From Oscillospiraceae bacterium (GTDB lineage: Bacteria > Bacillota > Clostridia > Oscillospirales > Ruminococcaceae): DNA of 64,000 bases. The notes under the pieces are model-generated. The model worked only from the letters and a program-made list of their open reading frames with translations. It ran no database searches and was not told the DNA's origin. Position numbers and translations under genes: made by a program. This document shows positions 1 through 64,000 of the stretch, piece after piece; positions within the stretch are counted from its first letter, which is position 1, and each line of letters starts with the position of its first letter. The stretch lies in NCBI GenBank assembly GCA_045536425.1, contig JAZSNN010000031.1, positions 60,203 through 124,202 on the forward strand, given 5' to 3'.

Positions 1-374
1 GTGAGTCCCATATTGCGTTTTTTGACGACCTTTATGTAGTCGTCTACAAATCCCAAAAATCCAAACGCCAATGCCATAAGCACCGTTATCGCAACACGCA
101 CAAGCATTTGGGTCTCGAGCTCGGGAAACTCCGGTGTGTAAAAAACACAGTAAAGCACAAATGCCACAACCACTGCTATTGCAGTGCCGATTATGAACAT
201 AAAACCGCCCATTGTGGGAGTCCCTTGTTTCGTTTTGTGCCATGTGGGGCCGTATTCCTCAATAATATTCTGTCCGTATTTTATCTTTCGAAGATACGGT
301 ATGAACCATTTACCTATTATGCCCGTTACTGCAAAAGCTATTACAGCGGCAATTATTACGGTGAGATTTGACAT
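1..374 (-). CDS. mraY: phospho-N-acetylmuramoyl-pentapeptide transferase MraY, N-terminal part only (gene runs off the window start)
   Basis: Reverse-complement translation from the ATG at 372-374 gives MSNLTVIIAAVIAFAVTGIIGKWFIPYLRKIKYGQNIIEEYGPTWHKTKQGTPTMGGFMF... This is typical MraY N-terminus (GPxxHxxKxGTPTMGG). It sits 2 nt downstream of the murF stop as expected in a dcw cluster. It is absent from the ORF track because there is no stop inside the window. Confidence 0.8.
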   Translation of the reverse strand, partial: MSNLTVIIAAVIAFAVTGIIGKWFIPYLRKIKYGQNIIEEYGPTWHKTKQGTPTMGGFMFIIGTAIAVVVAFVLYCVFYTPEFPELETQMLVRVAITVLMALAFGFLGFVDDYIKVVKKRNMGL

Positions 375-376
375 CT

Positions 377-1729
377 TTATTTCCCCTTGCTGTATTTTTC
401 TATCAGTTCCTCAAACTTCATTCCGCGACTTGCCTTAAACCACAGAACGTCGCCTTGTTTTGTCGTTTCTATGAGGTATTTTGCAAGTTCTTCGCGGTCT
501 TCAAACCAAGTAGCCTTTCCGCCCGACAAAGAACATCCTCTTTCATATTCTTTCGCTTCGTCACCGAGGCAAACAAGCTCGTCGATATTAAGCTCTGCAC
601 AGAGCTTTCCTGCGTCAAAATGTCCTTGTTTACTAACCGAGCCGAGCTCGAGCATATCGCCGAGAACGGCTATTTTCCTGCCGTCTGTTGTCATCGACGC
701 GAGAGCCTTTAATGCGGCTGTTACAGAGTCGGGGCTCGCATTATAGCAGTCTTCAACAACGGTGGTATCCCCCACCCTTGTAATCCTCTGTCGCATACCG
801 CTGGGAGTATAGTTTTTGAGTCCTCTGACTATCTCCTCATCGGTCATATCAAAGTGCTTTGCTATCGCGTATGCCGCGAGGGCATTATATACATTGTGAA
901 TGCCGATGCAGGGGATTGTCGCCCTGACACCGTTTATCAAAAAGCTTGTATTTTCACCGTCAGATTCGATATCGGTTGCCATAATGTCGGCTTTTTTCTC
1001 GATGCCGTAGGTTATTATCGGGCGGTCGAGCTCCACGGTAGAAAGCATATCGTTATCAGTGTTTATAACAAGCGGTGACGATGCGTTCATTCCGTCGGTT
1101 ATCTCGAGTTTTGCTTTCAAGATATTCTCTCGTGTACCGAGATTTTCGAGGTGCGACACACCGATGGTGGTAATTACCGAAATATCGGGAACGGCACACA
1201 TCGAAAGCTCGTGAATTTCTCCCAAGTCGCTCATTCCCATCTCGATAACAGCGGCTTCAAAGCTTTTATCAAGCTGCAAAAGCGTTTTGGGAAGACCAAT
1301 CTGATTATTGAGATTTCCTTGTGTTTTATGGGTATTAAAGCGTTCGGAAAGCACCGCGTAGATCATCTCTTTTGTGGTGGTTTTTCCAACGCTTCCCGTG
1401 ACTCCAACCAGCTTTAGAGAGAGTTTGCTACGATAGAGGTGCGCTATATCAAGAAGTGCTTTTTCGGTGTTCTCAACAAGTATGAGGTTTTTTGCGGTTT
1501 TATCAACAAACGGGCTGTTTCTCTCCGCAACACAAGCCGAGGCACCTTTAGCAAAAGCATCATTGACAAACTTGTTTCCGTCGAACTTTTCTCCTCTAAG
1601 CGCCACAAACAGTGAGGCCTCGGGTGTACTGCGTGAATCGGTGGATATTTCGTTTATTTCTATATCACACATATTTTGGCAGGTTCCGTTTACTGCCACG
1701 GCTATCTCGGAAAGCTTTAGCGGTTCCAT
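377..1729 (-). CDS. murF: UDP-N-acetylmuramoyl-tripeptide--D-alanyl-D-alanine ligase
   Basis: 450-aa ORF with Mur-ligase motifs (GVTGSVGKTTTKEM) in dcw-cluster position, start overlapping the murE stop. Confidence 0.9.
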   Translation of the reverse strand: MEPLKLSEIAVAVNGTCQNMCDIEINEISTDSRSTPEASLFVALRGEKFDGNKFVNDAFAKGASACVAERNSPFVDKTAKNLILVENTEKALLDIAHLYRSKLSLKLVGVTGSVGKTTTKEMIYAVLSERFNTHKTQGNLNNQIGLPKTLLQLDKSFEAAVIEMGMSDLGEIHELSMCAVPDISVITTIGVSHLENLGTRENILKAKLEITDGMNASSPLVINTDNDMLSTVELDRPIITYGIEKKADIMATDIESDGENTSFLINGVRATIPCIGIHNVYNALAAYAIAKHFDMTDEEIVRGLKNYTPSGMRQRITRVGDTTVVEDCYNASPDSVTAALKALASMTTDGRKIAVLGDMLELGSVSKQGHFDAGKLCAELNIDELVCLGDEAKEYERGCSLSGGKATWFEDREELAKYLIETTKQGDVLWFKASRGMKFEELIEKYSKGK

Positions 1730-3198
1730 TATTTCACAGCACTCCCTATGCCTTTTTCTTCTATTATTTTGCTTACTATCTCGCGCTCGTCAAAGCAAAC
1801 CGTGCCAAAATCGAGCACCTGATAGTCCTCGTGTCCTTTTCCTGCAAGAAGGAGAATGTCGCCCTTTTTCATATTGGTGACCGCCCATTCTATTGCAGTA
1901 AATCTATCGGCAATAGTAATATACGGGGTTTTATATTGTTCAAAGCCTTTTCCGGCTTCTTTGATTATTTTGTCAACAGGCTCTCTGCGCGGGTTATCCG
2001 ACGTTAGTATCATAAAATCGGAATTTTCTGCCGCTGCAGCCGCCATCACAGGTCTTTTTTTGGAGTCGCGGTTTCCGGCACAACCAAATAGTATCGAAAG
2101 GCGTCGGTCACCCGAAAAACTGCGTATCGCCTGAAGTATCTTTTTTATTCCGTCGGGGGTGTGTGCATAGTCACAGATTATAGTATAGTTGTCATCGCTA
2201 TATATGACCTCTGCCCTGCCCTTTACACCTTTGCATTTTGCTATACCCTCGGTGCAATCCGAAAGCTTTTCTCCTGCCGCTATACACGCGGAAACTGCTG
2301 CCATCGCGTTGGAAACCGAAAACTCGCCCGGCATCGCAAAGCTTACTCTGCCGATAAGGTCCATTCCGACAAACGCAAATCTAACGCCGTCTGCTTTGAA
2401 CCTTATATCCTTTGCAGTGAAGTCTGCGCTATCACGACTTGTGGAGAAGGTTTTTACCGCTCTATTGTCATAGGTCAGTTTTTCGTAAAGGACTTCGCCA
2501 TATTTATCGTCTAGGTTTATAACCGCCGTTTTCGACATATCAAAGAGCTTTGTTTTGGCATCAAAGTAGTTTTCCATACTCTTGTGATAATCGAGGTGGT
2601 CTTGTGTGAGATTTGTAAACACGCCAACGTCAAACTCACAGCCATCGAGTCTATGCTGGTCAAGCGCGTGGGAGGAAACCTCCATAACCGCATATTCACA
2701 GCCCGCCTGCACCATTCTGTCGAGCAGAGCGTGAAGTTCCATCGGGTCGGGTGTAGTGTGCTTTGCGGGTATTTCGAGGTCATCTATCTTGTTGGAGATA
2801 GTGCCGAGAAGTCCCACCTTATAGCCGTTGTGTTCGAGTATACTGCGGATAACGGTGGTTACGGTGGTTTTTCCGTTAGTGCCCGTAACTCCTATCAGCT
2901 TTATCTTCTTTGAAGGATATCCAAAGTAGGCACTGCACATCTTCGCGTATGCTTCGCGGCTGTTTTTGACGAGTATCTGGTTCTCAAGTCCGAGGTCTTT
3001 TTCAACGACCACAGCCCTTGCGCCTTTTTTCATCACATCGGATGCAAAGTCGTGTCCATCGATGTTAAAGCCCTTTATGCAAACAAACACGCTGTCCTTT
3101 TCCATAGCATCTCTCGAGTCGCAGGTAAGGACCGATATTTCAAAATCCTCGAAGCTTCCGCTATATTTAACATTCTCGAGCAGTTGTGATAAAAGCAT
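1729..3198 (-). CDS. murE: UDP-N-acetylmuramoyl-L-alanyl-D-glutamate--2,6-diaminopimelate ligase
   Basis: 489-aa ORF with GVTGTNGKTT P-loop and Mur ligase middle and C-terminal domains; lies between the PBP gene and murF. Confidence 0.9.
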   Translation of the reverse strand: MLLSQLLENVKYSGSFEDFEISVLTCDSRDAMEKDSVFVCIKGFNIDGHDFASDVMKKGARAVVVEKDLGLENQILVKNSREAYAKMCSAYFGYPSKKIKLIGVTGTNGKTTVTTVIRSILEHNGYKVGLLGTISNKIDDLEIPAKHTTPDPMELHALLDRMVQAGCEYAVMEVSSHALDQHRLDGCEFDVGVFTNLTQDHLDYHKSMENYFDAKTKLFDMSKTAVINLDDKYGEVLYEKLTYDNRAVKTFSTSRDSADFTAKDIRFKADGVRFAFVGMDLIGRVSFAMPGEFSVSNAMAAVSACIAAGEKLSDCTEGIAKCKGVKGRAEVIYSDDNYTIICDYAHTPDGIKKILQAIRSFSGDRRLSILFGCAGNRDSKKRPVMAAAAAENSDFMILTSDNPRREPVDKIIKEAGKGFEQYKTPYITIADRFTAIEWAVTNMKKGDILLLAGKGHEDYQVLDFGTVCFDEREIVSKIIEEKGIGSAVK

Positions 3199-3220
3199 CT
3201 GTTCTCACCTTTCCAGAGAA

Positions 3221-5467
3221 TTACGCCATTTCTTCCGTACTGACAAATTCTACTGTTACTACCGTTCCCGGAGCAACCCTTTCTCCCGCTGCGGGAGATT
3301 GTGAAATGGCTTTTGTATTTCCGTCTGAGATATCTATTCCCGATATCTTTATGTTTAGATTTTTGTTGGTAAGTGCCTTGCTCGCCTGCTGACCCGAAAG
3401 CCCGATTACATCAGGCACCGCAACGGTTTTTTCTGTTGATTCCTGATCGGTATAAAGCACCACCGTTCCGCCCTTCGCAAGAGGCTCTCCTGCGCCCGGA
3501 ATCTGCTTTACAACCTTATTTCCATCGCCTACGGTATAGACGTCGAAGCCACTGCTTTTGAGGGTGTTTTGCGCCTCATAGGGCTGTTCGCCTATAAGGT
3601 ACGGAACGCTGATTTCAATAGACTCTAGGTCTTCTGCAGAATATTCGGGCTCTATACCGATGTATGGCAGGATATCAGCAAGGATATTTCCTACTACAGG
3701 AGCCGCGATAACGCTTCCGTATACGCTGTCATTGTGCGGCTCGTCGAGTGCGAGAAGTACTGCTATCTGCGGGTCATCGACGGGTGCAAATCCAAAGAAG
3801 GATGAAATTCTGAGTGAATTATCACCGCTGTCAAGTTTCTCAGAGGTACCTGTCTTTCCGCCAATGCGATAACCTTTTACCTTCGCATATCGTCCGCTTC
3901 CTGTTTCTACGACCTGCTCCAGCATAAGTGCAAGTTCTTTTGAGGTTTCTTCGGAAATTACCTGTCTGACAACAGTGGGAGTTGTTACCTCTACGATATT
4001 TCCGTCGGAATCGAGCTGTTGTTCAACAATATAGGGCTGCATCAGCTTTCCACCGTTGAGAACGCCGGAAATTGCCGTTATCAGCTGTATAGGTGTTACC
4101 TTGAACGTTTGACCGAAAGCCGAAGAAGACAGATAGCTCAAGCTCTCGCTTCCGAGCTCGGTGAGATTGTAAAGGCTGTGAACGAGTCCCGCGTTGTCAG
4201 CTTCACCGGGAATATCAATTCCGGTTTTTGCGTTTAGGCCGTAGTTTGTAAAGTACTTATAGAAAAGTGCTCCACCAAGTCTTTGGCCCATCGTGATAAA
4301 CGCAGGGTTGCAGGAGTTTTTCAAGGTTTCAACAAAGGTTTGTGTTCCGTGGTTTCTGGGGTATCTCCAACATTTTATGGTGTTTCCCGAAACGTTTATG
4401 GCACCGTTGCAAACGAAGGTCGACGAGGAATCGTAGAGGTTTTCCTCTAAAACTGCAGCAGCGGTGAGAATCTTGAATACCGAGCCGGGCTCATATGGCT
4501 CGGAAACTGCTTTGTTTCGCCACTGAAGTTCTTGCTCTATTTTCAGTTGAGCGTAGTACTCGTCGCTTCCCTCTTCGTGCTGTTCAAGGCGCTCTATGGC
4601 ATAATCGTCATACAGCACGAACGGAGAGTTGGGGTCAAAGTCCCCTTTAGTCGTCATTGCGAGTATTCTGCCCGTTTTTATTTCCATTACTATACAAAAC
4701 GCTCTGCCGCGAACGTCGTGTTCTTTCACCGCATTGTCGAGGTGTTTTTCAACAAACATCTGTATTACGGAATTCATTGTGAGCACGAGGCTATTTCCGT
4801 CTGATGCCTCGAACATCTGCTCATATTTATAGGGCATATCGCTTCCCCAAGCGTTTTTGGCAGAAACAATTCTTCCGGGAGTTCCGCTGAGAATTTTGTT
4901 ATAGTATGCCTCGATTCCGTAGAGACCCGAGTTTTCGTCGCCTACAAATCCGAGAACGGTGGATGCGAGCGACCCGTAGGGGTAGTATCTCTTGGTGTCC
5001 TCTTCCATACTTATCGAGCCATTAAGGTCGTTATCGAGGATAAACTGTCTTACTGCGTCAGCTTCTTGGTCTTCGATGCGTTTTTTAACTATCTGATAGT
5101 AGGAGTTTGATTTCTTTGCTCTTTGGTAGATGGTGTCATAGTCGGTACCGAGAATTTCGGACATTCCTCTTGCGATGAGCTGTGCTTCCTCATCACTGTC
5201 TATATTGACGGGGACGAGGTAGACCGTCCACACGGTAGCGCTCTTTGCAAGCTCGTTTCCGAGAGAGTCGTATATTGTGCCGCGGTTGGGGGTTATTGAA
5301 GTGACCTTGAACTGTTGCTGTGACGCTTTTTGTTTATACTCCTCATAGTTCACAAGGTGCAGATACGCGAGTCTTGCAACAAGTATCGCAACCATCACAA
5401 ACGCCATAAAAAAGCTTATGAACTGTATTCTTCTTCTCATCGAAAGATTGGGAGCTTTTACAGCCAA
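3221..5467 (-). CDS. class B penicillin-binding protein (FtsI/SpoVD family) with two C-terminal PASTA domains
   Basis: 748 aa with an N-terminal TM anchor, dimerisation domain and transpeptidase motifs (SVFK, SGN, KTGT), followed by two tandem PASTA repeats; dcw position after ftsL. Confidence 0.9.
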   Translation of the reverse strand: MAVKAPNLSMRRRIQFISFFMAFVMVAILVARLAYLHLVNYEEYKQKASQQQFKVTSITPNRGTIYDSLGNELAKSATVWTVYLVPVNIDSDEEAQLIARGMSEILGTDYDTIYQRAKKSNSYYQIVKKRIEDQEADAVRQFILDNDLNGSISMEEDTKRYYPYGSLASTVLGFVGDENSGLYGIEAYYNKILSGTPGRIVSAKNAWGSDMPYKYEQMFEASDGNSLVLTMNSVIQMFVEKHLDNAVKEHDVRGRAFCIVMEIKTGRILAMTTKGDFDPNSPFVLYDDYAIERLEQHEEGSDEYYAQLKIEQELQWRNKAVSEPYEPGSVFKILTAAAVLEENLYDSSSTFVCNGAINVSGNTIKCWRYPRNHGTQTFVETLKNSCNPAFITMGQRLGGALFYKYFTNYGLNAKTGIDIPGEADNAGLVHSLYNLTELGSESLSYLSSSAFGQTFKVTPIQLITAISGVLNGGKLMQPYIVEQQLDSDGNIVEVTTPTVVRQVISEETSKELALMLEQVVETGSGRYAKVKGYRIGGKTGTSEKLDSGDNSLRISSFFGFAPVDDPQIAVLLALDEPHNDSVYGSVIAAPVVGNILADILPYIGIEPEYSAEDLESIEISVPYLIGEQPYEAQNTLKSSGFDVYTVGDGNKVVKQIPGAGEPLAKGGTVVLYTDQESTEKTVAVPDVIGLSGQQASKALTNKNLNIKISGIDISDGNTKAISQSPAAGERVAPGTVVTVEFVSTEEMA

Positions 5468-5587
5468 CGGTACCTCTCCTCTCGAAAAATCTTATCTATA
5501 TTACGGCTTAACGGCGAGGCAGACAGCCTCGCCGTATTCTTTGATTTTCTGTCCTCTGTTATTTGTATGCCGTCATTTCAGCCTTTA

Positions 5588-6043
5588 TCACTGAAAGATT
5601 CTGCTGAACAGAGTTACTGCACCTTCGTCTTCTACGGCGGCGGTGACTATGACCTCGTCATTATTGTTGATGGATATCATCTCCACCTGATACTGTTCTA
5701 TCTTGCTCATATTGAGAGTTTCGGTAGCGTATTCTTCGATCGCGCTGATAGACATCTTTCTATTGAGATCCATCTCAAGACGGGTGTATTCGTTATTAAG
5801 ATCCTCGAGTGTGTTTGTTGCAGCGTTCACCTCTGCGGTTACCTCTGCGAGCATAACGTTTGAGTACAAAAGTGCAGCAACCATAGCCACTACAACTGCA
5901 CCGATGCTGAGCATCTTGAGAGGTGACATATTGAGGACTTTCTGCTTTTTGGGGAGCTTTACTTCTTCAATTTTAGGCTGTCTTTGTACCTCTTCAAACA
6001 ACGAGAGGTCATATGCTACATTTGTTGCACCCATCGGACTCAT
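5588..6043 (-). CDS. ftsL: cell division protein FtsL-like (septum formation initiator)
   Basis: 151 aa with a single TM helix plus coiled coil, in the canonical position between rsmH and the PBP gene. Confidence 0.6.
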   Translation of the reverse strand: MSPMGATNVAYDLSLFEEVQRQPKIEEVKLPKKQKVLNMSPLKMLSIGAVVVAMVAALLYSNVMLAEVTAEVNAATNTLEDLNNEYTRLEMDLNRKMSISAIEEYATETLNMSKIEQYQVEMISINNNDEVIVTAAVEDEGAVTLFSRIFQ

Positions 6044-6055
6044 TTGCCTTCTCCT

Positions 6056-6982
6056 TTAAATCTTTTCTATTACTCTGAGCTTTGCACTTCTGCTTCGCTG
6101 ATTTATCTCCAGCTCCTCTCGCGAGGGCTCTATTGCTTTTCTAGAAACAAGCTTTCCCTGCGGCTTGCATCCGCACACGCACACCGGAAAATCGGGCGGG
6201 CAGATACAGCCTTTGGAGAGTGATGCGAATTTTTGTTTTACCATTCTGTCCTCGAGCGAATGGAAGGTTATTATTGCAAATCTGCCTCCCTCGTTTAGCC
6301 TATCAAAAGCGGTATCCAAAACTCTTGACAGACTGTCAAGCTCGGAGTTTACGGCAATTCGTATTGCCTGAAAGCTTCGCTTTGAAGGGTTTTTTCCTTC
6401 CCAACGCATCTTGGGAGGGAAAGAGGAATTTATTATCTGAGAAAGCTCAGACGTTGTTTCTATCGGTTTTATCTTTCTATTGCGTTCTATATTCAGCGCT
6501 ATCTTGTAGGCAAGCTTTTCTTCGCCATATTCTCTGAGTATCCTCGCAAGTTCCTCAACGGGATATTCATTTACGATATCATAGGCACTGATGCCTTCCA
6601 TACTCATTCGCATATCAAGCTTTGCATCGGAATGATAGGAAAAACCGCGTTCTGCGTTGTCAAGCTGATATGACGAAACCCCAAGGTCTAAAAGTATTCC
6701 GTCAACCTTTTCAATCGAAAGAGAGTCAAGCACGCTGCACATCTCGGAAAAATCACTGTGTACAACCTGTGCATTGGGAAATTCTTTCAGTCTTTCGGTG
6801 GCTACTGCGACAGCCTGCGGGTCTTTATCAAAGGCTATCAATCTGCCGGTTGTGAGTCTTTTTGCTATCTCACGGCTGTGTCCTGCGCCACCTGCGGTGC
6901 CGTCGACATAAATCCCGTCGGGTTTTATATCAAGAGCGTTTATACTTTCATTCAGGAGTACCGATATGTGTTTAAATTCCAT
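6056..6982 (-). CDS. rsmH: 16S rRNA (cytosine1402-N4)-methyltransferase RsmH/MraW
   Basis: 308 aa with SAM-binding motifs (DGTAGGAGHS, LLDLGVSS); follows mraZ. Confidence 0.9.
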   Translation of the reverse strand: MEFKHISVLLNESINALDIKPDGIYVDGTAGGAGHSREIAKRLTTGRLIAFDKDPQAVAVATERLKEFPNAQVVHSDFSEMCSVLDSLSIEKVDGILLDLGVSSYQLDNAERGFSYHSDAKLDMRMSMEGISAYDIVNEYPVEELARILREYGEEKLAYKIALNIERNRKIKPIETTSELSQIINSSFPPKMRWEGKNPSKRSFQAIRIAVNSELDSLSRVLDTAFDRLNEGGRFAIITFHSLEDRMVKQKFASLSKGCICPPDFPVCVCGCKPQGKLVSRKAIEPSREELEINQRSRSAKLRVIEKI

Positions 6983-6990
6983 ACCGCCAC

Positions 6991-7434
6991 CTAGAATCCA
7001 AGTTCGTCCATAATTTCGGAAAGAGAATCAGAAGTGAGCTCATCGCAGCTAGCTTCCCATCTTTCCTTGTTCCATATCTCCGCTCTATAAGAAGCACCGA
7101 TAACGGTTATATCCTTGTCAATGTGGGCATATTCACGAAGTCTTTGTGTGAGAAGTATTCTTCCCTGCTTGTCCGCCTGTACCTCAACAGCTGCCGCAAA
7201 CAAAAATCTCTGCATTGCTCTAGCCTTGGACATCGGGAGGTCTTTAATCTTTTCTTCGAGGCGTTTCCATTCCTCTATTGAATAGACAAAAAGGCACTCG
7301 TCAAGGCCTTTTGTAACTATAAAGCTCTCGCCGAGGTCTTCGCGAAGTTTGGAGGGAAAACTAAATCTGCCCTTTACATCAAGAGTCGATGAATACTCGC
7401 CTATAAGCATTGCCTTGACACCACCTTTCACCAC
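6991..7434 (-). CDS. mraZ: transcriptional regulator MraZ
   Basis: 147 aa, MLIGEYSSTLDVKGRFSFPSKLRE, duplicated MraZ fold; first gene of the dcw cluster. Confidence 0.9.
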   Translation of the reverse strand: MVKGGVKAMLIGEYSSTLDVKGRFSFPSKLREDLGESFIVTKGLDECLFVYSIEEWKRLEEKIKDLPMSKARAMQRFLFAAAVEVQADKQGRILLTQRLREYAHIDKDITVIGASYRAEIWNKERWEASCDELTSDSLSEIMDELGF

Positions 7435-7606
7435 TTTTTCCCACTTTTACTATAATTATACCTCATTTTAGGGAAAATGCAATACCTTTTGGGCAAAAAA
7501 GTAAAAAATTTTTTATCTTTTTTCAGATAGTTGTACAAAGTGGCAAAAATATAGCGGGAAGCCGTGACTTCCCGCTATACAAGAGCTATCTAGAGTGTTT
7601 TCTGTT

Positions 7607-8947
7607 TTAGGAAACCGATTCGTATTCGCGGATTATTCTGTTCCACGTTTGTCTGCCTACTATTCCGTCAACAGAAAGTCCAAACAACCGTTGAAATTCG
7701 CGCACCGCCCTCGAGGTCGTATTTCCAAACACTCCCACCGTATTCATACGCGGTATTGACGGGTAGAAGTTCGAGAGGTATGCGAGGTATTGTTGCAGTC
7801 TGCGGACATCCTCACCCGTGCTTCCTTCTCTCAGTACCCGTCCAGGATACTGAATTATCGGAACATCTGAGAAAGTAGGCGGAACAGATGCGCGAGCAGA
7901 GTTAAAGGCGTTGTAGAGGGTGTTCCAGGTTTGTCTTCCCACTACCCCATCGGCTGTGAGTCCAAACTGTCTTTGTGCCGCTCTCACCGCATTTTCTGTT
8001 CCTGCTCCGAAGTTACCGTCTATTGTAACGTATGGAATTGACGGATAGAAGTCGGACAGATAAGCAAGAAAGTATTGCAGTACTCTTACGGTATCTCCCG
8101 AGTCGCCACGGCGCAAAACACGGACATATCCCTGCGGGAACCCGAGTATTCTTTCCCCTTCCGACTCTAACTCGGCAAGATTTTTTACCGAAGTGTAGAT
8201 ATACGCGATTTTATACCACGTCTGTCTTCCTACTATGCCGTCGGGCGTGAGGTTGAATATCCTCTGAAACTGTCTGACCGCATCCTGAGTATAATCTCCA
8301 AATATTCCGTCTACGGTGAATATTCTCGGTATACTCGGATAGTTTTTGCCGATACGATTTAGCTTTACTTGAAGCGCTCTTACGTCATCTCCGCGAGAGC
8401 CTTTTCTGAGAGGTGTTCCCGGATAGGATTCGCCTATCGCCTGTACCGGCGCGTTTTTAACTATTTCCAGATTGTTTCCGTAGTAGTAGGTCAAAATCTG
8501 ATAGGGTGTCATTCCTTGTCTTGCAAGGTCAGCCGTTCCCCATTGTGACAGTCCACGGCAGGTTACGGTGCTTCCGTTGCAGTACTGTGCAAAAAGCGGC
8601 TCCAAAACACCGTTTCGGCGCAGGTAATCGTTGAAGAGCTCATCGACAAGACGGTCGATGTTTTGGAATATTCCTCGTCCGTATTTAAAAGACTGGTCGT
8701 ATGACGTACTGCTTGTTATATCAAAGTCATAGCCACGGCTTCTATACCATTCGGTATAAACTCTATTGAGGGCAAACGATATCTGTGCATATATATTAGC
8801 TCTGAGCGCATTTTCGGGCCAGGTCGGGTAGATTTCACTACTTGCGACGTTCTTTATATAGTCAGGGAAAGTGACTGTCACATTCGCTGCACTTGCTGAC
8901 GGCGCACCAAGATGAACGGTTATAAATTCAGGTATTACAACAGGCAT
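7607..8947 (-). CDS. peptidoglycan-binding-domain protein (three PG_binding_1 repeats; SleC-like putative spore cortex-lytic enzyme)
   Basis: 446 aa. The C-terminal half holds three repeats of the DxVRxLQxxLxxxxxxYPSIPxxxxDGxFGxxTxxAVRxFQRxFxL motif. The N-terminal ~170 aa is a separate domain of unknown family. Confidence 0.55.
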   Translation of the reverse strand: MPVVIPEFITVHLGAPSASAANVTVTFPDYIKNVASSEIYPTWPENALRANIYAQISFALNRVYTEWYRSRGYDFDITSSTSYDQSFKYGRGIFQNIDRLVDELFNDYLRRNGVLEPLFAQYCNGSTVTCRGLSQWGTADLARQGMTPYQILTYYYGNNLEIVKNAPVQAIGESYPGTPLRKGSRGDDVRALQVKLNRIGKNYPSIPRIFTVDGIFGDYTQDAVRQFQRIFNLTPDGIVGRQTWYKIAYIYTSVKNLAELESEGERILGFPQGYVRVLRRGDSGDTVRVLQYFLAYLSDFYPSIPYVTIDGNFGAGTENAVRAAQRQFGLTADGVVGRQTWNTLYNAFNSARASVPPTFSDVPIIQYPGRVLREGSTGEDVRRLQQYLAYLSNFYPSIPRMNTVGVFGNTTSRAVREFQRLFGLSVDGIVGRQTWNRIIREYESVS

Positions 8948-8958
8948 ATCGGTCTCCT

Positions 8959-10104
8959 TTACAACTCGTAGTCACTGATATCAAACTGTTCTCTTCCGTC
9001 ATTTTGTCCCGAGGGAAGCGGAATTAGGTTGACAGGTTCCACAGTGGTTATAGAGTCAAACATCTGTATGCCGCGAACGGTGTTATCATAGTACCCGCTC
9101 TTCTTCACGTCAACGGTATACTCGGAATACGGATGGCTGTTTCCGGGGGTCTCTGACAGATACTGCGGGGGTGTCGGAAGCGGTATTGCGGGGGTTTTTC
9201 CGTTTTCATCGGTGATATGCACAGCCATAACCTCTCGTCTTCCCTGTACATCCGTAATTCTGGAAACCGTAACCGACGCTTCGCTTATCGGCAGAGCCTG
9301 ACGGGCAGTGAAAACCTGCACAATAAGGTCTGCCGTCCCCGTGAGAAGCGAAGTGTCAAATCTATCGCGAGGGGTGTTTTGCATTTCGGTAGGTATCTTT
9401 TCGAGTTGTTCTACAGGTTCATCTACCCGCGCCATTCGATAGTCGGGACGCAGTATTCTATCACCGTTTGGGGTTGTTGAAGAAAAATTGTTTTCGGTTA
9501 TATCAATCTGCATATTCTCCTCGGTAGTCTGTGCAAAAACCGCAGGCTCATCAAATTCGTCCTGTTCGACAATACTTTCGGTTTCCCACTCGCCAGGCTC
9601 ACGGTCGAAGTCGATTATCTCGTTGTCATTCGCCCCGGGACCTTCGTTTGGCGGCGGCATTACAACCGAGCTATTATTAAAGGGAAGTTCCCTTTCGGGC
9701 ACGGGGATAGAGTTTGGCAACCGACGCATATTTTCAACTGACCAATAATCAGTATCATCGTTTTCATTAGAGCGAGGCTGCGGTCTTGGTCTTATCTGTT
9801 CGCGTTGTTGTTCAACAAGTCTTTCGAGCTCTCTTTTTTCTGCTTCAAGTCTTTCAAGCTCCTCACGTGCATCCTTTATCCTGTCAAAAAGGCGTCGGAG
9901 CTCCTGTTCCTCACGAAGTCTGTCCTCGTTTGTATCGGGATTTACGGGCGGTTCGGAAAGGGGCACAGGTTTGGCTTGGGGAGGTTTGGGGCGAGAAAAA
10001 ATCTCGTTTTGCTTTGCAAGATTGAGCATATCCTGTCTATATCTTTCTACCGTCTTTTTCCAGTTTTCCGATTTCATCTTCGTATAGTCTTTGGGGTTGT
10101 TCAT
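8959..10104 (-). CDS. hypothetical Pro/Glu-rich coiled-coil protein
   Basis: 381-aa ORF with a charged coiled-coil segment (EELERLEAEKRELERLVEQQREQ), a proline-rich low-complexity region and a C-terminal globular part; no recognisable catalytic motif. Confidence 0.45.
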   Translation of the reverse strand: MNNPKDYTKMKSENWKKTVERYRQDMLNLAKQNEIFSRPKPPQAKPVPLSEPPVNPDTNEDRLREEQELRRLFDRIKDAREELERLEAEKRELERLVEQQREQIRPRPQPRSNENDDTDYWSVENMRRLPNSIPVPERELPFNNSSVVMPPPNEGPGANDNEIIDFDREPGEWETESIVEQDEFDEPAVFAQTTEENMQIDITENNFSSTTPNGDRILRPDYRMARVDEPVEQLEKIPTEMQNTPRDRFDTSLLTGTADLIVQVFTARQALPISEASVTVSRITDVQGRREVMAVHITDENGKTPAIPLPTPPQYLSETPGNSHPYSEYTVDVKKSGYYDNTVRGIQMFDSITTVEPVNLIPLPSGQNDGREQFDISDYEL

Positions 10105-10231
10105 AGCGTTATAAATCCCTCCTGAAAATACTTTTTGTCATCAATTGATATGCATTCTCCACGTGTTTTATGTTACAAGGGCGCAAAAAAGCGGATGCCG
10201 AAATTTTGGCATCCGCTTTATAGGTTTTTAA

Positions 10232-10645
10232 TTATTCAACAACGAGGGGCTTGAGGTCGTCTACGAGGTCTTCCTTAGCACAGGAAACTGTAAACACAAT
10301 CTCAACCTTTCTGGACTCTGCCAAAGGTGCGAGCTTGTCAATCATCTTAGCGAGATCCGCTGTATCTCTTCCGCCGATTCTGAGTGTTCCGTCGATGAAG
10401 AGGTCTGTAATGTCATAGTTGCCTGCGAGAACGCCGCAGATCATTCCATAGAACGCATCGTAGCCTACGATGCCGTAGCCATCAACGTCAACAAGACGTA
10501 CAGAATGGTCGATATTATAGGTGAGCTGAAGTTCCTTCTCTATACACACAACACTACCGTTGGTTGTACGGGCTGCCTCATTAATCTTCTCCACCAGAAC
10601 CTTTGTTTTTCCGGAGCCTTTTTTGCCGACGATAAGTTTAATCAT
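10232..10645 (-). CDS. small P-loop (Walker A GKKGSGKT) protein, uncharacterised
   Basis: 137 aa with N-terminal MIKLIVGKKGSGKTKVL; good coding context, sitting upstream of the pgi stop on the same strand. Confidence 0.5.
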   Translation of the reverse strand: MIKLIVGKKGSGKTKVLVEKINEAARTTNGSVVCIEKELQLTYNIDHSVRLVDVDGYGIVGYDAFYGMICGVLAGNYDITDLFIDGTLRIGGRDTADLAKMIDKLAPLAESRKVEIVFTVSCAKEDLVDDLKPLVVE

Positions 10646-10707
10646 AATTGTTCCTCCTTGCAGGTTTCCCTGTAATTTTTATATCAAATGCAGATGCATT
10701 CAATTAC

Positions 10708-12081
10708 TTAGCCAAGCTTTGCTTCGAGCGCCGCTTTTTCGTTCTCGTATCCCGGTTTGCCGAGAAGCGCAAACATATTTTTCTTGTAGCTTTCAACTCC
10801 GGGCTGATTGAAGGGGTTAACGCCCATCATATAGCAGGAGATTGCACAAGCTTTTTCAAAGAAGTAGACCATATAGCCAAATTCTTTTTCGTCCATCTTC
10901 TCAACATCCAAAACGATATTGGGAACGCCACCCTCTGTATGAGCGAGGACTGTTCCGCCAAACGCCTTTTGGTTGACAACCGACATATTCTGGTTGGACA
11001 AGAAGTTGAGTCCGTCGAAGTTGTCGGGGTCGGGTTTGATAAAGAGGTCTTTTTTGGGTGTTTTTATATTTACAACGGTTTCAAAGATGTTTCTTGTTCC
11101 GTCCTGTATAAACTGTCCCATTGAGTGAAGGTCGGTGGAGAAGATAACGGATGCGGGGAATATTCCTTTGTTATCCTTGCCTTCGCTCTCACCGAAGAGT
11201 TGTTTGAACCACTCTGCCATCATCGCAAAGGAAGGATCATAGCTTACGAGCATCTCGATAGCCTTGCCCTTACGATAGAGGATGTTTCTGAGTGCCGCGT
11301 ATTTATAGCAGTCGTTCTTCTCGATATCTTCAACAGCGAGTTCCTTCTGTGCTTCCTGTGCACCCTGCATAATAGCGTCGATATCAACGCCTGCAACAGC
11401 GATAGGAAGAAGTCCTACTGCAGTGAGAACGGAGTATCTTCCGCCAACGTCATCGGGTACAACGAATGTTTCAAAGCCCTCTCTGTCGGAAAGCTCCTTG
11501 AGTGTTCCCTTTGCCTTGTCGGTTGTAGCGTAGATTCTTTCTCTTGCGCCCTCTTTGCCGTATTTATTTTCAAGAAGCTCTCTGAAAACTCTGAAAGCAA
11601 GTGCGGGCTCGGTTGTTGTTCCTGATTTGGAGATGATGTTTACAGAAACATCTCTTCCCTCGCAGATAGAAAGAATTTCGTTTAGGTATGTAGCGCTGAT
11701 ATTGTTTCCTACATAGTAGATATCAGGTGTGTCTTTCTTGAGGTTATTGTAGAAAGGTGATGTTAGAAGCTCGATTGCCGCTCTGGCACCGAGATAAGAG
11801 CCGCCGATACCGATAACGATGAACACGTCGGTATCCTTCTTTATCTTTTCAGCCGCTTTCTTTATTCTCGCAAACTCTTCCTTGTCATAGTCTGTAGGAA
11901 GGGTCAGCCAGCCGAGAAAGTCGTTGCCGAGTCCTGTCTTTGAATGAAGTGTTTTTGCCGCATCATAGACCTGAGTCTTGATGCCTTCGATTTCGTGATC
12001 AGCCACGAAATCTTTTAAGTATTTTGTGTTAAGTTTAAGTCCCATTTTTAATTCCTCCGATTGTATACTTCTATTGTACAC
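10708..12081 (-). CDS. pgi: glucose-6-phosphate isomerase
   Basis: 457 aa with PGI family signatures ([25 protein letters not shown]). Confidence 0.9.
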
Positions 12082-12117
12082 GAAGAGGGGAAATTTTGCA
12101 AGATATAATCTGGGATT

Positions 12118-13344
12118 TTATTTCATCGAGACAAGATTTTTCAGAAAAATTTCAAGGCTTTTTAATATTGTCATTCTCTCTACCGATTCCGCAGCCATAA
12201 TCGGACATTCACCGACGGTTTTTTCACCGAGCCTTAGCACCACTTTTCCAATCTGCTGTCCTTTTTCCACGGGGGCTTCGAGAGATTCCTCGACTACTAT
12301 CTCTTGTGTTATCTGCGATTTTTCTCCCTTTTCGAGAAGGATTTTTTCGTTCATATTAACTTTGCAAGGCACTTCTCTCAGCACACCGTGGGAAACCTTG
12401 ACGGGAGTGAGGCTTTCGGTCGAAATTTCGGGTGTCGTGACCTCGTAGTTTGCAAAGCCGTAGTCAAGAAGCTTTCTTGCAGAGAAAAATCTGTCGTCAG
12501 TTGTTGATGAGCCAAGATTTACTGCAATAAGCTGCATCCCGTCGCGCAAAGCTGTTGCCGCAAGGCAGTAACCCGCTCCGACGGTAGTACCTGTTTTGAG
12601 TCCGTTTGCACCTTTGTAAAATCTAATAAGTTTATTTGTGTTTACAAGCTGTGTTTCGCCATTACGCAACGAATCCATCCAAATAGAAGTGTATTCAAAG
12701 ATTTTTTCGTGTTTTAGAAGTTCTCTCGACATCAATGCGATATCAAACGCTGTGGTTTTGTGGTTTTCGTCGTCAAAGCCCGTCGCATTTGTAAAGGTGG
12801 TATCGTTCATCCCGAGTTGTTTTGCGCGCTCGTTCATCAGTTTTACAAAGCCCTCTTCGCTACCCGCAATGTGTTCTGCAAGAGCAACGGTAGCGTCGTT
12901 TGCACTGGAAACCACAACGGCTTTCAGAAGCTCGTGGAGGGTCATTGTTTCCCCAACCTTGAACCATATCTGCGTTCCGCCCATCGAGTTTGCGTGTTCG
13001 GAGCAGGTGACGGTATCTTCGAGTGTTATTTTACCTTCTTTGAGCGCTTCCATAACAAGAAGCAGAGACATTATCTTTGTGATAGACGCGGGGGACATTC
13101 TCTCGTTTGCATTGTGTTCGACAAGCACTCTCCCGCTCGATGCCTCGACCAAGATATAAGACAGAGCCTTTATCTCGAGCGTCGAAGGGTCGGCACCCAC
13201 AAGCGCGCTGTCTATAGTTTCTATCATAGTCCCTGCCGAAACGAGATTATCCACCTCGCCTTTATCATCGTCGGAGATAGCGTTTGCAAAGGCCGGCAGA
13301 ACCGAAAGTGTTATTGCAAGTGCAAAAGCTATTATTTTTTTCAT
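12118..13344 (-). CDS. D-alanyl-D-alanine carboxypeptidase (DacB/DacF-type, serine peptidase S11)
   Basis: 408 aa with signal peptide, SxxK active site (SPASITKIMS), SGN and KTG motifs and a C-terminal beta-sandwich domain. Confidence 0.85.
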   Translation of the reverse strand: MKKIIAFALAITLSVLPAFANAISDDDKGEVDNLVSAGTMIETIDSALVGADPSTLEIKALSYILVEASSGRVLVEHNANERMSPASITKIMSLLLVMEALKEGKITLEDTVTCSEHANSMGGTQIWFKVGETMTLHELLKAVVVSSANDATVALAEHIAGSEEGFVKLMNERAKQLGMNDTTFTNATGFDDENHKTTAFDIALMSRELLKHEKIFEYTSIWMDSLRNGETQLVNTNKLIRFYKGANGLKTGTTVGAGYCLAATALRDGMQLIAVNLGSSTTDDRFFSARKLLDYGFANYEVTTPEISTESLTPVKVSHGVLREVPCKVNMNEKILLEKGEKSQITQEIVVEESLEAPVEKGQQIGKVVLRLGEKTVGECPIMAAESVERMTILKSLEIFLKNLVSMK

Positions 13345-13435
13345 ATCAGCACCCCTTTTGTGTTCATATAAAACCTATATGACAAGCAAGGGGCATGATA
13401 TGCAAAAGGGACGCACTTTCGTGCATCCCTTTTCA

Positions 13436-13666
13436 TCATTCTACTATAAAATTCTTTATTTCGGCAAGAAACGCGCCGCAATCGTCGCAGTGAATCCTCA
13501 TAGTCAAAACCTTGGAAAGATCAAGGCTGAATATTCCCATAATGGATTTCGCGTCAACCGCGTATCTGCCCGAAATGAGGTCTACGTCAAAGTCGTACTT
13601 GCCTACGCAGTTTACGAAAACCTTTACGTCGTTTATTGCATCAAATTTTATATTTAATTCTTTCAT
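13436..13666 (-). CDS. HPr-like phosphocarrier-fold protein (no canonical His15 context)
   Basis: 76-aa ORF; the central AVDAKSIMGIFSLDL resembles the HPr SIMGVMSLG region. Confidence 0.45.
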   Translation of the reverse strand: MKELNIKFDAINDVKVFVNCVGKYDFDVDLISGRYAVDAKSIMGIFSLDLSKVLTMRIHCDDCGAFLAEIKNFIVE

Positions 13667-13797
13667 AACATATTACCTCCTATTAGGTTTATGATATTAT
13701 ATTAACATTTTCCTTTTGTATAGTCAACAGATAATTGCATTTTCCGGAAAAAGTTTGTATAATAGGTACACCACTTATATAACAAAGGATAATTTTT

Positions 13798-15087
13798 ATG
13801 AGAGTTGCCTTTTACACGCTTGGCTGTAAGGTAAACCAATATGAAACCCGCATTATCGAACAAAAATTCATCGAAAACGGGTTTGATGTGGTGGACACTT
13901 CGGCAGAGGCGGATATTTACGTTATCAACTCCTGCACCGTTACGGCGACGGGAGACAAAAAAACAAGACAGATTGTACATCGCTTCAAGAAAAAGAATCC
14001 CGAGGCAATTATCGTTTTGACAGGATGCTTTCCGCAGGCGTATCCCGAGGACGCAAAAGCTATTGAAGAGGCTGATATCGTCACGGGAACACGTGACAGA
14101 AACGGGCTTTTCGGACTGGTACAGCAGTTTATCTCTGACGGCAAACGCATTGTCAAAATCACCCCTCACGAAAAGGGTGAAGAGTTTGAAAAGATGTGTG
14201 CGAAGGGATTTTTCGAGCGCACACGCGCTTTTGTGAAGATTCAAGACGGATGCAACAGATATTGCTCCTATTGCATTATTCCTACCGCCCGTGGTCCTAT
14301 CAGAAGCAAGGAGCTTGAAGACATTAAAAACGAGCTTGTCACCCTTGCAAAAGAGGGGTACAAGGAAGTCGTTTTGGTGGGAATCAATCTCTCGCTATAC
14401 GGAAACGAGTTTGGGCTGAGGCTCATTGATGCGATAAAAGCCGCTTGTGCTGTTGATGGCATTGAAAGGGTGCGTTTGGGTTCTATTGAGCCCGAGCTCA
14501 TCACCGACGAAGACCTCAAAGAGATGGCGTCGTTAAAAGAATTTTGTCCACAATTTCATCTCTCGTTGCAGAGCGGCTGTACCGACACGCTGAAGCGGAT
14601 GAACCGCCACTACACTGCAGATGAATATGCCGAACTTGTACAAAAAATCCGCAGCGCTTTTGAAAACCCCGCTATTACAACCGACATTATGGTCGGTTTC
14701 CCGAGCGAAGACGAGCACGAGTTTGAAGAATCCTGCGAGTTTGTGAAAAAGGTCAAAATCGCAAAATCGCACGTTTTCTCATATTCGAGAAGACCAAACA
14801 CCAGAGCTGACAAGATGCCAAATCAGGTCACAAAAGCAGAAAAGGAAAAGCGGAGCAGAAGGCTCATTGAGGTTTGTGACAAGGTGCGAGAGGAATTTTT
14901 GCAGACTCAGGTGGGAGTCGAGTGTGAGGTTTTGTTTGAAACGTTTGATAACAGTCTCGGATATTTCGGATATTCGGAAAACTACACTCCCGTTTATATA
15001 AAATGTGAGCAAGACCCTCGAGGAGAGATAAAAACAGTAAAAATCACAGCTTCCTATGGTGATTATTGCGTGGGCGAGCTTGTATAG
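13798..15087 (+). CDS. mtaB: tRNA threonylcarbamoyladenosine methylthiotransferase MtaB (radical SAM, MiaB-like)
   Basis: 429 aa with MTTase N domain, CxxxCxxC radical-SAM motif (CNRYCSYC) and TRAM domain; an extended -10 TGtATAAT lies ~25 nt upstream. Confidence 0.85.
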   Translation: MRVAFYTLGCKVNQYETRIIEQKFIENGFDVVDTSAEADIYVINSCTVTATGDKKTRQIVHRFKKKNPEAIIVLTGCFPQAYPEDAKAIEEADIVTGTRDRNGLFGLVQQFISDGKRIVKITPHEKGEEFEKMCAKGFFERTRAFVKIQDGCNRYCSYCIIPTARGPIRSKELEDIKNELVTLAKEGYKEVVLVGINLSLYGNEFGLRLIDAIKAACAVDGIERVRLGSIEPELITDEDLKEMASLKEFCPQFHLSLQSGCTDTLKRMNRHYTADEYAELVQKIRSAFENPAITTDIMVGFPSEDEHEFEESCEFVKKVKIAKSHVFSYSRRPNTRADKMPNQVTKAEKEKRSRRLIEVCDKVREEFLQTQVGVECEVLFETFDNSLGYFGYSENYTPVYIKCEQDPRGEIKTVKITASYGDYCVGELV

Positions 15088-15178
15088 AAAGGGTTTTATT
15101 AAGGAAATCAAAATCAAAGGTAAAAAAGCGAGGTCGTCATCTCAACTCTCAGCACTCATCTATGGCAAGGAATATGAA

Positions 15179-15847
15179 ATGGGCCGCCACGGATTTATTC
15201 GATTTATGGAATTTGAGTTTATGCAAGAGGGCGAAAACTTCGTTACAATGCGTTTTGTTGCTAACGAAGAAACCCTCAAAATGTATCCTTTCAACTTCAC
15301 ATTTGATGCTACATTTATGATAAACGACGATGATTCCATCCTCTCCACACTCACCGTCACAAACAAGGACGAAAAGGTTATGCCGTTTACCATCGGTCAG
15401 CACACAGGCTACACTGTCCCCAACGACATCTACAACAGCTGTATTATCACCTTTGAAAAGCCCGAAACGGTGGCATATCCCAAGGTTGTGGTCGAGGAAG
15501 GTCTTATTGACACCACTGTTCGCACTCCCTTTTTGAACAACGAAAAGAGCTTTACGCTAAATCACAGTTTGTTTGACATTGACGCTATTGTCTGTGACGG
15601 AATAAAGTCGCGTTCGGTTACTCTTGAAAGTCCAACAACAGACCTCAAGTTCAGAGTTGATTTCCCCGACTTTGACAACGTTATGTTCTGGGCTATGGCG
15701 GGTGAAACCCCCTACGTTTGCATCGAGTCCGTTATCGGCTACTGCACCACCACAACCGAAAGCGACGTCTTCGAGGACAAGGCGGGAATCATCAAGCTTT
15801 CTACAAACGAATCAAAGAGCTTTGATATGACAATTACACCACTATAA
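15179..15847 (+). CDS. aldose 1-epimerase (galactose mutarotase-like, LacX) family protein, apparently N-terminally short
   Basis: The reading frame runs from 15056 and overlaps the mtaB 3' end. The first ATG after the mtaB stop is at 15179 (MGRHGFIRFMEF...). The HGF(A/I)R motif and following beta-sandwich motifs fit the epimerase family, but ~20-40 N-terminal residues expected for the family are missing or encoded in overlap. Confidence 0.5.
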   Translation: MGRHGFIRFMEFEFMQEGENFVTMRFVANEETLKMYPFNFTFDATFMINDDDSILSTLTVTNKDEKVMPFTIGQHTGYTVPNDIYNSCIITFEKPETVAYPKVVVEEGLIDTTVRTPFLNNEKSFTLNHSLFDIDAIVCDGIKSRSVTLESPTTDLKFRVDFPDFDNVMFWAMAGETPYVCIESVIGYCTTTTESDVFEDKAGIIKLSTNESKSFDMTITPL

Positions 15848-15856
15848 ACGAGATGC

Positions 15857-15890
15857 GCCGACTCAAAAATGAGTCGGCGCGTTTTGTCAT
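15857..15890. terminator. bidirectional intrinsic terminator between the convergent epimerase-like and RNase J-like genes
   Basis: GCGCCGACTCAaaaaTGAGTCGGCGC hairpin flanked by A/T runs on both sides. Confidence 0.6.
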
Positions 15891-17485
15891 CTAATCCATT
15901 TGTTGTGGAGGTTTAGAATCTGGTCGGTGAATTTTGCAAGGTCTTTGTTTGCGCCGTCTTTATTCGCGCGAACGGCAGAAAGAAGCTTGTTATACGCCGC
16001 CATAAGTTTTTCATAGGCGGTGTTCTTTTTATTCTCAACACTTTCCTTTGTGCGAGGTATGGGCTGTGTCTCAACGAGCCATTTGTTTTCGGTCAAATCA
16101 AACACAGAGCCCGAAGAAGGCATCTCGGTTTTAAAACCTGTCTTTTCCTCAACTGCAGGTGCAAAAAGCTTCATCGCGCTATCGTCACCGTGTACGAGAA
16201 ATACTCTCGACACCTTATTTTCAAAGGCGGAAACCCAGTTCAAAAGTCCGTTCTTATCCGCGTGTGAGGACATAGCAGACATCGTTTCGATGTGCGCTCT
16301 GACGGTTATCTCCTCACCAAAAAGCTTGACGGTCGGCGCTCCATCCAAAAGCACTCTGCCGAGCGTTCCGTTTGCCTGATATCCCGCGAAAACGACGGTG
16401 CTTTCCGCTCTCCAGAGGTTGTGCTTTAGATGGTGGCGTATTCTGCCCGCGTCGCACATTCCCGAAGCGGAGATTATAACCTTTGGGGTTTTATCGAGGT
16501 TTATAGCCTTTGACTCATCGGAGGTCACCGAGAGGGTGAGCCCTGCAAAGTCGATGGGGTTTATACCTTTTTCAACAAGCGCTCGGGTTTCGTCATCATA
16601 GCACTCGAGCATATTTTCTCTGAAAACGTGGGTAGCTTCAACGGCAAGCGGGCTGTCGACGTAGACAGGAAAATTATCGTGACCTTTTACAAGTCCGTCG
16701 GCTTTTATCTTTCGAATGAAGTACAAAAGCTCCTGCGTTCTGCCCACTGCAAATGCGGGAAGAAGGACGTTGCCTCCCCTATCGAGAGTTTGTTGTATTA
16801 TTCTTGTCAGCGTTTCAATATGGTCGGTGACTCGCTCGTGGTTGCGGTCGCCGTAGGTAGATTCCATCACAACGTAGTCGGCATTTTTTATATACTGCGG
16901 ATTTCGAATGAGCGGCTTGTCAAGGTTTCCGATATCCCCCGAGAAAACAATGGCCTTTTCAACGCCATTTTCTTTGAGGTGGATTTCGGCACTTGCAGAG
17001 CCCAAAAGATGTCCCGCATCAACAAATTTTACAGAAAATCCATCGGCAAGTGTGACGGTTTCGCCGTATGGCACGCTTCTGAAATTTTCAAGAGCGACAA
17101 GTGCATCGTTTACGTCATAGATAGGCTCGACGGGCTTTTTACCCGCTCTGAGAGCCTTTTTGCTTTTATATTCCGCCTCGCTCTGCTGAATATAGGCGCT
17201 GTCACGGAGCATTATGTTTGCGAGCGCTTCGGTCGCCTCTGTGCACAAAACTGTACCTGTGAAACCGTTTTTGAATGCTAACGGTATCATTCCCGCGTGG
17301 TCGATGTGCGCGTGGGTGAGGATGATATAATCCAAATCAACGTATTTTATAGGCATCGGAGCGTTTTCAAAAGGGTTTTGCCCCTGCTCCATTCCCATAT
17401 CTATCGCTACCTTTAAGCCACAAGCCTCCAACAGATGCAACGAGCCCGTGACCTCTCGGTCCGCTCCTATAAACGTAAGTTTCAT
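15887..17485 (-). CDS. rnj: MBL-fold beta-CASP ribonuclease (RNase J family)
   Basis: 532 aa with HAHIDHAG metallo-beta-lactamase motif, beta-CASP and a C-terminal RNA-specificity region. Confidence 0.7.
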   Translation of the reverse strand: MKLTFIGADREVTGSLHLLEACGLKVAIDMGMEQGQNPFENAPMPIKYVDLDYIILTHAHIDHAGMIPLAFKNGFTGTVLCTEATEALANIMLRDSAYIQQSEAEYKSKKALRAGKKPVEPIYDVNDALVALENFRSVPYGETVTLADGFSVKFVDAGHLLGSASAEIHLKENGVEKAIVFSGDIGNLDKPLIRNPQYIKNADYVVMESTYGDRNHERVTDHIETLTRIIQQTLDRGGNVLLPAFAVGRTQELLYFIRKIKADGLVKGHDNFPVYVDSPLAVEATHVFRENMLECYDDETRALVEKGINPIDFAGLTLSVTSDESKAINLDKTPKVIISASGMCDAGRIRHHLKHNLWRAESTVVFAGYQANGTLGRVLLDGAPTVKLFGEEITVRAHIETMSAMSSHADKNGLLNWVSAFENKVSRVFLVHGDDSAMKLFAPAVEEKTGFKTEMPSSGSVFDLTENKWLVETQPIPRTKESVENKKNTAYEKLMAAYNKLLSAVRANKDGANKDLAKFTDQILNLHNKWIR

Positions 17486-17571
17486 ACAATCGCCTCCTTT
17501 ACATCTCTATTATACTTGGTATTTTAGGATTTTTCCATACAAAATATAAAAAGGGCGGAAATCCACCCTTT

Positions 17572-17775
17572 TTATTCTTCAATCTTAACAATATCTACAG
17601 CTGCATTTAAAAGCAAATTTATAAGTTCATTACGAGAGCGGTTTGTTTTGACAGACAAATCATCTAAACGCTCTATCAATTCATCTTTCATTCTTACAGA
17701 AACAACCTTGCAACCATCATCGCCCCTGCGAGCATTCTTTTTTGTTATTTTAATTACATCTGCCATATTCTCCAC
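17572..17775 (-). CDS. ribbon-helix-helix (CopG/Arc-like) DNA-binding protein
   Basis: 67 aa: N-terminal beta-strand then two helices (SVRMKDELIERLDDLSVKTNRSRNELINLLL); AT-rich context; hairpin plus T-run downstream. Confidence 0.5.
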   Translation of the reverse strand: MENMADVIKITKKNARRGDDGCKVVSVRMKDELIERLDDLSVKTNRSRNELINLLLNAAVDIVKIEE

Positions 17776-17883
17776 CCCTTACTCTTCGTACTTATATTCT
17801 AACTTGACAAAAGTAGTATTGGTATATTATAATTATGTAGTGTATTATATACTACAACTTGTAATATAGAAGGAGGCGGCAAG

Positions 17884-18090
17884 ATGAGAAGCAAAACCAG
17901 CAGAGTTATCTGCGGCACCTGTCAGTATTGGACAGGGAAACGTGAACCTGTATTTGACGGCAATGGCAATCCTAAGATTGATATTGTTGATGAATTCGGT
18001 TTATGCGAACACTTTATAATGGATGAAAGTGTTGCGAGAAGAAAAGATTTAAAATGCAAGCACTTTAGCAAATGGACAGAAATTTTGTAG
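17884..18090 (+). CDS. small Cys-rich protein (CxxC ... C ... C), hypothetical
   Basis: 68-aa ORF with a GGAGG RBS 6 nt upstream and four Cys in zinc-ribbon-like spacing. Confidence 0.4.
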   Translation: MRSKTSRVICGTCQYWTGKREPVFDGNGNPKIDIVDEFGLCEHFIMDESVARRKDLKCKHFSKWTEIL

Positions 18091-18101
18091 GGAGATATAA
18101 A

Positions 18102-18671
18102 ATGCAAGAAAAAATCTTATTTAATGAAAAGGCGTCCGCAACTGGTGCTGCGTTAGCTTGTTTAGCTTTGTCAACTATACCTTTTATATTAAGTTATTGT
18201 TGTTTGATGGCCTTTTTTGGTCTTGATGCTTGGGATTTTGGATTTCCATTAATAGCAATAGGGTGCGTCCTCGTCTTGCTAGCTCTTTTAATATTAGTTT
18301 TCGGTAGAGACAGTCAAATTTGTATTACTGATAAAAGGGTATACGGTAAAACTCTATTAGGAAAAAGAGTTGATTTACCATTGGATTCCGTTTCGTCTGT
18401 AGGATTGACCAACCCATTGTTTAATGGCATCTCTGTTTCATCTAATTCTGGTAATATAAGTTTTTATTTGATTTCAAACAGAGACAAAGCGCACAAAGTT
18501 TTAAGCAACCTAATCATTGATAGACAGCGAAGGACAAATGAAACTAGTGTGAGACAAGATGTTCTACAAAGCACTGCCGATGAATTGAAAAAATATAAAG
18601 ATCTACTTGATAGCAGTGTAATTACACAAGAAGAATTTGACCAAAAGAAAAAACAGTTATTAGGTTTGTAA
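18102..18671 (+). CDS. membrane protein with bacterial PH-like domain and C-terminal SHOCT domain
   Basis: Start chosen at MQEKILFNEK (the ORF-track start at 18072 overlaps the previous gene). It has two TM helices and a C-terminal LKKYKDLLDSSVITQEEFDQKKKQLL, typical of SHOCT. Confidence 0.5.
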   Translation: MQEKILFNEKASATGAALACLALSTIPFILSYCCLMAFFGLDAWDFGFPLIAIGCVLVLLALLILVFGRDSQICITDKRVYGKTLLGKRVDLPLDSVSSVGLTNPLFNGISVSSNSGNISFYLISNRDKAHKVLSNLIIDRQRRTNETSVRQDVLQSTADELKKYKDLLDSSVITQEEFDQKKKQLLGL

Positions 18672-18696
18672 AATATCAAAAATTAAAGGAGAAATT

Positions 18697-19017
18697 ATGA
18701 TGAAAAAAATACTAGTAATGCTCTTGGTTGTGATTATATTACTCACAAATGTTGGATGCGGGTCAAAAAGCAATTCTATTGATTCGCAAGATTCTAATTA
18801 TACGGAAGCAGAACTTAAAGATTTTAAAGAAGAACTAAGAGAATTGTTGTTGGGAGCTAGTAAAGCCACCGTAGAGGATGCATTAGGTTCAGCCTATGAG
18901 GTTTCAGGAGGCACTTACTTTTATGTGTTACCTAAGCAGCGTTTGGTGGCCGCAATAACTTATACATTCAATGGTTACAATCAGGTTGTTAAAACAGTAA
19001 CTTTTCTTGATTTGTAA
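18697..19017 (+). CDS. small lipoprotein
   Basis: 106 aa with signal peptide and lipobox LTNVGC|GS; RBS AAAGGAGA upstream. Confidence 0.5.
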   Translation: MMKKILVMLLVVIILLTNVGCGSKSNSIDSQDSNYTEAELKDFKEELRELLLGASKATVEDALGSAYEVSGGTYFYVLPKQRLVAAITYTFNGYNQVVKTVTFLDL

Positions 19018-19094
19018 ATTTATAATACATAAAAAAGGGGAGCGGTTTTTCCGTTCCCTTTTAGTTTTTGTAGTAAAATACACCTGCAAGTAGT

Positions 19095-19445
19095 TTACAG
19101 ATTATACTTTTCTTTTGTTGTGTTTATAGAAGAAATCAATATGCGTCTGATTTTTCCACAGTCGTTTTTAAGTTCGGAACACTGTTTGCTATCAACTATA
19201 TTCGTTTTTGAAAAGAGTTCCAACCAATATTCTGTTTCGTAACATTCCTTTAACGCTATTTGGAGTTTTGAAACAAAATCAGCCTTGCTTTGTGCGTAAT
19301 TTGCTTCGTGAATATTCGCACCTATACTTGTTCCGCTTCTTAGAATCTGATTTTTCAAAGCACTTCTTCCTTGAATTTGGTCTGTCGTTTTTACAATCTT
19401 TACCGCAAACTCAACAGAGAGTTCTATTAACAGGTTGTCAGACAT
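19095..19445 (-). CDS. four-helix-bundle protein (23S rRNA intervening-sequence protein family, Avd-like)
   Basis: 116 aa from MSDNLLIELSVEFAVKIVK... with a GGAGA RBS. The track's longer ORF start lacks an RBS. Family assignment rests on the characteristic pattern (LxxQxxRSxxSIxxNIxEa ... aLKEcxETxYWLeL). Confidence 0.6.
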   Translation of the reverse strand: MSDNLLIELSVEFAVKIVKTTDQIQGRSALKNQILRSGTSIGANIHEANYAQSKADFVSKLQIALKECYETEYWLELFSKTNIVDSKQCSELKNDCGKIRRILISSINTTKEKYNL

Positions 19446-19449
19446 ATTT

Positions 19450-19645
19450 TTCTCCTTTTGATGAAATGCGCTTTGCGCATGAAATGAATTCTTCATGAAA
19501 TGCAGCCACGGCTGCATGAAATAAAATTTGCCCAAATTTAATTTTTCAAACAATGTGCCACATCCGAAACGGATGTGGCACATTTCATGCTTTAGCATTT
19601 AATTCACAGCGTGAATTTCATTTGCCGTGAGGCAAATTTCATTAC
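19450..19645. repeat. array of six short GC-rich hairpins, each abutting a CATGAAAT/ATTTCATG motif (three forward then three inverted)
   Basis: Hairpins gcgctttgcgc, cagccacggctg, gtgccacatccgaaacggatgtggcac and catttgccgtgaggcaaat. Motif copies lie at ~19487, 19506, 19530 (forward) and ~19587, 19605, 19625 (reverse). Confidence 0.5.
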
Positions 19646-19660
19646 AAATAATCTGCGATT

Positions 19661-19755
19661 ATTTGTTAAGTGCTTCGTTTACTGCAACTGCGCAAGCAAC
19701 TGTCATACCAACCATGGGGTTGTTACCAGCGCCGATGAGACCCATCATCTCAACG
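19661..19755. repeat. left direct repeat (attL-like): displaced duplicate of the last 31 codons of the GGGtGRT-family gene
   Basis: 91/95 identity with 36309..36403. All four mismatches fall on synonymous third codon positions when read on the minus strand (...GIGAGNNPMVGMTVACAVAVNEALNK*). Confidence 0.75.
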
Positions 19756-19888
19756 CATATTGAACCAGTAGATAAAACAACTCCACAAATATAGCCCGAA
19801 AGTCTTTGTAAAACCTAATCTTTAAACGTCAAATCAAATACACCAAACACATCGTTTTAAGTTTCCTTAAACGCATTATAACGTGTTT

Positions 19889-22012
19889 TCACACATTTGT
19901 AAGCTCTTTATCAATTTCATCTTGTATTTGGCTCATTTCTTCCAACAGTTCCTCTGATCGATCATATAGACGCTTAATTTGAGCATCTATATCTTTCAAA
20001 ATCTTCAACTTAACGAAAAACTTGATAATGATAGCCTCTGATACCCATTTCAAGAATCGTGAAACGAATTTCAATTTAGTTCCCAACCAACTAGCACCCG
20101 CTGAAACAACTATGCTTAAAAACCAAAAGAGCATTTGATGTTCAGAGTACCAATAATCAAGAGAATCAATAAACGGAAGTGCACAAAACAGCAAACGTAA
20201 TAACAACAAGAAAAGAAGAACTCCCAAGCAGACAGTAGTTACACGAACTCTATTAGTTTTTTTACTATCAAGAGCAATTGCCTGGTTTGTAAATGAATCG
20301 TATTTTGTTTGCTTGTCATTTTTCCTATCAGTCAATGACTTTATAAGTTTTTCTGTTTGTATACTCAAAAGACTCTTTGTGTCATTAAAGGCACGAGATA
20401 AATTGTCTTTTTCAGTAATATGCGACCTAATACTTTGTTCTTGCTCCGCAATTTTCTTTTGGCTTCTTTCAAAGTTTTCTTGAGATTCACTTAACATTTG
20501 ATCGAATTTGTGATCTACTTCTTCGCTATCTTCAGAAAGTAAATCTTGAATGCTCAAAAGTCTTTGGGAAAGCACAAGAGAAAGTTTTTTTAGTTTAGGC
20601 TCATCGCCAGACAAGCGTTCTTTTTGCCGCTCAATTTCTTTGGAAATCTTAACATAATCTCCGTTTGTTACCAAGCCTTGACTCTTAAACGCAATGACAG
20701 TATTAAAAAAGCCATCTAGTGAAGCTTTTTTAGGGTTGCACAACCACATAACAGTTGCCAATTGAGCCTCAGTAATACACTCAGGAACATTTTTGTGCGA
20801 ATTTTTTACATTCCAATTTGTAAGCCTATTATCGTCAGTTAAAACCCACCAATTAGCTTGATCTGCTTTATACAGGGACTTAGGACGATTAGAGTTCACC
20901 ACATGCACTAGCAATAAGTCGTGTGCTATACCATTGGAAGATGAATTAAGTTTAACTTCCTGCAGTGAATTAAATTCATCACTGTTGATATCAATCAAAT
21001 CAATGTTAAAAATATTCTCATCGACAAAACGAACCTTATATTTGTTAACCAAAATATCTTCCAGTTCATCAATGATAAGTTCTAATTTTGCCGACGTCAA
21101 AGACCTCCTGATGAAAGCCGATGCAAGTCCCGTAAACCCTTCTTCTCCGTATGAACGCAGAACTGTATTTGTAGTTTCTGTAGTATAAGTGGAAAACGAT
21201 CTAATGGTATCTGCTATTTGCTTTATAGTATCTTTGCAAACCCAAAATGTACAGCCCATGTCCGATAGTGCCTCATATGTATCCTGTGCCGCCTGATGTT
21301 CAAGACTTGTTTGTAAGTCTAACAATCTAAAAATATAGTTGCTATCTAGCAAGGCGTTTCCTATACGAAACTCTTCGTTTGAACTTGAAACAAATTGTTC
21401 ATTTGAAATAATAATACTAGACAAAACAATTCCTGCGAATATTTCCTTCATAAATTTGTAATGAACCGTATCATTTTTTCTCTCTTCAAGCAGAAATTCA
21501 GTCAAGTCAATAAACAACTCTTCTACTTCATCATCTATTTCCATATTAGATTGATAATTTATGAAAGAATTGAACTCTATTGCATTTTTTTGTAAAAATT
21601 CAATTATTCCTTTCGAAATTACATTTCTCTCAAAAGAATGTCCTTTTTTTCTGCAAAAAATATCAACATCGCTAAGGAGTGCACGCAACTTAAAATCGTG
21701 TTCCTCCTTTATGGAATACGATTTTAAAGTTTCTTTATTAATTTGGATGCATTCATTCTTAAGTTTTTCTATTTTTCCTTGCCTTTGCAAAATCCTAAGC
21801 AATTGGTTAAGTATAGCCGAATGAATGCGATATCCATATATTTCTTCGTATGTATCGTTTATATTAACTTCCTCAACATAATTTTTGTCGATACTGAACA
21901 AGGCATGTTCTACTAAAGGAAGAAAGCTATCAAGTAACTTGCTATTCGAGTCATATTTAGTTGAAATTACCACATATGAAATAATATTGAATTGTGCATC
22001 CATACCCAACAT
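19889..22012 (-). CDS. large hypothetical protein: ~470-aa N-terminal globular region, long coiled coil, two C-terminal TM helices
   Basis: 707-aa ORF. Predicted hydrophobic helices are ~VTTVCLGVLLFLLLLRLLFCALPFI and MLFWFLSIVVSAGASWLG. Heptad-rich segments flank the TM helices. No known catalytic motif recognised. Confidence 0.55.
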   Translation of the reverse strand: MLGMDAQFNIISYVVISTKYDSNSKLLDSFLPLVEHALFSIDKNYVEEVNINDTYEEIYGYRIHSAILNQLLRILQRQGKIEKLKNECIQINKETLKSYSIKEEHDFKLRALLSDVDIFCRKKGHSFERNVISKGIIEFLQKNAIEFNSFINYQSNMEIDDEVEELFIDLTEFLLEERKNDTVHYKFMKEIFAGIVLSSIIISNEQFVSSSNEEFRIGNALLDSNYIFRLLDLQTSLEHQAAQDTYEALSDMGCTFWVCKDTIKQIADTIRSFSTYTTETTNTVLRSYGEEGFTGLASAFIRRSLTSAKLELIIDELEDILVNKYKVRFVDENIFNIDLIDINSDEFNSLQEVKLNSSSNGIAHDLLLVHVVNSNRPKSLYKADQANWWVLTDDNRLTNWNVKNSHKNVPECITEAQLATVMWLCNPKKASLDGFFNTVIAFKSQGLVTNGDYVKISKEIERQKERLSGDEPKLKKLSLVLSQRLLSIQDLLSEDSEEVDHKFDQMLSESQENFERSQKKIAEQEQSIRSHITEKDNLSRAFNDTKSLLSIQTEKLIKSLTDRKNDKQTKYDSFTNQAIALDSKKTNRVRVTTVCLGVLLFLLLLRLLFCALPFIDSLDYWYSEHQMLFWFLSIVVSAGASWLGTKLKFVSRFLKWVSEAIIIKFFVKLKILKDIDAQIKRLYDRSEELLEEMSQIQDEIDKELTNV

Positions 22013-22065
22013 ATTTTGTGCTCCTTTGTGCTTTTTCTACATTATAGCACACAATTAGACACAAA

Positions 22066-22272
22066 TCAATCGAGATGATTGATGTCGTTTATACGGATCG
22101 CCTCAATCTTGTTGTGTTTTGCAAAACAATCTAGCTTTAGTGGTAATGAATATTTTGTTATATTTTGTATAACAAATCTGTTCTCATAAAAATACACAAT
22201 GTACAAAGCATCATTGTCGAATTTCAAAATATCTCCCGCACGAATTTGATTGTTCAATTTATCCACAAACAT
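22066..22272 (-). CDS. small hypothetical protein, co-oriented immediately upstream of the 707-aa gene
   Basis: 68-aa ORF, 53 nt upstream of the 707-aa gene start, same strand. Confidence 0.4.
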   Translation of the reverse strand: MFVDKLNNQIRAGDILKFDNDALYIVYFYENRFVIQNITKYSLPLKLDCFAKHNKIEAIRINDINHLD

Positions 22273-22436
22273 TGTACCACTCCACTTTATAATCTTAATA
22301 TATTATAATCATACGACACCAATAAACATTCTTGACACACAAACTCACGCTTATTTCTTTTCGCTAAATTATGTAGATAGCATTATTTTGTGCTCTGATG
22401 CTATAAATATAATTTTAAAAAGGATTTGAAAACACT

Positions 22437-22799
22437 ATGGATAAACAAGAAAACAACATCAATAAAGCCGCTGAAACCCTAACCAAAGAACTAGATAACA
22501 TGAGTGCCGAGGGACTACACGATTTCTTCATGTTCTTCTATAAGTTGAATCACCAGCACTATAACATGATTGTCCCAGACAAGTTCGAAGAATTTCTTGA
22601 AGCCTTTGACAGTAATCCATTTAAGATTAATGACGATAAGGCGTTTAGAAAGCAACTGATAGATAATATCATCAAGTATGCTTTCGATCATATGAGTTTG
22701 ATAACTGCTGCCGTACTGATCAAAAAGAAGTTTACGGTAGAGGAAATTACACAAAATTACTACTCTATTATTGACGCATTCACAAACGAATGGTTTTAA
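22437..22799 (+). CDS. hypothetical protein
   Basis: 120-aa ORF with AAAAGGA RBS, followed by a terminator-like hairpin at ~22850-22890. Confidence 0.4.
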   Translation: MDKQENNINKAAETLTKELDNMSAEGLHDFFMFFYKLNHQHYNMIVPDKFEEFLEAFDSNPFKINDDKAFRKQLIDNIIKYAFDHMSLITAAVLIKKKFTVEEITQNYYSIIDAFTNEWF

Positions 22800-23061
22800 T
22801 TTACTTTTGCACACATATTGATAGCACAAAATATCAATTTTTGTTGTCGCAACAAAAAGAAAAGCTGATGATTTCTTATAAATCGTCAGCTTTTTAAATT
22901 TTTTAATTATTTTTTGAAAATTCTAAAAATTTGAAAACTTTACCGTATTATATGTTAAGGAGGTTATTATAATTAAAGTTAATTAAAAATTTTGTGATTT
23001 AATTAAAAGTATTAAAATTTATTGATTTTAGAATTAGTATTTATTTTATGAAATTTATTTA

Positions 23062-23406
23062 ATGAAAGGACTTAAAAACGTTATGTTTAAAAAATTTAGT
23101 TTAAAAACTATTCAACAACAGCTCTCAACTCTAACCTATGATCAAATCGAATTGCTCTTCTTTACGTTCAAGCAACTCAATCTCGACCGTAATTTCTTTT
23201 CAACCGAAAAGTCTCACATGAAATTTATCGTCGATCTATTCGAACTTCCATGTAACAGAAACCCCTCATCTTTTAAGACCTTTATTACATATTCCATCCC
23301 CAAGTATACCTCCAAATCAAAATACCCTCGATTACTACAAACTATAGAAATGATAAAAAAAGATTACACCCTCAATCAAGTAATCAATAACCTTATCAAA
23401 AAATAA
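23062..23406 (+). CDS. hypothetical protein
   Basis: 114-aa ORF with AAAGGA RBS. Confidence 0.4.
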   Translation: MKGLKNVMFKKFSLKTIQQQLSTLTYDQIELLFFTFKQLNLDRNFFSTEKSHMKFIVDLFELPCNRNPSSFKTFITYSIPKYTSKSKYPRLLQTIEMIKKDYTLNQVINNLIKK

Positions 23407-23599
23407 CTAAACTTAAGACGTTCTTGCAACCTTTTATTGCAAGAACGTCTTTTCTTTTGCCAAATTAATATCACTTATATAAAGTCTTAACCTTACATAC
23501 TATTTTGTTCATAAGACCCCTTTTGTTCAATTTTCGAACAACCATTTTATTTTTATTCATATTACTCAAGATACAGCTAATACATTTTCTAAATAAAAC

Positions 23600-23760
23600 T
23601 ATTATAAATTTTTACCCAAAAATTTATAATATAAATATTATTAATTTAATATTATTAATTTATTATTATTTTTATTTAAAATATCAACCATATACATCCA
23701 AAAACTTAACCACCGCACATCAAAAATCCAACCATATACATCCAAAAATCCGACCATTCA
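23600..23760. repeat. AT-rich tract plus two exact 20-bp direct repeats (iteron-like), putative replication origin of the island
   Basis: CAACCATATACATCCAAAAA occurs at 23685..23704 and 23729..23748. It is preceded by a nearly pure A/T stretch (aatattattaatttaatattattaatttattattattttta). The RepA_N-like gene lies immediately to the right. Confidence 0.45.
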
Positions 23761-23790
23761 AATTTTGCACCAAACTTGTATATAATAAAA

Positions 23791-23809
23791 GCCCGCGCAA
23801 AGTGCGGGC
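23791..23809. terminator. hairpin GCCCGCGCAAAGTGCGGGC with flanking A/T runs (terminator of the RepA_N-like gene, also serving the plus strand)
   Basis: Perfect 6-bp GC stem with a 7-nt loop, followed by A/T runs on both strands. Confidence 0.45.
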
Positions 23810-23816
23810 AAAATGT

Positions 23817-24209
23817 TTAAAAAGAAAACTGAAACTTTTCGTTCTCCTCTTCGTTCGAATTTGAATTTAATCTAAAATCACTATATAACTTGTTAAATGC
23901 CGCTGGATCGAATTTAAAATATCTCTTCTTTGGCATCCCATGATATTTAACTTTAATGATACCATATGTTTCAAGTTCTTTACACGAAACCAATTGTTGA
24001 TGTTTACTTAACCCCGTATTGTAATACATATTCTCAACCGTACTAAAGAACCAACCACCCTGTTGTAATCCGCCATGTTCTTTCCAATATGTATATTCAG
24101 AATATATTTCCGATAACATAACCGCCGTATTTAAATTAAACTTTCGAATAAACGGTCGCGGAAGTCTAACAAAATCACTTTCGAACATCTTATCTAATTT
24201 ACTTTTCAT
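23817..24209 (-). CDS. RepA_N-like winged-helix replication initiator (short form)
   Basis: 130 aa. The segment LSEIYSEYTYWKEHGGLQQGGWFFSTVENMYYNTGLSKHQQLVSCKELETYGII matches the RepA_N / DnaD-like wHTH pattern (GWFF.T.E.m...TGLS..QQ...K.LE..GiI). Adjacent to iterons. Confidence 0.45.
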   Translation of the reverse strand: MKSKLDKMFESDFVRLPRPFIRKFNLNTAVMLSEIYSEYTYWKEHGGLQQGGWFFSTVENMYYNTGLSKHQQLVSCKELETYGIIKVKYHGMPKKRYFKFDPAAFNKLYSDFRLNSNSNEEENEKFQFSF

Positions 24210-24332
24210 ATAACAATATAAGTAGATCTTAAAATTTTATATATAGATATAATAAACCCACTTATCCTTTCAAAATACTATACAGTATTTTTAAAAGAAT
24301 CAAATCAAACAAAAAACAATACGCTAAATTAA

Positions 24333-24860
24333 TTGAATAAATCAAAAGCCCGAGATAGATCTATTAACATCAGAAAGATAATCATTATGAAAACAACGAA
24401 TCGAACAAAATCAGATTTACAAAGACTGATTAAAGAATCCCTCGTCAAACTAGACGCAAGACAATTCAAAACACTTTATGCCATTATTGTTCATTGTCGC
24501 GCACATGATAAACATTTTATAAGCACACAGAACTTCTTCAACCTCTGGTGCGAACTTAATATTCTATGTGCCGACTTTGACGAAAGTTTTCCTAGTCCGT
24601 ACGACGATCACTTACTACTCAAATCCTTCTGCAGTGCTCACCCGTATTATTTTATAGATATATTACCATTAGACCTAATCGAAAAACTCTTTTCAGAACA
24701 CTTAGACCTAAACTTAAACATATTATTGAATCTAATTCAAACCATATATGAACAAGATTCTAAAGCCGCACACCAGTATATTATAGATGAATTCAACATT
24801 GAGCACACCGCAGATAAACTTGTTGCCGACTTGGAAGCGCACATCAAATATTACTCATGA
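24333..24860 (+). CDS. hypothetical protein
   Basis: 175-aa ORF; an alternative start MKTTNRTK lies at ~24387. Confidence 0.4.
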   Translation: MNKSKARDRSINIRKIIIMKTTNRTKSDLQRLIKESLVKLDARQFKTLYAIIVHCRAHDKHFISTQNFFNLWCELNILCADFDESFPSPYDDHLLLKSFCSAHPYYFIDILPLDLIEKLFSEHLDLNLNILLNLIQTIYEQDSKAAHQYIIDEFNIEHTADKLVADLEAHIKYYS

Positions 24861-24953
24861 ATTTGTTTAGGGCCATAGTTAAAAACTATAGCCCTAACTA
24901 TTCTATTTTTACAAACTATTCAATCGACTTAAGTTGTATATTTTTTAGATTTA

Positions 24954-25445
24954 TTATGATTCTGTTAGTGTGTAACAAGCACTATTATATTCACCATTTT
25001 TATCAACATAATATTTCAACATACAATAATCAAAATCGTCTATACTTGAAGTTTCTTCAAAAACAACTTTATATTTTCTTTTCTCAAATTTGTCGAAATC
25101 GTACTCTTCTACCGTATACAGTTTTCTTTCAGCAACACCTTTTACGTTTTCATCCTTACAGCCCGAAGCTGCAGCGCAAGTAGCAGGCATCCATTTTTTA
25201 TTTTCATCTGTTTCTTTCACAAGAGTTTCGCAAAATGTTGATTCAGTATATTTCATAATAAGACTATCTCTAACTACAAGTAGAAACTCGTCACTCCAAT
25301 CGAGCACTGATGGTAGATCACCCTTTTCACCCGTACAACCAAAATAAACCTTGGGGACTTGATAAGAAATATCACCATCACTAACAAAATCTTTCTTTTC
25401 AATTTCTGGTCTCATAGGAACCGAACCATTAAAATAATTATTCAT
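24954..25445 (-). CDS. hypothetical protein
   Basis: 163-aa ORF, Cys-containing; GGAAAGG RBS region. Confidence 0.4.
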   Translation of the reverse strand: MNNYFNGSVPMRPEIEKKDFVSDGDISYQVPKVYFGCTGEKGDLPSVLDWSDEFLLVVRDSLIMKYTESTFCETLVKETDENKKWMPATCAAASGCKDENVKGVAERKLYTVEEYDFDKFEKRKYKVVFEETSSIDDFDYCMLKYYVDKNGEYNSACYTLTES

Positions 25446-25544
25446 ATTTTTTACCTTTCCGCCTTAATAGGCATTTCAAATTTTTTTAATATTTTTTGTT
25501 TTGGGGCTATATTGTTGATTTATAGTCCCTATGTTGTTGATAAC

Positions 25545-26078
25545 TTAGAACTTTAATCCATCAAACACCAACTGACGCTGAGAAGGCACAGGTGGAACAT
25601 ACTCGTTAGGCATAGGCGAAGTATTGTTAAATGAATATCCAGTCACCGACTTCTGATAAGTACTTGTACAGGATACCGGATCTCTCCACTCGGGAAGCTT
25701 AGCCTGATAAGCACGAGTAATACAAAAGAGCACCTTTGCATAGACAGCGCCATTATAGCTATCGTGCTTAACTCTTACAGCTCCGTCTTTACCAACCCAA
25801 GACTCATAGTCATTAAGGTCATAGTTGGTGATTCCAAAGGACTCAAAGAACTTGCCGAGATGATGATTGGTTTTCTCGGGGTTGCTAGGGTCTAGAATGA
25901 TTCGATGCCAAAGTTTTCCTGGATAGCCAGACACATCAAGCATAATCTCAAATCCATCGTTGCCCGAGCTATAGGTTTTAATTGTTACTTTGCTCACTAC
26001 TACTCTGTGGTCTCCCTCAGGGATGAGGGTATTCTCGTTAATCTTAAAGTCTGCTGCGTTATAATTCCATGTAATCAT
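25545..26078 (-). CDS. hypothetical protein (possibly phage/island-associated)
   Basis: 177-aa ORF with AAGGAG RBS; no family confidently recognised. Confidence 0.45.
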   Translation of the reverse strand: MITWNYNAADFKINENTLIPEGDHRVVVSKVTIKTYSSGNDGFEIMLDVSGYPGKLWHRIILDPSNPEKTNHHLGKFFESFGITNYDLNDYESWVGKDGAVRVKHDSYNGAVYAKVLFCITRAYQAKLPEWRDPVSCTSTYQKSVTGYSFNNTSPMPNEYVPPVPSQRQLVFDGLKF

Positions 26079-26143
26079 TTTTTGCTCCTTTGATTTAATA
26101 AAATTTTATATAAGTATTTAGCCGTTTTAACGTCGGCCGCACG

Positions 26144-26338
26144 TATAACAAAAAATATAAAACAACTACAAAATCCAATATTCAATTTCCAAAGATCAAT
26201 TCAAAAAATACAAACACCAAAAACCACTTAACTCAAACTAAACCACCAAAAACCACACCCCACTTTCTAAACACCAACCAAACAACCACTCCTTTTATAC
26301 TTTTATAAAAACAAACAATAACCACCCCCAAAAAAATT
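26144..26338. repeat. ~195-nt tract with a single G on the plus strand, containing two exact CACCAAAAACCAC repeats
   Basis: Visual scan shows only one G (26194) between 26144 and 26338. Thirteen-mer copies lie at 26215..26227 and 26244..26256. Additional AACCAC-type half-repeats are present. Confidence 0.5.
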
Positions 26339-26411
26339 TGTATATAGTACAATACGGTAAAATTTCTTATAATTTTGCATTTTTGTAAAAAATTTTAAAA
26401 AAAAAGCTATA

Positions 26412-26450
26412 AAGACTCCGCACCTTAAAAACAAAGTGCGGAGTCTTTAT
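26412..26450. terminator. bidirectional terminator hairpin AGACTCCGCAC...GTGCGGAGTCT
   Basis: Perfect 11-bp stem flanked by A/T runs on both sides. Confidence 0.5.
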
Positions 26451-26580
26451 AAATTTACAGTATCAAAAGAAACCTTAAAGATTTTGTATTAAAAGGGGCT
26501 CCCGAAACAAGCAAAACACGACATAATATAAGTATAAAAAGAAGCTTTAGTTTGTTTCAATACTGAATCAGGAGGCCAAC

Positions 26581-27294
26581 ATGGCAACATATGCTTATTG
26601 CAGAGTATCAACACCGCATCAGAGGTTAGAGAGACAAATTACCAACATCACAGCAATCTATCCAAACGCTATTATCATTAGAGAATTCTTTACAGGAACA
26701 ACCCAGAACAGACCCAACTGGGAAAAACTCATGGGGCAAATAAAATCGGGAGACGTCATCGTTTTTGATAGTGTCTCTAGAATGAGTCGTAATGCCGAAG
26801 AAGGTTTTAGAGATTACAAAATGTTATATGAGCGTAACATTAGCCTCGTCTTTCTCAATGAACCTTTAATTAATACTTCTGTCTTTGATTCTACACGTAA
26901 CAACTTATTGAAAATTGATATCGAAACCGGTAATAATGCCGTTGATGAGTTTTTCAAGGGCAACGTTCAGCTCATAAATAACTTTATGATGGCTCTTGCC
27001 GAACAACAAATCAAAGCAGCCTTTGAGCAATCCGAAAAGGAGGTCACAGACTTACATACACGCATTAGTCAGGGGATGCGTGAGAGCAAAAAGAACGGTA
27101 AACAAATCGGGCTCACAAAGGGAACGACATTGATTACTAATAAATCAATCAAGTGCAAAGAAATAATAAAAAAGCATGCCACCGAATTCGGTGGCATGCT
27201 TAGTGACAAAGAGGTAATGACACTCTGTAAAATATCAAGGAATTCTTATTACAAATATAAGGGAGAATTAAAGAAACAAAGTACCAACACCTAA
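26581..27294 (+). CDS. small serine recombinase (resolvase/invertase family) with C-terminal HTH
   Basis: 237 aa with catalytic Ser in YCRVSTPHQ, conserved D/R residues (DSVSRMSRN) and a C-terminal HTH; GGAGG RBS. Confidence 0.85.
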   Translation: MATYAYCRVSTPHQRLERQITNITAIYPNAIIIREFFTGTTQNRPNWEKLMGQIKSGDVIVFDSVSRMSRNAEEGFRDYKMLYERNISLVFLNEPLINTSVFDSTRNNLLKIDIETGNNAVDEFFKGNVQLINNFMMALAEQQIKAAFEQSEKEVTDLHTRISQGMRESKKNGKQIGLTKGTTLITNKSIKCKEIIKKHATEFGGMLSDKEVMTLCKISRNSYYKYKGELKKQSTNT

Positions 27295-27296
27295 TA

Positions 27297-27578
27297 TTAT
27301 AAACTTTCCAAAAAAGCTATTAACAACTTCTTTTGCTTTGGTGTAAGTTTAGAAAACGCAGTAGCGAGTTCGTCCTGTTGTATTTCCACCCTAAAGAATT
27401 CTTGGAGGGAAATATCCATAGCATCACACAAGAGTTGCAAGTGACCGACAGTAATATCAGCTTGTCCAAGTTCAACCCTGCGAAGATGCGTTTGAGAAAC
27501 CCCTGCCCTTTCCGCAAGACCATTTTGGGTAAGCCAACTCTTATTTCTTAATTCAACCAATCTTTCTCCAACGTTCAT
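27297..27578 (-). CDS. XRE-family helix-turn-helix transcriptional regulator
   Basis: 93 aa, LTQNGLAERAGVSQTHLRRVELGQADITVGHLQLLCDAM; AAGGAG RBS; divergent from the four-gene operon. Confidence 0.7.
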   Translation of the reverse strand: MNVGERLVELRNKSWLTQNGLAERAGVSQTHLRRVELGQADITVGHLQLLCDAMDISLQEFFRVEIQQDELATAFSKLTPKQKKLLIAFLESL

Positions 27579-27591
27579 AATACGACTCCTT

Positions 27592-27678
27592 AATTAGTCT
27601 TATAAGAATATACTAACACTTTAATAGGGAAAATATTAGTTTTATAAGGTTGACGAATTAGTCTTATAGTGATATAAT
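27592..27678 (+). promoter_or_regulatory. sigma-A-type promoter (TTGACG-17-TATAAT) with two AATTAGTCTTATA direct repeats (candidate XRE operators)
   Basis: -35 at 27650..27655 and -10 at 27673..27678. Thirteen-mers lie at 27592..27604 (overlapping the XRE gene RBS) and 27656..27668 (inside the promoter spacer). Confidence 0.45.
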
Positions 27679-28001
27679 TTGTAATAATACCAAACGATAT
27701 GTCGAAAGAAGAAAAATGAGTACAAACAACAACCTAGCAAAAGATGAAGTAATATCAAAAGCTAGAAGCGAATTCAGTACTACTTGATAAAGCATTATCG
27801 ATTAAAAAGATTGGGAATTTTGTATTATAACGTTACTTGCCAAACTATAATTCAGCAGATCGAAAAGCACACCAAAAAGTGGGTAGTATACAGTTTTTGT
27901 ACTTACGCTTCAAATTTGATAAAAACGCAAATTCCATCGATGTGAGTGCATAGTGTTTTTCTTATCAATATGGTTTGGCAACTACTGGAGTTTGTGTTTT
28001 T

Positions 28002-28033
28002 AGTGCGACTACTTCGGTAGTCTCACTTTTTGT
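28002..28033 (+). terminator. intrinsic terminator/attenuator in the leader upstream of the four-gene operon
   Basis: AGTGCGACTAC-TTCG-GTAGTCTCACT hairpin followed by TTTTTG, ~140 nt before the operon start codon. Confidence 0.45.
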
Positions 28034-28170
28034 TTCAATCTCTTTTAAAAAATTAAACCTAAGACTTTATAGAAATTGATTTTTAAACTCGAACCAAATT
28101 CTAAACGACTTTTTAAATAAATCCAATTAAATTCACACCAAAACATCTCACATTTCGAGGAGGTTTAATA

Positions 28171-30966
28171 ATGAAAATACAAGCTATAGAGTGTACAAGA
28201 TGTAAGGGTGAACTCAAAGAAAAAGGAAAGTATTGGGAATGTCCTTACTGCGGAGCAAAGTTTTCAGTACAATTAGATGCCGACGGCGATCAAATTATTT
28301 ATAGAAACGATGCTCCCAAAGAGTTGCCGTGTGGACAAGTTGCTGAGAGAGCGACACAAATCAATGTTGATAAAATTACGACAGTAAATATTAAGCCACC
28401 TAAAACTATCGAATCTGATGTGTATCAAAGTAGTGATGATTTGGATTATTACGACAATGTTAACCTGATTGTCACATATCTAAAAAAAGAAAAATGGGAT
28501 ATCGCTCAAGATAACATTTGTAAGCTTCGCAATTTGAACGATCCATGTTCAACAGCTGTTGCGGATTGGTACGGCATGGCCTGGGAACACAAAGTGCATA
28601 ATGACTCTGAATTAGTGCATTCTTTTACCGCCATCACGGACGATGAATTACAAAAACTGTATAATCTCTTGCTAAATGCTATGCCCGATTTCAGAAAACG
28701 AATTTTGGATCTCGTTTTAAATTCGGGTTACGTTGGTGATGAATCGACTAATAAAATTTTGGTAACCACTTTACCATTCTTATTTAGTGAGTTGATTTAT
28801 TCACCCGAAGAAAGAGATGAAAAAATAGAGATAATTTTTGACAAAACAATATCTCTTAAATATGCAGAAACATTTAAATATCTTCTTACACATGCTTTAG
28901 AAAGTCACGAGGTTGATCGCTACATTGGCTATTTGGAACGTTTTGCCGATAATTGTGATCCAGAGTCCTCTCAAGAATATTATTCAATGATTATTTCTGT
29001 GGATCCCGGAAACGCACAAGCACACCACAGTTTAGTCAACGCAGATATAAAAGCTAATTCTTCAGCTCAAAAGTGTATCGATGACTTTGAAAATTTACTT
29101 TTGTATTCTCAAGATCCTATCAAAGACGTTGAGACATTCATAACAGTTTTAATCAACGAACAGACAACGATTGAAGATAAAGCAGAATTTATGTGGGCCT
29201 TGTTAAGCTATCTTCACGAAGATACGGAAACACAGACTGAGGCAATGTCTCTGTATGCTAATTTGCTACTTCAATCGGAGTTGTGGAATAGAGCAAGTGA
29301 ATTTTATAGCGCAGTACTTTCTAGAGATACCAGTAATGCAAAAGTATATTTCAATTTATGTTTGGCTGATATGCAGGCTAAAGATACTAGAGAGTTGATT
29401 GCTAAAGAAGATGACTTCTCTGGTCATCCGTACTATAAAAAAGCTCTTGCTCAGGCATATAAAACCAGTAAGATTTATTCCAAAGAACTTGAAGGGCTCA
29501 TAGATTCTCGCGACAAAAGAATTAAAGACGAACAAGCCAAAAAGAAAAGAATTAGAAATTTCATTTTTGCAGCACTAATTATCGTTGTAATTGGGGGGAT
29601 TATTGCTGGATTCAAGTTGTACAGCAACAACAAAAAATATAATGAAGCTAACATTAGTTTCATTGTAACCAGCAAAGAATACCCTTATGACTCTGTTTAT
29701 CCTTGCTACTTCTTCCTAGATATGAATGTCAAAAACAACAGTTCTTTGGAGATCAACAGAATTGATGGAATTATGCGCTTTTATAACGATGAAGGTAAAC
29801 TCTTATATGAGTCTAACATTTGGCTAACTGGCAACCTAGAACCAAAAAAAGACTACAATTACGAATTAGAAATCGAACAATATGCAACAGAAGAAACCAC
29901 AGAACTTCACAACACTCCTCTATCCAGTCTAAAAATCACTTGGGAGTTAACCAAGGTAACATATGAAAACAACGAGGTCAAAGAATATACCTCGGGCAAA
30001 GAATATGTGATAAATGAAATTGCGGATTCAAACGACAAACAAAACTCTCAAGAAAAACCTCAAGATGATTTAGAAGATAATTCAAACGGGCCTTCAAATG
30101 ATCAGTTTGACGAAGAAACAATCATTTCCCAAGCGGAATCTCTTGCAGCCACAGGCAATTATGACGGAGCATGTGAACTACTTGAAAGAACTGGATATAA
30201 CGATACATATTTATATCAAGCATACAAATATGCAAGTGAAGGAAACTTTGCCGATGCAGTAAAATATGGATTGACAGTTGTTGTTATTCCTCAAGGCATT
30301 GAGACAATTCCAGATAATTGTTTCAAAATTGAATATGGTACAAATGAACTCAAGAAGGTGGTTCTTCCGACATCTATAAAGAGTATTGGAGCCTCTGCCT
30401 TCTATGGATGTACTAAACTCGTCGAGATTGACCTACCGAGCGGGCTAAAAAGCATCGGGAACTATGCCTTTGCTAAATGTAAATCCTTGAAGTCCATTGA
30501 AATACCTAACAGTGTGGAAAACATGGGTTCGAACGTATTTCAAGAGTGCACTAGCCTTCAATCCGCATCAATCCCCGGCAACCTGAATACAGTTCCGTCG
30601 CAAACATTTATGGATTGCTCAAGTTTGACAACGATAACTCTACAGAACGGTATAGAGATTCTTGATAGCGGTACATTTTCGGGATGCACCAACCTTGTTA
30701 ATATCACATTGCCTGATTCTTTAGTTTCTATTGAGAGTAATGCGTTTTATAAGTGTTCTAGTCTCGTTGAAATCACAATACCAGCCAAGGTCAACTTAAT
30801 TAGATATTCTGCTTTTTCTAGTTGTTCTTCCCTGCTAAAAGTATATTTTGCAAATCAAGAGGGTTGGCAATATGAATATGGCGGTTCAAAGATTAATGTA
30901 ACTAACGCTCAAGAGAACGCAAAAGAATTAAGAAGTGTTACATCAAACACAATAGAACGAAAATAA
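28171..30966 (+). CDS. transmembrane protein: N-terminal zinc ribbon plus helical TPR-like cytoplasmic domain, one TM helix, extracellular BspA-type leucine-rich repeats
   Basis: 931 aa. The N-terminal zinc ribbon is CTRCKG...ECPYCGAKF. The single TM helix is IFAALIIVVIGGIIAGFKLY, at ~residues 462-482. About 8 tandem ~23-aa repeats follow (xIPxSVxxIGxxAFxxCxxLxxIxxP), a pattern typical of BspA-like LRRs. GAGGAGG RBS. Confidence 0.7.
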   Translation: MKIQAIECTRCKGELKEKGKYWECPYCGAKFSVQLDADGDQIIYRNDAPKELPCGQVAERATQINVDKITTVNIKPPKTIESDVYQSSDDLDYYDNVNLIVTYLKKEKWDIAQDNICKLRNLNDPCSTAVADWYGMAWEHKVHNDSELVHSFTAITDDELQKLYNLLLNAMPDFRKRILDLVLNSGYVGDESTNKILVTTLPFLFSELIYSPEERDEKIEIIFDKTISLKYAETFKYLLTHALESHEVDRYIGYLERFADNCDPESSQEYYSMIISVDPGNAQAHHSLVNADIKANSSAQKCIDDFENLLLYSQDPIKDVETFITVLINEQTTIEDKAEFMWALLSYLHEDTETQTEAMSLYANLLLQSELWNRASEFYSAVLSRDTSNAKVYFNLCLADMQAKDTRELIAKEDDFSGHPYYKKALAQAYKTSKIYSKELEGLIDSRDKRIKDEQAKKKRIRNFIFAALIIVVIGGIIAGFKLYSNNKKYNEANISFIVTSKEYPYDSVYPCYFFLDMNVKNNSSLEINRIDGIMRFYNDEGKLLYESNIWLTGNLEPKKDYNYELEIEQYATEETTELHNTPLSSLKITWELTKVTYENNEVKEYTSGKEYVINEIADSNDKQNSQEKPQDDLEDNSNGPSNDQFDEETIISQAESLAATGNYDGACELLERTGYNDTYLYQAYKYASEGNFADAVKYGLTVVVIPQGIETIPDNCFKIEYGTNELKKVVLPTSIKSIGASAFYGCTKLVEIDLPSGLKSIGNYAFAKCKSLKSIEIPNSVENMGSNVFQECTSLQSASIPGNLNTVPSQTFMDCSSLTTITLQNGIEILDSGTFSGCTNLVNITLPDSLVSIESNAFYKCSSLVEITIPAKVNLIRYSAFSSCSSLLKVYFANQEGWQYEYGGSKINVTNAQENAKELRSVTSNTIERK

Positions 30967-31003
30967 AACTGAATTCAAACGCATAATGTAAAGGGGTTTT
31001 AAT

Positions 31004-32998
31004 ATGGCAAAATACATTATAGAATGTCCACGTTGTGGTAAACCAATTGAAGCTAGTACAGGACTATTTGCGAAAAAAGAAATTGTTTGTCCTGAATGTA
31101 AAAGAAAAATTGATCTTGCTATGGAGAAAATGGTAGAAGAAACTTGTCCTCGTTGCGGAGGTAGAGTTGTATACGACCGCACAAAACCTTCTTCTGCAAT
31201 TTGCCCTACTTGCCATACAAATATTAAGTCTGGCAAGCAAGAGGAAATAACTTGTCCTTCTTGCCAAATGCACTTGAATGTTGATACAAACGCAAAAACA
31301 TGCACTTGCCCTCAATGTAAAACAGAAATTGATGTACAGGCTAGATTGGCGCAAAAAGAAAGTGGCAAAACCGCACAAGTAATTAAATGGGATGGCGAAA
31401 ACGGAGTGTTTATTTATCGTCATCCGATGGAGAACTTCAAACTCGGTTCTCAACTAATTGTTAAAGAGAGCCAAAAAGCCGTATTTTTCCGCAACGGTAA
31501 AGCTTTGGATGTTTTTGGTCCTGACAGATATACTCTTGAAACTCAAAATCTACCTTTGATGGAAGAAATCCTAAAATATCCCACTAATGCAGATTTGACA
31601 TTCAGCTCTCAGGTATACTTCATTAGGACTGATGGACCAATATCAGTTAATTGGGGCATTCCAAAAATGAAATTGCGAAACCCGGGTATGGATTTCTATG
31701 TTGATGTAAGTGCACGCGGTTCGGCTTTTATGCAGATTAAAGATGGAAACGAAAACGTTAGAAAGTTCCTTTCAAAGGTAATAGGTACAGCCACAACTAA
31801 TGGTGTAATAGAGAAGTATGATTCAGAGTATATAACAAATAAATTCCGTGATTATATTACAGCTCGTTTGGGATCGTTACTTGCAGAAATTATCACCTCA
31901 AGCAATATCAATGTCTTAGATCTTGCATCCAAAAGGGCCACTATCAGTGATATGCTGGTCAAGGACTACAACGAATTGTTAGAGGAATACGGCTTAGAGA
32001 TTCCTCCCAAACAATTTATGGTAACAAGCATAGATCCTGTTATTACCCCTGAAGTTGAAACTTGGATTCGCCAAGAGTCTGAAAAGGTGCTCAAAGTTCG
32101 ACAAGAGGGTGTCCTCAAGGCCGAAGCTGAAGCTCGTCAAGGAAGAGTTCTTGTTGAAGAGCAAACCGAAGTTCAAAAGAAAATCCTTAGGACTCAAGGT
32201 GAAGGCGAAGAACGCAAAATCTCTGCAATGGCTGATGCTGATGTTACTCGTATTGAGGCACAAGGTGCGGCTGATGCTACTATTATTTCAACGAAAGCTA
32301 ATGCGGAATCTACCATTATATCTAGTCAGGCAGAAGCGGAAGCGACAATTGTTACCGGACGTGCTGAAGCAGAAACTACTAGACTTACCGGTCAAGCATC
32401 AGCTGAAGCATATAGAGCACAAGCTATCGCAGAGGCTGATGAAATGCACGCCAAGGGTTATACATATGCACAAGAAACCTCTCGCCAAATTGGTTTGGAA
32501 GCATTGCAGAATGGTTTGCCCGGAACCGGTGTGAATATTTCTTCCTCTTCCGAAAAAGGTGGTTCTGGACTTACAGACACACTCGGTGATATGATTGGAC
32601 TTGGTGTTGGTTTGAGCGCAATGGGCGGCGTTGTAAATATGACAAAGGATATTGTGAGTCCTATCATAGGCCAAATCTCTGATATTGGCAAACAACCGAT
32701 AGAAACCCCAGTTGCTACTATGCCTCAAACGAATTTGGTCAGTGCGTGGAATTGTGCTTGTGGCAAATCATGCATCACATCAAAATTCTGTCCAGAATGT
32801 GGTTCTCCCAAGCCGGTAACTTTGGATAACGGCGTTTGGAATTGCACCTGTGGTCAGAGTGGAATCACTTCTAATTTCTGTCCTAATTGTGGTGCTCGTA
32901 AGCCTATAAGCAATACAAATTGGAATTGCCACAACTGCGGACAAACTGACATTACAAGCAATTTCTGTCCTAACTGTGGCAGTAAGAAAGGTGAATGA
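31004..32998 (+). CDS. SPFH/band-7 domain protein flanked by three N-terminal and three C-terminal zinc ribbons
   Basis: 664 aa. There are six N-terminal CxxC pairs. The central region fits SPFH (VIKWDGENGVFIYRHP...KESQKAVFFRNGKALDVFGPDRYTL). An Ala/Glu-rich coiled coil follows (QGAADATIISTKANAESTIISSQAEAEATIVTGRAEAE), then a Gly-rich linker. The C-terminus has three WNCxCGxxxITSxFCPxCG double-zinc-ribbon repeats. Confidence 0.7.
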   Translation: MAKYIIECPRCGKPIEASTGLFAKKEIVCPECKRKIDLAMEKMVEETCPRCGGRVVYDRTKPSSAICPTCHTNIKSGKQEEITCPSCQMHLNVDTNAKTCTCPQCKTEIDVQARLAQKESGKTAQVIKWDGENGVFIYRHPMENFKLGSQLIVKESQKAVFFRNGKALDVFGPDRYTLETQNLPLMEEILKYPTNADLTFSSQVYFIRTDGPISVNWGIPKMKLRNPGMDFYVDVSARGSAFMQIKDGNENVRKFLSKVIGTATTNGVIEKYDSEYITNKFRDYITARLGSLLAEIITSSNINVLDLASKRATISDMLVKDYNELLEEYGLEIPPKQFMVTSIDPVITPEVETWIRQESEKVLKVRQEGVLKAEAEARQGRVLVEEQTEVQKKILRTQGEGEERKISAMADADVTRIEAQGAADATIISTKANAESTIISSQAEAEATIVTGRAEAETTRLTGQASAEAYRAQAIAEADEMHAKGYTYAQETSRQIGLEALQNGLPGTGVNISSSSEKGGSGLTDTLGDMIGLGVGLSAMGGVVNMTKDIVSPIIGQISDIGKQPIETPVATMPQTNLVSAWNCACGKSCITSKFCPECGSPKPVTLDNGVWNCTCGQSGITSNFCPNCGARKPISNTNWNCHNCGQTDITSNFCPNCGSKKGE

Positions 32999-33714
32999 AT
33001 ATGAAGCTAACAAAACGTAAAAAATCGGTGATAATAATTTATTCAATCGCCACCATAGTATTTCTTATCCTGACAATAGGCATTCCTTTTGCCAAACCTG
33101 CTGCCTCTTGGATGATGTTTGCTTTTTCCATTGTGTCATTAACAGGTGGATGTGGTATTACCTTATTTGCTTTTAGTAAATCAGAAGAATTAAAGAGCAA
33201 ATTTTACGGATATCCTGTTTTTAGAATAGGAAGCCTTTACACAATTATTCAACTAGCATTAACAGTTTTGATATACATCATTGGTGCTTTTGTAAACATT
33301 CCGTACTGGGTTGGTTTAGCAATATCTGTTTTACTTATGGGACTGGCTTCCATCGGAGTAATCACAACAGATACCGCAAGGGATTATGTTGAGGAAATAG
33401 ATACAAAAACCACAGCAACGGTTAAAACGTTGACAAGATTCAATGTGGATATCTCTGATTTGGTAGACGTTTGTAAATACGATTCTGCCAAAAGCTCCCT
33501 GAAAAAGTTGGCTGAGAAGTTTAAATATAGTGACCAGGTTTCATCTTCTGCGACGGAAGAAAAAGAGGCACTTATTATGGAGGAACTGAATAACTTAAGA
33601 GAAATCATAACTAGAAATGATGCAGAAAAAATCATCGAACAGGTTGAGGCGGTTTCTAATCTGCTTAATAGCCGAAACCGCATTTGCGAATCGGCCAAAT
33701 CAACAAACAGATAA
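32995..33714 (+). CDS. membrane protein (4 predicted TM helices) with cytoplasmic coiled-coil tail
   Basis: 239 aa; the start ATG overlaps the previous stop (ATGA), indicating translational coupling. Confidence 0.55.
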   Translation: MNMKLTKRKKSVIIIYSIATIVFLILTIGIPFAKPAASWMMFAFSIVSLTGGCGITLFAFSKSEELKSKFYGYPVFRIGSLYTIIQLALTVLIYIIGAFVNIPYWVGLAISVLLMGLASIGVITTDTARDYVEEIDTKTTATVKTLTRFNVDISDLVDVCKYDSAKSSLKKLAEKFKYSDQVSSSATEEKEALIMEELNNLREIITRNDAEKIIEQVEAVSNLLNSRNRICESAKSTNR

Positions 33715-33769
33715 TGTTGTTTAATATTGACTTAGTCAATAATTTATAAAAAAGAAAGAGGTAATTATT

Positions 33770-34537
33770 ATGAGTAGTTCAGTAGAAATTAGGTGGTTGA
33801 GAGCCACTATGAACAGTGTCAACGGCGCAGGAGTTGAACATTGGTACTTCAATGCTACCGATAAGGAAATTAAGTACTTAACTTTTGTTTATGTTCCGTA
33901 CAATCAGGTTGGTGATCAGGTTCAATGCACAATGTCCAGGAAAAGCGAGGTTTCATGCAAATTAACAGGTCCTATTAAACCTTATCACGAAAACAATGTG
34001 AAATGGGAAGCTTTGTGGTATAACCCCACTGTAACGAAGATTGAATTAGTTCAGATTCATATTGACTATATGGATGGTTCTGAAGAAACCATCGATGGTG
34101 CAGATGTTGTAGATATGTCTGATAAACAAAGTGTGTATTATGAAAAAGTTGAAAAACCTGCAGAGGAAGAACGAGCTGAAAGAGAAAAACAATTGGCTAT
34201 TCAGCTTGCTGAAAGTGAAAAGAAGGCGGCAGAAAAAAAGGCAATTGATGATAGAAATAATGAATTAGCAACGGCATATTTGTGTTTCAAGGTGTTCAGC
34301 TGCTTTAAGAAAATGAAAGACGATGACGAAATGAAATTCCATGTTAATCAAGGTTTGTGGCTTTTCATATTTGAAGTTATTGGGATTATCTGTGCTATCA
34401 TAAGCGGTTTTGCTACTCTTCTTTCCCTTGTTTTTGAAGGACTAGCTATATTCCTTTCTATTAAAGGATTTAAAGAAACTAGAGAAGGCAAACGTTTTGA
34501 AATTCCTCTCATCAGCAAAATCAAATTAATCAAATAA
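33770..34537 (+). CDS. protein with N-terminal soluble domain, charged coiled coil and C-terminal TM hairpin
   Basis: 255 aa with AGAGG RBS. The coiled coil is EEERAEREKQLAIQLAESEKKAAEKKAIDD. Hydrophobic helices are GLWLFIFEVIGIICAIISGFATLLSLVFEGLAIFL. Confidence 0.55.
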   Translation: MSSSVEIRWLRATMNSVNGAGVEHWYFNATDKEIKYLTFVYVPYNQVGDQVQCTMSRKSEVSCKLTGPIKPYHENNVKWEALWYNPTVTKIELVQIHIDYMDGSEETIDGADVVDMSDKQSVYYEKVEKPAEEERAEREKQLAIQLAESEKKAAEKKAIDDRNNELATAYLCFKVFSCFKKMKDDDEMKFHVNQGLWLFIFEVIGIICAIISGFATLLSLVFEGLAIFLSIKGFKETREGKRFEIPLISKIKLIK

Positions 34538-34651
34538 AAATTGGTCTGATTTTGTAGGGTTTTGGATATAAAAGTATTAATATAAATCAAAGCCCTGAAT
34601 ACGAAAAGTTATTGAAATGATTCAAGTCACTTGTAAAGTAATACATAGTAA

Positions 34652-34688
34652 TCCGGCACATAGAAAATTCTATGTGCCGGATTTTTTG
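34652..34688. terminator. strong intrinsic terminator ending the four-gene operon
   Basis: CCGGCACATAG-aaaatt-CTATGTGCCGG perfect stem followed by ATTTTTTG. Confidence 0.65.
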
Positions 34689-34812
34689 TATAACGAAAAG
34701 ATAGCCTACGCAATTGCGCGGGCTATAATCATAATTTCGTTTGTAATTTTAAATTATACTCATCAATTCACAACCTGCTACTGTGTATCTATACAAATAA
34801 CCGTCGTTCAAA

Positions 34813-35151
34813 TTATTCACCTATTCTATCGATAGCATCCTTAATTTCCTCTATATTGGCGTCACGAGTCAAAAAATATTTATTCAAACCATTTACTACT
34901 GAAACAATCTCTTGATAGTAGCAGTGAAGTGGTGTATCATCCAAATCGCTAACCCACCAGCCAAAATCGTGCATTTCAAGAAGCAACCCTGCCAACTCTT
35001 TGGGTACGAGTTTTTCTTTGCTATATTCTTCAATAATTTCACAAGTGTCTTTAAACAAAGCACGGACTTTCTCAAAACCCAGATTGTTGAATTCAATTAC
35101 ATCCCACGTTGCCTTGTGCCAATCGTTAGATATCATTTCTATTCTTCCCAT
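34813..35151 (-). CDS. hypothetical small cytoplasmic protein
   Basis: 112-aa ORF between the integrase gene and the operon terminator; acidic, no motif recognised. Confidence 0.4.
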   Translation of the reverse strand: MGRIEMISNDWHKATWDVIEFNNLGFEKVRALFKDTCEIIEEYSKEKLVPKELAGLLLEMHDFGWWVSDLDDTPLHCYYQEIVSVVNGLNKYFLTRDANIEEIKDAIDRIGE

Positions 35152-35222
35152 ATATAACCTCCCGACAATTTTAGACTAATTAAATTATAACACATAATCT
35201 TTAAAAAGGTTATACTTTAAGA

Positions 35223-36161
35223 CTAACTTTTCAATGAAATGTGCTTCCTGCCGTGGAACTTATCTAACACATTTATTTCATCAACCTGTTTTGCCACATC
35301 ACTGACTAAGAGGTTAATATAATTCTGTGTTATATCTAAGCTTGAATGACCTAACAGTTTTGAGAGTGACACGACGTTGCCTCCACTCAGAATCCATTGT
35401 TTCGCAAACGTATGTCTATACCTGTGTATTCCTGTTGTCTCTACGCCGCGCTTTTTATTATACTCATAGAGCTTATGATAGCAGGTACTTTTAATCAGTT
35501 GTTGACCAAACACATTGCAAAACAGATAGTCATCATCAGACTTATGCTGTCGATATTTTAAATATTCGGTCAAGATATTGACCATTGTTTGATTAAGTGG
35601 AACGATCAACGGTTTTCTATTTTTAGTCACATTCACATAGACGACGCTGTTATCAAAATCAATATCCTTGACTTTTATGTGCATCAGGCTTCTTTGTCTC
35701 ACAGCAGTTGAAAACAAGAAGTTAGTCATAACCCAGCACTGATATTCAGTGAAAGAGCATTTCTTTAAATCGGGCTTCTTAAGCAATAACCTCAGTTCCT
35801 GCTCGTCATACGTTTCTACGTGGGATTTATCGACCTTTATTGACTTCATTTTAAAAGGCTCAATATAGCCCTCATTCATAAGAAAATGCAATGTGGTTAT
35901 CAAATCTCGCAGGTATGAGTTAATACTGACATCATTGTTAAGCGTTGCCTTCAAGTGCAAGACATATCTGTTATATTCATTTTCGTTGAGTCTTTCTATT
36001 GGCATTTCAGGATCAAAGAACTTGAAAAACTGTGTATAGCTTTGGCGATAATGGTTGATAGTTCCTTGTCTTAAATTACGCTGTCGGCAATACTCCAGAT
36101 ACCTATCACACCCCTCTTCAAAAGTAATAGATTTTGTTGCTTTCATTTTCAGTTTGTGCAT
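35223..36161 (-). CDS. tyrosine-type site-specific integrase
   Basis: Conserved R...HxxR...Y catalytic signature (HRYRHTFA ... LGHSSLDITQNY) with an N-terminal SAM-like core-binding domain. Start chosen at MHKLKMKATK with a GTGAGG RBS 9 nt upstream. The gene abuts the right att repeat. Confidence 0.85.
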   Translation of the reverse strand: MHKLKMKATKSITFEEGCDRYLEYCRQRNLRQGTINHYRQSYTQFFKFFDPEMPIERLNENEYNRYVLHLKATLNNDVSINSYLRDLITTLHFLMNEGYIEPFKMKSIKVDKSHVETYDEQELRLLLKKPDLKKCSFTEYQCWVMTNFLFSTAVRQRSLMHIKVKDIDFDNSVVYVNVTKNRKPLIVPLNQTMVNILTEYLKYRQHKSDDDYLFCNVFGQQLIKSTCYHKLYEYNKKRGVETTGIHRYRHTFAKQWILSGGNVVSLSKLLGHSSLDITQNYINLLVSDVAKQVDEINVLDKFHGRKHISLKS

Positions 36162-36306
36162 TGTAACATACCTCACTTTTAACATAAAAAATATAGACAC
36201 ATCATCAAAGAAAACTCTAAAATGATGTGTCTAACTTTTTATTTATTGGTTTTTGTAACAGGTCTTTTACAAGTTGCCCAAAAGCTTTAAAAAGCCTTAT
36301 AAATCC

Positions 36307-37314
36307 TTATTTATTAAGTGCTTCGTTTACTGCAACTGCACATGCAACTGTCATACCAACCATGGGGTTGTTACCTGCGCCGATGAGACCCATCATCTCA
36401 ACGTGTGCGGGAACGGAAGAGGAACCTGCAAACTGTGCATCGGAGTGCATTCTTCCCATTGTATCGGTCATACCGTAGGAAGCGGGGCCTGCAGCCATAT
36501 TGTCAGGATGGAGAGTTCTTCCTGTGCCGCCACCGGAAGCAACGGAGAAGTACTTCTTGCCCTGCTCAACACACTCTTTCTTGTATGTGCCTGCAACGGG
36601 GTGCTGGAAGCGTGTGGGGTTGGTGGAGTTACCTGTGATGGAAACGTCAACGCCCTCTTTGTGCATGATAGCAACGCCCTCACGAACGTCGTCTGCACCG
36701 TAGCAACGAACCTTTGCACGCTCACCGTCGGAGTATGCTGTTTCTTTTACTATCTCAAGCTTGCCTGTGTAGTAGTCAAATTTTGTCTGCACATAGGTGA
36801 AGCCGTTGATTCTGGAGATAATCTGTGCGGCATCCTTACCGAGACCGTTGAGGATAACGCGGAGGGGCTCTTTACGAGCTTTATTAGCACTTCTTGCAAG
36901 ACCGATAGCGCCTTCAGCAGCTGCGAAGGACTCGTGACCTGCGAGGAATGCGAAGCACTTTGTCTCATCTCTGAGAAGCATTGCGCCGAGGTTACCGTGG
37001 CCGGTACCAACCTTACGGTCGTCAGCAACGGAGCCGGGGATACAGAAGGACTGGAGTCCGAGGCCTATCTTCTCTGCAGCCTCTGCAGCGGATTTAACCT
37101 GATCCTTGATAGCGATAGCGCAGCCTACTACATAAGCCCAGCCAGCGTTCTCGAAGCAGATAGGCTGAATACCTTTAACGATATTATAAGCATCAACACC
37201 TGCTTTATCGCAGATTTCCTTAGCTTCCTCAATGGAGGAAATGCCGTGTTTATTAAGTTCTGCGTTGATTTGGTCTATTCTTCTTTCATAACTTTCAAAC
37301 AAAGCCATTGTCAA
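36307..37314 (-). CDS. GGGtGRT-family protein
   Basis: 335 aa containing the eponymous SGGGTGRTLHP motif and a Gly/Ala-rich C-terminus. Confidence 0.7.
   Translation of the reverse strand: MTMALFESYERRIDQINAELNKHGISSIEEAKEICDKAGVDAYNIVKGIQPICFENAGWAYVVGCAIAIKDQVKSAAEAAEKIGLGLQSFCIPGSVADDRKVGTGHGNLGAMLLRDETKCFAFLAGHESFAAAEGAIGLARSANKARKEPLRVILNGLGKDAAQIISRINGFTYVQTKFDYYTGKLEIVKETAYSDGERAKVRCYGADDVREGVAIMHKEGVDVSITGNSTNPTRFQHPVAGTYKKECVEQGKKYFSVASGGGTGRTLHPDNMAAGPASYGMTDTMGRMHSDAQFAGSSSVPAHVEMMGLIGAGNNPMVGMTVACAVAVNEALNK
36309..36403. repeat. right direct repeat (attR-like) forming the current 3' end of the GGGtGRT-family gene
   Basis: The repeat starts exactly at the stop codon of the gene at 36307..37314 and is contiguous with the remainder of the gene. 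Confidence 0.75.
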
Positions 37315-37327
37315 AATCCTCCTTCAA

Positions 37328-38020
37328 TTATTCTTCACGGGGATCGACGAGCTTTGCAGCGTCATCAACTCTACCGTACTGGCCGCTTGCTTTAACGAGA
37401 GCCTCGTTAGCGTCTGTGCCCTTTTTGATCATGTCCATCATTCTGCCGAGATTAACGAACTTGTAGCCGATAATCTCGTCGTTCTCGTCAACTGCAACGT
37501 GGGTGATATAGCCCTCTGCGAGTTCGAGGTAACGGGGGCCTTTAACCTTTGTAGCGTAGGTTGTACCTACCTGAGAACGAAGTCCTTTACCGAGGTCCTC
37601 AAGACCAGCGCCAACGGGAAGTCCGTCCTCGGAGAAAGCTGTCTGCGTACGTCCGTAGACGATCTGCAAGAACAGTTCTCTCATTGCTGTATTGATAGCA
37701 TCACAAACGAGGTCTGTGTTGAGAGCCTCGAGAATTGTTTTGCCGATGAGAATTTCAGATGCCATTGCTGCAGAATGGGTCATACCCGAGCAGCCGAGTG
37801 TCTCAACGAGTGCTTCCTCGATAACGCCCTCTTTGACGTTGAGCGTGAGCTTACATGCGCCCTGTTGAGGTGCACACCAGCCTACACCGTGAGTAAGACC
37901 GGAAACTTCTTTGATTTCCTTGACCTGTGTCCATCTTCCCTCTTGAGGAATGGGAGCAGGTCCGTGATATGCGCCTTTTGCGAGAGGGCACATCTTCTCT
38001 ACTTCATGCGAATACTTCAT
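37328..38020 (-). CDS. hypothetical Cys-containing protein co-transcribed with the GGGtGRT gene
   Basis: 230 aa; 14-nt gap to the downstream gene on the same strand; motifs CPLAKG, GWCAP and LGCSGMTHSAAMASE suggest metal or cofactor binding. Confidence 0.45.
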   Translation of the reverse strand: MKYSHEVEKMCPLAKGAYHGPAPIPQEGRWTQVKEIKEVSGLTHGVGWCAPQQGACKLTLNVKEGVIEEALVETLGCSGMTHSAAMASEILIGKTILEALNTDLVCDAINTAMRELFLQIVYGRTQTAFSEDGLPVGAGLEDLGKGLRSQVGTTYATKVKGPRYLELAEGYITHVAVDENDEIIGYKFVNLGRMMDMIKKGTDANEALVKASGQYGRVDDAAKLVDPREE

Positions 38021-38238
38021 GATAAGTATTACTCCTTTCGAGCTGTTTTATATTATTGTCCGCGTGCAACTGCGGACAACGCGTCTGCCGTTCACACACA
38101 TAAGACATTATACTATAAATAGTATAAATTATCAAGTGTATTTTTTATCTTTTTCACTTTACTATTTTCCTAATGTATGATAAAATAGTAAAGATTTGAA
38201 TATGTTTATGTATCTGACTATATTTTGAGGGTGCTTTT

Positions 38239-39291
38239 ATGGATAAACTCAGCGTTGGTATTATTTTCGGCAGTAACTCAACCGAATATGAGGTTTCGCT
38301 CGTTTCTGCCTCGTCGGTTATTCGAAACATTGACCGCGAGCGTTTTGACGTCGTTATGATTGGCATTTCCCGCGACGGAAGATGGTTTTCATATTTCGGC
38401 GACGTTGACAGCATTGAAAACGGCAGTTGGATAGATTCTGACAAAAAAGTCCCCGCCTTCATCTCCCCCGACAGCACAAAGAAATGTTTGTTTGAGGTGA
38501 GAAACGGTGAGATAAATGAAGTGAAGCTCGACGTGGTTTTCCCCGTACTGCACGGCAAAAACGGTGAGGACGGAACGGTGCAAGGGCTTTTGGAGCTCGC
38601 TGAAATTCCATACGTTGGCTGTGGTGTTCTTGCGAGTGCGGTTTGTATGGACAAGGAGCTCACCCACATTGTTTTGACACATCACGGCATTCCCAACGCA
38701 AATTGGAAGTGCTTTAGAAAAGAGAATATTGCAGAATTCGAAGAGTTTGCAGATGATGCAGAAAAAACTCTCGGTTATCCGATGTTTGTAAAACCCGCGA
38801 ACGCAGGTTCATCGGTTGGCATCTCAAAGGCTAAAACTCGCGAGGAGTTGAAAGCTGCGGTCGAACTCGCTTTCACAGTTGACGAAAAGGCAGTTCTTGA
38901 GGAGTTTATCAGCGGTGTTGAAGTCGAGTGTGCCGTTATGGGAAATCTAAAGCCTACGCCTTCGGTTTTGGGCGAGATTGTTCCCTGCAACGAGTTTTAC
39001 GACTACGAAGCAAAGTATCAGGCGGATTCCGAAACACACATCCCCGCTCGTCTGACTCCCGATATGACAAAGCTCGTTCAGGAAACAGCAGTAAAGGCGT
39101 ATTTGGCTCTCGGTTGCAGAGGATTGACAAGAGTGGATTTCTTTGTTAAGGATGACGGCGGTATCGTATTAAACGAGCCAAACACCCTGCCCGGATTCAC
39201 CTCAATCAGTATGTATCCAAAGCTCAGACAGGCTGACGGTACTTCGTATAAAGAGATAATCACACAGCTTATTGAATTTGCACTTGAATAA
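38239..39291 (+). CDS. ddl: D-alanine--D-alanine ligase
   Basis: 350 aa, ATP-grasp, typical Ddl N-terminus (VGIIFGSNSTEYEVSLVSA) and C-terminal motifs. Confidence 0.9.
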   Translation: MDKLSVGIIFGSNSTEYEVSLVSASSVIRNIDRERFDVVMIGISRDGRWFSYFGDVDSIENGSWIDSDKKVPAFISPDSTKKCLFEVRNGEINEVKLDVVFPVLHGKNGEDGTVQGLLELAEIPYVGCGVLASAVCMDKELTHIVLTHHGIPNANWKCFRKENIAEFEEFADDAEKTLGYPMFVKPANAGSSVGISKAKTREELKAAVELAFTVDEKAVLEEFISGVEVECAVMGNLKPTPSVLGEIVPCNEFYDYEAKYQADSETHIPARLTPDMTKLVQETAVKAYLALGCRGLTRVDFFVKDDGGIVLNEPNTLPGFTSISMYPKLRQADGTSYKEIITQLIEFALE

Positions 39292-39315
39292 TTTTTATAA
39301 GGGGGACCCGCGAAG

Positions 39316-40131
39316 ATGGATAACCGTCCTATCGGCGTTTTCGATTCAGGTCTTGGAGGACTTTCGGTTGTAAAAGAGCTGAGAAAGATTCTCCCAAACG
39401 AAAATATTGTTTATTTCGGTGACACGGGCAGAGTGCCCTATGGCACAAGAGGAAAGGACACCATTCTACGTTATGCGTCGCAGGACATTGCCTTTCTGAA
39501 AAGTTACGACGTCAAGATGGTGGTTGCCGCTTGTGGTACAGTTAGCTCGACTATCACCGACGATATGATAAAAAGCATCGGTGTTCCCTACACGGGGGTT
39601 GTTATTCCTGCCGCACAGAGCGCGTGTGCTATGAGCGCGACGGGAAGAATCGGTGTTATCGGAACTACCGCTACCATTCGCAGTATGGCTTTTGGCAGGG
39701 CAATTCGCAGTATTCGTCCGAACGCAGTAGTTATCGGCAAAGCGTGTCCGTTGTTTGTTCCGCTCGTTGAAAATGGGCTAATCGAAAATGACAACGAAAT
39801 AACAAAGCTCACCGCAAATATGTATCTTGACAGCATAAAGAAGGAAAACGTTGACACACTCATTCTCGGGTGCACACATTTTCCGATAATATATGACATA
39901 ATCTCCGAGGTTATGGACTACTCGGTGGTTATGGTAGACCCCGGCAAAGCGACCGCGGAACACGTTAAAAAGTATCTCATTCAAAACGGTATGCTCGCAG
40001 ACAGCGAAAAGAAGGGCGAAGAACGTTTCTTTGTCAGCGACTCGGTCGAGGATTTCTCGAAAACCGCTTCAATCTTTTTGGGATACAGCGTTAGCGGAGA
40101 GGTCGAGAGCGTGGACATAGAAAGGTTTTAG
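39316..40131 (+). CDS. murI: glutamate racemase
   Basis: 271 aa, IGVFDSGLGGLSV and second catalytic Cys region (LGCTHFP). Confidence 0.9.
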   Translation: MDNRPIGVFDSGLGGLSVVKELRKILPNENIVYFGDTGRVPYGTRGKDTILRYASQDIAFLKSYDVKMVVAACGTVSSTITDDMIKSIGVPYTGVVIPAAQSACAMSATGRIGVIGTTATIRSMAFGRAIRSIRPNAVVIGKACPLFVPLVENGLIENDNEITKLTANMYLDSIKKENVDTLILGCTHFPIIYDIISEVMDYSVVMVDPGKATAEHVKKYLIQNGMLADSEKKGEERFFVSDSVEDFSKTASIFLGYSVSGEVESVDIERF

Positions 40132-40133
40132 AA

Positions 40134-40556
40134 ATGAAGAAAAAGGCAACCATCTACATTTTGGGTACCCAGTATGTAGATGATGACAAGGATTTTATCG
40201 AGCTCACCACCGAGGGTGAGTTTCAAAAAAAAGGCGGCAGCTTCTTTCTCACCTACAGTGAGGACGAGCTTTCGGGCGTTAAGGGCTCGAAAACAACTAT
40301 AAAAATCGACGGAGACAAAAAGGCTGTTATAATGAAAAACGGCAATTCGCACTCCACACTCATCATTGAGCCCGAAAAAAGAAATCTCTGCCGATATGAA
40401 ACCGAATATGGCGACATTCTGTTTGGAATAAGCGACTGTGACATCTTCTGTCAGCTTGACGACAACGGCGGAGAGGCAAAGCTTAGATACAGTCTTGACG
40501 TGAATTCGGGACTAGTGAGCAAAAACGAACTTGATATAAAGGTTAGGTTGAACTAA
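40134..40556 (+). CDS. DUF1934 (YwiB-like) beta-barrel protein
   Basis: 140 aa; conserved position immediately upstream of argS as in Bacillus ywiB-argS. Confidence 0.55.
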   Translation: MKKKATIYILGTQYVDDDKDFIELTTEGEFQKKGGSFFLTYSEDELSGVKGSKTTIKIDGDKKAVIMKNGNSHSTLIIEPEKRNLCRYETEYGDILFGISDCDIFCQLDDNGGEAKLRYSLDVNSGLVSKNELDIKVRLN

Positions 40557-40573
40557 CGAAAGGACGTACTACA

Positions 40574-42253
40574 ATGTTTTTAAAGGCAAAAGCACAGGTT
40601 AGCGACTGTCTTACAGCCGCACTAAAAAAAGCAATGGCAGAGGGTAGACTTCCCGAGGCTGAAATTCCCGATTTTGCAGTTGAGGTTCCTGCCGACAGCA
40701 CACACGGAGATTTTGCATCTAACATCGCGATGGTTTCTGCACGCACATTCCGCAAGAGCCCAAAGATGATTGCAGACGCTATTCTCGAGGGATTGTCACT
40801 CGAGGGTACCTGTCTTTCTCGCTGTGAGGTTGCAGGAGCAGGATTTATCAACTTCTTCCTCGCTGATAGTTGGTATGGCGACAGTGTGAAGGCTGTTCTC
40901 GATCAAAAAGAAAATTTTGGCCGTTCCGATTTTGGAAAAGGCAAAAGATATATTGTTGAATACGTTTCCGCTAACCCAACAGGCCCTATGCACATCGGTA
41001 ACGCCCGTGGCGGTGCTATCGGTGACGGACTCGCGTCTGTTCTCGATTGGGCAGGCTTTGAGGTTTGCAGAGAGTTCTACATAAACGATGCGGGAAACCA
41101 GATTGCAAAGTTTGCGCTTTCTCTCGATCTCAGATATCAGCAGTTGTATGTTGAGGGTGTTGAGATGCCCGAGGACTCCTATCACGGAGAGGATATTGTA
41201 AACCACGCGAAAGCTTTCTCGGAAATTCACGGCGACAAATATATGACCGTCTCCGAGGAAGAGAGAAGAAACGCACTCGTTGAGTTCGCACTTCCGAAGA
41301 ATATCGAGGGTCTTGAAAGAGATCTCAAGAAATATCGTATCGTTTACGACAACTGGTTCAAGGAATCTACCCTTCACAACAACGGCGAGGCAAAAAAAGT
41401 CGTTGATATGCTCACCGAGCGCGGATACACCTACGAGCAGGACGGCGCTATTTGGTTCAAGGCTGAGCAGTTTGGTGCGGACAAGGATTTCGTTCTCCGT
41501 CGTTCCAACGGATTTTTCACCTACGTTGTTCCCGACATCGCTTACCACTACAACAAGCTCGTTACAAGAAATTTTGACATTGCTATAGATGTTCTCGGCG
41601 CTGACCATCACGGATACGTTCCGAGACTCAAAGCCGCTTTGCAGGCGCTCGGCATTGACCCCGAGAGGCTAAACGTCGTTTTGATGCAGATGGTGCGCCT
41701 CGTTCGCGGCGGAGAAACAGTAAAGCTCTCCAAGCGTTCCGGAAAGGCTATCACGCTTGTAACGCTTCTCGACGATATCCCGATTGATGCGGCTCGTTTC
41801 TACTTCAACCTCAGAGAAGCAAATTCGCAGTTTGACTTTGACCTCGACCTTGCGGTAGAGCAGTCCTCTCAAAACCCTGTTTATTACGTTCAGTATGCCC
41901 ACGCGCGTATCTGCAGTATACTCAAAAACCTCAAAGCAGAGGGCATCAATACCGAGCCTTGTGCTGACAACGCAGGCGAGCTTCTCGTTTGTGATGAGGA
42001 GAAACAGCTCATTCGTCATCTTTCCTTTATGCCCGTACAGATTATCGAGGCGGCAAAGGACTATGACCCCTCGAAGATGACAAGATATGCAACCGAGCTT
42101 GCGACCTTGTTCCACAAGTTCTACAATGCGTGTCGCGTTAAGTGCGACGACGAAAAGCTGATGCAGGCGCGTTTGGCACTCTGTGTTGCAGTTAAAACTG
42201 CTATACAGAACGTCCTCACCCTTCTCAAGATTGACGCACCCGAAGTTATGTAA
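40574..42253 (+). CDS. argS: arginine--tRNA ligase
   Basis: 559 aa, class I HIGN motif (PTGPMHIGNARGG), KMSKS-like region (VKLSKRSGKA) and DALR anticodon-binding domain. Confidence 0.9.
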   Translation: MFLKAKAQVSDCLTAALKKAMAEGRLPEAEIPDFAVEVPADSTHGDFASNIAMVSARTFRKSPKMIADAILEGLSLEGTCLSRCEVAGAGFINFFLADSWYGDSVKAVLDQKENFGRSDFGKGKRYIVEYVSANPTGPMHIGNARGGAIGDGLASVLDWAGFEVCREFYINDAGNQIAKFALSLDLRYQQLYVEGVEMPEDSYHGEDIVNHAKAFSEIHGDKYMTVSEEERRNALVEFALPKNIEGLERDLKKYRIVYDNWFKESTLHNNGEAKKVVDMLTERGYTYEQDGAIWFKAEQFGADKDFVLRRSNGFFTYVVPDIAYHYNKLVTRNFDIAIDVLGADHHGYVPRLKAALQALGIDPERLNVVLMQMVRLVRGGETVKLSKRSGKAITLVTLLDDIPIDAARFYFNLREANSQFDFDLDLAVEQSSQNPVYYVQYAHARICSILKNLKAEGINTEPCADNAGELLVCDEEKQLIRHLSFMPVQIIEAAKDYDPSKMTRYATELATLFHKFYNACRVKCDDEKLMQARLALCVAVKTAIQNVLTLLKIDAPEVM

Positions 42254-42265
42254 GCGGAGTGATTT

Positions 42266-42974
42266 TGTGAGCGAATTTCGTTTCGAGCCGTTGGGCGAAA
42301 AGCTGAATATCTGTGTTTCAAACGAGCATTCCTTTGGTACCGATGCGTTTTTGCTGTCAGCCTTTGCTTCGCCCAAAAAGAGCGACGTTGTGTATGACCT
42401 CGGCACCGGATGCGGTATCATTCCTGTGCTTTGGTATCGCACTACACCGCCCAAAAAGGTCTTTGCAGTAGATGTTCAGCCACAAGCGATTGAACAGCTT
42501 GAGATCACCGTTAAGGAAAATGCCCTTGAGGGATTTTCCCCTATTTGTGCGGATTTAAAGGAGCTAAAACCCGTTGAACTTGCTGACGTTGTCACCTGCA
42601 ACCCTCCCTACAAGGCGACGGGTACTGGAATTGTCAGCGAACTTACGGCAGAGCAGATAGCGCGTCACGAGGTGCTTTGTAACATCTACGACGTGACCGA
42701 TGCGGCGGCAAGGCTACTAAAATTTGGCGGAAGGCTCTGCATCTGTCAGCGACCTGAAAGGCTCTGCGATGTCATTTCGGCTATGAAGAAAAGTGGCATC
42801 GAGCCAAAACGTCTGAGATTTGTTCAAAAAAACTCTGATTCTGCACCTTGGTTATTTTTAATCGAGGGCAAAAAAGGCTCTAAACCGTTTTTGACGGTGG
42901 AAAAGCCGTTTCTCATAAACGAGGGCAGCGAACCCTCTGAGGAAACAAAGAAATTGTATCGTCCGGAGGGATGA
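42266..42974 (+). CDS. SAM-dependent methyltransferase with NPPY motif (tRNA m6A37 TrmN6/YfiC-like)
   Basis: A GTG start with GGAG RBS is chosen, because the track's longer ATG start overlaps argS. Motifs are VYDLGTGCGIIP and TCNPPYK. Confidence 0.6.
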
Positions 42975-43810
42975 AGATGAGCGGAAAGCTTTTTGTGGTG
43001 GGAACTCCCATTGGAAATCTCGGGGATTTTTCGCCCAGAGCTATTCAAACTCTGCAGGATGTCGATCTTATTGCATCCGAGGACACGAGAGTCACGCTAA
43101 AGCTTTTAAACTATTTTGAAATAAAAAACACACTTGTCAGCTATCACGACCACAACATTCGCGAAAAAGGCGAAGCCATTGTCCGCGAAATTCAAAGCGG
43201 GAAAAACGTCGCTATCGTCACCGACGCGGGTATGCCGTGTATCTCCGACCCCGGAGAAGATTTGGTGAGATTGTGCGCTGAAAACGGGATAGTCGTCGAG
43301 GTTGTCCCCGGTCCGAGTGCTGTTATCTCCGCTCTCGCAGTTTCGGGTCTTATTACCTCTCGTTTCTCATTTGAGGGATTTTTGTCCACTTCGAGAAAGA
43401 GCAGAACCGAGCATCTCGAATCACTTGTAGACTACCCTAACACCCTCATTTTCTATGAAGCACCGCACAAGCTGGTGGCAACGCTAAAGGATTTTCTTGA
43501 ATATTTCGGCGACAGAAAAATTTCCCTTGCACGAGAACTCACAAAGATTCACGAAGAGGTTTTTCGCACAACAGTTTCCGAGGCTCTTGAATTCTACGAG
43601 CATCACACGCCGAAAGGCGAGTTTGTTTTGGTGCTAGAGGGTGCTCCAAAAGAAGAGCCCGAGGACGTTTTGTCCTTTGAGGATGCGGTAAAGCTCGTAA
43701 ACCGTATGGTCGAAAACGGAAAACCGTTGTCACAGGCGGCAAAAGAGGTCGCGCAGGCTACGGGGTACAAGAAAAACGAGCTGTACCAGAGCATAGTTAA
43801 AAACGATTGA
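42971..43810 (+). CDS. rsmI: 16S rRNA (cytidine1402-2'-O)-methyltransferase
   Basis: 279 aa, LFVVGTPIGNLGDFSPRA tetrapyrrole-methylase-fold N-terminus. Confidence 0.85.
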   Translation: MKMSGKLFVVGTPIGNLGDFSPRAIQTLQDVDLIASEDTRVTLKLLNYFEIKNTLVSYHDHNIREKGEAIVREIQSGKNVAIVTDAGMPCISDPGEDLVRLCAENGIVVEVVPGPSAVISALAVSGLITSRFSFEGFLSTSRKSRTEHLESLVDYPNTLIFYEAPHKLVATLKDFLEYFGDRKISLARELTKIHEEVFRTTVSEALEFYEHHTPKGEFVLVLEGAPKEEPEDVLSFEDAVKLVNRMVENGKPLSQAAKEVAQATGYKKNELYQSIVKND

Positions 43811-43851
43811 CATACAATAAACTAAAGAGTATAATTTCATTACAATTTAAA

Positions 43852-43884
43852 ATAGTTCCGCATTTAGCGGAACTATTATTTTTA
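43852..43884 (+). terminator. intrinsic terminator after rsmI
   Basis: ATAGTTCCGC-attta-GCGGAACTAT followed by TATTTTT. Confidence 0.6.
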
Positions 43885-43954
43885 CCTAGGAGGTGAAACC
43901 GGATGGACGCGGATAGTTTCGGGCGATTATGTTTTTTAGTAGGAGGAAGCTATT

Positions 43955-45310
43955 ATGACACAAGAAATTTTGTTGGAACTACTGGGGAAAAAGGAATTTG
44001 TTACCATAAAAACCGTTATGGGCGTTATGAATCCGGTGGACCTCGCACATCTGCTTCGTGACCTTTCCGAAAACGACCTTGCGGTTACCTTTCGGCTTAT
44101 CGCAAAGGAAAAGGCGGCAGAAGCATTTTCCTATATGGAATCAGACGAGCAGGAAGCCCTGCTCAACATCTTTACAAACGCGGAGATAAAAACAATTCTA
44201 GAGGAAATGTACACCGATGACGTGGCAGACCTTCTCGAAGATATGCCCGCAAACGTTGTAAACAGAATACTCGACAACCTCGACCGTGACACACGCGCGG
44301 TCATCAACACCATCCTGCGTTATCCCGAGGACAGCGCAGGAACCATTATGACCACCGAGTATATCGACCTGCGAACAGGTATGACGGTTAAGGACGCTAT
44401 TGCAAAAATCAGAAAAATCGGCATACACAGCGAAACCATCTACACCTGCTATGTGACCCAAAGCGGAAAACTGATTGGTGTTGTGAGCGTGAAAGACCTC
44501 TTGACAAGTGCTGACAGCTGTACTGTCGGTGAGCTGATGGAGACCAACGTTATCACCGTCAGCACCCACGACGACAAGGAAAAGGTTGCCGAGCTTTTTA
44601 ACAAGTACGGTCTCCCCGCTCTTCCTGTCGTGGACTCAGAGTACTGTATCGTCGGTATTGTAACATTCGACGATGCGTTTGAAGTCCTCACAGACGAAGC
44701 CACTGAAGACATTTCAAAGATTTCGGCGGTCACGCCAAACGACACGCCATATCTGAAAACGGGAGTGTTTTCGCTCTTCAAATCCCGTATCCCGTGGCTA
44801 TTGATACTTATGATTTCTTCCACCTTCACAGGTTGGATAATAAGCTATTTCGAAGATTCGCTTGCGGCATCTATTGCGCTGACCGCTTTCATACCGATGC
44901 TGATGGGCACGGGCGGTAACAGCGGTTCACAGTCGTCCGTAACGATAATCCGCGCGTTGTCTTTGGGTCAGGTGGATTTCAAGGACACGCTTGGAGTCAT
45001 CTTCAAGGAGCTCAGAGTCGCATTTTTATGCGGTATCACCCTCGCCGTAGCAAATTTTATAAAGATTTGGCTTGTGGACATTCTGCTTTTACAAACCGAA
45101 GGCCTCACGCTCCTCATTTCAGCGGTAGTTTGCATTACACTTGCTGTAACGGTGGTTTTTGCAAAGTTCATCGGCTGTACCCTACCGATACTTGCAAAGA
45201 AGCTCAGACTTGACCCTGCGGTAATGGCAAGTCCCTTTATCACAACCTTGGTCGACGCACTTTCGCTTTTGGTCTACTTCAAGGTTGCTGCAGTAATGCT
45301 TGGAATATAA
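43955..45310 (+). CDS. mgtE: magnesium transporter MgtE
   Basis: 451 aa with MgtE N domain, two CBS domains and C-terminal 5-TM channel domain. Confidence 0.9.
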   Translation: MTQEILLELLGKKEFVTIKTVMGVMNPVDLAHLLRDLSENDLAVTFRLIAKEKAAEAFSYMESDEQEALLNIFTNAEIKTILEEMYTDDVADLLEDMPANVVNRILDNLDRDTRAVINTILRYPEDSAGTIMTTEYIDLRTGMTVKDAIAKIRKIGIHSETIYTCYVTQSGKLIGVVSVKDLLTSADSCTVGELMETNVITVSTHDDKEKVAELFNKYGLPALPVVDSEYCIVGIVTFDDAFEVLTDEATEDISKISAVTPNDTPYLKTGVFSLFKSRIPWLLILMISSTFTGWIISYFEDSLAASIALTAFIPMLMGTGGNSGSQSSVTIIRALSLGQVDFKDTLGVIFKELRVAFLCGITLAVANFIKIWLVDILLLQTEGLTLLISAVVCITLAVTVVFAKFIGCTLPILAKKLRLDPAVMASPFITTLVDALSLLVYFKVAAVMLGI

Positions 45311-45346
45311 AAATTCAAGGCAGACACATTTGTGTCTGCCTTTTTG

Positions 45347-46615
45347 TTATTCTTCCTCGGGTTCGGGAGTTTCGACCTTGACCCTTATCTTTTCGACGCG
45401 TTTTTCGCCGACCTCTTCGATGGTTACGGTGAGGGGATCAAATTCAAAGGATTCGCCTTGTTCGGGAATCTTTTTCATCTCCTCGAGCACCCATCCGCCG
45501 ACGGTGTTGCTCTCGGGCTCGAAGTCCTTGATTTCAATTTCAAGTTCCTCGAGCATATCAAAGATATTGAGGTCTGCGTCTACTATATATTCATTTTCAG
45601 CGACCTTTACGACAGTTTCGACAACCTCGTCCTTTTCGTCCCAGATCTCACCGACAAGTTCCTCGACTATATCCTCTAAGGTTACGATACCTACCGTGCC
45701 ACCATAGGAATCGGTGACAACCGCCATATGTATCTTGGACATCTGCAGTTCGCGCATCAGCGAGGATATCAGCTGTTTTTCGGGAACGAAGATAGTTTTT
45801 CTTGTGAGGCTTCGTATATCTACCTCGTTGCCGTTTATCAGTTCGCGGAAGAAGTCTCTCTCCCACAGAACACCGATAATACTGTCAACGGTTTTTTCAT
45901 ATATCGGGATTCGGGAATAGCGATGCTCCATAAACAGCGCCTTTATCTCCTCGACGCTATCGTTTACATCCGCGGCTACGAGGTCAACTCTTGGGGTGAG
46001 TATCTCGTCAACGGTGATTTCCTGAAACTCGAGTGCAGATTGCAAAAGCTCGCTTTCGCTCTCCTGCAGAACGCCTTCGTCCTCGATTTCCTCAATTATA
46101 AACTTGAGTTCTTCCTGTGTGACGCTCGGGGTATCTTCTTCGCCCTTTTTGCTCTTAACAAGCGATTGGAGCTTGGTAAAAATCCACACAAGCGGTGTGA
46201 GCACAACCATTACTACATTCAAAGGTGCGGCAAAGCTCATCGTTACCTTTTCGCTGTTTTCTTTTGCATAGGATTTGGGAAGTATCTCTCCGAAGATGAG
46301 CACTACTATCGTCATCACAACTGTTGATACCGCAGCACCTGCCGCACCAAACATCTTTGTGAATATTACGGTACCGATGGAAGCCGACGCTATATTGACG
46401 ATGTTATTTCCTATGAGGATTGCAGACAGCATTCTGTCAAAATCCTCTGCTATCTTCAGCGCTCTTTCTGCCTTGCGGTTTCCGTCAGAAGCATAGTTTT
46501 TCAAGCGTATCTTATTAACACTCGAAAATGCAGTCTCCGATGCGGAGAAAAACGCTGACAATGCTGTCAGCACCACAAGAAGTATATACTGTCCTAAATT
46601 CGCGGGGTCGTCCAA
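45347..46615 (-). CDS. CNNM/CorC-HlyC family protein (DUF21 TM domain + CBS pair + CorC_HlyC)
   Basis: 422-aa ORF with a DUF21-type TM N-terminus and a C-terminal CBS/CorC_HlyC region, the architecture of hemolysin-family (TlyC/CorC) proteins. Confidence 0.8.
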   Translation of the reverse strand: MDDPANLGQYILLVVLTALSAFFSASETAFSSVNKIRLKNYASDGNRKAERALKIAEDFDRMLSAILIGNNIVNIASASIGTVIFTKMFGAAGAAVSTVVMTIVVLIFGEILPKSYAKENSEKVTMSFAAPLNVVMVVLTPLVWIFTKLQSLVKSKKGEEDTPSVTQEELKFIIEEIEDEGVLQESESELLQSALEFQEITVDEILTPRVDLVAADVNDSVEEIKALFMEHRYSRIPIYEKTVDSIIGVLWERDFFRELINGNEVDIRSLTRKTIFVPEKQLISSLMRELQMSKIHMAVVTDSYGGTVGIVTLEDIVEELVGEIWDEKDEVVETVVKVAENEYIVDADLNIFDMLEELEIEIKDFEPESNTVGGWVLEEMKKIPEQGESFEFDPLTVTIEEVGEKRVEKIRVKVETPEPEEE

Positions 46616-46680
46616 AGTATTTCACTCTCCTAAAAATTAATCGTGGGTATTATATCATACTTGTAAAAATATTGCAAGTA

Positions 46681-47307
46681 TCAGGTCTTTGCAAAGGTCA
46701 GCGCTGTGACGCGTCTTGCCCCTGCTTTGTAAAGCATCTTTGCGTTTTCCTTTAGGGTTGCTCCCGTTGTGACTATATCATCGATGAGAAGAACGTTCTT
46801 TCCCTCCACGTCTTTTATCACCTTGAAAGCACCCTTTAGGTTGGTTCTTCTTTCTGCAGCTTTGAGGGATTTCTGCGGTTTGGTTTCGCGAATCTTTATC
46901 AAAACGTCCTTTTCAAACTTTAAATTCAGATGCTTTGAAATTATCCTTGCAAAAACCTCCGACTGATTAAATCTGCGCTTTGCTTTCGCCTTTCTCGTCA
47001 TCGGGACGTATACGACAAGGTCAAAGGGAGTGTTTGAATGCAATCTTTCGGCTTCTTTTACCAGAAGGTGACCCACCTTTTTACAGGTCGTGAGGCTGTG
47101 TTTGAACTTTATACAGCGTATTACTCCCTTTACCGAACCGTCATATTTATAAAGAGAGGTGCAGTCAAAATCGGTAGAATGGAAATCTATATAGTTTTTC
47201 CTTGTTTCAAAATCCTTTATACACTTTTCGCAGACGAGCGTGTTTGGTTTGACAAAGTCAAAACAGCATATACATCTGGGTGGATAGATAAAGTCTAGTA
47301 ATTTCAC
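46681..47307 (-). CDS. comFC: ComF-family protein (phosphoribosyltransferase-type, ComFC-like)
   Basis: 208 aa, N-terminal CxxC...CxxC zinc finger and PRTase motif LLIDDIVTTGATL; overlaps the recD2 stop. Confidence 0.7.
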   Translation of the reverse strand: MKLLDFIYPPRCICCFDFVKPNTLVCEKCIKDFETRKNYIDFHSTDFDCTSLYKYDGSVKGVIRCIKFKHSLTTCKKVGHLLVKEAERLHSNTPFDLVVYVPMTRKAKAKRRFNQSEVFARIISKHLNLKFEKDVLIKIRETKPQKSLKAAERRTNLKGAFKVIKDVEGKNVLLIDDIVTTGATLKENAKMLYKAGARRVTALTFAKT

Positions 47308-49526
47308 AGGTTGTTCCTCAGCTTTTCAAATTCCTCGTCGACGAATTTTCTCAGATTCGTGTAGCGATCGGTTTTTCTTTTATTTTCGACCATCTGTGCC
47401 ACCGTCGCCTCTTCACCGAGGATTATCAGTATCTTTTTTGCTCGGGTCACGGCTGTGTACAGAAGATTTCGGTAGTGAAGCTTTGCGTGTTTGCCCATAA
47501 GCGGAAGTATAACTGCGTCAAACTCGCTTCCTTGACTCTTGTGTACGGTCACGGCATAGGCGGCTTCTATTTCGTTTAGTTGCTCGAAGGAATATTCCGC
47601 AACCTTGTCGTCAAAGCGGATTTTCATAGTTGCAAGGCGTTTATCAAGCGCGATTATCTCACCAATATCTCCGTTATAGACGCCCGCTCCCCTTTCGCCG
47701 TCGTCCTTTGTCCAATTTATATCGTAGTTATTCTTTATCTGCATTACCTTGTCGCCCTGACGGAAGATTATCCCGCCAAAGCTATGCTCGGGTTTTTGCG
47801 GTGCGGGGGGATTGAGCACCTGTTGCAATGCTGCATTGAGGTTGTGGGTGCCGAGCTCGCCCATCTTGCTGGGACAGAGCACCTGTATATCCCATTTGGG
47901 CGAAAAGTCATACTTCGCGGGAAGGCGCTTTGAAACAAGGGATATGAGCGTGTCTGCCGCTTTTTGTGGAAGCGCCTCGGGCATAAAGAAAAAGTCCTTG
48001 CTTCTCACCTTCAGTTCGGGCATTTCACCCGCGACTATACAGTGGGCGTTAGTGACAATGAGGCTCTCGGCGGCTTGACGGAATATCTGCGTCAAAGTTA
48101 CTGTAGGGAGTCTATCACAAGCAAGCAGGTCGCCGAGCACGTTTCCGCAACCCACCGACGGAAGCTGATTCGAGTCACCTACTATGATGAGTCTACAGCC
48201 GAGGGGCATTGCTCTGAGAAGCGATTCAAAAAGAAGTATATCCACCATTGAAAACTCGTCGACGATAACTACGTCACAGTTTAGCGGATTTCTCTCGTTG
48301 TGGACAAAATTTGAGCGGTCGCTATCGCGGTAGTCAACCTCCAAAAGTCTATGTATGGTTTTGGCTTCGTATCCCGTGAGCTCGGCAATTCGTTTTGCCG
48401 CGCGTCCTGTAGGAGCGGCTATCTCAACACGAAGTCCCTGTCTTTTATAAAGCGAGATTATGGCGTTTAGCGTGGTGGTTTTTCCCGTACCGGGTCCGCC
48501 TGTGAGAATCAAAATACCTTTATTCATTGCCATTTTGATTGCTTCGCGCTGAAGTGCTTCGTATTTTATCTTATCTTTTTTCTCGAGCTCGTCTATCCAT
48601 TTTTCAGGGTCGGTATCGTTATCCGCAAGGTTAGATAGAAGCGTTGTACGCATAGCGCAGTATCTCTCCGCGGTGTAGAGCTGAGAAAGGTAGAGGTATT
48701 CTTTTCTATTTATATTGCAGTAGGAAAGAACGTTAGTTTCAATCATACTGTTCACGCAAAGTTCAACGTCAAGGCGGGTAGCTCCGAGAAATTCGGTGCT
48801 GATATCTATAACCTTGTCATACGGCAGGCAGGTGTGTCCGTTTTTGCTATTGTAATAAAGCGCGTGGGCAATTCCCGCCTTTATGCGATAGGGGCTGTCT
48901 GAGTCTATACCAAGCTCTGATGCTATTTCGTCTGCTTTTTCAAAGTCTATTCCTATATCCTCGTCACAAAGGACGTAGGGATTTTCGCGGATTATATCCG
49001 CCGAAGCGGTGCCGAATTTTTTCCATATTCTAACGCTGTGCACAGGAGAAATTTTGTATGCGGACAGAAACATCATAACCGCACGGATTCCAAAAACTCT
49101 TTTAAGTTCTGCATTTATAGCCTCTGCCTTTGCGGGCGAAACTCCACGCACCGTTGTGAGCCTTTTGGGGTCTTTTTCGGCTATCTCGAGGGTATCCGCA
49201 CCGAACTCCTCCACCAAACGACGCGCCAAAACAGGCCCGATACCCTTTATCGTGCCTGAAGAAAGATATTTGAGCATTGCGTGAGCCGTCGACGGAAGTC
49301 TTCGCTCGGTCAAGATGACCTTGAACTGTCTGCCAAAGCTGGGGTGGATAGTATAGCTTCCGGTGAGGTCAACCTCCTCGCCTTCTTCTATTCCCGTTAT
49401 CTCCCCTACCGCAGTCACGAGCTCTCCCTCGCAGTCTATCTCCATCACGGTAAATCCCGTGTCCTCATTTCGATAGACAATGTGCTCCACAGCACCCGAA
49501 ATTTTTATCTGCTCGGTGTTTTCCAT
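47304..49526 (-). CDS. recD2: RecD2-like ATP-dependent DNA helicase
   Basis: Start chosen at MENTEQIKISGAVEH with GGAGAA RBS (the ORF-track start lies 33 codons upstream). Evidence is HhH N-terminal domains, Walker A GGPGTGKTT, SF1 motifs and a C-terminal SH3-like region. Confidence 0.85.
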   Translation of the reverse strand: MENTEQIKISGAVEHIVYRNEDTGFTVMEIDCEGELVTAVGEITGIEEGEEVDLTGSYTIHPSFGRQFKVILTERRLPSTAHAMLKYLSSGTIKGIGPVLARRLVEEFGADTLEIAEKDPKRLTTVRGVSPAKAEAINAELKRVFGIRAVMMFLSAYKISPVHSVRIWKKFGTASADIIRENPYVLCDEDIGIDFEKADEIASELGIDSDSPYRIKAGIAHALYYNSKNGHTCLPYDKVIDISTEFLGATRLDVELCVNSMIETNVLSYCNINRKEYLYLSQLYTAERYCAMRTTLLSNLADNDTDPEKWIDELEKKDKIKYEALQREAIKMAMNKGILILTGGPGTGKTTTLNAIISLYKRQGLRVEIAAPTGRAAKRIAELTGYEAKTIHRLLEVDYRDSDRSNFVHNERNPLNCDVVIVDEFSMVDILLFESLLRAMPLGCRLIIVGDSNQLPSVGCGNVLGDLLACDRLPTVTLTQIFRQAAESLIVTNAHCIVAGEMPELKVRSKDFFFMPEALPQKAADTLISLVSKRLPAKYDFSPKWDIQVLCPSKMGELGTHNLNAALQQVLNPPAPQKPEHSFGGIIFRQGDKVMQIKNNYDINWTKDDGERGAGVYNGDIGEIIALDKRLATMKIRFDDKVAEYSFEQLNEIEAAYAVTVHKSQGSEFDAVILPLMGKHAKLHYRNLLYTAVTRAKKILIILGEEATVAQMVENKRKTDRYTNLRKFVDEEFEKLRNNL

Positions 49527-49731
49527 AGGTTCTCCGTAGAAAATGTTTATGGTTAAATTATACCATAAATTGTTGTAATTTTCAATGATGCATCGCCTTT
49601 GGCGATATGATGTTATGCTTCGCATAAAGATGTTGCTCTCGTTGTTCGCAATGATGCGATGTTTGCCAAAACATTAGCGAAGCGACATCATTAGGCAAAG
49701 CCGTCATCATTTGCTGAAAGCAAACATCATT

Positions 49732-49766
49732 GAAAAAAGCACTTGCTGTCGCAAGTGCTTTTTTCT
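49732..49766 (-). terminator. intrinsic terminator of tRNA-Val (bidirectional hairpin)
   Basis: AAAAAAGCACTTGC-tgtc-GCAAGTGCTTTTTT. Confidence 0.6.
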
Positions 49767-49842
49767 TGGTGGACGCTAAGGAACTCGAATCCCTGACCCT
49801 TTGCACGTCAAGCAAATGCTCTACCAGCTGAGCTAAGCGTCC
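49767..49842 (-). tRNA. tRNA-Val (anticodon GAC), CCA encoded
   Basis: Reverse complement GGACGCTTAGCTCAGCTGGTAGAGCATTTGCTTGACGTGCAAAGGGTCAGGGATTCGAGTTCCTTAGCGTCCACCA folds as a cloverleaf with anticodon loop TTGACGT. Confidence 0.8.
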
Positions 49843-49854
49843 GTAACAGTAATT

Positions 49855-49883
49855 ATTATACTTATTGGCGGGTTGAAAGTCAA
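49855..49883 (-). promoter_or_regulatory. promoter of tRNA-Val (TTGACT-17-TATAAT on minus strand)
   Basis: -10 ends 12 nt upstream of the mature tRNA 5' end. Confidence 0.5.
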
Positions 49884-49942
49884 TAGGATTTTATCTTTTT
49901 TAAACATTTTGGGCAATTATGTAACATACTTCAATAAAAAAC

Positions 49943-49972
49943 TTGACAAAAGTGCCTAAATCGTTATACAAT
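49943..49972 (+). promoter_or_regulatory. candidate promoter for rny (TTGACA ... TACAAT)
   Basis: Consensus -35 with -10-like hexamers 16-18 nt downstream; ~200-nt leader before rny. Confidence 0.35.
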
Positions 49973-50184
49973 ATGTATTGGAATATTTATAACATTTTTA
50001 ATGTTTTATTGAATATTTTATCTCCCGATTAGGATTTTCTGTTTTTTAAATTTGTCTTTTCTATATATTTTTAGCGGATTGGGGTTCCTCTTTCCGCAGT
50101 TTTGACATATTTATACGATTTTAACTTCCTTTTCGGGTATCATTCTGCCTATGTGGCATATTTTATCGAAAAGGAGGTTTTTTT

Positions 50185-51756
50185 GTGACATTTGAATTGC
50201 CAATGGTCATACTGTTCTGTGCTATCTCCGCAGTGGCTTTTGCTCTTATTGCCGGTTTTATTTCGTTCAGATTGGGTATCTCATATCGCAAAAGAGTTGC
50301 CGAGGCTGAAATCGGCTCCGCTGAGGAAGAAGCAAGAAAGATTGTTAACAACGCATTAAAAGCAAGTGAAGCAAAGAAGAAAGAGTCTCTTGTAGAGGCT
50401 AAGGACGAAATCTATAAGATGCGTCAAGAAGCTGAAAAAGAGCTCAAAGAACGTCGCAGTGAAGTTCAAAGACAAGAACGCAGACTGCAACAAAAGGAAG
50501 AATCTCTTGACAAAAAACTCGACAACATCGAGAAAAAAGAAGAGGTCCTTCAGGAAAAGCTCCGCGATGCAGACGAAAAGCTCGCTGAGGTAAACGAAAT
50601 CAAAAAGCATCAGTTTGAGATGCTCGAAAAGATTTCAAACTACACCGCCGAGCAGGCTAAAGAGGCTATCCTCGAAGCGCTCGACAAGGAACTCGTTCAC
50701 GAAAAGTCACTCAAGATTGCCGCTTACGAGCAGCAGTACAGAGAGGAATCCGAGCAGAAGGCTCGCGACATCATCTCGGTCGCTATACAGAGATATGCTG
50801 CCGATCAGGTTGCTGAAGCTACCGTTTCTGTTGTTCCGCTCCCCAACGACGATATGAAGGGCCGTATCATTGGCCGTGAGGGTAGAAACATCCGTGCCCT
50901 TGAAACCGCTACGGGCGTTGACCTCATCATCGACGACACTCCCGAAGCTATCACAGTTTCGAGCTTTGACCCCGTCAGACGTGAAATCGCTCGTTTGTCC
51001 CTTGAAAAGCTTATTACCGACGGAAGAATTCATCCTGCTCGTATTGAGGAAATGGTTGAAAAAGCTACCCGTGAGGTTGAGACAAAGATCAAGCAAGACG
51101 GTGAACGCGCTGTTATGGATCTTGGCATCCACGGTATGCATCCCGAGCTTATCAAGCTTCTCGGTCGTCTGCGTTACCGCACAAGCTACGGACAAAACGT
51201 ACTTAATCACTCCATTGAAGTTGCTTATATCGCAGGTATGATTGCCGGAGAGGTTGGCGGAGACGTTGCTCTCGCAAGAAGAGCAGGACTTCTTCACGAC
51301 ATCGGCAAGGCACTCAACCACGAAATCGAAGGTTCTCACGTTGCTATCGGTGTTGATATCTGCCGTAAGTATAAAGAGAACGAGGACGTTATCCACGCTA
51401 TCGAGGCGCACCACGGTGACGTTGACCCCAAGACACTCGTTGCTTGTATCGTTCAGGCTTCCGATGCTCTATCCGCTGCAAGACCCGGTGCAAGAAGAGA
51501 AAACCTGCAGAACTACATCAAGCGTCTTGAAAAGCTTGAGGAGATTGCAGAGTCCTTCAACGGTGTTGACCGCTCGTTTGCTATTCAGGCAGGCCGTGAG
51601 ATTAGAATTATGCTCAAGCCTGAGGTTATCTCCGATGACCAGATGACTCTCGTTGCAAGAGAGATCGTCGAAAAGATTGAAAACGAGATGGAATATCCCG
51701 GACAGATCAAGGTTCATCTTATCAGAGAAAGCCGTGCTATCGAGTACGCAAAATAA
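50185..51756 (+). CDS. rny: ribonuclease Y
   Basis: 523 aa with N-terminal TM helix, long coiled coil, KH domain and HD domain ([13 protein letters not shown]...LLHDIGKA). Confidence 0.9.
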
Positions 51757-51768
51757 TCAAAAACACAT

Positions 51769-51810
51769 CCGCTCCGAAGTTAAATTCGGGGCGGAATTCT
51801 TTTTATTTTT
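51769..51810 (+). terminator. intrinsic terminator after rny
   Basis: CCGCTCCGAA-gttaaa-TTCGGGGCGG followed by a T-run. Confidence 0.55.
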
Positions 51811-51834
51811 TATTCTAATTTTTTAAAAATACTA

Positions 51835-51863
51835 TTGACATATCAGATTTGTTGTGGTAGAAT
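51835..51863 (+). promoter_or_regulatory. promoter of tRNA-Leu (TTGACA-17-TAGAAT)
   Basis: Perfect -35 with 17-nt spacer; -10 ends 15 nt before the tRNA. Confidence 0.55.
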
Positions 51864-51878
51864 ATCAAGGTACCAAAC

Positions 51879-51961
51879 GCGAAGGTGGCGGAATAGGCAG
51901 ACGCGCACGTTTGAGGGGCGTGTGGGCAACCATGTGGGTTCAAGTCCCATCCTTCGCACCA
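51879..51961 (+). tRNA. tRNA-Leu (anticodon GAG), long variable arm, CCA encoded
   Basis: GCGAAGGTGGCGGAATAGGCAGACGCGCACGTTTGAGGGGCGTGTGGGCAACCATGTGGGTTCAAGTCCCATCCTTCGCACCA; anticodon stem CACGT/GCGTG with loop TTGAGGG. Confidence 0.8.
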
Positions 51962-52005
51962 TAAAAACAGTTCAACCATTAGGTTGGGCTGTTTTTATTT
52001 TGTTT

Positions 52006-52113
52006 GGGACTTGAATATGAGTTCCAAGAGCACAAGTGCAACGCAGTGCGATTGGGAAGAACAGTCCGGTGGACTGTTCTGTTCACGAATGGATAGTCCC
52101 ATCCTTCGCACCA
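52006..52113 (+). ncRNA. tRNA-3'-end-capped structured repeat, copy 1 (ends in an exact copy of the tRNA-Leu T-stem 3' half + acceptor 3' strand + CCA)
   Basis: GGGACTTGAA...(~85 nt with internal hairpins ACAGTCC-ggt-GGACTGT and GCAC-aa-GTGC)...AGTCCCATCCTTCGCACCA. It is preceded by the tRNA-Leu terminator and followed by its own terminator at 52121..52150. Confidence 0.5.
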
Positions 52114-52162
52114 AATAAAGAAGACTCAACCGACAGGTTGGGTCTTTTTTATTTCATTCGAT

Positions 52163-52373
52163 GGGACTTGAATATGAGTTCCAAGAGCACAAGTGCAACG
52201 CAGTGCGATTGGGAAGAACAGTCCGGTGGACTGTTTCGTTCGTGAATGGCAAAGCCGACGAGCGCTGCCGGTGGCAGAAGAAGCGAGGAGGTCTTTGATG
52301 CCGTCGTCGGCTGGATGCGAACGGAATGTGAGCAGACAGACGCTAACGACAAATGGAAATCCCATCCTTCGCA
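52163..52373 (+). ncRNA. tRNA-3'-end-capped structured repeat, copy 2 (same 5' 95 nt as copy 1, then a ~100-nt insertion with a long-range stem, ending TCCCATCCTTCGCA)
   Basis: The first ~95 nt are near-identical to copy 1. The insertion contains the AGCCGACGA...CGTCGTCGGCT inverted repeat. A terminator AGTCCCTGCCGaaatatCGGCAGGGACTTTT follows at 52374..52405. Confidence 0.45.
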
Positions 52374-52408
52374 AAGTCCCTGCCGAAATATCGGCAGGGA
52401 CTTTTGGT

Positions 52409-52969
52409 TTATTTTGCTATTCTTTTTTTAATCGCCTTCGTCGCTTGTTCTATCACCCAAAACACAAAGCAGGTTATTGTTGCTATCAAGAGCGATTGCA
52501 GGACGTCATACAGCGTTATGCTTTTTATCATATCAAAAACTGTAACTGTAATTTCTTCGGGTTTTGCTATGATGGTATCCGCAGGATAACTTGTATAAGG
52601 CGATCCAAAGAATCTTGGATTTAGATAAAACTCCTTAAAACAAAGGTAGGCTAGTGTGGTTGTAGTTGCCATAATACCGTAATACAGCGGTCTTTTCATC
52701 TTTACAAAGATTTGCACAGCAAAGACTATGGTTGCCATTACAAGCGCAGGAACAGCGTTATACAGTACTGTGTTGAGAACGATTTCTACAAAATCGGGGG
52801 ATTTTGAGAAAAGCAAAAAGTAGTCCTTCGTCCCAATCCACTTCGGTGTATTTATCTGTGAATCTGCAAAGACATATGTCGCTACATATACTGCAACTAT
52901 AAGTACAGTTGGTATCACAAACCACAAAAGTTCCTTTTGTCTTTTCTTCATTTTGTTCCTCCCTATCAA
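52409..52969 (-). CDS. hypothetical polytopic membrane protein
   Basis: 186-aa ORF with ~5 hydrophobic helices; alternative start MKKRQKELLWF six codons in. Confidence 0.5.
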   Translation of the reverse strand: MIGRNKMKKRQKELLWFVIPTVLIVAVYVATYVFADSQINTPKWIGTKDYFLLFSKSPDFVEIVLNTVLYNAVPALVMATIVFAVQIFVKMKRPLYYGIMATTTTLAYLCFKEFYLNPRFFGSPYTSYPADTIIAKPEEITVTVFDMIKSITLYDVLQSLLIATITCFVFWVIEQATKAIKKRIAK

Positions 52970-53133
52970 CTAATGTCTGATGTCAAATACGTATCGGGGC
53001 TCCAAAAAGTATTTTTTAAAGCCTTCCTTTATTTTATAATATCATGCTGTTATTAATAAATCAAGGTGTTTTTGAAGGAATATTATTTATATTGCTGATT
53101 CCGAAAAAAATGCGTTTTTATGAAAATTTATAG

Positions 53134-53162
53134 TTGACTTTTCGGAACAAGTGTGGTATCAT
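53134..53162 (+). promoter_or_regulatory. promoter of tRNA-Pro (TTGACT-17-TATCAT with TG extension)
   Basis: Same architecture and spacing to the tRNA 5' end as the tRNA-Leu promoter. Confidence 0.5.
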
Positions 53163-53177
53163 ATATAAGCAAAATAC

Positions 53178-53253
53178 GTCTGGGTGTGGCGCAGCTGGTA
53201 GCGCGCTACCTTGGGGTGGTAGAGGCCGCAAGTTCAAGTCTTGTCACTCAGAC
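53178..53253 (+). tRNA. tRNA-Pro (anticodon GGG), CCA encoded
   Basis: CTGGGTGTGGCGCAGCTGGTAGCGCGCTACCTTGGGGTGGTAGAGGCCGCAAGTTCAAGTCTTGTCACTCAGACCA; anticodon loop TTGGGGT; acceptor stem has one G-U pair. Confidence 0.75.
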
Positions 53254-53297
53254 CAAGAAAAGCCGTCGACTTTCGTCGATGGCTTTTTTTGCGTGGC

Positions 53298-53407
53298 GAG
53301 ACTTGAAGATGAACTCCAAGAGTGCAAGTGTCAACGCAGCACGATTGGGAGAAACAGTCCAGTGGACTGTTTCGTTCGTGGTTGGACAAGTCTTGTCACT
53401 CAGACCA
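53298..53407 (+). ncRNA. tRNA-3'-end-capped structured repeat, copy 3 (homologous to copies 1/2 but capped with the tRNA-Pro 3' end CAAGTCTTGTCACTCAGACCA)
   Basis: It is ~85% identical to copy 1 over the internal ~85 nt. The ACAGTCC-agt-GGACTGT hairpin is preserved with a loop change. It is preceded by the tRNA-Pro terminator (53254..53290) and followed by its own terminator (53408..53440). Confidence 0.5.
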
Positions 53408-53504
53408 AAAAGAGATGCACGAAAGTGCATCTCTTTTTGCATTTATCGCAGAAGCTTTACGGTTTGCACAAACTTCTTGAACTTGCGGGCTCTACCATTG
53501 CCAT

Positions 53505-53570
53505 CCCCGAGCGGTTGTCGCTTTGGCGACGAGCGAGTGGGGGAATCCCCGCTTTTGTAGGCGGGAGTGA
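53505..53570. repeat. left copy of a ~45-bp direct repeat flanking the GDSL-hydrolase gene
   Basis: GTCGCtttgGCGACGAGCGAGTGGGGGAATCCCCGCTTTTGTAGG versus GTCGCagtaGCTACGAGCGAGTGAGGGCATCCGCCGCTTTTATATGG at 54818..54875. Confidence 0.45.
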
Positions 53571-53574
53571 TGAA

Positions 53575-54738
53575 TCAATTGACATCTTCGCTGAACAGAG
53601 CTTTAATCATTGCATTGCTTATCAGATCCATACCAAGCTCATTAGGATGGACACGACGGTCGGCGATATATTTATCAAAATTTTTCCGATTTTCTGTTAT
53701 GCCGCAGTTTTCAAGGTCTACCATAGTGTAGCCAAAGTGCTTGATAATCTTTTCCAGCTCTGCATTAAACTCAGTGGGAGCCGGTACAACGTCTTTTCCA
53801 TCTAAATCCGGCACTCGACGCGGCAACAGTCCCATGCAGTATACCTCAGCGTCGGGATAGCGGACGCTGATTTTGTGGAGCATGATAGCGTAGGCTTCGC
53901 AGGCGGTAGTGGGTTCTGCATCGGATTGAATCAGCGCGTCATAATCCAAATCAGCCGTACCCAGAGTATCCTGATAGTAGCTGTAGTCGTTAGTTCCCAT
54001 AAACACAACGATTATATCAGGTTCTTCACCTGTATTATCGTTGTGAAGCTGCTCACATCGGCTGACATAAGCGCCCTTTGCATCGTCACGTTCTTGCAGT
54101 ACATAGCTTCCGCTCCAGGAATTGTTGACGCACAGCTTCATTTCCAGAGCATCGATAACCTGTTGCCACCACGTTTCCGATTGGGTGACTTCCGTATTTT
54201 TTACACCGTAATACACAGCATTTTCACCGATCGTAGAGTTATAATCGGAATTATTCGATATACCTATGTAGGTTGAAATACTATCGCCAAGGATTGAGAT
54301 AGTTTTACCTGCATAGGGGTTGGAAGTATAATCGGAGAAAAGGGGCACCTCTTCGCCATAGGTGAAGAGCTTACTATCTGCGGTATCCTCCAGTTCTCTC
54401 GCATTATAATCTTCGCCGATCAGAGCAACAAGTGCTTCCTCCCGGGTGGTGTAGGTTCCAACGGGCTCGCCTTTCTTAACAGCTATGACCTTGCCCTGTG
54501 TTACTTCATACAGGAACAGCTTTGGCATTTCGATTTTATCAGCGTTCTCTGCCATATATTCGGTGTACGCGTCCTTCGCCGCCTGCTTGTCATAGTTATC
54601 CTGCGCTTTAGCGTCGGCCTCACGCAAGATCGGAATCATTACCGATGCCAGTATGACAACGACCGCAACCACAGTCACGAGCACTGCAGCAATTAAAACT
54701 TTTTTGTTTTTTGTTCTTTTCATATCATTTATCCTCAT
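53575..54738 (-). CDS. secreted SGNH/GDSL-family hydrolase
   Basis: 387 aa with N-terminal TM/signal anchor, GDS(I) block ILGDSIST and catalytic D/H-containing block VVFMGTNDY...; C-terminal catalytic domain. Confidence 0.75.
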   Translation of the reverse strand: MRINDMKRTKNKKVLIAAVLVTVVAVVVILASVMIPILREADAKAQDNYDKQAAKDAYTEYMAENADKIEMPKLFLYEVTQGKVIAVKKGEPVGTYTTREEALVALIGEDYNARELEDTADSKLFTYGEEVPLFSDYTSNPYAGKTISILGDSISTYIGISNNSDYNSTIGENAVYYGVKNTEVTQSETWWQQVIDALEMKLCVNNSWSGSYVLQERDDAKGAYVSRCEQLHNDNTGEEPDIIVVFMGTNDYSYYQDTLGTADLDYDALIQSDAEPTTACEAYAIMLHKISVRYPDAEVYCMGLLPRRVPDLDGKDVVPAPTEFNAELEKIIKHFGYTMVDLENCGITENRKNFDKYIADRRVHPNELGMDLISNAMIKALFSEDVN

Positions 54739-54817
54739 ATCAGATATTTTGTACTTTCATTGTACCATATTCCGCAAAGAATCTCAAGTTTTCCTCTCAA
54801 ATCGGCAATAAAAAGAT

Positions 54818-54875
54818 AAGTGTCGCAGTAGCTACGAGCGAGTGAGGGCATCCGCCGCTTTTATATGGAAAAAGG
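54818..54875. repeat. right copy of the direct repeat flanking the GDSL-hydrolase gene
   Basis: See feature 53505..53570. Confidence 0.45.
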
Positions 54876-54879
54876 ATGC

Positions 54880-54950
54880 GAAAAATCGCATCCTCTATTT
54901 TTTATATTTTCTTTTAGTTGCTAGGCCTCCGCGAATGTGTCGCAACATTG
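54880..54950. repeat. displaced duplicate of the spoIIID 3' end (last 12 codons) plus its terminator stem
   Basis: Forty-eight consecutive identical nt with 56568..56630. The minus strand encodes ...RHIRGGLATKRKYKK*. The stem GGATGCGA/TCGCATCC is conserved while the loop differs. Confidence 0.65.
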
Positions 54951-55315
54951 AGAGAGGCGTTTTCTCCATTGGAAGCAGAAATCCCAGCGTTTACAAGAGT
55001 ATCGCTTAAAAAACCAGGATAACAAACAATCACGCGCCTCGCGAGAGGAGCGTGTTCCTATATTGTCAAAAGAAAGGTCTATTATGGCACGACCAATCAC
55101 GTAGTCAAAACAATATAGGCTTTTCCTTGCTTTGTTCTTTTACAAACAGTTAAGTGTCCCAGTATACACCGCTTTTTGCAGCGCCTCAATGGGCGTATCC
55201 AAATTATAATTAGTATTCAAAAAACTGTCAACTTTGGTTGGCGGGATTTTTGCTTTTTATTGTTTTTTTGGGGCGGTTGTGGTATATTTTATTCATAGTG
55301 CTTTTGGAGGTTTTT

Positions 55316-56551
55316 ATGCGCAGGTATAGATTTGGTAAAATTATTGCTCTCGTTTTGTTTGTTGTCCTTTCCTTTTCCGGATGTTTTTCGGATTTCGACT
55401 TAATCTATGATGATTACAGCGATTCATATTCATATGACGTCAGTTATGATTACGTTTCCGCCGGACCATCTTATGACGTTTCTTTTGAAGAAAGTTCTTC
55501 TTGTTCGAGCGAAGACCCATCTGAATACGCCTCGTCAGCTAATGTTTCTTCAAAGATTGAAGAACCGCAGATTCCAAAGATATGCAGCTTGGTTGAGTTG
55601 AGGGATTATTTTAAAGATAACCTGAGAAACGACGTTTTGGTGGTACAATTTGAGTGGCTTGGAGAGGAAGATTTATCTGCAAACGAAATAGCACGTATGA
55701 CCATGACCTGTTACGTTAATTACAGGCGCACAGGCAATAAATATACCGTCACCTTTACCGAATATCCCGGTGACAGAATTGTTGACGCTTATTTTTCGGG
55801 CGACAGGTCCAAACTTAACGTAGGTGAGATTTCCGCTTTGGAGAAGGCGATTGAAATTGTCAATGAGGCAAAGGCTGTTACCTCCGATTTAATCGATTTG
55901 GAAGTGTATCTGCACGATTATATCTGCAGAGCCGTGACGTATGACGACAACACGCGTTCTGTTGAGGACCCGATGAATCCTCCGCGAAACCTAACCGTTG
56001 TTGGAGCGTTGTTGGACGGCAGAGCAAACTGTCAGGGATATACCGACGCGTTTTATGCTCTGGCTTCGATTGCGGGATTTACAGTTGACAGGATGTTTGT
56101 TAAAACCGCCAACGATCTACACGTTTTGAGCACCATATATCTTGGCGGACAATGGCTTATCGTAGATTCAACCTTTAACGATTCCAATTACTACGGCAAC
56201 GAGTCCAAGGATTATCATCTGTTTAACGCAAGTAAAGACGTCGTTGAGCAGTTTTCTTGGCCTGAACATTATGAAATGAATCCTATTGCCAACGAGACGT
56301 CGAATTATTTTTACTACAATTACTATGATTGTTATTACCGCAATGCAGAGGAGTTTGCAAATGCTCTTCTTAATCAGTACATAAACGGCAAAACCGAGAT
56401 ACACGGCGCTCTGGTGAGCAGCGAAAGCGTGTATGACGTTTCAGACGCATTTAGCCTCGCGATTGCTAACGCAAATTTCGAACAAGCAGGATATATTTAT
56501 TTTTACAGGCATTTTGGCAACACATACTATTGCCAGTTTTTGATTTCGTGA
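55316..56551 (+). CDS. transglutaminase-like cysteine-protease-domain lipoprotein
   Basis: Start chosen at MRRYRFGK with GGAGG RBS (the track start is 26 codons upstream). It has a lipobox LSFSGC. The Cys/His/Asp core is NCQGYTDAFYALASIAGF ... HV ... D. Confidence 0.65.
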   Translation: MRRYRFGKIIALVLFVVLSFSGCFSDFDLIYDDYSDSYSYDVSYDYVSAGPSYDVSFEESSSCSSEDPSEYASSANVSSKIEEPQIPKICSLVELRDYFKDNLRNDVLVVQFEWLGEEDLSANEIARMTMTCYVNYRRTGNKYTVTFTEYPGDRIVDAYFSGDRSKLNVGEISALEKAIEIVNEAKAVTSDLIDLEVYLHDYICRAVTYDDNTRSVEDPMNPPRNLTVVGALLDGRANCQGYTDAFYALASIAGFTVDRMFVKTANDLHVLSTIYLGGQWLIVDSTFNDSNYYGNESKDYHLFNASKDVVEQFSWPEHYEMNPIANETSNYFYYNYYDCYYRNAEEFANALLNQYINGKTEIHGALVSSESVYDVSDAFSLAIANANFEQAGYIYFYRHFGNTYYCQFLIS

Positions 56552-56587
56552 AATATATAGAAAAGGATGCGATTTAATTCGCATCCT

Positions 56588-56833
56588 CTATTTTTTATAT
56601 TTTCTTTTAGTTGCTAGGCCTCCGCGGATATGGCGTTGGGCTTTGTTGAGGTCGAGCACCTCTTTTACGTTTGCATACAGGCTTGGATTTATCTTTTTGA
56701 GTCTTTCTGCGACGTCCTTATGTACAGTTGATTTACTTATACAAAATTTCTTTGCGGCGGCTCTTACAGTTGCTTTGTTCTCGATTATGTACTCAGCGAG
56801 CATCACCGCTCGTTCTTCTACTACCCCTTTCAC
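56588..56833 (-). CDS. spoIIID: stage III sporulation protein D, mother-cell transcription factor
   Basis: 81 aa aligning along its length with B. subtilis SpoIIID (KSTVHKD, IRGGLATKRKYKK C-terminus). Confidence 0.85.
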   Translation of the reverse strand: MKGVVEERAVMLAEYIIENKATVRAAAKKFCISKSTVHKDVAERLKKINPSLYANVKEVLDLNKAQRHIRGGLATKRKYKK

Positions 56834-56926
56834 AATCTCAACTCCTTATGAATGTTCATTCAAATATATGAGCCGAAAGGAGTTAGTATGCAAAAACAGA
56901 CCCGAAAATTCGGGTCTGTTCAAAAA

Positions 56927-58315
56927 TCAAACGAGTTTTCTACCCATCAAAACACCCATTACAGATGCCATCATAAGTCCTCTTGTCCATCCGCTCGAAT
57001 CGCCGAGGCAGTGAAGTCCTTTGACATTTGTATTTAAGTCCTTATCCATCTTTACGCGGTTGGAATAAAACTTTAATTCGGGCGAGTACAAAAGTGTTTC
57101 TGTGGACGCAAAACCGGGCACTACGTGGTCTACCGCTTGGATGAAGTTTATGATATTCATCATAGCGCGGTACGGCATAGCAGCGGTTATATCCCCTGCT
57201 ACAGCGTCGGGGAGTGTTGGCTTGAGGTTTGACTGTGCAAGTTCCTTTGGCCAAGTGCGTTTGCCGTCAAGAATATCGCCGAAGCGTTGCACCAAAATAT
57301 GTCCCGCACCGAGCATATTTGTGAGCTCGCCAACCTTTTGCGCATAGGCAATAGGCTGATTGAACGGTTCGGAAAAATTATGCGAACATAAAATTGCGAG
57401 GTTTGTGTTATTGGATTTGAGTTCCTTGTAGGAATGTCCGTTTACGACAGCAAGGTCGTTGTCGTAGTTTTCCTGACTTACAAATCCGCCGGGGTTTTGG
57501 CAGAAGGTGCGAACCTTATTTTTAAAGGGCTTGGGATAGCCGATGAGCTTGGACTCATACAGCACCTCGTTTACCTTTTCGATAACTTCGTTTCTTACCT
57601 CAACTCTAACACCGATATCTACTGTTCCGGGTTGGTGCGCGATGTTATGCTCTGCACAAATCTTTTCGAGCCAATCTGCTCCTCTTCTGCCTGTTGCAAC
57701 AACGGTGTGCTCACCAAAAATTTCGAGGTTGTTTTTGCCATCTGTGATGTAAACTCCCTTGCATTCGTTTCCCTCTAAAATGAGGTCGGTGCATTCATAT
57801 CCAAACATCATCTCAACACCGTTGTTGAGAAGATACTGCTCAATTGCGTAGTATATCTGCTGTGCCTTTTCGGTGCCCATATGTCGAATGGGACAGTCAA
57901 CAAGCTTGAGTCCTGCTTGGATTGCGCGTTTTCTGATATCCTTTACCTCTTCGGAGTTTCCGATACCCTCTACGTGCTCGTCAGCGCCAAACTCCAGATA
58001 TATCTTGTCGGCGTAGTTAATGGTTTCCTGCGCGAGATCATCACCGATCAAAGTGGGAAGGTCACCGCCCACCTCGCTACTGAGAGAGAGCTTTCCATCG
58101 GAAAAGGCTCCCGCACCCGAGAATCCCGTAGTGATGTGACAGTATGGTTTGCAGTTGACGCATTGCTTGGTCTTGTGTTTTGGGCAACGTCTGTTTTCAA
58201 CCGATTGTCCTTTTTCTACTATAACAATCTTTTTGTCGCTTCCCTTTTTGACCATTTCGAGTGCAGTAAATATACCCGCAGGGCCTGCACCGACTATAAT
58301 GACATCCTTGTTCAT
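56927..58315 (-). CDS. FAD-dependent oxidoreductase (COG2509-like)
   Basis: Start at MNKDVIIVGAGPAGIF with AAGGAGAG RBS; Rossmann dinucleotide-binding motif. Confidence 0.7.
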   Translation of the reverse strand: MNKDVIIVGAGPAGIFTALEMVKKGSDKKIVIVEKGQSVENRRCPKHKTKQCVNCKPYCHITTGFSGAGAFSDGKLSLSSEVGGDLPTLIGDDLAQETINYADKIYLEFGADEHVEGIGNSEEVKDIRKRAIQAGLKLVDCPIRHMGTEKAQQIYYAIEQYLLNNGVEMMFGYECTDLILEGNECKGVYITDGKNNLEIFGEHTVVATGRRGADWLEKICAEHNIAHQPGTVDIGVRVEVRNEVIEKVNEVLYESKLIGYPKPFKNKVRTFCQNPGGFVSQENYDNDLAVVNGHSYKELKSNNTNLAILCSHNFSEPFNQPIAYAQKVGELTNMLGAGHILVQRFGDILDGKRTWPKELAQSNLKPTLPDAVAGDITAAMPYRAMMNIINFIQAVDHVVPGFASTETLLYSPELKFYSNRVKMDKDLNTNVKGLHCLGDSSGWTRGLMMASVMGVLMGRKLV

Positions 58316-58451
58316 ACAAGACTCTCCTTTACGCAAGAATAAAGCGTTCTGCAGAGAACGCTTTACATATTTTTGACATCACAAAGAACTCGAGTGAAAA
58401 TCATTCGAGTTCCTTTTTACTATAAACCAGTTTGTTGATTAGATTCTATTA

Positions 58452-58565
58452 TTATTTTTTAAATTCATCCAATCCAACATCGTTATCACCACTAGTAGTG
58501 ATAATGTCTTTTGTTTCGATTTCCTCTACCTCAAGTACAGGAGTTTCAAATTTTTCGATATTCAT
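58452..58565 (-). CDS. unannotated 37-aa acidic peptide ORF with consensus RBS
   Basis: GAGGAGG sits 7 nt upstream of the ATG. It encodes MNIEKFETPVLEVEEIETKDIITTSGDNDVGLDEFKK. It lies in the 360-nt gap between the oxidoreductase and IMPDH-like genes on the same strand. Confidence 0.35.
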   Translation of the reverse strand: MNIEKFETPVLEVEEIETKDIITTSGDNDVGLDEFKK

Positions 58566-58695
58566 CAGATATCCTCCTCAGATAAAATTCATATAATTAC
58601 CAAAAACAAATACAATAATTTATAATCAGTATACACCCGTTTTCAACGATTGTCAATAGTTTTTCGTGAAAAAGACGTAATTGTTTTTAACGTAA

Positions 58696-60201
58696 TTAAC
58701 CGATCTTTGCATTAGCATCCTTGAGCACTACGTCGTGTGCTCCGCCCTCTACTATAGAAGTTGCAGACACCATTGTAAGCTTGCTGTTCTTCTGAAGCTC
58801 GGGTATTGTCAAGAAGCCACAGTTACACATTGTGGAACGAACCTTTGCGAGAGATTTGCCCACGTTATCCTTGAGTCCACCTGCATAGGGAACGTAGGAG
58901 TCGACGCCTTCCTCAAAGGAGAGCTTTTTATCTCCGCCGAGGTCGTAGCGCTGCCAGTTTCTCGCACGGTTTGAGCCTTCACCCCAATATTCCTTCATAT
59001 AGCTACCATTGATTACAACCTTGTTTGTGGGGCTCTCATCAAATCTAGAGAAGTATCTGCCGAGCATTATGAAATCTGCGCCCATAGCAAGTGCGAGTGT
59101 CATATGATAGTCGTGAACGATACCGCCATCAGAGCACACAGGAATATAGATACCTGTTTTCTCGTAGTATTCGTCTCTTGCCTTTGCAACCTCGATAAGA
59201 GCTGTTGCTTGTCCACGGCCGATTCCCTTCTGCTCACGGGTGATGCAGATAGAACCACCGCCGATACCGACCTTTACAAAGTCAGCTCCTGCTTCGGCAA
59301 GGAACATAAAGCCATCGCGATCAACAACGTTTCCTGCGCCAACCTTTACTGTATCGCCGTAGTTTGCGCGAATCCAGTCGAGAGTGAGTTTCTGCCACTC
59401 GGAATAGCCCTCGGAAGAGTCGATACACAGAACGTCTGCGCCTGCTTCTACAAGTGCGGGAACACGCTGTGCATAGTCGCGGGTGTTGATACCTGCACCT
59501 ACTACGTATCTCTTCTGCGCGTCGAGAAGTTCATTGGCATTCTCTTTATGTGTAGAGTAGTCCTTGCGGAAAACCATATACTTGAGGCATCCGTTTTTGT
59601 CAACTATCGGGAGAGAGTTGAGCTTGTTGTCCCAAATTATATCGTTTGCAGTTTTGAGCGAAGTGTTCTCGTCTGCAACGATGAGCTTGTCCAAAGCGGT
59701 CATAAACTCGCTGACCTTTGTATCCATAGACATTCTGGAAACGCGGTAGTCACGACTTGTGACGATGCCGACGAGCTTTCCGTTTGCAGTTCCATCCTCG
59801 GTTACTGCTACTGTGGAGTGCCCTGTTTTCTCTTTAAGGTCGAGGATATCCTTTAGTGTAGCGTCGGGCTTTATGTTAGAATCACTTGTTACGAAGCCCG
59901 CCTTATAATTCTTGACTCTTGCTACCATTGCAGCCTCGTCCTCAATGGTCTGAGAACCATAAATAAAGGAGATTCCGCCCTCTTTTGCAAGTGCAATAGC
60001 CATTCTGTCGTCAGATACAGCCTGCATTATTGCAGAAACGAGGGGAATATTCATAACGATAGAAGAGGTTTCGCCCTTCTTGTATTTTACTACCGGTGTC
60101 TTGAGACTTACGTTTGCAGGAATACACTCTGAAGAGGAGTATCCAGGTACCAAAAGGTACTCGCCAAAGGTGCGAGAAGGTTCTTCGTAAATAAAAGCCA
60201 T
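58696..60201 (-). CDS. guaB: IMP dehydrogenase family protein with CBS pair
   Basis: 501 aa, TIM barrel with catalytic Cys loop [15 protein letters not shown] subdomain inserted; TTGACA-17-TACTAT promoter ~35 nt upstream. Confidence 0.75.
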
Positions 60202-60316
60202 ATTTGTTCTCCTTATATTTATATTACTCTTAATAGTACTCTAAACAGCGCCCTGTGTCAAGGCATTTTGAGCCTTCAAAATAATTTTCGGCAGTTTACA
60301 CATATCGCGGATAAAA

Positions 60317-60661
60317 TCAGCCGTTTTTCTCGTCTTTCGGCTCATGCACCATCTCGTTTTTTATCTCCCAATGTATCAAAAGTGTGAGCGCGGCACGAAG
60401 AAGAATTATCGCACCTACCATCAAAAGCTCTTCCCACTCCTGAACCACAACTGTTCTCAAAATCTCGCTCGCAAGCTTGAATTCGAGGGCGGTTGCAAGG
60501 CTCTGCGCAAGGGCGAGTCTTACCCCTTTCTTTTTGCGTACATATCCTATGAAGTTTACTACTGCGGCTTGAAGAATTATAAGTACTCCGATAAGTTCAA
60601 CCGGAATTATCAAAACTTCTACCACTTCTCTAAAGACCTTTTCAAAGAGTTCCATTTTCAA
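60317..60661 (-). CDS. small membrane protein (DUF1622-like)
   Basis: 114 aa, three hydrophobic helices. Confidence 0.45.
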   Translation of the reverse strand: MKMELFEKVFREVVEVLIIPVELIGVLIILQAAVVNFIGYVRKKKGVRLALAQSLATALEFKLASEILRTVVVQEWEELLMVGAIILLRAALTLLIHWEIKNEMVHEPKDEKNG

Positions 60662-60709
60662 CTTCCTCCGTTTTCACTTTCTATAATTATACTACCTTAT
60701 TTTTCGGTT

Positions 60710-61483
60710 TTAGTCAATCTTTTTATGTTGTATGCCTTGTCTGTCCACATAGTAATTTTCTGTGTATATCAACTCTGACACGGGCACTATTTCATAGCCT
60801 TTTTCTTCGATGGTGTCGATTAGCGTCGGGAGCGCTTTAGCGGTGTGTTCGGCTCCGAGATGAAGCAGTACTATTGAGCCGTTATCAAGCTTCTTCATAA
60901 CCCGCTCTATCATTTCGTCAGCAGTATATCCTTTCCAATCCACCGTGTCGCAATTCCACTGTATACAGTGATACCCAAGCTCATTTGCAGTTTGTATGAG
61001 GCGGGTATTATACGAGCCCGAGGGAGCGCGAAACAGCGTGGGTCTTATTCCCGTGACCTTTTCTATTTTGTTTCCTGCCGAATTGAGCTCCTTTTTTATC
61101 TGTTCCTCGGTCAAGGTCTGCATATCAGGATGGCTGTCCGAGTGGTTTCCTATCTCGTGTCCCGCTTTCGACATTCTGACCACCGCGTTTTCGCATCTTT
61201 GTACAAATTCACCTGTGACAAAAAAGGTGGTTTTTACCCCTTTTTCCTCGAGGATTTTCAGGAAAATATCGGTATCGTCATCCTCCCAAGCGCAGTTTAT
61301 TCCGAGGGCAACCTTTTTTTCTTCGGTATCTACGCTATACACAGGATAGAGCTTTCCCTGTGCTGCAACGGTTGCGGCTTTGAAGATGAGCGGAAGCACC
61401 ACCGAAAGCACCAGCGCAGTTATCACCGCCGCCGAGCATATCATCATAGCGGTTTTTTGAATAGTAATATACGGCTTTTTCAT
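60710..61483 (-). CDS. polysaccharide deacetylase (NodB homology domain)
   Basis: 257 aa with N-terminal TM anchor and motifs TFDDG-like (INCAWEDDD), HSDSHPD and LLH. Confidence 0.8.
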   Translation of the reverse strand: MKKPYITIQKTAMMICSAAVITALVLSVVLPLIFKAATVAAQGKLYPVYSVDTEEKKVALGINCAWEDDDTDIFLKILEEKGVKTTFFVTGEFVQRCENAVVRMSKAGHEIGNHSDSHPDMQTLTEEQIKKELNSAGNKIEKVTGIRPTLFRAPSGSYNTRLIQTANELGYHCIQWNCDTVDWKGYTADEMIERVMKKLDNGSIVLLHLGAEHTAKALPTLIDTIEEKGYEIVPVSELIYTENYYVDRQGIQHKKID

Positions 61484-61535
61484 ACAAACACCTCTTTAGT
61501 GAGAATATGAAAAAAGCAGACGTATTATGTCTGCT

Positions 61536-62363
61536 TTAAAATTCCTCGGATGTTCGTGCATAGTGGAAGATATACTGCTGTGCGATACCTGCATAGCGTT
61601 TGCAATTTTCGGGAAGTCCGTCGGGATAGAGCTTTGCCATTGCGCGTTTTATCCACACGTCCTCGGGAAAAGCCTCAAGGCGATAAAATCCGTACAGAAG
61701 CGCACAGTCTGCAACCTTGCTTCCTATGCCGCAAATCTGCATCAATTCCGCTTTTGCCGTGGCGTAGTCGGAGTTTCTTATTCTATCTATGCTGACCTCT
61801 CCGCTGTCGAGCTTTTTGGCGGCATCAAGAATATACTTTGCACGAAATCCGCTTCTGAGCGGTGCCAGCTCCTCGACCGTGAGTTTTGCTATAACGCTAT
61901 AATCGGGGAAGGTGCTGAAGCCGTCTGTTATCGGCTCTCCAAAGGTGTCGCAGAGTCTTTTGACGATGCCTTTTATGCGTTTTATGTTGTTGTTTTGACT
62001 GATGATAAACGAACAGATAGTTTCCCACGCGTCTTGCTTTAGTATGCGGATACCCGACGCGTAGTCCCCCGCTCTTTGCATTATCTCGTCTTTACATATC
62101 TCATCGCGGATTGCATTATAGTCAAGCTCGAAATCGAAGTAGTCCTTCCAGACTTTTTCAAAGGTTTCCTTGTCGGTGTCGAAAAAGGTGATCGTGTCAT
62201 CGGTTTGGTTGATTTTGCACACCATTTTCCCGACTACGCCCACAAAGGTGTTCTCTTCGATTTCGTCCCATCTGAAGCACTGTCCGCAGTCCAGGGTTTG
62301 TCTCAGAGAAAAAGGTGACACTCCGCTTATCAGAGTGTCCTTTCCTTTGTATTGTATCTTCAT
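61536..62363 (-). CDS. HhH-GPD DNA glycosylase (Ogg/AlkA-like N-glycosylase/DNA lyase)
   Basis: 275 aa; helix-hairpin-helix GIGSKVADCALLYG followed by the catalytic Asp region. Confidence 0.65.
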   Translation of the reverse strand: MKIQYKGKDTLISGVSPFSLRQTLDCGQCFRWDEIEENTFVGVVGKMVCKINQTDDTITFFDTDKETFEKVWKDYFDFELDYNAIRDEICKDEIMQRAGDYASGIRILKQDAWETICSFIISQNNNIKRIKGIVKRLCDTFGEPITDGFSTFPDYSVIAKLTVEELAPLRSGFRAKYILDAAKKLDSGEVSIDRIRNSDYATAKAELMQICGIGSKVADCALLYGFYRLEAFPEDVWIKRAMAKLYPDGLPENCKRYAGIAQQYIFHYARTSEEF

Positions 62364-62893
62364 TTTATCAATTCTTTCAGTTTGAGGATAGCGACCTGTG
62401 TTTTGGAGTCGCGGATTTCTCCGCTCATCACCATCTTCACAGCATCGGCAAGAGGTATGTGCTCTACGCTCAAGAATTCGTCTGCGTCGAGGTGTTGTGC
62501 GGTTTTTGAGAGGTTTTCGGCGTAATACATATGTATCACTTCGGTGACGTAGGCAGGGGTCGGATAGAGCTTTCCGAGGTCGGTATATTTTTCTGCAACG
62601 TAGCCCGTTTCCTCTTCCAGTTCACGTTTTCCGCATTCAAGCGGGTTTTCGCCCTTTTCGAGCTTTCCTGCAGGAATTTCGAGAAGCACCTCGCCATATG
62701 GATAGCGAAACTGACGCACCATCAAAAGACATCCGTCTTCATCAAGAGCCGCAACACAGACTCCCCCGTGGTGTTCTACAACCTCACGAAGCGCGGTTTT
62801 GCCGTTTTCAAGCTCCGCCTCGTCAACGCGAAGGCTCAGGATTTTTCCGTTATATTTATATTCTTGTGAAAGGGTTTTTTCAAACAGCTTCAT
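62360..62893 (-). CDS. NUDIX hydrolase (ADP-ribose pyrophosphatase-like)
   Basis: 177 aa, Nudix box GKLEKGENPLECGKRELEEETGY. Confidence 0.8.
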   Translation of the reverse strand: MKLFEKTLSQEYKYNGKILSLRVDEAELENGKTALREVVEHHGGVCVAALDEDGCLLMVRQFRYPYGEVLLEIPAGKLEKGENPLECGKRELEEETGYVAEKYTDLGKLYPTPAYVTEVIHMYYAENLSKTAQHLDADEFLSVEHIPLADAVKMVMSGEIRDSKTQVAILKLKELIK

Positions 62894-62894
62894 T

Positions 62895-64000
62895 CTATTT
62901 CACCAAAGGAATGTCAGCGCCGTCAATCTCGAGCGCATATCTTGTCGCAGAGTATTTTTTAGCCTCTTTTATCTGATTTTGCACGTCCTCGTCCTCATAG
63001 CCATAGCCCTGAAGCAAAGCAAGTATCTCAACTCCGTCTGTGTTCATACTCTGGCATTTGCCGATAACGGTACGAATGAGGTCGCGATAGTTTTTGGAGG
63101 GGGTTTGAATAGTGGTATTGTTTATAAATATCGAAGGTCCAAAGTCCTCTGCAACCAAATTTATGACGACACAGTCTGCGCCATACTCAAACGGATTCGT
63201 TCCATATATTTCGGGTTGCTGTCCGAGATAGTGAGGCATATCGACCTCTACCCAAACCTCTGAGTTTGCATATTCGAGGGTAGCTTTCATCTTTGAAACA
63301 AAACGAGCAAGGCATTCCTCGCGGGAAACGGTATTGCTATCATAACCGTAGTATGCAAACTGCTGGTGTCCGCCGGGGAAGCGAAGCGACGAAAGAAGAA
63401 CGTTATCAACGCCCATATCTGTGAGTTCTTTTGCTATATTCAAAAGGTAGTTTACTGCAGTATCAGAATAGGGGTTGAGCCAGGATTTTCCGCCGTTTTC
63501 TTTGTAATCATCCAGCCATTTACCGCCGTTTTCGCCCTGATATTTTACTGCGGCATCGGCAATATCGGTGGCAGTTCTATCGCTGAAGCAGTTGATTTTT
63601 GCGGTTACGGTGATGCTGTTTTCACGAAGCTTTGAAATTATTGCAGAGAGGTTTGTTATCGCATTTGAGCTTATTGCCTTGCAGTTTTTCGCGTCCCTGA
63701 GGTTGCTCTTATAGTAGAGATATCCCTCAGCATCCTTGAGCTCGATTATTACATTCTCCACGCCCTGTGCTACTGCGCTCTGCAAGAACGCTTCGAATTT
63801 TTCGGAGTTTCTGACAACGTCGCGGTCGAGCACAACACTCAGTCCTGCGGTATATTCGGTTCGGTCAGGGCGCACAACAACCGCCTCGGACGAGGTGTTC
63901 TGCGAATTATCGCCTGTGCTCTCACTTTTGTCGTCAGACTCGTCGGGTTGTGTCGAGGTCGTGTCGCTCGCATAGGAAACCGTGGGGTTGAATTCGGACG
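62895..64000 (-). CDS. putative secreted glycoside-hydrolase-like (TIM-barrel GHL-type) protein, 5' end outside window
   Basis: The frame stays open to the window end. The listed M is a GTG codon, and upstream in frame is a Ser/Thr/Asp-rich linker (...DESDDKSESTGDNSQNTSSEAVVVRPDRTEY), so the true start lies beyond 64000. Confidence 0.5.
   Translation of the reverse strand, partial: SEFNPTVSYASDTTSTQPDESDDKSESTGDNSQNTSSEAVVVRPDRTEYTAGLSVVLDRDVVRNSEKFEAFLQSAVAQGVENVIIELKDAEGYLYYKSNLRDAKNCKAISSNAITNLSAIISKLRENSITVTAKINCFSDRTATDIADAAVKYQGENGGKWLDDYKENGGKSWLNPYSDTAVNYLLNIAKELTDMGVDNVLLSSLRFPGGHQQFAYYGYDSNTVSREECLARFVSKMKATLEYANSEVWVEVDMPHYLGQQPEIYGTNPFEYGADCVVINLVAEDFGPSIFINNTTIQTPSKNYRDLIRTVIGKCQSMNTDGVEILALLQGYGYEDEDVQNQIKEAKKYSATRYALEIDGADIPLVK

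What the first reader, a model, noticed from the sequence alone, without database searches (positions are those of the whole stretch)
19661..36403. ~16.7-kb AT-rich integrative island inserted into the 3' end of a protein-coding gene (GGGtGRT family), bounded by 95-bp direct repeats
Positions 19661..19755 and 36309..36403 are 91/95 identical direct repeats. The right copy begins exactly at the stop codon of the GGGtGRT-family gene and is continuous with it, while the left copy is an orphaned duplicate. A tyrosine integrase gene lies ~150 bp inside the right repeat. The intervening DNA is visibly lower in GC than both flanks. It carries a serine recombinase, an XRE regulator, a RepA_N-like initiator with iterons and cargo modules, but no capsid, tail or conjugation genes. 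This fits a small integrative, possibly replicative element: an integrative mobilisable element or a satellite-like island, using a protein-gene 3' end rather than a tRNA as attB.
Basis: seen in the sequence. Interest (0 to 1): 0.6.

Follow-up and report, generated by a model that had tools for sequence, protein, structure and literature searches.

The report
Integrase island in GGGtGRT gene end
A 16.6-kb mobile island has inserted itself, using its own integrase, into the last 31 codons of a conserved gut-bacterial gene while supplying a replacement gene end; this is a well-known kind of element at a target gene that the papers searched here do not report.

Summary
Two 97-nt direct repeats (19659-19755 and 36307-36403, 93/97 identical) bracket 16.55 kb of 34.7% GC DNA. 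The right repeat is the stop codon plus the last 31 codons of an intact GGGtGRT gene. All four mismatches are synonymous. An intact tyrosine integrase lies 107-146 bp inside the right repeat.

Related genomes show uninterrupted sites. One has GGGtGRT, then IVP, then SHOCT, at 97% identity to the left repeat and its flank. Others run straight from the GGGtGRT stop through a terminator to the beta-CASP gene, so the low-GC 17.5-19.66 kb block is also an insert.

Integrases at least 70% identical, and a 50% clade, sit next to a GGGtGRT 3' end wherever upstream sequence exists. Other element types use the same site.

The island is modular. It has an int/att module, a conserved core, and cargo. The core comprises an XRE regulator, a small serine recombinase, a RepA_N/DnaD-fold protein beside 22-bp iterons, and small unknown proteins. 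This core recurs with unrelated integrases at other gene 3' ends. The cargo is an LRR/SPFH membrane operon and a candidate defence gene.

No relaxase, conjugation, capsid or packaging genes were found, so the transfer route is unknown. Verdict: a new member of a known kind, of moderate interest.

The parts
36307..36403 (-). Right (gene-proximal) repeat: stop codon plus the last 31 codons of GGGtGRT. Inferred to be largely the element-supplied copy (the attP-derived gene end).
   Evidence: Its alleles at the 4 mismatch positions (AATT) differ from most unoccupied relatives.
19659..19755 (-). Left (distal) repeat: the displaced native 3' end of GGGtGRT, still joined to its native downstream DNA.
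   Evidence: It is 97/97 identical to the gene end in unoccupied L187. It is colinear with the gene end plus intergenic region plus IVP gene in L021 (85.6% over 785 nt) and in L187 (97.3%).
36307..37314 (-). Target gene: GGGtGRT family protein (333 aa from ATG 37308), intact after integration.
   Evidence: Pfam PF14057, E 2e-195, matching profile positions 1-327 of 327. Homologues of 333 aa occur in relatives.
36183..36232 (-). Island-borne terminator-like hairpin (AGACACATCAT...ATGATGTGTCT followed by a U-run) between the supplied stop codon and int.
   Evidence: RNA fold z-score -4.0; coordinates. A homologous scar follows the GGGtGRT stop in L188 and L191.
35223..36161 (-). Tyrosine integrase (312 aa from ATG 36161; the mechanical ORF starts at GTG 36200).
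   Evidence: PF00589 and SAM-like N-terminal domains. XerA/XerC-like alignment with R, HxxR, H and Y conserved. Homologues of 70-86% identity sit next to GGGtGRT ends.
34813..35151 (-). o112, a small acidic protein downstream of int. It is conserved in related islands and its function is unknown.
   Evidence: Homologues in L081, L196 and L201 at 26-37% identity. No family hit.
28171..34537 (+). Cargo operon of four genes: a 931-aa Zn-ribbon/TPR/TM/BspA-type LRR protein, a 664-aa SPFH (Band_7_1) protein with Zn-ribbons, and two membrane proteins (239 and 255 aa).
   Evidence: Pfam LRR_5 9e-51 and Band_7_1 6e-31. The operon is absent from the 7.7-kb relative in L081. PADLOC gave no hit.
27297..27578 (-). 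XRE-family HTH regulator (core module).
   Evidence: HTH_3 3e-11. 80-86% identical in L081 and L196.
26581..27294 (+). Small serine recombinase of the resolvase/invertase type (core module).
   Evidence: Resolvase domain 4e-19. Sin/Bin3 alignment with the catalytic RVS motif. 74-78% identical in L081, L093, L096, L196, L201 and L202.
24333..26078 (.). Core small genes: o177 (25545-26078, minus; SSB-like PHROG), o163 (24954-25445, minus) and o175 (24333-24860, plus).
   Evidence: phrog_378 2.6e-7 for o177. Homologues in L081, L093, L196, L201 and L202.
23817..24209 (-). o130: a RepA_N/DnaD-NTD-fold winged-helix protein with an acidic linker and a conserved C-terminal FxFSF tail. Candidate origin-binding protein.
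   Evidence: phrog_9773 'replication initiation O-like' 1.3e-10. 36-42% identical to the N-terminus of L. delbrueckii phage replication proteins. AF2 pLDDT 75.8; best PDB matches are 4pt7, 4pql and 5kbj; from my own recall these are plasmid RepA NTD structures. 944 homologues, the top 120 at least 80% identical.
23590..23750 (.). AT-rich stretch plus 3.3 copies of a 22-nt iteron-like unit (AAAAATCAACCATATACATCC). Candidate origin.
   Evidence: TRF array 23679-23750 and repeats. The region is conserved at 81% with o130 in L196.
22437..23406 (+). o120 and o114, conserved small core proteins of unknown function.
   Evidence: Homologues in L081, L085, L088, L093, L100, L196, L201 and L202. No family hits.
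19889..22012 (-). o707: distal cargo, predicted as winged helix, then a PIN-like domain, then a long coiled coil, then TM segments. Candidate defence gene.
   Evidence: 47 homologues with no Pfam domain. Conserved LLDSNY...TDDN motifs. The weak best fold hits are PIN-type proteins by my own recall (1w8i, HARP, VapC). Homologue P0125 lies between type III R-M, a helicase, KAP NTPases and AbiE. A TIR_2 protein occupies the same slot in L196.
19756..19888 (.). Distal non-coding arm of the island, next to the left repeat.
   Evidence: Conserved at 76-78% with the distal arms of the L081 and L092 islands.
17515..19658 (.). Older low-GC layer outside the repeats: RHH, o68, SHOCT, a lipoprotein, 23S_rRNA_IVP and a structured intergenic region. 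Not part of the repeat-bounded island.
   Evidence: Absent from L186, L188, L190 and L191, where homology jumps from window 36306 to 17514. Partly present in L187, L021, L015 and L035. No distal repeat.

Best explanation
This is a site-specific integrative genomic island of 16,551 bp (16,648 bp counting one repeat).

Integration mechanism. The island's own XerC/XerA-like tyrosine integrase recombined the element's attP with the 3' end of the chromosomal GGGtGRT gene. The attP carries a synonymous copy of the last 31 codons and the stop codon, followed by the element's own terminator hairpin. Integration therefore replaces the gene's end without changing the protein. The right repeat is the new gene end. 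The native end, the left repeat, is left 16.6 kb away, still attached to its original downstream DNA. The crossover most likely lies in the gene-internal ~27 nt of the repeat.

Modular structure:
1. An int/att module that sets the target.
2. A conserved core: an XRE regulator, a small serine recombinase, a RepA_N/DnaD-fold DNA-binding protein next to 22-bp iterons and an AT-rich stretch, an SSB-like protein and several small unknown proteins. This core probably allows regulated maintenance or replication and multimer resolution of the excised circle.
3. Cargo: an LRR/SPFH membrane-protein operon and a 707-aa candidate defence protein.

Transfer. The island encodes no recognisable transfer or packaging machinery, so it presumably relies on a helper conjugative element or phage.

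Site context. The site downstream of GGGtGRT is a layered hotspot. The 17.5-19.66 kb block is an older, repeat-less layer.

Shown versus inferred. Shown: repeats, gene restoration, an integrase with conserved catalytic positions, uninterrupted sites in relatives, clade-wide target association, and modular sharing of the core. Inferred: crossover position, activity today, replication, and helper dependence.
For: Repeats and synonymous mismatches.

Integrase domains and catalytic motifs.

Uninterrupted sites in relatives:
- L021 is colinear with the in-silico joined site: 785 nt, 85.6% identity, no break at either junction.
- L187 matches window 19019-19755 at 97.3% and continues directly into the gene.
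- L186 and L190 run from the GGGtGRT stop through a hairpin to the beta-CASP gene, with full flanking synteny.

Which copy is native: unoccupied relatives carry mostly left-copy alleles. L187 is 97/97 to the left copy and 93/97 to the right copy.

Target association of the integrase clade:
- Integrase homologues of 70-86% identity follow a GGGtGRT 3' end in L081 (twice), L083, L084, L085, L088, L089, L094 and L097.
- A 50% clade does the same in L031, L044 and L045. L045 has a 93-nt repeat bounding 7.6 kb.

Element-supplied gene ends elsewhere:
- In L194, which carries a different element, the last ~45 nt of the gene are strongly divergent while the upstream 300 nt are 293/300 identical to the window.
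- The L196 island duplicates 165 nt of a rubrerythrin 3' end with 1 amino-acid change.

Core shared with islands that carry other integrases.

o130 fold and iterons.

No transfer or structural genes in the window island or in 65 ORFs from nine related islands.
Against: - No empty site was found in the same species. The relatives have 82-89% nucleotide identity in the flanks, and the exact empty-site pattern gave 0 metagenome hits.
- No attP or circular junction was observed.
- No excisionase-like small ORF was found.
- The four-position allele argument for which copy is native rests on polymorphic synonymous sites.
- o130 is only an NTD-sized protein. Short repA_N proteins of streptococcal IMEs have been suggested to serve another function (PMC5357655), so replication is unproven.
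- Pfam RepA_N did not hit.
Confidence: 0.9

Rival explanations
1. The island is an integrative mobilisable element. After excision it is transferred by a co-resident conjugative element that recognises an oriT on the island, with no relaxase of its own.
For: - The architecture and the target type match IMEs that insert at 3' ends of protein genes and accrete in tandem (PMC5704250; PMC5357655).
- Integrase-only 'MGEs' in Faecalibacterium are argued to be oriT-only IMEs (PMC12084326).
- A different element carrying ArdA and HTH_17 occupies the same site in L194.
Against: - No relaxase, coupling protein or T4SS family was found in the window island or in nine related islands.
- No oriT was identified.
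- No helper element is visible in the window.
Confidence: 0.25
2. The island is a phage satellite (PLE- or PICI-like). A helper phage triggers excision, the RepA_N-like protein and iterons drive replication, and the DNA is packaged in helper capsids. The defence-like cargo acts against phages.
For: - An integrative element of 7-17 kb with a regulator, a RepA_N-fold protein plus iterons, and mostly unknown genes.
- In IMG/VR contig L081/L111, two related islands lie in tandem directly after more than 19 kb of prophage structural genes, separated by GGGtGRT end fragments.
- Defence-type cargo: the o707 context, TIR_2 in L196 and R-M in L201.
- From my own knowledge, PLE uses a RepA_N initiator.
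Against: - No terminase, capsid, scaffold or packaging-redirection family in 65 ORFs of related islands.
- Only 2 IMG/VR contigs carry a related integrase.
- No match in INPHARED phages.
- The related phages (L112-L185) show no GGGtGRT fragments.
Confidence: 0.15
3. The island is a decayed remnant of a prophage or ICE that is now immobile. Only the integrase, the repeats and some replication-type genes survive.
For: - Phage-type hits for o130 and o177.
- Repeat-bounded remnants without an integrase exist at the same site in L001, L028 and L063. Scars occur in L188 and L191, and a truncated integrase in L097.
Against: - The same compact core recurs intact at 40-92% amino-acid identity in many genomes, with four different intact integrases.
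- o130 has 944 homologues under strong conservation.
- The integrase ORF is full length and keeps the catalytic motifs, and the repeats are 96% identical.
- These features argue for a maintained, autonomous element type rather than random decay.
Confidence: 0.1
4. The repeats arose by a local duplication or by an assembly artefact, unrelated to site-specific recombination.
For: The window comes from a metagenome-type assembly, and many MAG contigs break at this locus.
Against: - The repeat ends exactly at the stop codon.
- An integrase lies beside it.
- The same arrangement recurs in independent assemblies with diverged sequences.
- The two copies differ at 4 positions.
Confidence: 0.02

Closest known systems
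Tyrosine-integrase IMEs and genomic islands inserted at the 3' end of protein-coding genes (for example rpsI, rplL, rpmG, rpmE, guaA; SGI1 in trmE; MGIs in yicC), as reviewed in PMC5704250 and PMC5357655
   Same: - An outward-facing tyrosine integrase at one end.
- Direct repeats that duplicate the target gene's 3' end, so that the gene stays intact.
- Integrase clades tied to one target gene.
- Tandem accretion with other elements, remnants and prophages.
- Short repA_N-type proteins occur in some IMEs.
   Different: - No relaxase, coupling protein or oriT was recognised.
- The target gene (GGGtGRT) is not in the target lists I read in those reviews. None of the 13 papers in the searchable library that mention GGGtGRT appears, from titles and abstracts and the two passages read, to treat it as an att site.
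- The host is an uncultured Acutalibacteraceae-like Clostridia lineage.
Integrase-only 'MGEs' and composite tandems of Faecalibacterium (PMC12084326)
   Same: - Elements that encode a tyrosine or serine recombinase, carry ICE/IME-like cargo and have no conjugation genes.
- They are frequently found in tandems, one of which includes a prophage.
- The hosts are in the same order.
   Different: Sequence relatedness to those elements was not tested. The conserved XRE, resolvase and RepA_N-fold core described here did not come up in the passages of that paper that I read.
ICESt1/ICESt3 with CIMEs at the fda 3' end (the accretion-mobilisation model; own knowledge plus PMC5704250)
   Same: A conserved gene's 3' end serves as attB. 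Layers of decayed elements lie next to a functional one.
   Different: The older layer here (17515-19658) has no second att repeat, so it does not qualify as a CIME. No conjugation module is present.
PLE of Vibrio cholerae and PICI-type phage satellites (own knowledge; PMC9410903 listed)
   Same: An integrated island of about 7-18 kb with a regulator, an origin-binding RepA_N-type protein with iterons, many unknown genes, and a link to anti-phage functions.
   Different: - PLE uses a large serine integrase and a full-length RepA.
- No helper phage, packaging gene or induction evidence exists here.
RepA_N theta replicons of Gram-positive plasmids (pSK41 and pTZ2162 RepA; PDB 4pt7, 4pql, 5kbj; entry identities from own knowledge)
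   Same: o130 is predicted to share the RepA NTD winged-helix fold and lies next to iteron-like repeats.
   Different: - o130 lacks the C-terminal domain, having only an acidic linker and an FxFSF tail.
- Pfam RepA_N does not score.
- No free plasmid relative was found in PLSDB at the DNA level.

Membership tests
Site-specific integrative genomic island (tyrosine recombinase) | [quoted passage not shown] | tested here: met
   PF00589 E 2.5e-30. Alignment to XerA-like 4a8e conserves R, HxxR, H and Y.
Site-specific integrative genomic island (tyrosine recombinase) | Direct repeats at both ends that correspond to the target site; target gene restored | tested here: met
   97-nt repeats, 93/97 identical, equal to the last 31 codons plus stop, encoding the same peptide.
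Site-specific integrative genomic island (tyrosine recombinase) | Presence/absence polymorphism with an uninterrupted attB in relatives | tested here: met
   L021, L187, L186 and L190. These are related species, not the same species.
Site-specific integrative genomic island (tyrosine recombinase) | Excision to a circular form with attP, and regeneration of attB | not testable with these tools
   This needs reads or PCR from the source sample. The empty-site pattern search found nothing.
Integrative mobilisable element (IME) | Own relaxase and/or oriT (sometimes also a coupling protein) | tested here: not met
   No relaxase or coupling-protein family in Pfam, PHROGs or NCBIfam for the window ORFs, nor for 65 ORFs of related islands. 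An oriT-only IME cannot be excluded.
Integrative conjugative element (ICE) | T4SS genes (VirB4, coupling protein) plus a relaxase | tested here: not met
   None found.
Prophage | Capsid, portal, terminase, tail and lysis genes | tested here: not met
   None found in the island. No DNA match to 50,697 phage records.
Phage satellite (PICI, PLE, P4-like) | Helper-dependent induction and packaging; capsid-redirection or small-terminase genes | tested here: inconclusive
   No such genes were recognised. However, most ORFs are of unknown function, and one relative lies in tandem with a prophage. Induction cannot be tested here.
RepA_N replicon | RepA_N-family initiator (NTD plus CTD) with adjacent iterons | tested here: inconclusive
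   - Pfam RepA_N gave no hit.
- The best PDB fold matches are 4pt7, 4pql and 5kbj (RepA NTD structures by my own recall) at TM 0.55-0.57.
- 3.3 copies of a 22-nt unit are present.
- The CTD is absent.
CIME (for the 17515-19658 block) | att repeats at both ends, without recombination genes | tested here: not met
   Only one GGGtGRT-end copy borders the block. No repeat remnant lies near 17.5 kb.

The most novel reading that the evidence does not exclude
The conserved core is an XRE regulator, a small serine recombinase, a highly conserved 130-aa RepA_N-fold protein with iterons, and three or four small unknown proteins. The 130-aa protein alone has over 900 sequence variants in metagenomes. In the four contexts examined, the core is combined with four different tyrosine integrases; two target sites were mapped (GGGtGRT and rubrerythrin 3' ends). 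The cargo in these contexts is defence-type or surface-type: TIR, R-M, LRR and the PIN-like o707. On the most novel reading, this core defines an undescribed, widespread family of integrative replicative hitchhiker elements in rumen and gut Clostridia, possibly a new family of phage satellites.
Probability: 0.15. Interest if true: 0.6.

Novelty: new member of a known kind. Interest (0 to 1): 0.35.

Why it matters
The finding adds GGGtGRT, a conserved gene expressed at levels detectable in rumen metaproteomes, to the list of protein-gene 3' ends used as attachment sites. In Oscillospirales-type gut bacteria this site is a multi-user hotspot. It holds two integrase clades of this family, at least two other integrase types, probably a prophage (one contig), remnants and scars.

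For genome annotators, it probably explains why many MAG contigs break just after this gene.

It also exposes a compact, very widespread core module that appears to move between integrase modules and carries defence and cell-surface genes. That module is a tractable entry point for studying how non-conjugative, non-phage islands spread in uncultured gut Clostridia.

None of this changes current concepts of site-specific integration.

Tried and rejected
- Exact-protein look-ups of GGGtGRT (two start codons), the integrase and the beta-CASP neighbour found nothing on record. The NifU-like neighbour did work.
- A gapped exact pattern for a same-strain empty site found 0 hits in metagenomes.
- A search for a third, degenerate repeat copy bounding the 17.5-19.66 kb block found none.
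- Locating the crossover from alleles in species-level relatives was uninformative. Congeneric loci were only moderately informative.
- PADLOC on ten island proteins gave no defence-system hit.
- Rfam gave only tRNAs at gathering score, plus sub-threshold Gut-1 hits outside the island.
- No plausible excisionase-like small ORF was found.
- All-against-all BLASTP detected no paralogy among the small core proteins.
- DNA searches of the core against INPHARED phages and PLSDB plasmids gave no match.
- The idea that the serine recombinase inverts the island body is unresolved. In L093 and L096 the body is in the opposite orientation relative to int, but no simple pair of inverted sites explains it. 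Exchange of the int/att module is the simpler reading, given L196, L201 and L202.
- Foldseek of the o707 model gave only non-significant hits, which I recognise as PIN-type folds.
- The GGGtGRT literature contains no att-site report among 13 papers, judged from titles and abstracts and the two passages read.

Full report
OBSERVATION

The two repeats exist and are 97 nt long: 19659-19755 and 36307-36403, 93/97 identical, 16,648 bp apart. A sensitive search finds no third copy in the window.

The right copy is the stop codon plus the last 31 codons and one further base of a full-length GGGtGRT gene (36307-37314, minus strand; PF14057, E 2e-195). Translating both copies gives the same peptide, VEMMGLIGAGNNPMVGMTVACAVAVNEALNK*. 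All four differences are therefore synonymous.

The DNA between the repeats (19756-36306, 16,551 bp) has GC 0.347, against 0.457 for both distant flanks.

The GC step on the left lies at about 17,500, not at the left repeat. The 2.1 kb between (17515-19658) has GC 0.345.

GENE CONTENT

Read in the direction of the GGGtGRT gene, the island contains the following features.
- A terminator-like hairpin supplied by the island (36183-36232; fold z-score -4.0).
- A tyrosine integrase (35223-36161; PF00589). It aligns with XerA/XerC-like structures with the R, HxxR, H and Y positions conserved.
- A small acidic protein, o112.
- A four-gene operon on the opposite strand (28171-34537). It encodes a 931-aa Zn-ribbon/TPR/TM/BspA-LRR protein, a 664-aa SPFH protein with Zn-ribbons, and two membrane proteins.
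- An XRE regulator and a small serine recombinase, arranged tail to tail.
- o177 (SSB-like PHROG), o163 and o175.
- o130.
- An AT-rich stretch and 3.3 copies of a 22-nt unit (23590-23750).
- o114, o120 and o68.
- A 707-aa protein, o707.
- A 133-bp non-coding arm next to the left repeat.

No capsid, terminase, portal, tail, lysis, relaxase, coupling-protein or T4SS family is hit in Pfam, PHROGs or NCBIfam. PADLOC gave no defence-system hit. No excisionase-like small ORF is evident.

EMPTY SITES

One scan of a one-genome-per-species collection with the GGGtGRT protein returned 80 loci. It places the host among uncultured Acutalibacteraceae-like Clostridia from ruminant and other animal guts.

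In L021, L015 and L035 a 23S_rRNA_IVP gene follows GGGtGRT directly. Deleting the island in silico while keeping the left repeat gives a sequence colinear with L021. The alignment covers 785 nt at 85.6% identity. It runs from the gene through the repeat and the hairpin-rich intergenic region into the IVP gene, with no break at either junction.

A look-up of the neighbouring NifU-like protein was more telling. That protein is identical in several assemblies, and the look-up returned ten contigs with full flanking synteny. Their flanks are 82-89% identical to the window and the GGGtGRT gene about 95%, so they are related species, not the same one.
- In L187 the gene end, the intergenic region and the IVP gene match window 19019-19755 at 97.3% and continue directly into the gene.
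- In L186, L190, L188 and L191 homology stops at window 36306 and resumes at 17514. The whole 17515-36306 region is missing.
- L186 and L190 read GGGtGRT stop, hairpin, promoter-like sequence, beta-CASP gene.

The 17.5-19.66 kb block is thus an older inserted layer. It has no distal repeat.

The search for a same-strain empty site in metagenomes was negative.

WHICH COPY IS NATIVE

Unoccupied relatives mostly carry the left-copy alleles at the four variable positions. L187 is 97/97 to the left copy and 93/97 to the right copy. The C at repeat position 63 is present in all unoccupied sites.

The left copy is also the one contiguous with conserved downstream DNA. I therefore read the left copy as the displaced native end and the right copy as the element-supplied end. 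The crossover would lie in the gene-internal ~27 nt (36377-36403). This is an inference from few polymorphic sites.

The same principle is visible elsewhere.
- In L194, which carries a different element, the last ~45 nt of the gene carry most of the 14 differences from the left copy (11 from the right copy). The upstream 300 nt are 293/300 identical to the window.
- In L196 a related island duplicates 165 nt of a rubrerythrin gene's 3' end with a single amino-acid difference.

TARGET SPECIFICITY AND HOTSPOT

Integrases 70-86% identical to this one are preceded by a GGGtGRT end or gene wherever enough upstream sequence is present. This applies to L081 (two tandem islands), L083, L084, L085, L088, L089, L094 and L097.

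A clade at 50% identity does the same in L031, L044 and L045. In L045 a 93-nt repeat bounds a 7.6-kb island.

Other users of the site:
- A 432-aa integrase island with a 67-nt repeat in L025.
- A 501-aa integrase element with HTH_17, ArdA and a DNA methylase in L194.
- Repeat-bounded remnants without an integrase in L001, L028 (barnase/barstar-like genes by my reading of the sequences) and L063, a Bacteroidales genome.
- A ~130-nt scar of the int-proximal arm in L188 and L191.
- In L081/L111, more than 19 kb of prophage structural genes ending at a GGGtGRT end fragment, followed by two islands in tandem.

Twelve of the 80 species-level contigs end within 1 kb after the gene. This is what a polymorphic, repeat-bounded locus does to assemblies.

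MODULARITY

The 7.7-kb island A in L081 shares several features with the window: int, o112, XRE, the serine recombinase, o175, o114, o120 and the distal arm. It lacks the LRR/SPFH operon, o707 and the o130 group.

A homology search with o130 then showed a very large and tightly conserved family. There were 944 hits, the best 120 of them at least 80% identical. Their contexts show the same core with other integrases.
- L196: a 404-aa integrase, a rubrerythrin 3' end target, and a TIR_2 protein in the o707 slot.
- L201: a 400-aa integrase with R-M systems as cargo.
- L202: a 395-aa integrase with an LRR_5 protein inside the core.

Identity to the window proteins is 76-78% for the recombinase, 80% for XRE, 85-92% for o130 and 40-78% for the small proteins.

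The opposite orientation of the core relative to int in L093 and L096 is best read as exchange of the int/att module. Both architectures, with the integrase next to the target gene or at the far end, are known for IMEs (PMC5357655).

THE REPLICATION CLAIM

Evidence in favour:
- o130 hits PHROG 'replication initiation O-like' at 1.3e-10.
- It is 36-42% identical to the N-terminus of replication proteins of Lactobacillus delbrueckii phages.
- An AF2 model (pLDDT 75.8) finds 4pt7, 4pql and 5kbj as its best PDB matches (TM 0.55-0.57), followed by the DnaD N-terminal domain. From my own knowledge, those three entries are the pSK41 and pTZ2162 RepA NTDs.
- o130 ends in an acidic linker and a conserved FxFSF tail, which suggests a partner-binding peptide.
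- The adjacent iteron and AT-rich region is co-conserved in L196.

Evidence against:
- Pfam RepA_N does not score.
- The protein lacks a C-terminal domain.
- Short repA_N proteins in streptococcal IMEs have been suspected of another role.

Replication of the excised form is therefore plausible but unproven. The serine recombinase would fit multimer resolution; this is an inference.

CARGO

o707 has 47 homologues without any Pfam domain. It carries conserved LLDSNY...TDDN motifs. Its model consists of a winged helix, an alpha/beta domain, a ~130-residue coiled coil and TM helices. The weak best fold hits are proteins I recognise as PIN-type: 1w8i, HARP and VapC.

A 54%-identical homologue lies between a type III R-M system, a helicase, two KAP NTPases and AbiEi/AbiEii. 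A defence role is a reasonable guess, no more.

BspA-type LRR proteins recur as cargo at this site in L025, L083, L011 and L202.

COMPARISON WITH KNOWN SYSTEMS

Tyrosine-integrase elements that insert into the 3' end of protein-coding genes are well described (PMC5704250; PMC5357655). Such elements duplicate the gene end, accrete in tandem and leave remnants. Integrase-only elements in tandems are reported in Faecalibacterium (PMC12084326).

The element meets the defining features of a site-specific integrative island. It fails the relaxase criterion for an IME as tested, and it fails the criteria for an ICE and for a prophage. The satellite criteria are untestable or inconclusive here.

GGGtGRT does not appear as an attachment site in the 13 papers that mention it, judged from their titles and abstracts and the two passages I read.

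VERDICT

The finding is real and correctly interpreted in its essentials. It is a new member of a known kind of element, at a target gene not reported in the papers searched here. It sits within a layered hotspot and belongs to a widespread but undescribed modular family. Its mode of transfer is unknown. Interest is moderate (0.35).

Noticed in passing
window 19446-19658: The 213-nt spacer between the left repeat and the IVP gene start is strongly structured (z-score -5.4). It holds several hairpins flanked by ATGAAAT/ATTTCAT motifs, and one stem shows compensatory changes relative to L021. Two sub-threshold Rfam Gut-1 (RF01706) matches occur: 37 and 36 bits against a gathering score of 50, at 19577-19644 (minus) and 19459-19527 (plus).
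   Followed up: partly
window 17515-19658: A low-GC block outside the repeats carries RHH, a 68-aa Cys-rich ORF, a SHOCT membrane protein, a lipoprotein and a 23S_rRNA_IVP protein. It is absent from L186, L188, L190 and L191. It is partly present, at 97% identity, in L187 in a different genomic background. It looks like an older, repeat-less inserted layer.
   Followed up: partly
L081 1-9742 and L111 1-19583 (IMG/VR UViG 3300018878_002442): Prophage structural genes (HK97 gp10-like and others) run up to a GGGtGRT 3' fragment (L081 9742-9855) that is followed by two tandem islands. This phage protein family is common in IMG/VR (75 loci), but the other members show no GGGtGRT fragment.
   Followed up: partly
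L194 3960-11040: A different element sits immediately after the GGGtGRT stop. It carries a DNA methylase, a 501-aa tyrosine integrase, an HTH_17 protein and ArdA. The last ~45 nt of the gene are replaced by a divergent version.
   Followed up: partly
L196 3706-14800: A 10.9-kb island with the same core but a 404-aa integrase is bounded by 165-nt repeats of the rubrerythrin gene's 3' end. It carries an 817-aa TIR_2 protein where the window has o707. Here the integrase lies at the end far from the intact target gene.
   Followed up: partly
L093, L096, L085, L088, L090, L100: In these relatives the core genes (o120, o175, the recombinase) are in the opposite orientation relative to the integrase, compared with the window and L081. 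It is unresolved whether this reflects exchange of the int/att module or an inversion by the serine recombinase.
   Followed up: partly
L188 11715-11850 and L191 6994-7130: A ~130-nt scar homologous to the island's int-proximal arm, including the AGACACATCAT hairpin, follows the GGGtGRT stop, although no integrase is present.
   Followed up: no
L028 6426-8113; L063 10993-12828; L001 1695-4690: Short segments without an integrase are bounded by a second copy of the GGGtGRT end (44, 75 and 29 nt). From my reading of the sequences, they carry a barnase-like toxin with two barstar-like genes, an AAA ATPase (in a Bacteroidales genome), and an XRE/TPR regulator plus a pectate-lyase-like protein.
   Followed up: no
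window 32755-32979: The 3' end of the SPFH gene holds three tandem ~90-nt units, each encoding a zinc-ribbon (C-x-C...FCPxCG). Its N-terminus also has several zinc-ribbons. The neighbouring LRR protein starts with a zinc-ribbon as well.
   Followed up: no
window 22899-22952 and 26348-26401: 54-nt inverted repeats of 70% complementarity flank the o114...o177 segment, just upstream of the serine recombinase gene. In this AT-rich DNA they may be chance; no orientation variant of exactly this segment was seen.
   Followed up: partly
loci L002, L003, L009, L012, L013, L018, L019, L029, L046, L192, L193: Many MAG and metagenome contigs end within a few hundred bases after, or within, the GGGtGRT 3' end. 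This is consistent with strain-level polymorphism or repeats at this site breaking the assemblies.
   Followed up: no
window 49767-53255: Three tRNA genes (Val-GAC, Leu-GAG, Pro-GGG) lie in the right flank. None is associated with the island.
   Followed up: no

Follow-up and report, generated by a model that had tools for sequence, protein, structure and literature searches.

A 64,000-nucleotide stretch of DNA from an Oscillospiraceae bacterium (hereafter, the window) carries a receptor-like membrane protein gene in line with the genes for a zinc-ribbon SPFH protein and two further membrane proteins. The locus raises the question of whether these genes constitute one functional unit and, if so, whether that unit serves in conflict or immunity, in the upkeep of the cell envelope, or in the display of surface ligands.

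Layout and transcription signals of the locus

A preliminary description of the DNA had listed four co-directional genes (g1 to g4), a divergent XRE regulator with direct-repeat operators and a closing terminator, and we found all of these where it placed them, along with a promoter:

27297..27578, minus strand: XRE-family HTH regulator, divergent, 93 aa (Pfam HTH_3 at 3e-11)
27592..27612, no strand: operator-like direct repeat, copy 1, AATTAGTCTTATA (repeat family D10)
27650..27678, plus strand: sigma-70-type promoter, TTGACG-17-TGnTATAAT, 11/12 consensus matches
27656..27676, no strand: operator-like direct repeat, copy 2, AATTAGTCTTATA, occupying the -35/-10 spacer
27679..28170, plus strand: long leader of ~490 nt between the promoter and the g1 start
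28171..30966, plus strand: g1, 931 aa, receptor-like protein of the 'ZT' family
31004..32998, plus strand: g2, 664 aa, YdjI-class SPFH protein, predicted soluble
32995..33714, plus strand: g3, 239 aa, four-TM protein with a predicted cytoplasmic helical bundle
33770..34537, plus strand: g4, 255 aa, lineage-specific accessory gene
34650..34683, plus strand: bidirectional intrinsic terminator, a 15-bp stem followed by a T-run, closing the operon

The genes lie close together, with an ATGA shared by the g2 stop and the g3 start and a gap of 55 nt between g3 and g4, both as originally read, while the spacing between g1 and g2 is 37 nt and not the 38 nt first given. The strong terminator said to follow the last gene is present, and the divergent regulator comes with the direct-repeat operators ascribed to it, one of them inside a near-consensus promoter (TTGACG-17-TATAAT) that also has a TG upstream. 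The regulator gene additionally matches the HTH, capH and control-protein-like models of PADLOC, which we regard as generic HTH matches, and the type of regulator is not conserved among relatives. The leader contains a weak hairpin with a T-run at 28007-28022, and a segment of 266 nt (~27880-28146) is missing from it in one relative (L085). We rejected a regulatory RNA in this 490-nt leader, which had no Rfam match and an unexceptional fold (z = -0.92).

Carriage on an integrative element

The operon was found to reside in a low-GC element, delimited by the GC profile, att repeats, PHROGs matches and an integrase, and inserted at the 3' end of a GGGtGRT gene:

19659..19755, no strand: attL, left-hand copy of a 97-nt direct repeat in which the GGGtGRT 3' end is duplicated
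19756..36306, no strand: integrative element, ~16.6 kb, low GC
23817..24209, minus strand: replication-initiator-like protein inside the element (PHROGs match)
25545..26078, minus strand: SSB-like protein inside the element (PHROGs match)
26581..27294, plus strand: small serine recombinase (resolvase), 237 aa, adjoining the cassette upstream (Pfam Resolvase at 4e-19)
34813..35151, minus strand: small ORF, 112 aa, no Pfam or PADLOC match below E = 0.09
35223..36200, minus strand: tyrosine integrase at the right end of the element (Pfam Phage_integrase at 2.5e-30)
36307..36403, no strand: attR, the repeat's right-hand copy (97 nt), forming the genuine 3' end of GGGtGRT
36307..37314, minus strand: GGGtGRT gene (target), its 3' end being attR

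The two att copies are 96% identical, and the GC content is 0.27-0.38 in the island versus ~0.45 in its flanks. The GC dip, the 97-nt att duplication and the tyrosine integrase together uphold the proposal that the operon is cargo of a mobile island. Within the 16.6-kb element, a cassette of ~7.4 kb travels with the small serine recombinase and the XRE repressor; recombinases of this small serine type reportedly mark defence systems (PMC13552941). Homology to L085 begins ~100 nt upstream of the resolvase gene, a recombinase fragment lies on the opposite side of the operon in a second relative (L087), and a homologue of the 112-aa ORF sits just upstream of the g1 homologue in a third (L001; phmmer E = 9.8e-9). 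Relatives of the window's clade are flanked by recombinases, integrases and relaxases. A fixed chromosomal neighbourhood, named beforehand as an outcome that would speak against island cargo, was not what we saw, as the context varies and in the window's clade is often recombinase- or integrase-linked. Carriage by phages or plasmids was rejected, since the phage and plasmid collections yielded no full-length g2 and only 1 of the 9 IMG/VR matches included the N-terminal ribbons.

Architecture of the four proteins

For g1, Pfam, AlphaFold and Foldseek agree on the architecture put forward earlier, namely a zinc ribbon, TPR-like helices, one TM helix and BspA-type LRRs. The protein runs from a zinc ribbon (residues 8-27) over a disordered linker (45-91) to a TPR-type solenoid (93-432) and a TM helix (465-483), followed by a putative ectodomain with a beta-rich domain (~500-615) and BspA-type LRRs (~690-905). 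Pfam LRR_5 matched at E = 9.1e-51 and the TPR matches were sub-threshold, and g1 partly matches the LRR adhesin HupY/LrrG. The AlphaFold model, built from five sequences only, showed the zinc ribbon, the disordered linker and then an all-alpha solenoid, for which the best Foldseek matches were all TPR proteins. By hydropathy the TM helix is the only hydrophobic helix of g1, and hydropathy combined with the positive-inside rule predicts an N-in/C-out orientation; K/R-rich stretches stand ahead of the TM helices in g1-type proteins. We detected neither a signal peptide nor a sortase-type or cell-wall anchor in g1. A protein that is ~97% identical to g1 across residues 1-455 has an unrelated ectodomain.

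The earlier reading of g2 as an SPFH core with six zinc ribbons (three on either side) and an Ala/Glu-rich segment was confirmed by its match to Pfam Band_7_1 (PF13421; E = 5.6e-31, 108 bits versus a cut-off of 24) and by its conserved cysteines. Three zinc ribbons (8-105) precede the Band_7_1 SPFH core (138-355) and an Ala/Glu-rich helical region (356-505), after which come a conserved Gly-rich, semi-hydrophobic segment (526-544) and three more zinc ribbons (582-661). Across 31 homologues the cysteines of all six ribbons (CxxC...CxxC) are invariant or at least 90% conserved, the second Cys pair of the third ribbon being C102/C105. The highest 19-residue hydropathy, 1.41, was that of the Gly-rich segment 526-544, and no TM helix was found; hence, g2 is predicted to be soluble and to have no membrane anchor of its own. 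The g2 family profile matches the SPFH chains of erlin-1 and erlin-2 in the PDB, erlins being cage-forming SPFH proteins. The shared CxxC style of g1 and g2, which had been taken to link the two functionally, turned out to be a generic zinc-ribbon resemblance.

The third and fourth genes had been described as small coiled-coil membrane proteins, of which the membrane assignment held, and g3 proved to be more than a coiled coil, with four TM helices and a helical bundle. The g3 family has no Pfam model, and the similarity of g3 to SLATT_6 (E = 0.033) falls far below the family cut-off. Translationally coupled to g2, g3 is its constant partner. The g4 protein begins with a small domain (~140 aa) that no Pfam model covers and continues through a charged helix to a C-terminal TM region; 1907 relatives of its N-terminal domain were counted, in diverse architectures. 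A copy of g4 with 61% identity occurs in L087, and the gene is confined to the nearest relative having that region. The absence of g4 from all 84 first-round loci rules it out as a core component, nor is there any conserved occupant of the position after g3, which is taken by unrelated genes. What remains of the original four-gene unit is thus an operon-like arrangement of which three genes are the conserved part and g4 is not.

A conserved three-gene module

Among one-per-species genomes we found at least 576 relatives of g2, almost all of them in Clostridia, and the family occurs in gut and rumen bacteria. Of the 42 loci with enough flanking DNA, 40 had g3 and 41 had a g1-type protein, and in 34 a protein of this type bore a TIR domain. 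The g3 gene directly followed g2 in 62 of 76 loci, with gaps mostly of -25 to +6 nt. A module of ZnR-TPR receptor, ZnR-SPFH protein and four-TM protein is hence seen in 40-41 of the 42 loci as well as in the window, where g2 with ribbon triplets at both ends is followed by g3 and accompanied by a ZnR-TPR protein. The co-occurrence check proposed at the outset therefore had a clear outcome, with homologues of g1, g2 and g3 found together across dozens of species: g1-g3 form a conserved three-gene module that is common in gut and rumen Clostridia. This three-gene combination is undescribed in the papers and the defence catalogue that we searched.

The surroundings of the module are heterogeneous and include housekeeping genes, with known defence genes appearing only sporadically. 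HEPN-like and SIR2-like genes are inserted within the operons of some relatives, and toxin genes such as ParE and YafQ are among the genes inside or flanking the relatives' operons. An FtsH-like gene lies nearby in one relative (L086).

TIR domains and exchangeable heads in relatives

Most g1-type proteins elsewhere carry a TIR domain. Pfam TIR_2 exceeded its curated cut-off in 10/10 g1-type proteins tested, and of 101 such proteins 83 have the domain, with the motif WVKNEW kept in 82 of the 83. In the alignment, the Glu of this motif falls on a Glu of the flax L6 TIR that we take to be the catalytic residue. Judged from these sequences, the main-clade equivalent of g1 has a highly conserved TIR that looks catalytically competent. 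In the window's clade the TIR is lost: g1 gave no TIR match even with the hmmsearch filters off, which together with the all-alpha model excludes a hidden or degenerate TIR, and no protein of the 64-kb window contains one. The TIR of the main-clade equivalents speaks most strongly for a role in conflict or immunity and, because the window's g1 has none, does so for the relatives and not for the window's copy.

A main-clade locus has several of these equivalents as paralogues, whose heads are of the RCC1, C-lectin-like or LRR type. Upon scanning 94 g1-type proteins, we found C-terminal RCC1 in 34, DUF6273 in 18 and LRR_5 in 5. DUF6273 is a C-type-lectin-like binding domain targeted by diversity-generating retroelements (PMC10743442); a link to such retroelements, which these heads suggested, was rejected upon finding just 2 reverse transcriptases in 92 loci. 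Because the main clade combines a TIR, several paralogues per locus and swappable heads, the family looks like a sensing system. Since about half of the g1-type proteins have no predicted TM helix, 'outside-in' sensing cannot be the whole story.

What the module may do

We picture the module as a scaffold with receptors attached, the architectures, gene order, TIR distribution and mobility having been established by computation and the oligomerisation, recruitment, topology and function being inferred. Like other SPFH proteins, g2 may oligomerise into a ring or cage beneath the membrane, where g3 would hold it, and the cytoplasmic zinc ribbon and TPR solenoid of g1 would dock on the g2/g3 scaffold. 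The extracellular LRR head of g1 would then be the ligand-binding, rapidly exchanged part, and the SPFH/four-TM platform would assemble or restrain receptor-type proteins. In the window's copy, the enzymatic output would have been lost or replaced, candidates for a substitute being membrane perturbation via g3 or the accessory g4. We consider the chances about evenly balanced that the module is a membrane sensor-scaffold of the conflict or immune type, with the window's copy as a TIR-less variant. A more specific version, which we put forward tentatively and hold to be rather unlikely as it stands, is a new class of bacterial immune receptor, in which swappable extracellular heads and cytoplasmic TPR-TIR regions would be combined with an SPFH cage and a four-TM anchor so that what happens at the surface or membrane, such as phage adsorption or injection, would trigger TIR activity; the TIR-less form in the window would be derived, signalling through the scaffold or the membrane or acting as a regulator.

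These readings have to be weighed against several others. The module may instead be one of envelope stress or membrane maintenance, a Clostridial functional analogue of PspA-SamGHI in which an SPFH ring senses or stabilises damaged membrane or coordinates wall synthesis and the ectodomains monitor the wall or the surface. The membership of g2 in Band_7_1 alongside YdjI, with a common layout of soluble SPFH core, low-complexity segment and zinc ribbon, argues for it, as do the ZnR-bearing membrane protein and second membrane protein that accompany the SPFH protein in both cases, and the co-occurrence elsewhere of the g4-type N-terminal domain with TPM, the domain of YdjH. Against this, no window protein matched the Pfam PspA family, PspA was not among the 25 families listed of the 98 found in 150 neighbour proteins, and phmmer found nothing in the 84 loci, the last being a weak absence because its E. 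coli PspA query sequence was approximate. Pfam gave no TPM match in g3 or g4, TPM was absent among the 25 families listed of the 27 found for 64 g3 relatives, and neither Pfam nor the structure model showed an NTF2-like domain in g1. TIR domains, paralogue arrays with swappable heads, patchy spread and mobile carriage would moreover be unusual for a housekeeping stress system, so that an envelope-stress role, too, seems to us possible and on the unlikely side.

Surface display is a further option, and one that we find decidedly doubtful, in which g1-type proteins would be type-II-anchored adhesins that SPFH/g3 clusters or quality-controls, and head variation would reflect binding to hosts or glycans. 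The strength of the LRR_5 match (9e-51), the partial HupY/LrrG match, ectodomains swapped between near-identical cytoplasmic parts, and the occurrence of the family in gut and rumen bacteria all fit this, and LRR_5, RCC1 and DUF6273 are also typical domains of surface proteins and adhesins in gut Firmicutes. A simple adhesin would nevertheless not be expected to have 450-600 aa of conserved cytoplasmic sequence, which in most relatives includes a TIR; a signal peptide and a sortase-type anchor are absent, and in the roughly half of relatives that have no TM helix the 'heads' would be cytoplasmic. It is very improbable that the genes form no functional unit and are merely adjacent cargo of the island: g4 and the type of regulator are indeed not conserved, yet three families in the same order across dozens of species, in overlapping or near-abutting frames, contradict this for g1-g3.

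If the preferred sensor-scaffold reading of the conflict or immune type is true, it would give a function to the SPFH family Band_7_1, in which YdjI/SamI is the only characterised member that we found, and it would connect TIR-type immunity with SPFH membrane scaffolds in bacteria, two elements otherwise known to pair in membrane receptors of plants and animals. The module raises the questions of how a soluble SPFH protein is recruited to the membrane, what an array of zinc ribbons contributes, and whether bacteria can perceive threats from outside the membrane. The TIR-less cassette, mobile and compact, offers a natural comparison with TIR-bearing relatives. Gut and rumen species with the family number at least several hundred, so that a sizeable unannotated share of microbiome genomes is concerned.

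Comparison with known systems

The expectation that the locus matches no described defence system was borne out against PADLOC-DB v2, in which g1-g4 had no matches and neither did the TIR-bearing relatives or their SPFH and g3 proteins; on these zero matches we rule out a known defence system. As in TIR-based defence (Thoeris types, SpbK), most g1 relatives carry TIR_2 with the Glu motif beside variable, sensor-like repeats, and some of their loci have SIR2-like or HEPN-like inserts; unlike in those systems, the window's g1 has no TIR. No Thoeris-type effector domain (SLOG, Macro, SLATT and similar) scored above cut-off in g2, g3 or g4, and the SPFH and g3 families, besides being absent from PADLOC, did not appear in the searched text of a 2025 survey of TIR systems. 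By analogy, the membrane-anchored relatives resemble Toll-like receptors in combining extracellular repeats, one TM helix and a cytoplasmic TIR, although the order is reversed, with an N-terminal TIR and a C-terminal head, and no homology is implied beyond the domains. A similar analogy, and only that, may be drawn with plants, in which HIR (SPFH) proteins accompany LRR receptors (PMC13534476).

The SPFH core and long helical region of g2 recall HflK/C-FtsH and flotillin-NfeD and suggest a ring or cage that may enclose membrane clients, but g2, unlike those proteins, has no TM helix or hairpin anchor. With g2 anchorless and no NfeD or FtsH family match in the window (Pfam), an NfeD/flotillin or HflKC/FtsH operon is ruled out. 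Assignment of the proteins to a well-characterised pathway such as an NfeD/SPFH housekeeping operon, named beforehand as an outcome that would overturn the proposal, was likewise not what the profile searches gave. The C-terminal LRR_5 array of g1 is shared with BspA-type LRR surface proteins, from which g1 differs by its large cytoplasmic ZnR-TPR part, its type-II-like TM anchor and the lack of a signal peptide.

The closest characterised analogue, which the preliminary description had missed, is SamGHI/YdjGHI of B. subtilis, with two of the three partners non-homologous (YdjG compared by description). There, a soluble Band-7 protein, YdjI/SamI, has a zinc ribbon at its C terminus; the membrane proteins YdjG (ZnR plus TM) and YdjH recruit it, and it keeps their signalling in check (PMC8581546, PMC11237479, bioRxiv 10.64898/2026.02.06.704340). 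The module is not a true ydjGHI orthologue, which is ruled out by the lack of pspA, TPM and an NTF2-like domain. Six zinc ribbons, three of them N-terminal, are found in g2 versus one in YdjI; g1 has one ZnR, TPRs, a TM helix and a variable head where YdjG, by its description, has two ZnRs, an NTF2-like domain and a TM helix; and in place of the TPM protein YdjH stands g3, an unrelated four-TM helical-bundle protein. The module here also differs from samGHI in its mobile element, its patchy distribution and the lack of an accompanying pspA. What it has in common with pspA-ydjGHI (samGHI) is a predicted soluble Band_7_1 SPFH protein that has a low-complexity segment and a zinc ribbon at the C terminus, along with two membrane partners, one of them single-pass and ZnR-bearing, which are needed there for membrane recruitment (PMC8581546, PMC11237479).

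Operon structure and regulatory signals

A six-frame ORF list contained the four co-directional genes of the preliminary description, and the strong terminator and the divergent HTH regulator with direct-repeat operators that it had proposed were found as well.

Features of the operon and its control region
27297..27578, - strand: divergent XRE gene, 93 aa (HTH_3, 3e-11)
27592 and 27656: copies of the direct repeat AATTAGTCTTATA
27650-27678, + strand: near-consensus promoter, TTGACG-17-TATAAT with TG in front
28171..30966, + strand: g1, receptor-like, 931 aa
31004..32998, + strand: g2, SPFH, 664 aa
32995..33714, + strand: g3, four-TM, 239 aa
33770..34537, + strand: g4, accessory, 255 aa
34650-34683: terminator with a 15-bp stem, after g4

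The g2 and g3 reading frames share an ATGA, as described, and of the two short gaps reported, the 55 nt between g3 and g4 held, while the supposed 38 nt between g1 and g2 measured 37 nt. As the second copy of AATTAGTCTTATA (27656) lies within the promoter spacer, the arrangement is consistent with repression by the XRE protein. The leader between promoter and g1 spans ~490 nt, in which we found no Rfam match and no unusual folding. A leader segment of 266 nt (27880-28146), including a weak hairpin and T-run at 28007-28022, is cleanly missing from L085, a 97%-identical cassette from another sample, and is kept in the close relative L087; two CACACCAAAA repeats flank the deletion.

Architecture of the encoded proteins

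The g1 protein carries a single zinc ribbon (C8/C11 and C24/C27) followed by a predicted disordered linker, an all-alpha solenoid in the structure model (residues 93-432), for which the top Foldseek matches were all TPR proteins (OGT, consensus TPR, Tom70), and a lone TM helix (465-483). The K/R-rich stretch before this helix predicts an N-in/C-out topology, with a beta-rich domain and then BspA-type LRRs (LRR_5, 9e-51) on the predicted outside. The g2 protein matches Band_7_1 (PF13421, 5.6e-31) and has an SPFH core flanked by three zinc ribbons on either side, with all cysteines of the six ribbons invariant or at least 90% conserved among 31 homologues (identity down to 43%), an Ala/Glu-rich helical region (356-505) and a conserved Gly-rich segment; hydropathy analysis found no TM helix. 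For both proteins, the architectures originally read from the sequence were thereby borne out. The g2 family profile matches erlin SPFH proteins in the PDB, and erlin SPFH proteins form cages. At the DNA level, the C-terminal ribbons of g2 (window 32755-32979) are still detectable as tandem repeats of 87-90 nt with 65-73% identity.

According to its model (pLDDT 81), g3 has four TM helices and a helical bundle in the cytoplasm, so that its earlier designation as a small coiled-coil membrane protein holds for the membrane but is too simple for the cytoplasmic part; none of 64 family members gave a convincing Pfam match. The g4 protein, also described as a membrane protein, indeed has a C-terminal TM region, preceded by a charged helix and, in addition, a ~140-residue N-terminal domain. 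Residues 1-140 (window 33770-34190) have no Pfam model and 1907 relatives among cluster representatives, and in other proteins this domain is found alongside LRR_5, TPM plus YARHG, SLH or zinc-ribbon domains.

The mobile element and its surroundings

Low GC content, flanking repeats and an integrase supported the claim that the operon is cargo of a mobile island.

Features delimiting the element
19659-19755 and 36307-36403: att direct repeat, 97 nt, copies 96% identical
35223..36200: tyrosine integrase (Pfam match)

The repeat is the duplicated 3' end of a GGGtGRT gene and, together with the integrase, sets the limits of a 16.6-kb low-GC element that also encodes replication-initiator-like and SSB-like genes. 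A small serine recombinase gene, of a kind proposed to mark defence cassettes (PMC13552941), lies immediately upstream of the XRE gene; homology to the L085 cassette starts ~100 nt upstream of it, and L087 has a recombinase fragment on the opposite side of the operon. Relatives from the window's clade adjoin integrases, large serine recombinases and relaxases, with one in an ordinary chromosomal setting.

At the element's left end, a 707-aa ORF (19889-22012, - strand) has C-terminal hydrophobic segments and no Pfam or PHROGs match. Downstream of the operon, a 112-aa ORF (34813-35151, - strand) has a homologue (L001:7187-7501) directly upstream of a g1 homologue and may travel together with the module. 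A second low-GC stretch (18000-19658), outside the att-bounded element, may be the remnant of another insertion. Its genes encode a membrane protein with a SHOCT domain (18072..18671), a small product resembling a lipoprotein (18697..19017) and, on the - strand, a 23S rRNA intervening-sequence protein (19095..19598). Gut-1 RNA gave two sub-threshold matches here, inverted, one within the 3' part of the last of these genes (19459-19527) and the other across its upper end (19577-19644).

Conservation of a three-gene module

We found hundreds of full-length g2 relatives (at least 576 when genomes were scanned at one per species), nearly all from gut or rumen Clostridia with a few outliers. Phage and plasmid collections yielded no full-length g2 architecture. 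Among 84 fetched loci, 76 had a complete g2, and in 62 of these 76 a g3 homologue followed directly, mostly at gaps of -25 to +6 nt. Genes of the g1 type, whose large products combine TPR repeats with a CxxC-x14-16-CxxC ribbon at the N terminus, lie just before or after the SPFH/g3 pair, often in 2-5 copies. Of the four-gene unit initially proposed, g1-g3 thus co-occur across loci, whereas g4 was absent from all 84, with a 61% identical copy solely in the closest relative having that region. No further recurrent partner was found in the 84 loci, and no PspA was seen there, a weak negative (phmmer with an E. coli PspA sequence; the 25 families listed, of 98 found, for 150 neighbours). The type of regulator varies: in 18 loci (e.g., L016, L019, L021, L030 and L031) a ribbon-helix-helix gene (~65 aa, GRTRNEI) opens the operon and replaces the window's divergent XRE gene.

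Small genes are inserted between g1-type and SPFH genes in some loci (L017:9547-9996, L043:2742-3212, L067:4066-4677, L028:9127-9996); some are HEPN-like with an R-x4-H motif, and one is SIR2-like, matching the PADLOC LmuA and ThsA models. In the close relative L086 (SPFH 75% identical), an AAA plus Peptidase_M41 (FtsH-like) gene of 426 aa (L086:1062-2342) lies upstream, two genes from the g1-type (LRR_5) gene and ~4.5 kb from the SPFH gene, reminiscent of HflK/C-FtsH.

TIR domains and variable heads

All 10 g1-type proteins tested from other loci matched Pfam TIR_2 above cut-off, at positions ~158-281 between the TPR repeats, and a local profile detected the domain in 83/101 g1-type proteins from 52 loci. 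These TIR-bearing proteins belong to the main clade of related loci (L006-L084, e.g., L017:12600-15320 and L044:10143-12020), and the domain is strongly conserved, with WVKNEW kept in 82 of the 83. The Glu of this motif aligns with the position in the flax L6 TIR that we take to be the catalytic Glu. The window's g1 gave no TIR match even with all filters off, its model is all-alpha, and no TIR was found anywhere else in the 64-kb window.

TIR presence by SPFH identity to g2 (42 loci with enough flanking DNA)
at least 47%: 5 loci, 0 with TIR
below 47%: 37 loci, 34 with TIR

The two groups thus separate cleanly, and with short-flank loci included, TIR was found in 0/13 loci at 47% identity or more.

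The C-terminal parts of the g1-type proteins were diverse, with 34 RCC1 propellers, 18 DUF6273 domains and 5 LRR_5 matches, besides multi-TM ends and others, among 94 scanned; DUF6273 is a C-type-lectin-like binding domain and known target of diversity-generating retroelements (PMC10743442). A TM helix, K/R-rich on its N-side, is present in about half of the g1-type proteins and missing from the other half. Comparing the g1-related proteins P0227 and P0229 with g1, we found one relative ~97% identical over residues 1-455 but with an unrelated C terminus, and another in which the LRRs are kept and the beta-rich domain is missing (window 29650-30966 compared). At the level of sequence, g1 heads are exchanged even inside the window's own clade, and the predicted extracellular part is modular.

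Possible mechanism and function

The sole characterised relative of g2 that we found is YdjI/SamI of B. subtilis. This Band-7 protein is soluble, carries a zinc ribbon at its C terminus and reaches the membrane through YdjG (ZnR and TM) and YdjH, both required (PMC8581546, PMC11237479). YdjI/SamI recruits PspA, and its loss leads to unbalanced signalling by its membrane partners. By this analogy, we infer that g3 would anchor a ring of g2 beneath the membrane, that g1 would dock onto this ring through its cytoplasmic ribbon and TPR part, and that the SPFH platform would assemble or restrain the receptor proteins. TIR activity depends on oligomerisation, and in the TIR-bearing relatives it would be the obvious output.

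We regard an immune or conflict role as best supported and give it roughly an even chance. The YdjI analogy would fit a module for envelope stress, which we consider unlikely, and the LRR head would fit a platform for adhesin display, which we hold to be quite improbable; TIR domains, paralogue arrays with swappable heads and mobility are explained less well by either than by an immune or conflict role. Overall, the observation that prompted this analysis is confirmed, and its interpretation is supported in part.

Comparison with known systems

Neither g1-g4 nor the TIR-bearing relatives matched any PADLOC model, in keeping with the initial view that no described system was involved. Thoeris was ruled out, the window having no TIR and no member a recognised effector. 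Among the papers searched, those that mention both TIR domains and SPFH describe no system of the module's type, and the words SPFH, band, flotillin and zinc are all absent from the searched portion of a 2025 survey of TIR systems. The module was also ruled out as a ydjGHI orthologue, as it comes without pspA, a TPM domain and an NTF2-like domain. The window operon is an island-borne copy, without a TIR, of a three-gene module that is widespread and appears so far undescribed.

Follow-up and report, generated by a model that had tools for sequence, protein, structure and literature searches.

A covarying structured element behind tRNA genes of Clostridia shares its layout with the RtT repeats of Escherichia coli

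Introduction

Repeats capped by the 3' end of a tRNA have been known behind the tyrT gene of Escherichia coli since the late 1970s. These RtT repeats (rtT RNA, rttR; Rfam RF00391) are 178-bp units of the tyrT-tyrV operon, each of which ends with the last 19 nt of tRNA-Tyr, and they number from 1 to 10 per E. coli genome depending on the strain. Their function is still called unknown (PMC7542023; bioRxiv 10.1101/2024.07.17.603846). The antisense arm of a repeat, GGGGAAGGAU, matches tRNA-Tyr positions 59-68 (T-loop, T-stem 3' strand and the start of the acceptor strand), and its sense copy of the tRNA-Tyr 3' end reads AAUCCUUCCCCCACCACCA (19 nt in the E. coli reference).

The 3' ends of tRNA and tmRNA genes are also classic targets of tyrosine recombinases. 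Here we analyze three units that lie behind two tRNA genes in a 64-kb stretch of DNA, referred to throughout as the window, and the family to which they belong. An earlier note on this DNA had recognized the units without noting that the same architecture had been described for the RtT repeats of E. coli.

Results

The window contains three homologous units, U1 and U2 behind tRNA-Leu(GAG) and U3 behind tRNA-Pro(GGG) (Table 1). The order of tRNA, terminator, unit and terminator that had been described for both loci was borne out. Each unit opens with a sequence complementary to the T-loop and T-stem 3' strand of its tRNA: GGGACTTGAA, present in both U1 and U2, is the exact reverse complement of TTCAAGTCCC in tRNA-Leu, and AGACTTGAA in U3 is that of TTCAAGTCT in tRNA-Pro. 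The verbatim copy of the tRNA 3' end that the earlier note placed at the close of every unit is present in U1 (AGTCCCATCCTTCGCACCA) and U3 (CAAGTCTTGTCACTCAGACCA); in U2 it is cut down to 14 nt and lacks the CCA. Both arms of U1 and U2 derive from tRNA-Leu positions 54-76 (TTCAAGTCCCATCCTTCGCACCA).

Table 1. Positions of the units, tRNA genes and transcription signals in the window.
Feature	Position	Strand	Basis and remarks
Promoter-like site of tRNA-Leu	51835..51863	+	11/12 consensus match, TG extension
tRNA-Leu(GAG)	51879..51961	+	ARAGORN; Rfam tRNA 48.7 bits
Terminator T1, after tRNA-Leu	51962..51998	+	terminator scan; -20.3 kcal/mol; alignment
Unit U1, short form	52006..52113	+	sequence; CM R1 80.7 bits; fold
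U1 5' antisense arm	52006-52015	+	
U1 hairpin A	52023-52056	+	
U1 hairpin B	52059-52079	+	
U1 3' sense arm	52095-52113	+	19 nt of tRNA-Leu 3' end including CCA
Terminator T2, after U1	52114..52156	+	-22.1 kcal/mol
Unit U2, long form	52163..52373	+	sequence; fold; CM R1 59.8 bits over 52158-52269
U2 5' arm	52163-52172	+	
U2 core	up to ~52250	+	
U2 extra module	~52251-52359	+	contains hairpin GCTGCCGGTGGCAG at 52268-52282
U2 shortened 3' arm	52360-52373	+	TCCCATCCTTCGCA, 14 nt, without CCA
Terminator T3, after U2	52373..52414	+	terminator scan, 14-bp stem; -26 kcal/mol
Promoter-like site of tRNA-Pro	53134..53162	+	10/12 consensus match
tRNA-Pro(GGG), source of U3 arms	53180..53255	+	ARAGORN; Rfam tRNA 60.7 bits
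Terminator T4, after tRNA-Pro	53256..53290	+	-21 kcal/mol
Unit U3	53298..53407	+	sequence; CM R1 70.5 bits
U3 5' arm	53298-53308	+	AGACTTGAA at 53299-53307 complements tRNA-Pro T-loop and T-stem
U3 hairpin A	53315-53349	+	
U3 hairpin B	53352-53372	+	
U3 3' arm	53387-53407	+	21 nt of tRNA-Pro 3' end including CCA
Terminator T5, after U3	53408..53438	+	-18.9 kcal/mol

Between the arms, the cores of U1 and U2 are 92% identical, and the Leu and Pro units share 78-82%, somewhat below the ~85% estimated earlier. The core motif CAACGCAGNNCGATTGGGA occurs three times in the window against 0.09 occurrences expected, and a covariance model of the family run over all 64 kb matched U1, U2 and U3 only. The compensatory change implied by the earlier reading is real: GCAC/GTGC in the Leu units is replaced by GTGC/GCAC in the Pro unit. 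For U3 the minimum free energy and centroid folds are concordant (z = -3.0). The ~100 nt of additional sequence attributed to an insertion in U2 do exist; the hairpin GCTGCCGGTGGCAG within them recurs in a long-form unit elsewhere (locus L018), and a similar one is found in locus L060. U2 is therefore a long variant whose extra module is recurrent and not random added DNA.

Five terminator hairpins, of -19 to -26 kcal/mol, accompany the window units, each of which has one on its 3' side; T1 and T3 were also flagged by the terminator scan. T1 and T2 are homologous, with the common centre TCAACC-N4-GGTTGGG in their alignment. T3 shows no relation to either and probably represents the terminator that the locus had originally. 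T5 is host sequence, namely the convergent terminator of a GDSL-lipase gene (53575-54738, minus strand); the same hairpin lies 3' of the GDSL gene in two relatives that have no unit (L155 and L156). No promoter-like site was found in the window directly before U1, U2 or U3, and strong terminators separate each tRNA from its unit there. At other loci, units sit between tRNA genes with a terminator on neither side (Thr-unit-Tyr, Arg-unit-Ala, Gln-unit-Lys); by their position, such embedded units must be co-transcribed.

Further copies in related genomes, which the earlier note had proposed looking for, proved plentiful. A scan of genomes and metagenomes followed by a covariance-model search yielded 68 units, which come from Oscillospiraceae, Eubacterium and related gut and rumen Clostridia, both in genomes and in metagenomes. 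At least 13 tRNA types plus tmRNA precede them. For 60 units the upstream sequence was long enough to be judged: 42 of these have a same-strand tRNA 3' end at most 110 nt upstream, 8 more follow another unit and 2 follow tmRNA; the background rate of the tRNA 3'-end motif is 0.1 per kb. Some contigs end inside or beside a unit (e.g. L053, L075, L115), which may reflect assembly breaks.

The arms follow the tRNA. The 5' arm is an exact reverse complement of the adjacent tRNA over 7-16 nt, and in a subfamily whose antisense arm is long and whose sense copy is absent (L057, L070, L130) the match extends to 18-21 nt if one mismatch or one inserted base is allowed. In ~25 units the final 20 nt are identical to those of the upstream tRNA. 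The sense copy (tRNA positions 57-76) always starts at R57, right after T54-T55-C56, and the direct repeats that flank the core measure 20, 27 or ~60 nt with their left edge fixed at R57. The central length ranges from ~75 to 250 nt and the whole insert from ~90 to 250 nt. Near-identical cores (hairpin A GGCTCGC...GTGAGCC) are joined to Ser, Thr, Ala, Val and Arg tRNAs in different genomes; arm turnover is therefore faster than core turnover. Units are arrayed in tandem in the window (U1, U2) and at three other loci (L001, L054, L114), three units are chimeras with arms from two different tRNAs (L043, L138, L139), and three orphans have tRNA-matched arms and no tRNA (L123, L131, L038). The units promote deletions within tRNA clusters. 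At an orthologous Thr-Tyr locus present in five MAGs, hairpin A differs by compensatory changes, a pattern more in line with long vertical inheritance under selection than with recent mobility.

The core folds as a three-way junction. Hairpin A combines an invariant, U·G-containing base with a freely covarying tip, hairpin B has the invariant tip CC-RGU-GG, and the purine-rich linker is GAGAAGA in the main type. In the covariance alignment 94.3% of cells are paired, compared with 28-47% in slid controls, and 23 of the 28 pairs have varied at both positions. None of 500 shuffles reached the covariation score of 0.44 (versus at most 0.06), and in the arm helix all seven pairs covary. In hairpin A, G·U outnumbers A·C by 101 to 7, and the folded strand is therefore the tRNA strand; this bias also disfavours a retroviral-type primer-binding site on the minus strand, since the structure is thereby assigned to the plus strand. 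For the arm helix the corresponding numbers are 14 and 11, as expected for templated DNA copies that later decay. Covariation that includes G·U is compatible with a folded single DNA strand as well as with RNA. The terminal CCA is no sign of RNA origin, as 66 of the 68 tRNA genes in unit loci encode it. In predicted folds of read-through transcripts (z = -6.4 and -8.5), the antisense arm base-pairs to the T-loop and 3' half of the tRNA itself, and the distal sense copy occupies the acceptor stem.

Among described systems, the RtT repeats come closest. Like the Clostridial units, they lie directly 3' of a tRNA on the same strand and in tandem copies, and the parts follow in the same order: antisense arm, GAGAA, two hairpins, purine-rich linker, and the tRNA 3' copy with CCA. 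The verbatim 3' copy is common to both, and so is the fold, the Rfam consensus closing with an arm-to-arm helix that leaves the acceptor-CCA tail free. The two differ in other respects. All four copies at the one E. coli locus that we examined flank tRNA-Tyr genes, whereas the Clostridial units are attached to at least 13 tRNA types and tmRNA, their arms matching anew in each case. Intrinsic terminators stand on both sides of most Clostridial units, the family includes long forms and forms lacking the sense arm, and the core hairpins are unlike those of RtT. RF00391, which scores the E. coli copies at 133-137 bits, found no match in the window (51800-53600) at E<=10 and none in seven other unit-bearing loci at E<=1, and no unit in these loci reached its gathering score of 45 bits. 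Conversely, the Clostridial model gives RtT only 6.5-11 bits. Homology is thus not demonstrable by covariance model in either direction, nor by sequence. What the Clostridia have is an RtT-like design with an unrelated core sequence, re-matched to many tRNAs and tmRNA in abundant gut and rumen bacteria. Rfam scans at gathering and permissive thresholds matched the units to no family at all, including T-box, ribozymes (hammerhead, twister, hatchet), retron and C/D-box.

Other systems share single traits with the units. Integrative elements that target tRNA and tmRNA genes likewise produce a direct repeat of the tRNA 3' end, from within the T-loop to CCA and sometimes further, and leave the tRNA gene intact. 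Unlike tyrosine-integrase elements, however, the units carry no integrase or cargo in an insert of ~90-250 nt, contain an inverted copy of the target, and have a covarying structured module as their core. Integron attC sites and the attP hairpin of CTX phage also keep structure rather than sequence and show strand specificity, and a hairpin stem that reproduces the duplex target would explain the presence of sense and antisense target copies. The units have no integron integrase, attI or dif site, and their targets are tRNA T-loops; the resemblance is one of logic only. The omega RNAs of TnpB/IscB and the bridge RNAs of IS110 similarly flank a structured scaffold with target-matching segments, one per strand. 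In the units these segments overlap and form a helix with one another, the scaffold is far smaller, no nuclease or recombinase gene adjoins, and there is no Rfam guide-RNA match. BOX-like repeats of Streptococcus suis and relatives have the motif GATTGGG-N3-AACAGTCCAGTGGACTGTT-N3-GGTTGGAGA in common with the Clostridial core, and they score 25-30 bits under its model. They differ in lying near a tRNA in none of 69 copies, in lacking tRNA-derived arms, in being followed by BOX-type modules and in their many copies per genome. A MITE is not indicated either: the arms vary with the target tRNA, the flanking repeat consists of 20-60 nt of tRNA 3' end, and there is no transposase partner. A literature search for tRNA-targeting miniature or guide elements found nothing relevant.

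We also looked for mobility genes. In ~55 Clostridial loci, inspected over up to 8 kb, none of the units has a linked recombinase, reverse transcriptase or nuclease. When ORFs of at least 150 aa from the Clostridial unit loci were clustered, no family occurred in more than six loci, and the top clusters were sigma factor, Obg, MatE and similar proteins. The genes around the window units are housekeeping genes. The sole tyrosine recombinase of the window (35223-36200) is ~16 kb from them and a resolvase is more than 16 kb away. Two patterns searched in 2.9 million viral contigs gave zero unit copies and hence no phage link. Downstream of two units with no nearby 3' copy (L070, L088) there are only ordinary genes and no second copy of the tRNA end.

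Relatives at 82-87% protein identity, located through RNase Y and GDSL lipase, lack the unit at tRNA-Leu (L108) and tRNA-Pro (L155). Their flanks are diverged or occupied by other elements (a restriction-modification island after tRNA-Leu in L108, an element in the tRNA-Pro anticodon loop in L155), and the junctions are not clean. An exact-sequence look-up of two window-encoded proteins returned no record, so the comparison covers these more distant relatives. Neither a circular form nor a clean empty site was seen, and it is from the distribution of the units that we infer mobility.

Discussion

A miniature mobile element and a small RNA that mimics the tRNA 3' end, the two readings of the earlier note, remain the leading ones and are not mutually exclusive. 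On balance we lean towards a combination, in which the three units are RtT-like, tRNA-linked structured elements of a previously unannotated Clostridial family that would be co-transcribed with tRNAs and would spread or duplicate at tRNA 3' ends. In the proposed scheme, a unit on the tRNA strand just 3' of the tRNA gene (antisense arm from position 54/57 to 65-71, core, linker, sense positions 57-76) may be transcribed from the tRNA promoter, either inside a tRNA operon or through read-through of the tRNA terminator, and may then be released as a small RNA. Pairing of the antisense with the sense arm would leave the acceptor strand and CCA as a free tail that could mimic a tRNA 3' end, in the way described for the rtT RNA of E. 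coli. As DNA, the element would arrive and multiply by T-loop recombination with a fixed junction at C56/R57, which would duplicate the tRNA 3' end and sometimes the terminator too. The simplest route may be that a small intermediate (arm, spacer, arm, core), either circular or folded and single-stranded, inserts in the Campbell manner, with tandem copies arising by unequal crossing-over and chimeras by core-to-core deletions. Such insertion does not easily account for the re-matching of both arms to a new tRNA, and it leaves unexplained the subfamily that has long antisense arms and lacks the sense copy. The strong terminators between tRNA and unit in the window, the lack of a linked recombinase and the compensatory changes at the Thr-Tyr locus also weigh against the scheme.

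The arms invite two further readings, each of which we think unlikely. The core might be a protein-binding scaffold, with the 7-21-nt antisense arm guiding an effector from elsewhere in the genome to the cognate tRNA or its gene, for homing of the element or for control or quality surveillance of the tRNA; the sense copy would then be an insertion by-product or a lid over the guide. Among the features matched to the target, the antisense arm is the most constant; units without the sense copy have it at its longest (16 nt exact; 18-21 nt with one mismatch or insertion), and the 5' arm of every chimera agrees with the tRNA beside it. Invariance of the CC-RGU-GG tip and the junction bases alongside covarying stems is as expected of a protein-recognition scaffold, and the predicted read-through folds pair the antisense arm with the T-loop and 3' half of the tRNA. 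Yet no unit has a candidate effector gene beside it or any likeness to Rfam guide-RNA families (HEARO, IS605-orfB motifs), in most units the arm-to-arm helix would sequester the guide, and mismatches in that helix show no G·U bias, so that RNA-level selection on the pairing is not evident. Equally doubtful is a programmable tRNA-directed RNA system with a protein-binding scaffold, a 7-21-nt guide to the 3' half of one tRNA or tmRNA, and a spare sense copy. If it existed, the guide would capture the T-loop and 3' strand of the tRNA in read-through transcripts while the spare copy entered the acceptor stem, as in the predicted folds, the system could serve RNA-guided homing or the control, repair or surveillance of single tRNAs, and the same mechanism would explain E. 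coli RtT. The arms have a different meaning if the plus strand folds as a cassette-like single-stranded DNA, with an arm-to-arm stem that imitates the duplex T-arm region, and a tyrosine recombinase swaps one strand at 56|57 without any RNA role, as at integron attC or at CTX-phage attP with XerCD. This would predict tRNA(1-56), element 57-76 plus spacer, antisense arm, core and host 57-76, and the units show just this order, their right junction being fixed and the direct repeat varying in length. Structure kept while sequence varies, a central length of ~75-250 nt as in attC sites, a strand bias compatible with one recombinogenic strand, and the tmRNA-linked unit, given that tRNA and tmRNA 3' ends are classic tyrosine-recombinase targets, are in keeping with it. 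It is at odds with the lack of a dedicated integrase nearby (the window's only tyrosine recombinase being the distant one noted above) and with operon-embedded units, which are necessarily transcribed; orphans and units without a sense arm fit poorly, and retargeting would need a joint change of both arms.

Two other readings fare less well. One core stands behind many unrelated tRNAs and tmRNA, within a genome and across families, and independent local origin cannot yield one homologous core; this counts against a non-mobile, cis-acting module for tRNA processing or termination that was born of local 3'-end duplication and inherited vertically. Orphan units with matched arms and close relatives without units point the same way, and we regard such a module as improbable, despite the cis-regulatory class that Rfam gives RtT, the constant position of the units on the tRNA strand, and the Thr-Tyr locus kept in five MAGs with compensatory changes. 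Lowest of all we rank the possibility that the units are attR-side scars of former integrase-bearing islands in these tRNA genes, a reading that is already largely refuted. Duplication of a tRNA 3' end with an identity block starting in the T-loop is indeed the classic signature of tRNA-targeting integrases, and integrative elements do occupy these tRNAs in relatives (L155, L108). However, the same ~110-nt structured core recurs in 68 units with an integrase or island beside none, it evolves by compensatory changes unexpected of scars, a tRNA-matched antisense arm is not a feature of att scars, and viral contigs hold no copy. The scenario in which the core is the end of intact islands finds no support either, as no full-length or integrase-bearing island ends in it in the ~55 loci. 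The earlier argument that three islands had not decayed independently to one remnant is supported by the number of units and tRNAs, arms that track the tRNA, covariation, and the lack of any integrase, island or phage.

With the favoured RtT-like family, what had been a single-locus oddity in E. coli becomes a general class whose rules are testable: a T-loop junction fixed at 56|57, one arm antisense and one sense to the tRNA, and a hairpin tip that does not vary. The family's arm variants, dozens of which occur naturally, and its covarying stems provide a dataset on whether such elements are selfish tRNA-homing DNA, tRNA-mimicking small RNAs, or both. The units are absent from Rfam and hence overlooked by current annotation pipelines. 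They also give rise to spurious ORFs, as the earlier note had stated.

Three tRNA-linked units in the window

The core observation of the earlier note, that structured repeat units lie behind tRNA-Leu and tRNA-Pro, was confirmed. Two units (U1 and U2) follow tRNA-Leu(GAG) and a third (U3) follows tRNA-Pro(GGG). Core identity is 92% between U1 and U2 and 78–82% between the Leu and Pro units, and a common core motif occurs three times in the window compared with 0.09 expected. Each 5′ arm reproduces, in reverse complement, the T-loop and T-stem 3′ strand of the unit's own tRNA (GGGACTTGAA for Leu, AGACTTGAA for Pro), and the core is followed by a 3′ arm that copies the tRNA 3′ end in the sense direction. 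The claim that every unit carries a verbatim tRNA 3′ cap held for U1 and U3, whose 3′ arms are exact over 19 and 21 nt including CCA, but not for U2, in which the arm is only 14 nt (TCCCATCCTTCGCA) and lacks CCA. Around these genes and units stand five terminator hairpins, all stable (−19 to −26 kcal/mol): T1 after tRNA-Leu, T2 after U1, T3 after U2, T4 after tRNA-Pro and T5 after U3. No promoter-like site was found upstream of U1, U2 or U3, and the only such sites in this part of the window are those of the two tRNAs.

Three plus-strand ORFs that traverse the units, terminators and tRNA-Pro are very likely repeat artefacts, and we agree with their earlier description as spurious. The genuine neighbors are an ORF without a Pfam match and a GDSL lipase gene. 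Genes for a serine resolvase, a tyrosine recombinase and an SPFH/Band-7 protein lie 16–25 kb from the units, and no link of any of the three to the units could be shown.

Features of the window and of the outside loci (L numbers; genomes, MAGs or metagenome contigs) compared with it
Feature	Location	Strand	Remark
tRNA-Leu(GAG)	51879-51961	plus	ARAGORN and Rfam
U1	52006-52113		behind tRNA-Leu; homologous to U2, U3
U2	52163-52373		behind tRNA-Leu; homologous to U1, U3
tRNA-Pro(GGG)	53180-53255	plus	ARAGORN and Rfam
U3	53298-53407		behind tRNA-Pro; homologous to U1, U2
ORFs, very likely artefacts	52036-52245, 52193-52624, 53134-53805	plus	
ORF	52409-52951	minus	180 aa; no Pfam match
GDSL lipase	53575-54738	minus	
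Serine resolvase	26581-27294		
Tyrosine recombinase	35223-36200		325 aa
SPFH/Band-7 protein	31004-32998		zinc ribbons; weak Cas12f-like TNB match
tRNA-Tyr/unit fusion	L015 3196-3309	minus	
tRNA-Leu(TAG) with unit	L097 ~5047-5129	minus	
Island after tRNA-Leu(GAG)	L108 7006-11572		RNase Y 87% identical
Partial tRNA-Pro(GGG)	L155 4312-4372	minus-strand reading	GDSL lipase 82% identical
TnpV/DUF6809 element	L154 1860-2100		GDSL lipase 96% identical
Unit behind tmRNA gene	L090 3768-4227		smpB upstream
Second copy	L090 5782-5892		1.6 kb downstream of first
ORFs tpr, ychS in RtT repeats	L153, E. coli K-12 1286709-1287236		
Uncapped cores	L119 1132-1165, L122 2776-2809, L124 954-987, L127 2687-2720		
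Streptococcus repeat	e.g. L004 5586-5613, L010 3543-3570		69 loci among L003-L106

The units form a family matched to many tRNAs

Scanning a set with one genome per species for an exact pattern yielded 106 loci, and a looser pattern run on metagenomes yielded 41. We then built a covariance model (A2, R1) on 29 units; at E≤1e-8 it retrieved 68 units, whose sources are Oscillospiraceae, Acutalibacteraceae, Ruminococcaceae, 'Eubacterium' and Agathobacter MAGs as well as metagenome contigs. On the 64-kb window it returned only U1, U2 and U3, with no unit behind the minus-strand tRNA-Val. Two scans of 2.9 million viral contigs gave no matches, no Rfam family matched the units even at E≤10, and no protein gene linked to the units was found.

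Upstream sequence of 110 nt or more is available for 60 units. In 42 of these, a canonical tRNA 3′ end lies on the same strand no more than 110 nt upstream (background rate of the tRNA-3′-end motif, 0.1 per kb). The remaining units include eight directly behind another unit, two behind a tmRNA gene and four orphans. The tRNAs that carry units include those for Ser, Leu, Thr, Tyr, Gln, Lys, Val, Arg, Met, Ala, Pro, Trp and Asn. Units also occur within tRNA operons, flanked on neither side by a terminator, as in Thr-unit-Tyr (five MAGs), Arg-unit-Ala-unit-unit (L054) and Gln-unit-Lys-unit (L023). Our confidence in the family, its structure and its tRNA linkage is high.

In about 25 units the final 20 nt equal the final 20 nt of the upstream tRNA, and the identity begins in every case at R57, directly after T54-T55-C56, giving a fixed 56|57 junction. 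The direct repeat ends at CCA in L067 and L023, extends 7 nt past it in L093, and takes in the entire terminator (~60 nt) in L002, L011, L089 and L097. Over 7–16 nt the 5′ arm matches the reverse complement of the same tRNA exactly; in L057, L070 and L130, a subfamily without any sense copy, it reaches 18–21 nt if one mismatch or inserted base is allowed. Near-identical cores are joined to different tRNAs in different genomes, which indicates that arm renewal outpaces core divergence. In the chimeric units L043, L138 and L139, the 5′ arm fits the adjoining tRNA and the 3′ arm comes from another tRNA, most simply explained by deletion between the cores of neighboring units.

In L015, tRNA-Tyr breaks off behind the variable arm and runs directly into the mid-core of a unit, apparently through a deletion between the tRNA and a downstream unit that left a tRNA pseudogene. 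In L097, position 72 of the upstream tRNA-Leu(TAG) gene is A and the gene does not encode CCA, and the 3′ arm of the unit bears an intact CAGGTGCACCA end, so that it is the unit that holds the 'good' 3′-end copy.

The core is a covarying, strand-specific fold

RNAalifold and the covariance model gave a fold in which the two arms pair as a closing helix around two hairpins and a purine-rich 3′ linker. The base of hairpin A is UCCAA/UUGGG and includes a U·G that does not vary; above it come an internal loop and a distal stem that covaries freely. In hairpin B the stem covaries and the CC-RGU-GG tip is invariant. Across 66 distinct sequences, standard pairs fill 94.3% of cells (28–47% when partners are slid by 1–3 columns), 23 of 28 pairs show two-sided changes, and the covariation score of 0.44 (versus at most 0.06) was matched by none of 500 shuffles, although the alignment was fitted to the model and is thereby biased towards the structure. 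An independent MAFFT-based analysis gave the same structural picture. The long forms (window U2, L018 and L060) have the ends of the short form and 100–190 nt inserted; these inserts also contain hairpins tipped CC-GGU-GG or CC-UGU-GG.

The excess of G·U over A·C in hairpin A (101:7) indicates that the folded strand is the tRNA strand. The corresponding ratio in the arm helix is 14:11, which we read as pointing to arms that are templated DNA copies and then decay, and not to RNA pairing maintained by selection.

The units resemble E. coli RtT

At the E. coli tyrT locus, whose sequence we examined, repeats end with the tRNA-Tyr 3′ end, and Rfam RF00391 (RtT) finds four copies at 133–137 bits. 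An RtT copy opens with GGGGAAGGAU, the reverse complement of tRNA-Tyr 59–68, continues with GAGAA, two hairpins and a purine-rich linker, and closes with AAUCCUUCCCCCACCACCA, the final 19 nt of tRNA-Tyr; the RF00391 consensus structure has an arm-to-arm closing helix and a free ccaCCACCA. This is the architecture of the window units. However, RF00391 gives no score on the Clostridial units, and R1 scores only 6.5–11 bits on RtT, from the arms and GAGAA. Given this shared architecture but the lack of an RF00391 match, we file the Clostridial units as an RtT-like yet separate and much more promiscuous family, which by analogy would work like RtT and share its design. Among tRNA-linked repeats, the units are a new variant of the RtT kind, and a widespread one. 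E. coli genomes carry 1–10 RtT copies (median 3), with 18 places on plasmids, and the RtT repeats contain the annotated ORFs tpr and ychS. The function of RtT has been described as unknown (PMC7542023; bioRxiv 10.1101/2024.07.17.603846). The family generalizes this old, unexplained E. coli curiosity and provides natural variation with which to test it.

Possible RNA role and route of insertion

The two alternatives proposed in the earlier note, a tRNA-targeting miniature mobile element family and a tRNA-3′-mimicking small RNA family, are still the leading readings; a set of island scars was rejected for these units. We have moderate confidence in an RNA role. The unit would be transcribed together with its tRNA and released as an RtT-like RNA with paired arms and a free acceptor-CCA tail. 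In ViennaRNA folds of full read-through transcripts (tRNA, terminator and unit; z = −6.4 and −8.5), the cloverleaf is predicted to be lost, as judged thermodynamically with co-transcriptional folding and tRNA tertiary structure ignored. The antisense arm is predicted to form a long, terminator-tipped hairpin with the T-loop and 3′ strand of the tRNA itself, and the tRNA 5′ acceptor strand to pair with the distal sense copy. In these models the two arms would be what a 3′-half swap needs, and the antisense arm may have a guide-like role.

Confidence in the insertion route is low. A DNA copy might arrive by recombination at the T-loop between the tRNA gene and an intermediate carrying 57–76, spacer, antisense arm and core, possibly as a small circle or folded single strand. 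Recombination of this kind would produce exactly the order of parts seen, and could explain both the likeness of T1 and T2 and the host sequence of T3 and T5; T5 is the terminator of the GDSL gene and is also present in relatives without the unit. However, T-loop recombination does not account for the re-matching of both arms to a new tRNA or for the subfamily without a sense arm.

The same loci in relatives and related sequences

In relatives with 82–87% protein identity, no unit is present at tRNA-Leu (L108) or tRNA-Pro (L155), but the flanks differ, so these are not clean empty sites. In L108, tRNA-Leu(GAG) is followed by repeated aatcgttgaa-like motifs and an island encoding HTH_17, a large N6-methylase and an Alw26I-type restriction enzyme. 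L155 retains only the 3′ ~50 nt of tRNA-Pro(GGG), from the anticodon loop, with repeated ctggtacaa motifs ahead of them, an arrangement that resembles the attR end of an integrative element targeting the anticodon loop. In L154, a mobile element replaces tRNA-Pro and most of the unit, leaving a terminator and a remnant resembling the unit 3′ end (GTTTCGTTATGAAC...ACTCGCACCA).

Some other metagenome contigs contain the same three-way-junction core (CTCCAAGAG...GATTGGGAG, a CC-RGU-GG-tipped hairpin, then CGATAG) without a tRNA-3′ cap; the one in L119 lies behind a tRNA, and an internal segment of this tRNA is repeated in direct orientation ahead of the core. Streptococcus suis, S. orisratti, S. 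porcorum and relatives have a many-copy genomic repeat; GATTGGGTTTAACAGTCCAGTGGACTGTTAAAGGTTGGAGA is common to this repeat and the Clostridial core, and BOX-like modules follow the repeat. All 69 copies lie more than 500 nt from any tRNA, and several are at contig ends.

In L090, the 3′ arm of the unit is a proper tmRNA 3′ end (AATTCCCACCGCCTCCACCA) and the upstream ssrA copy lacks a T-arm; cmscan runs the tmRNA alignment through the unit as a 125-nt insertion at the T-loop. Between the two copies at this locus, the terminator loop contains an inserted ORF with a SHOCT domain.
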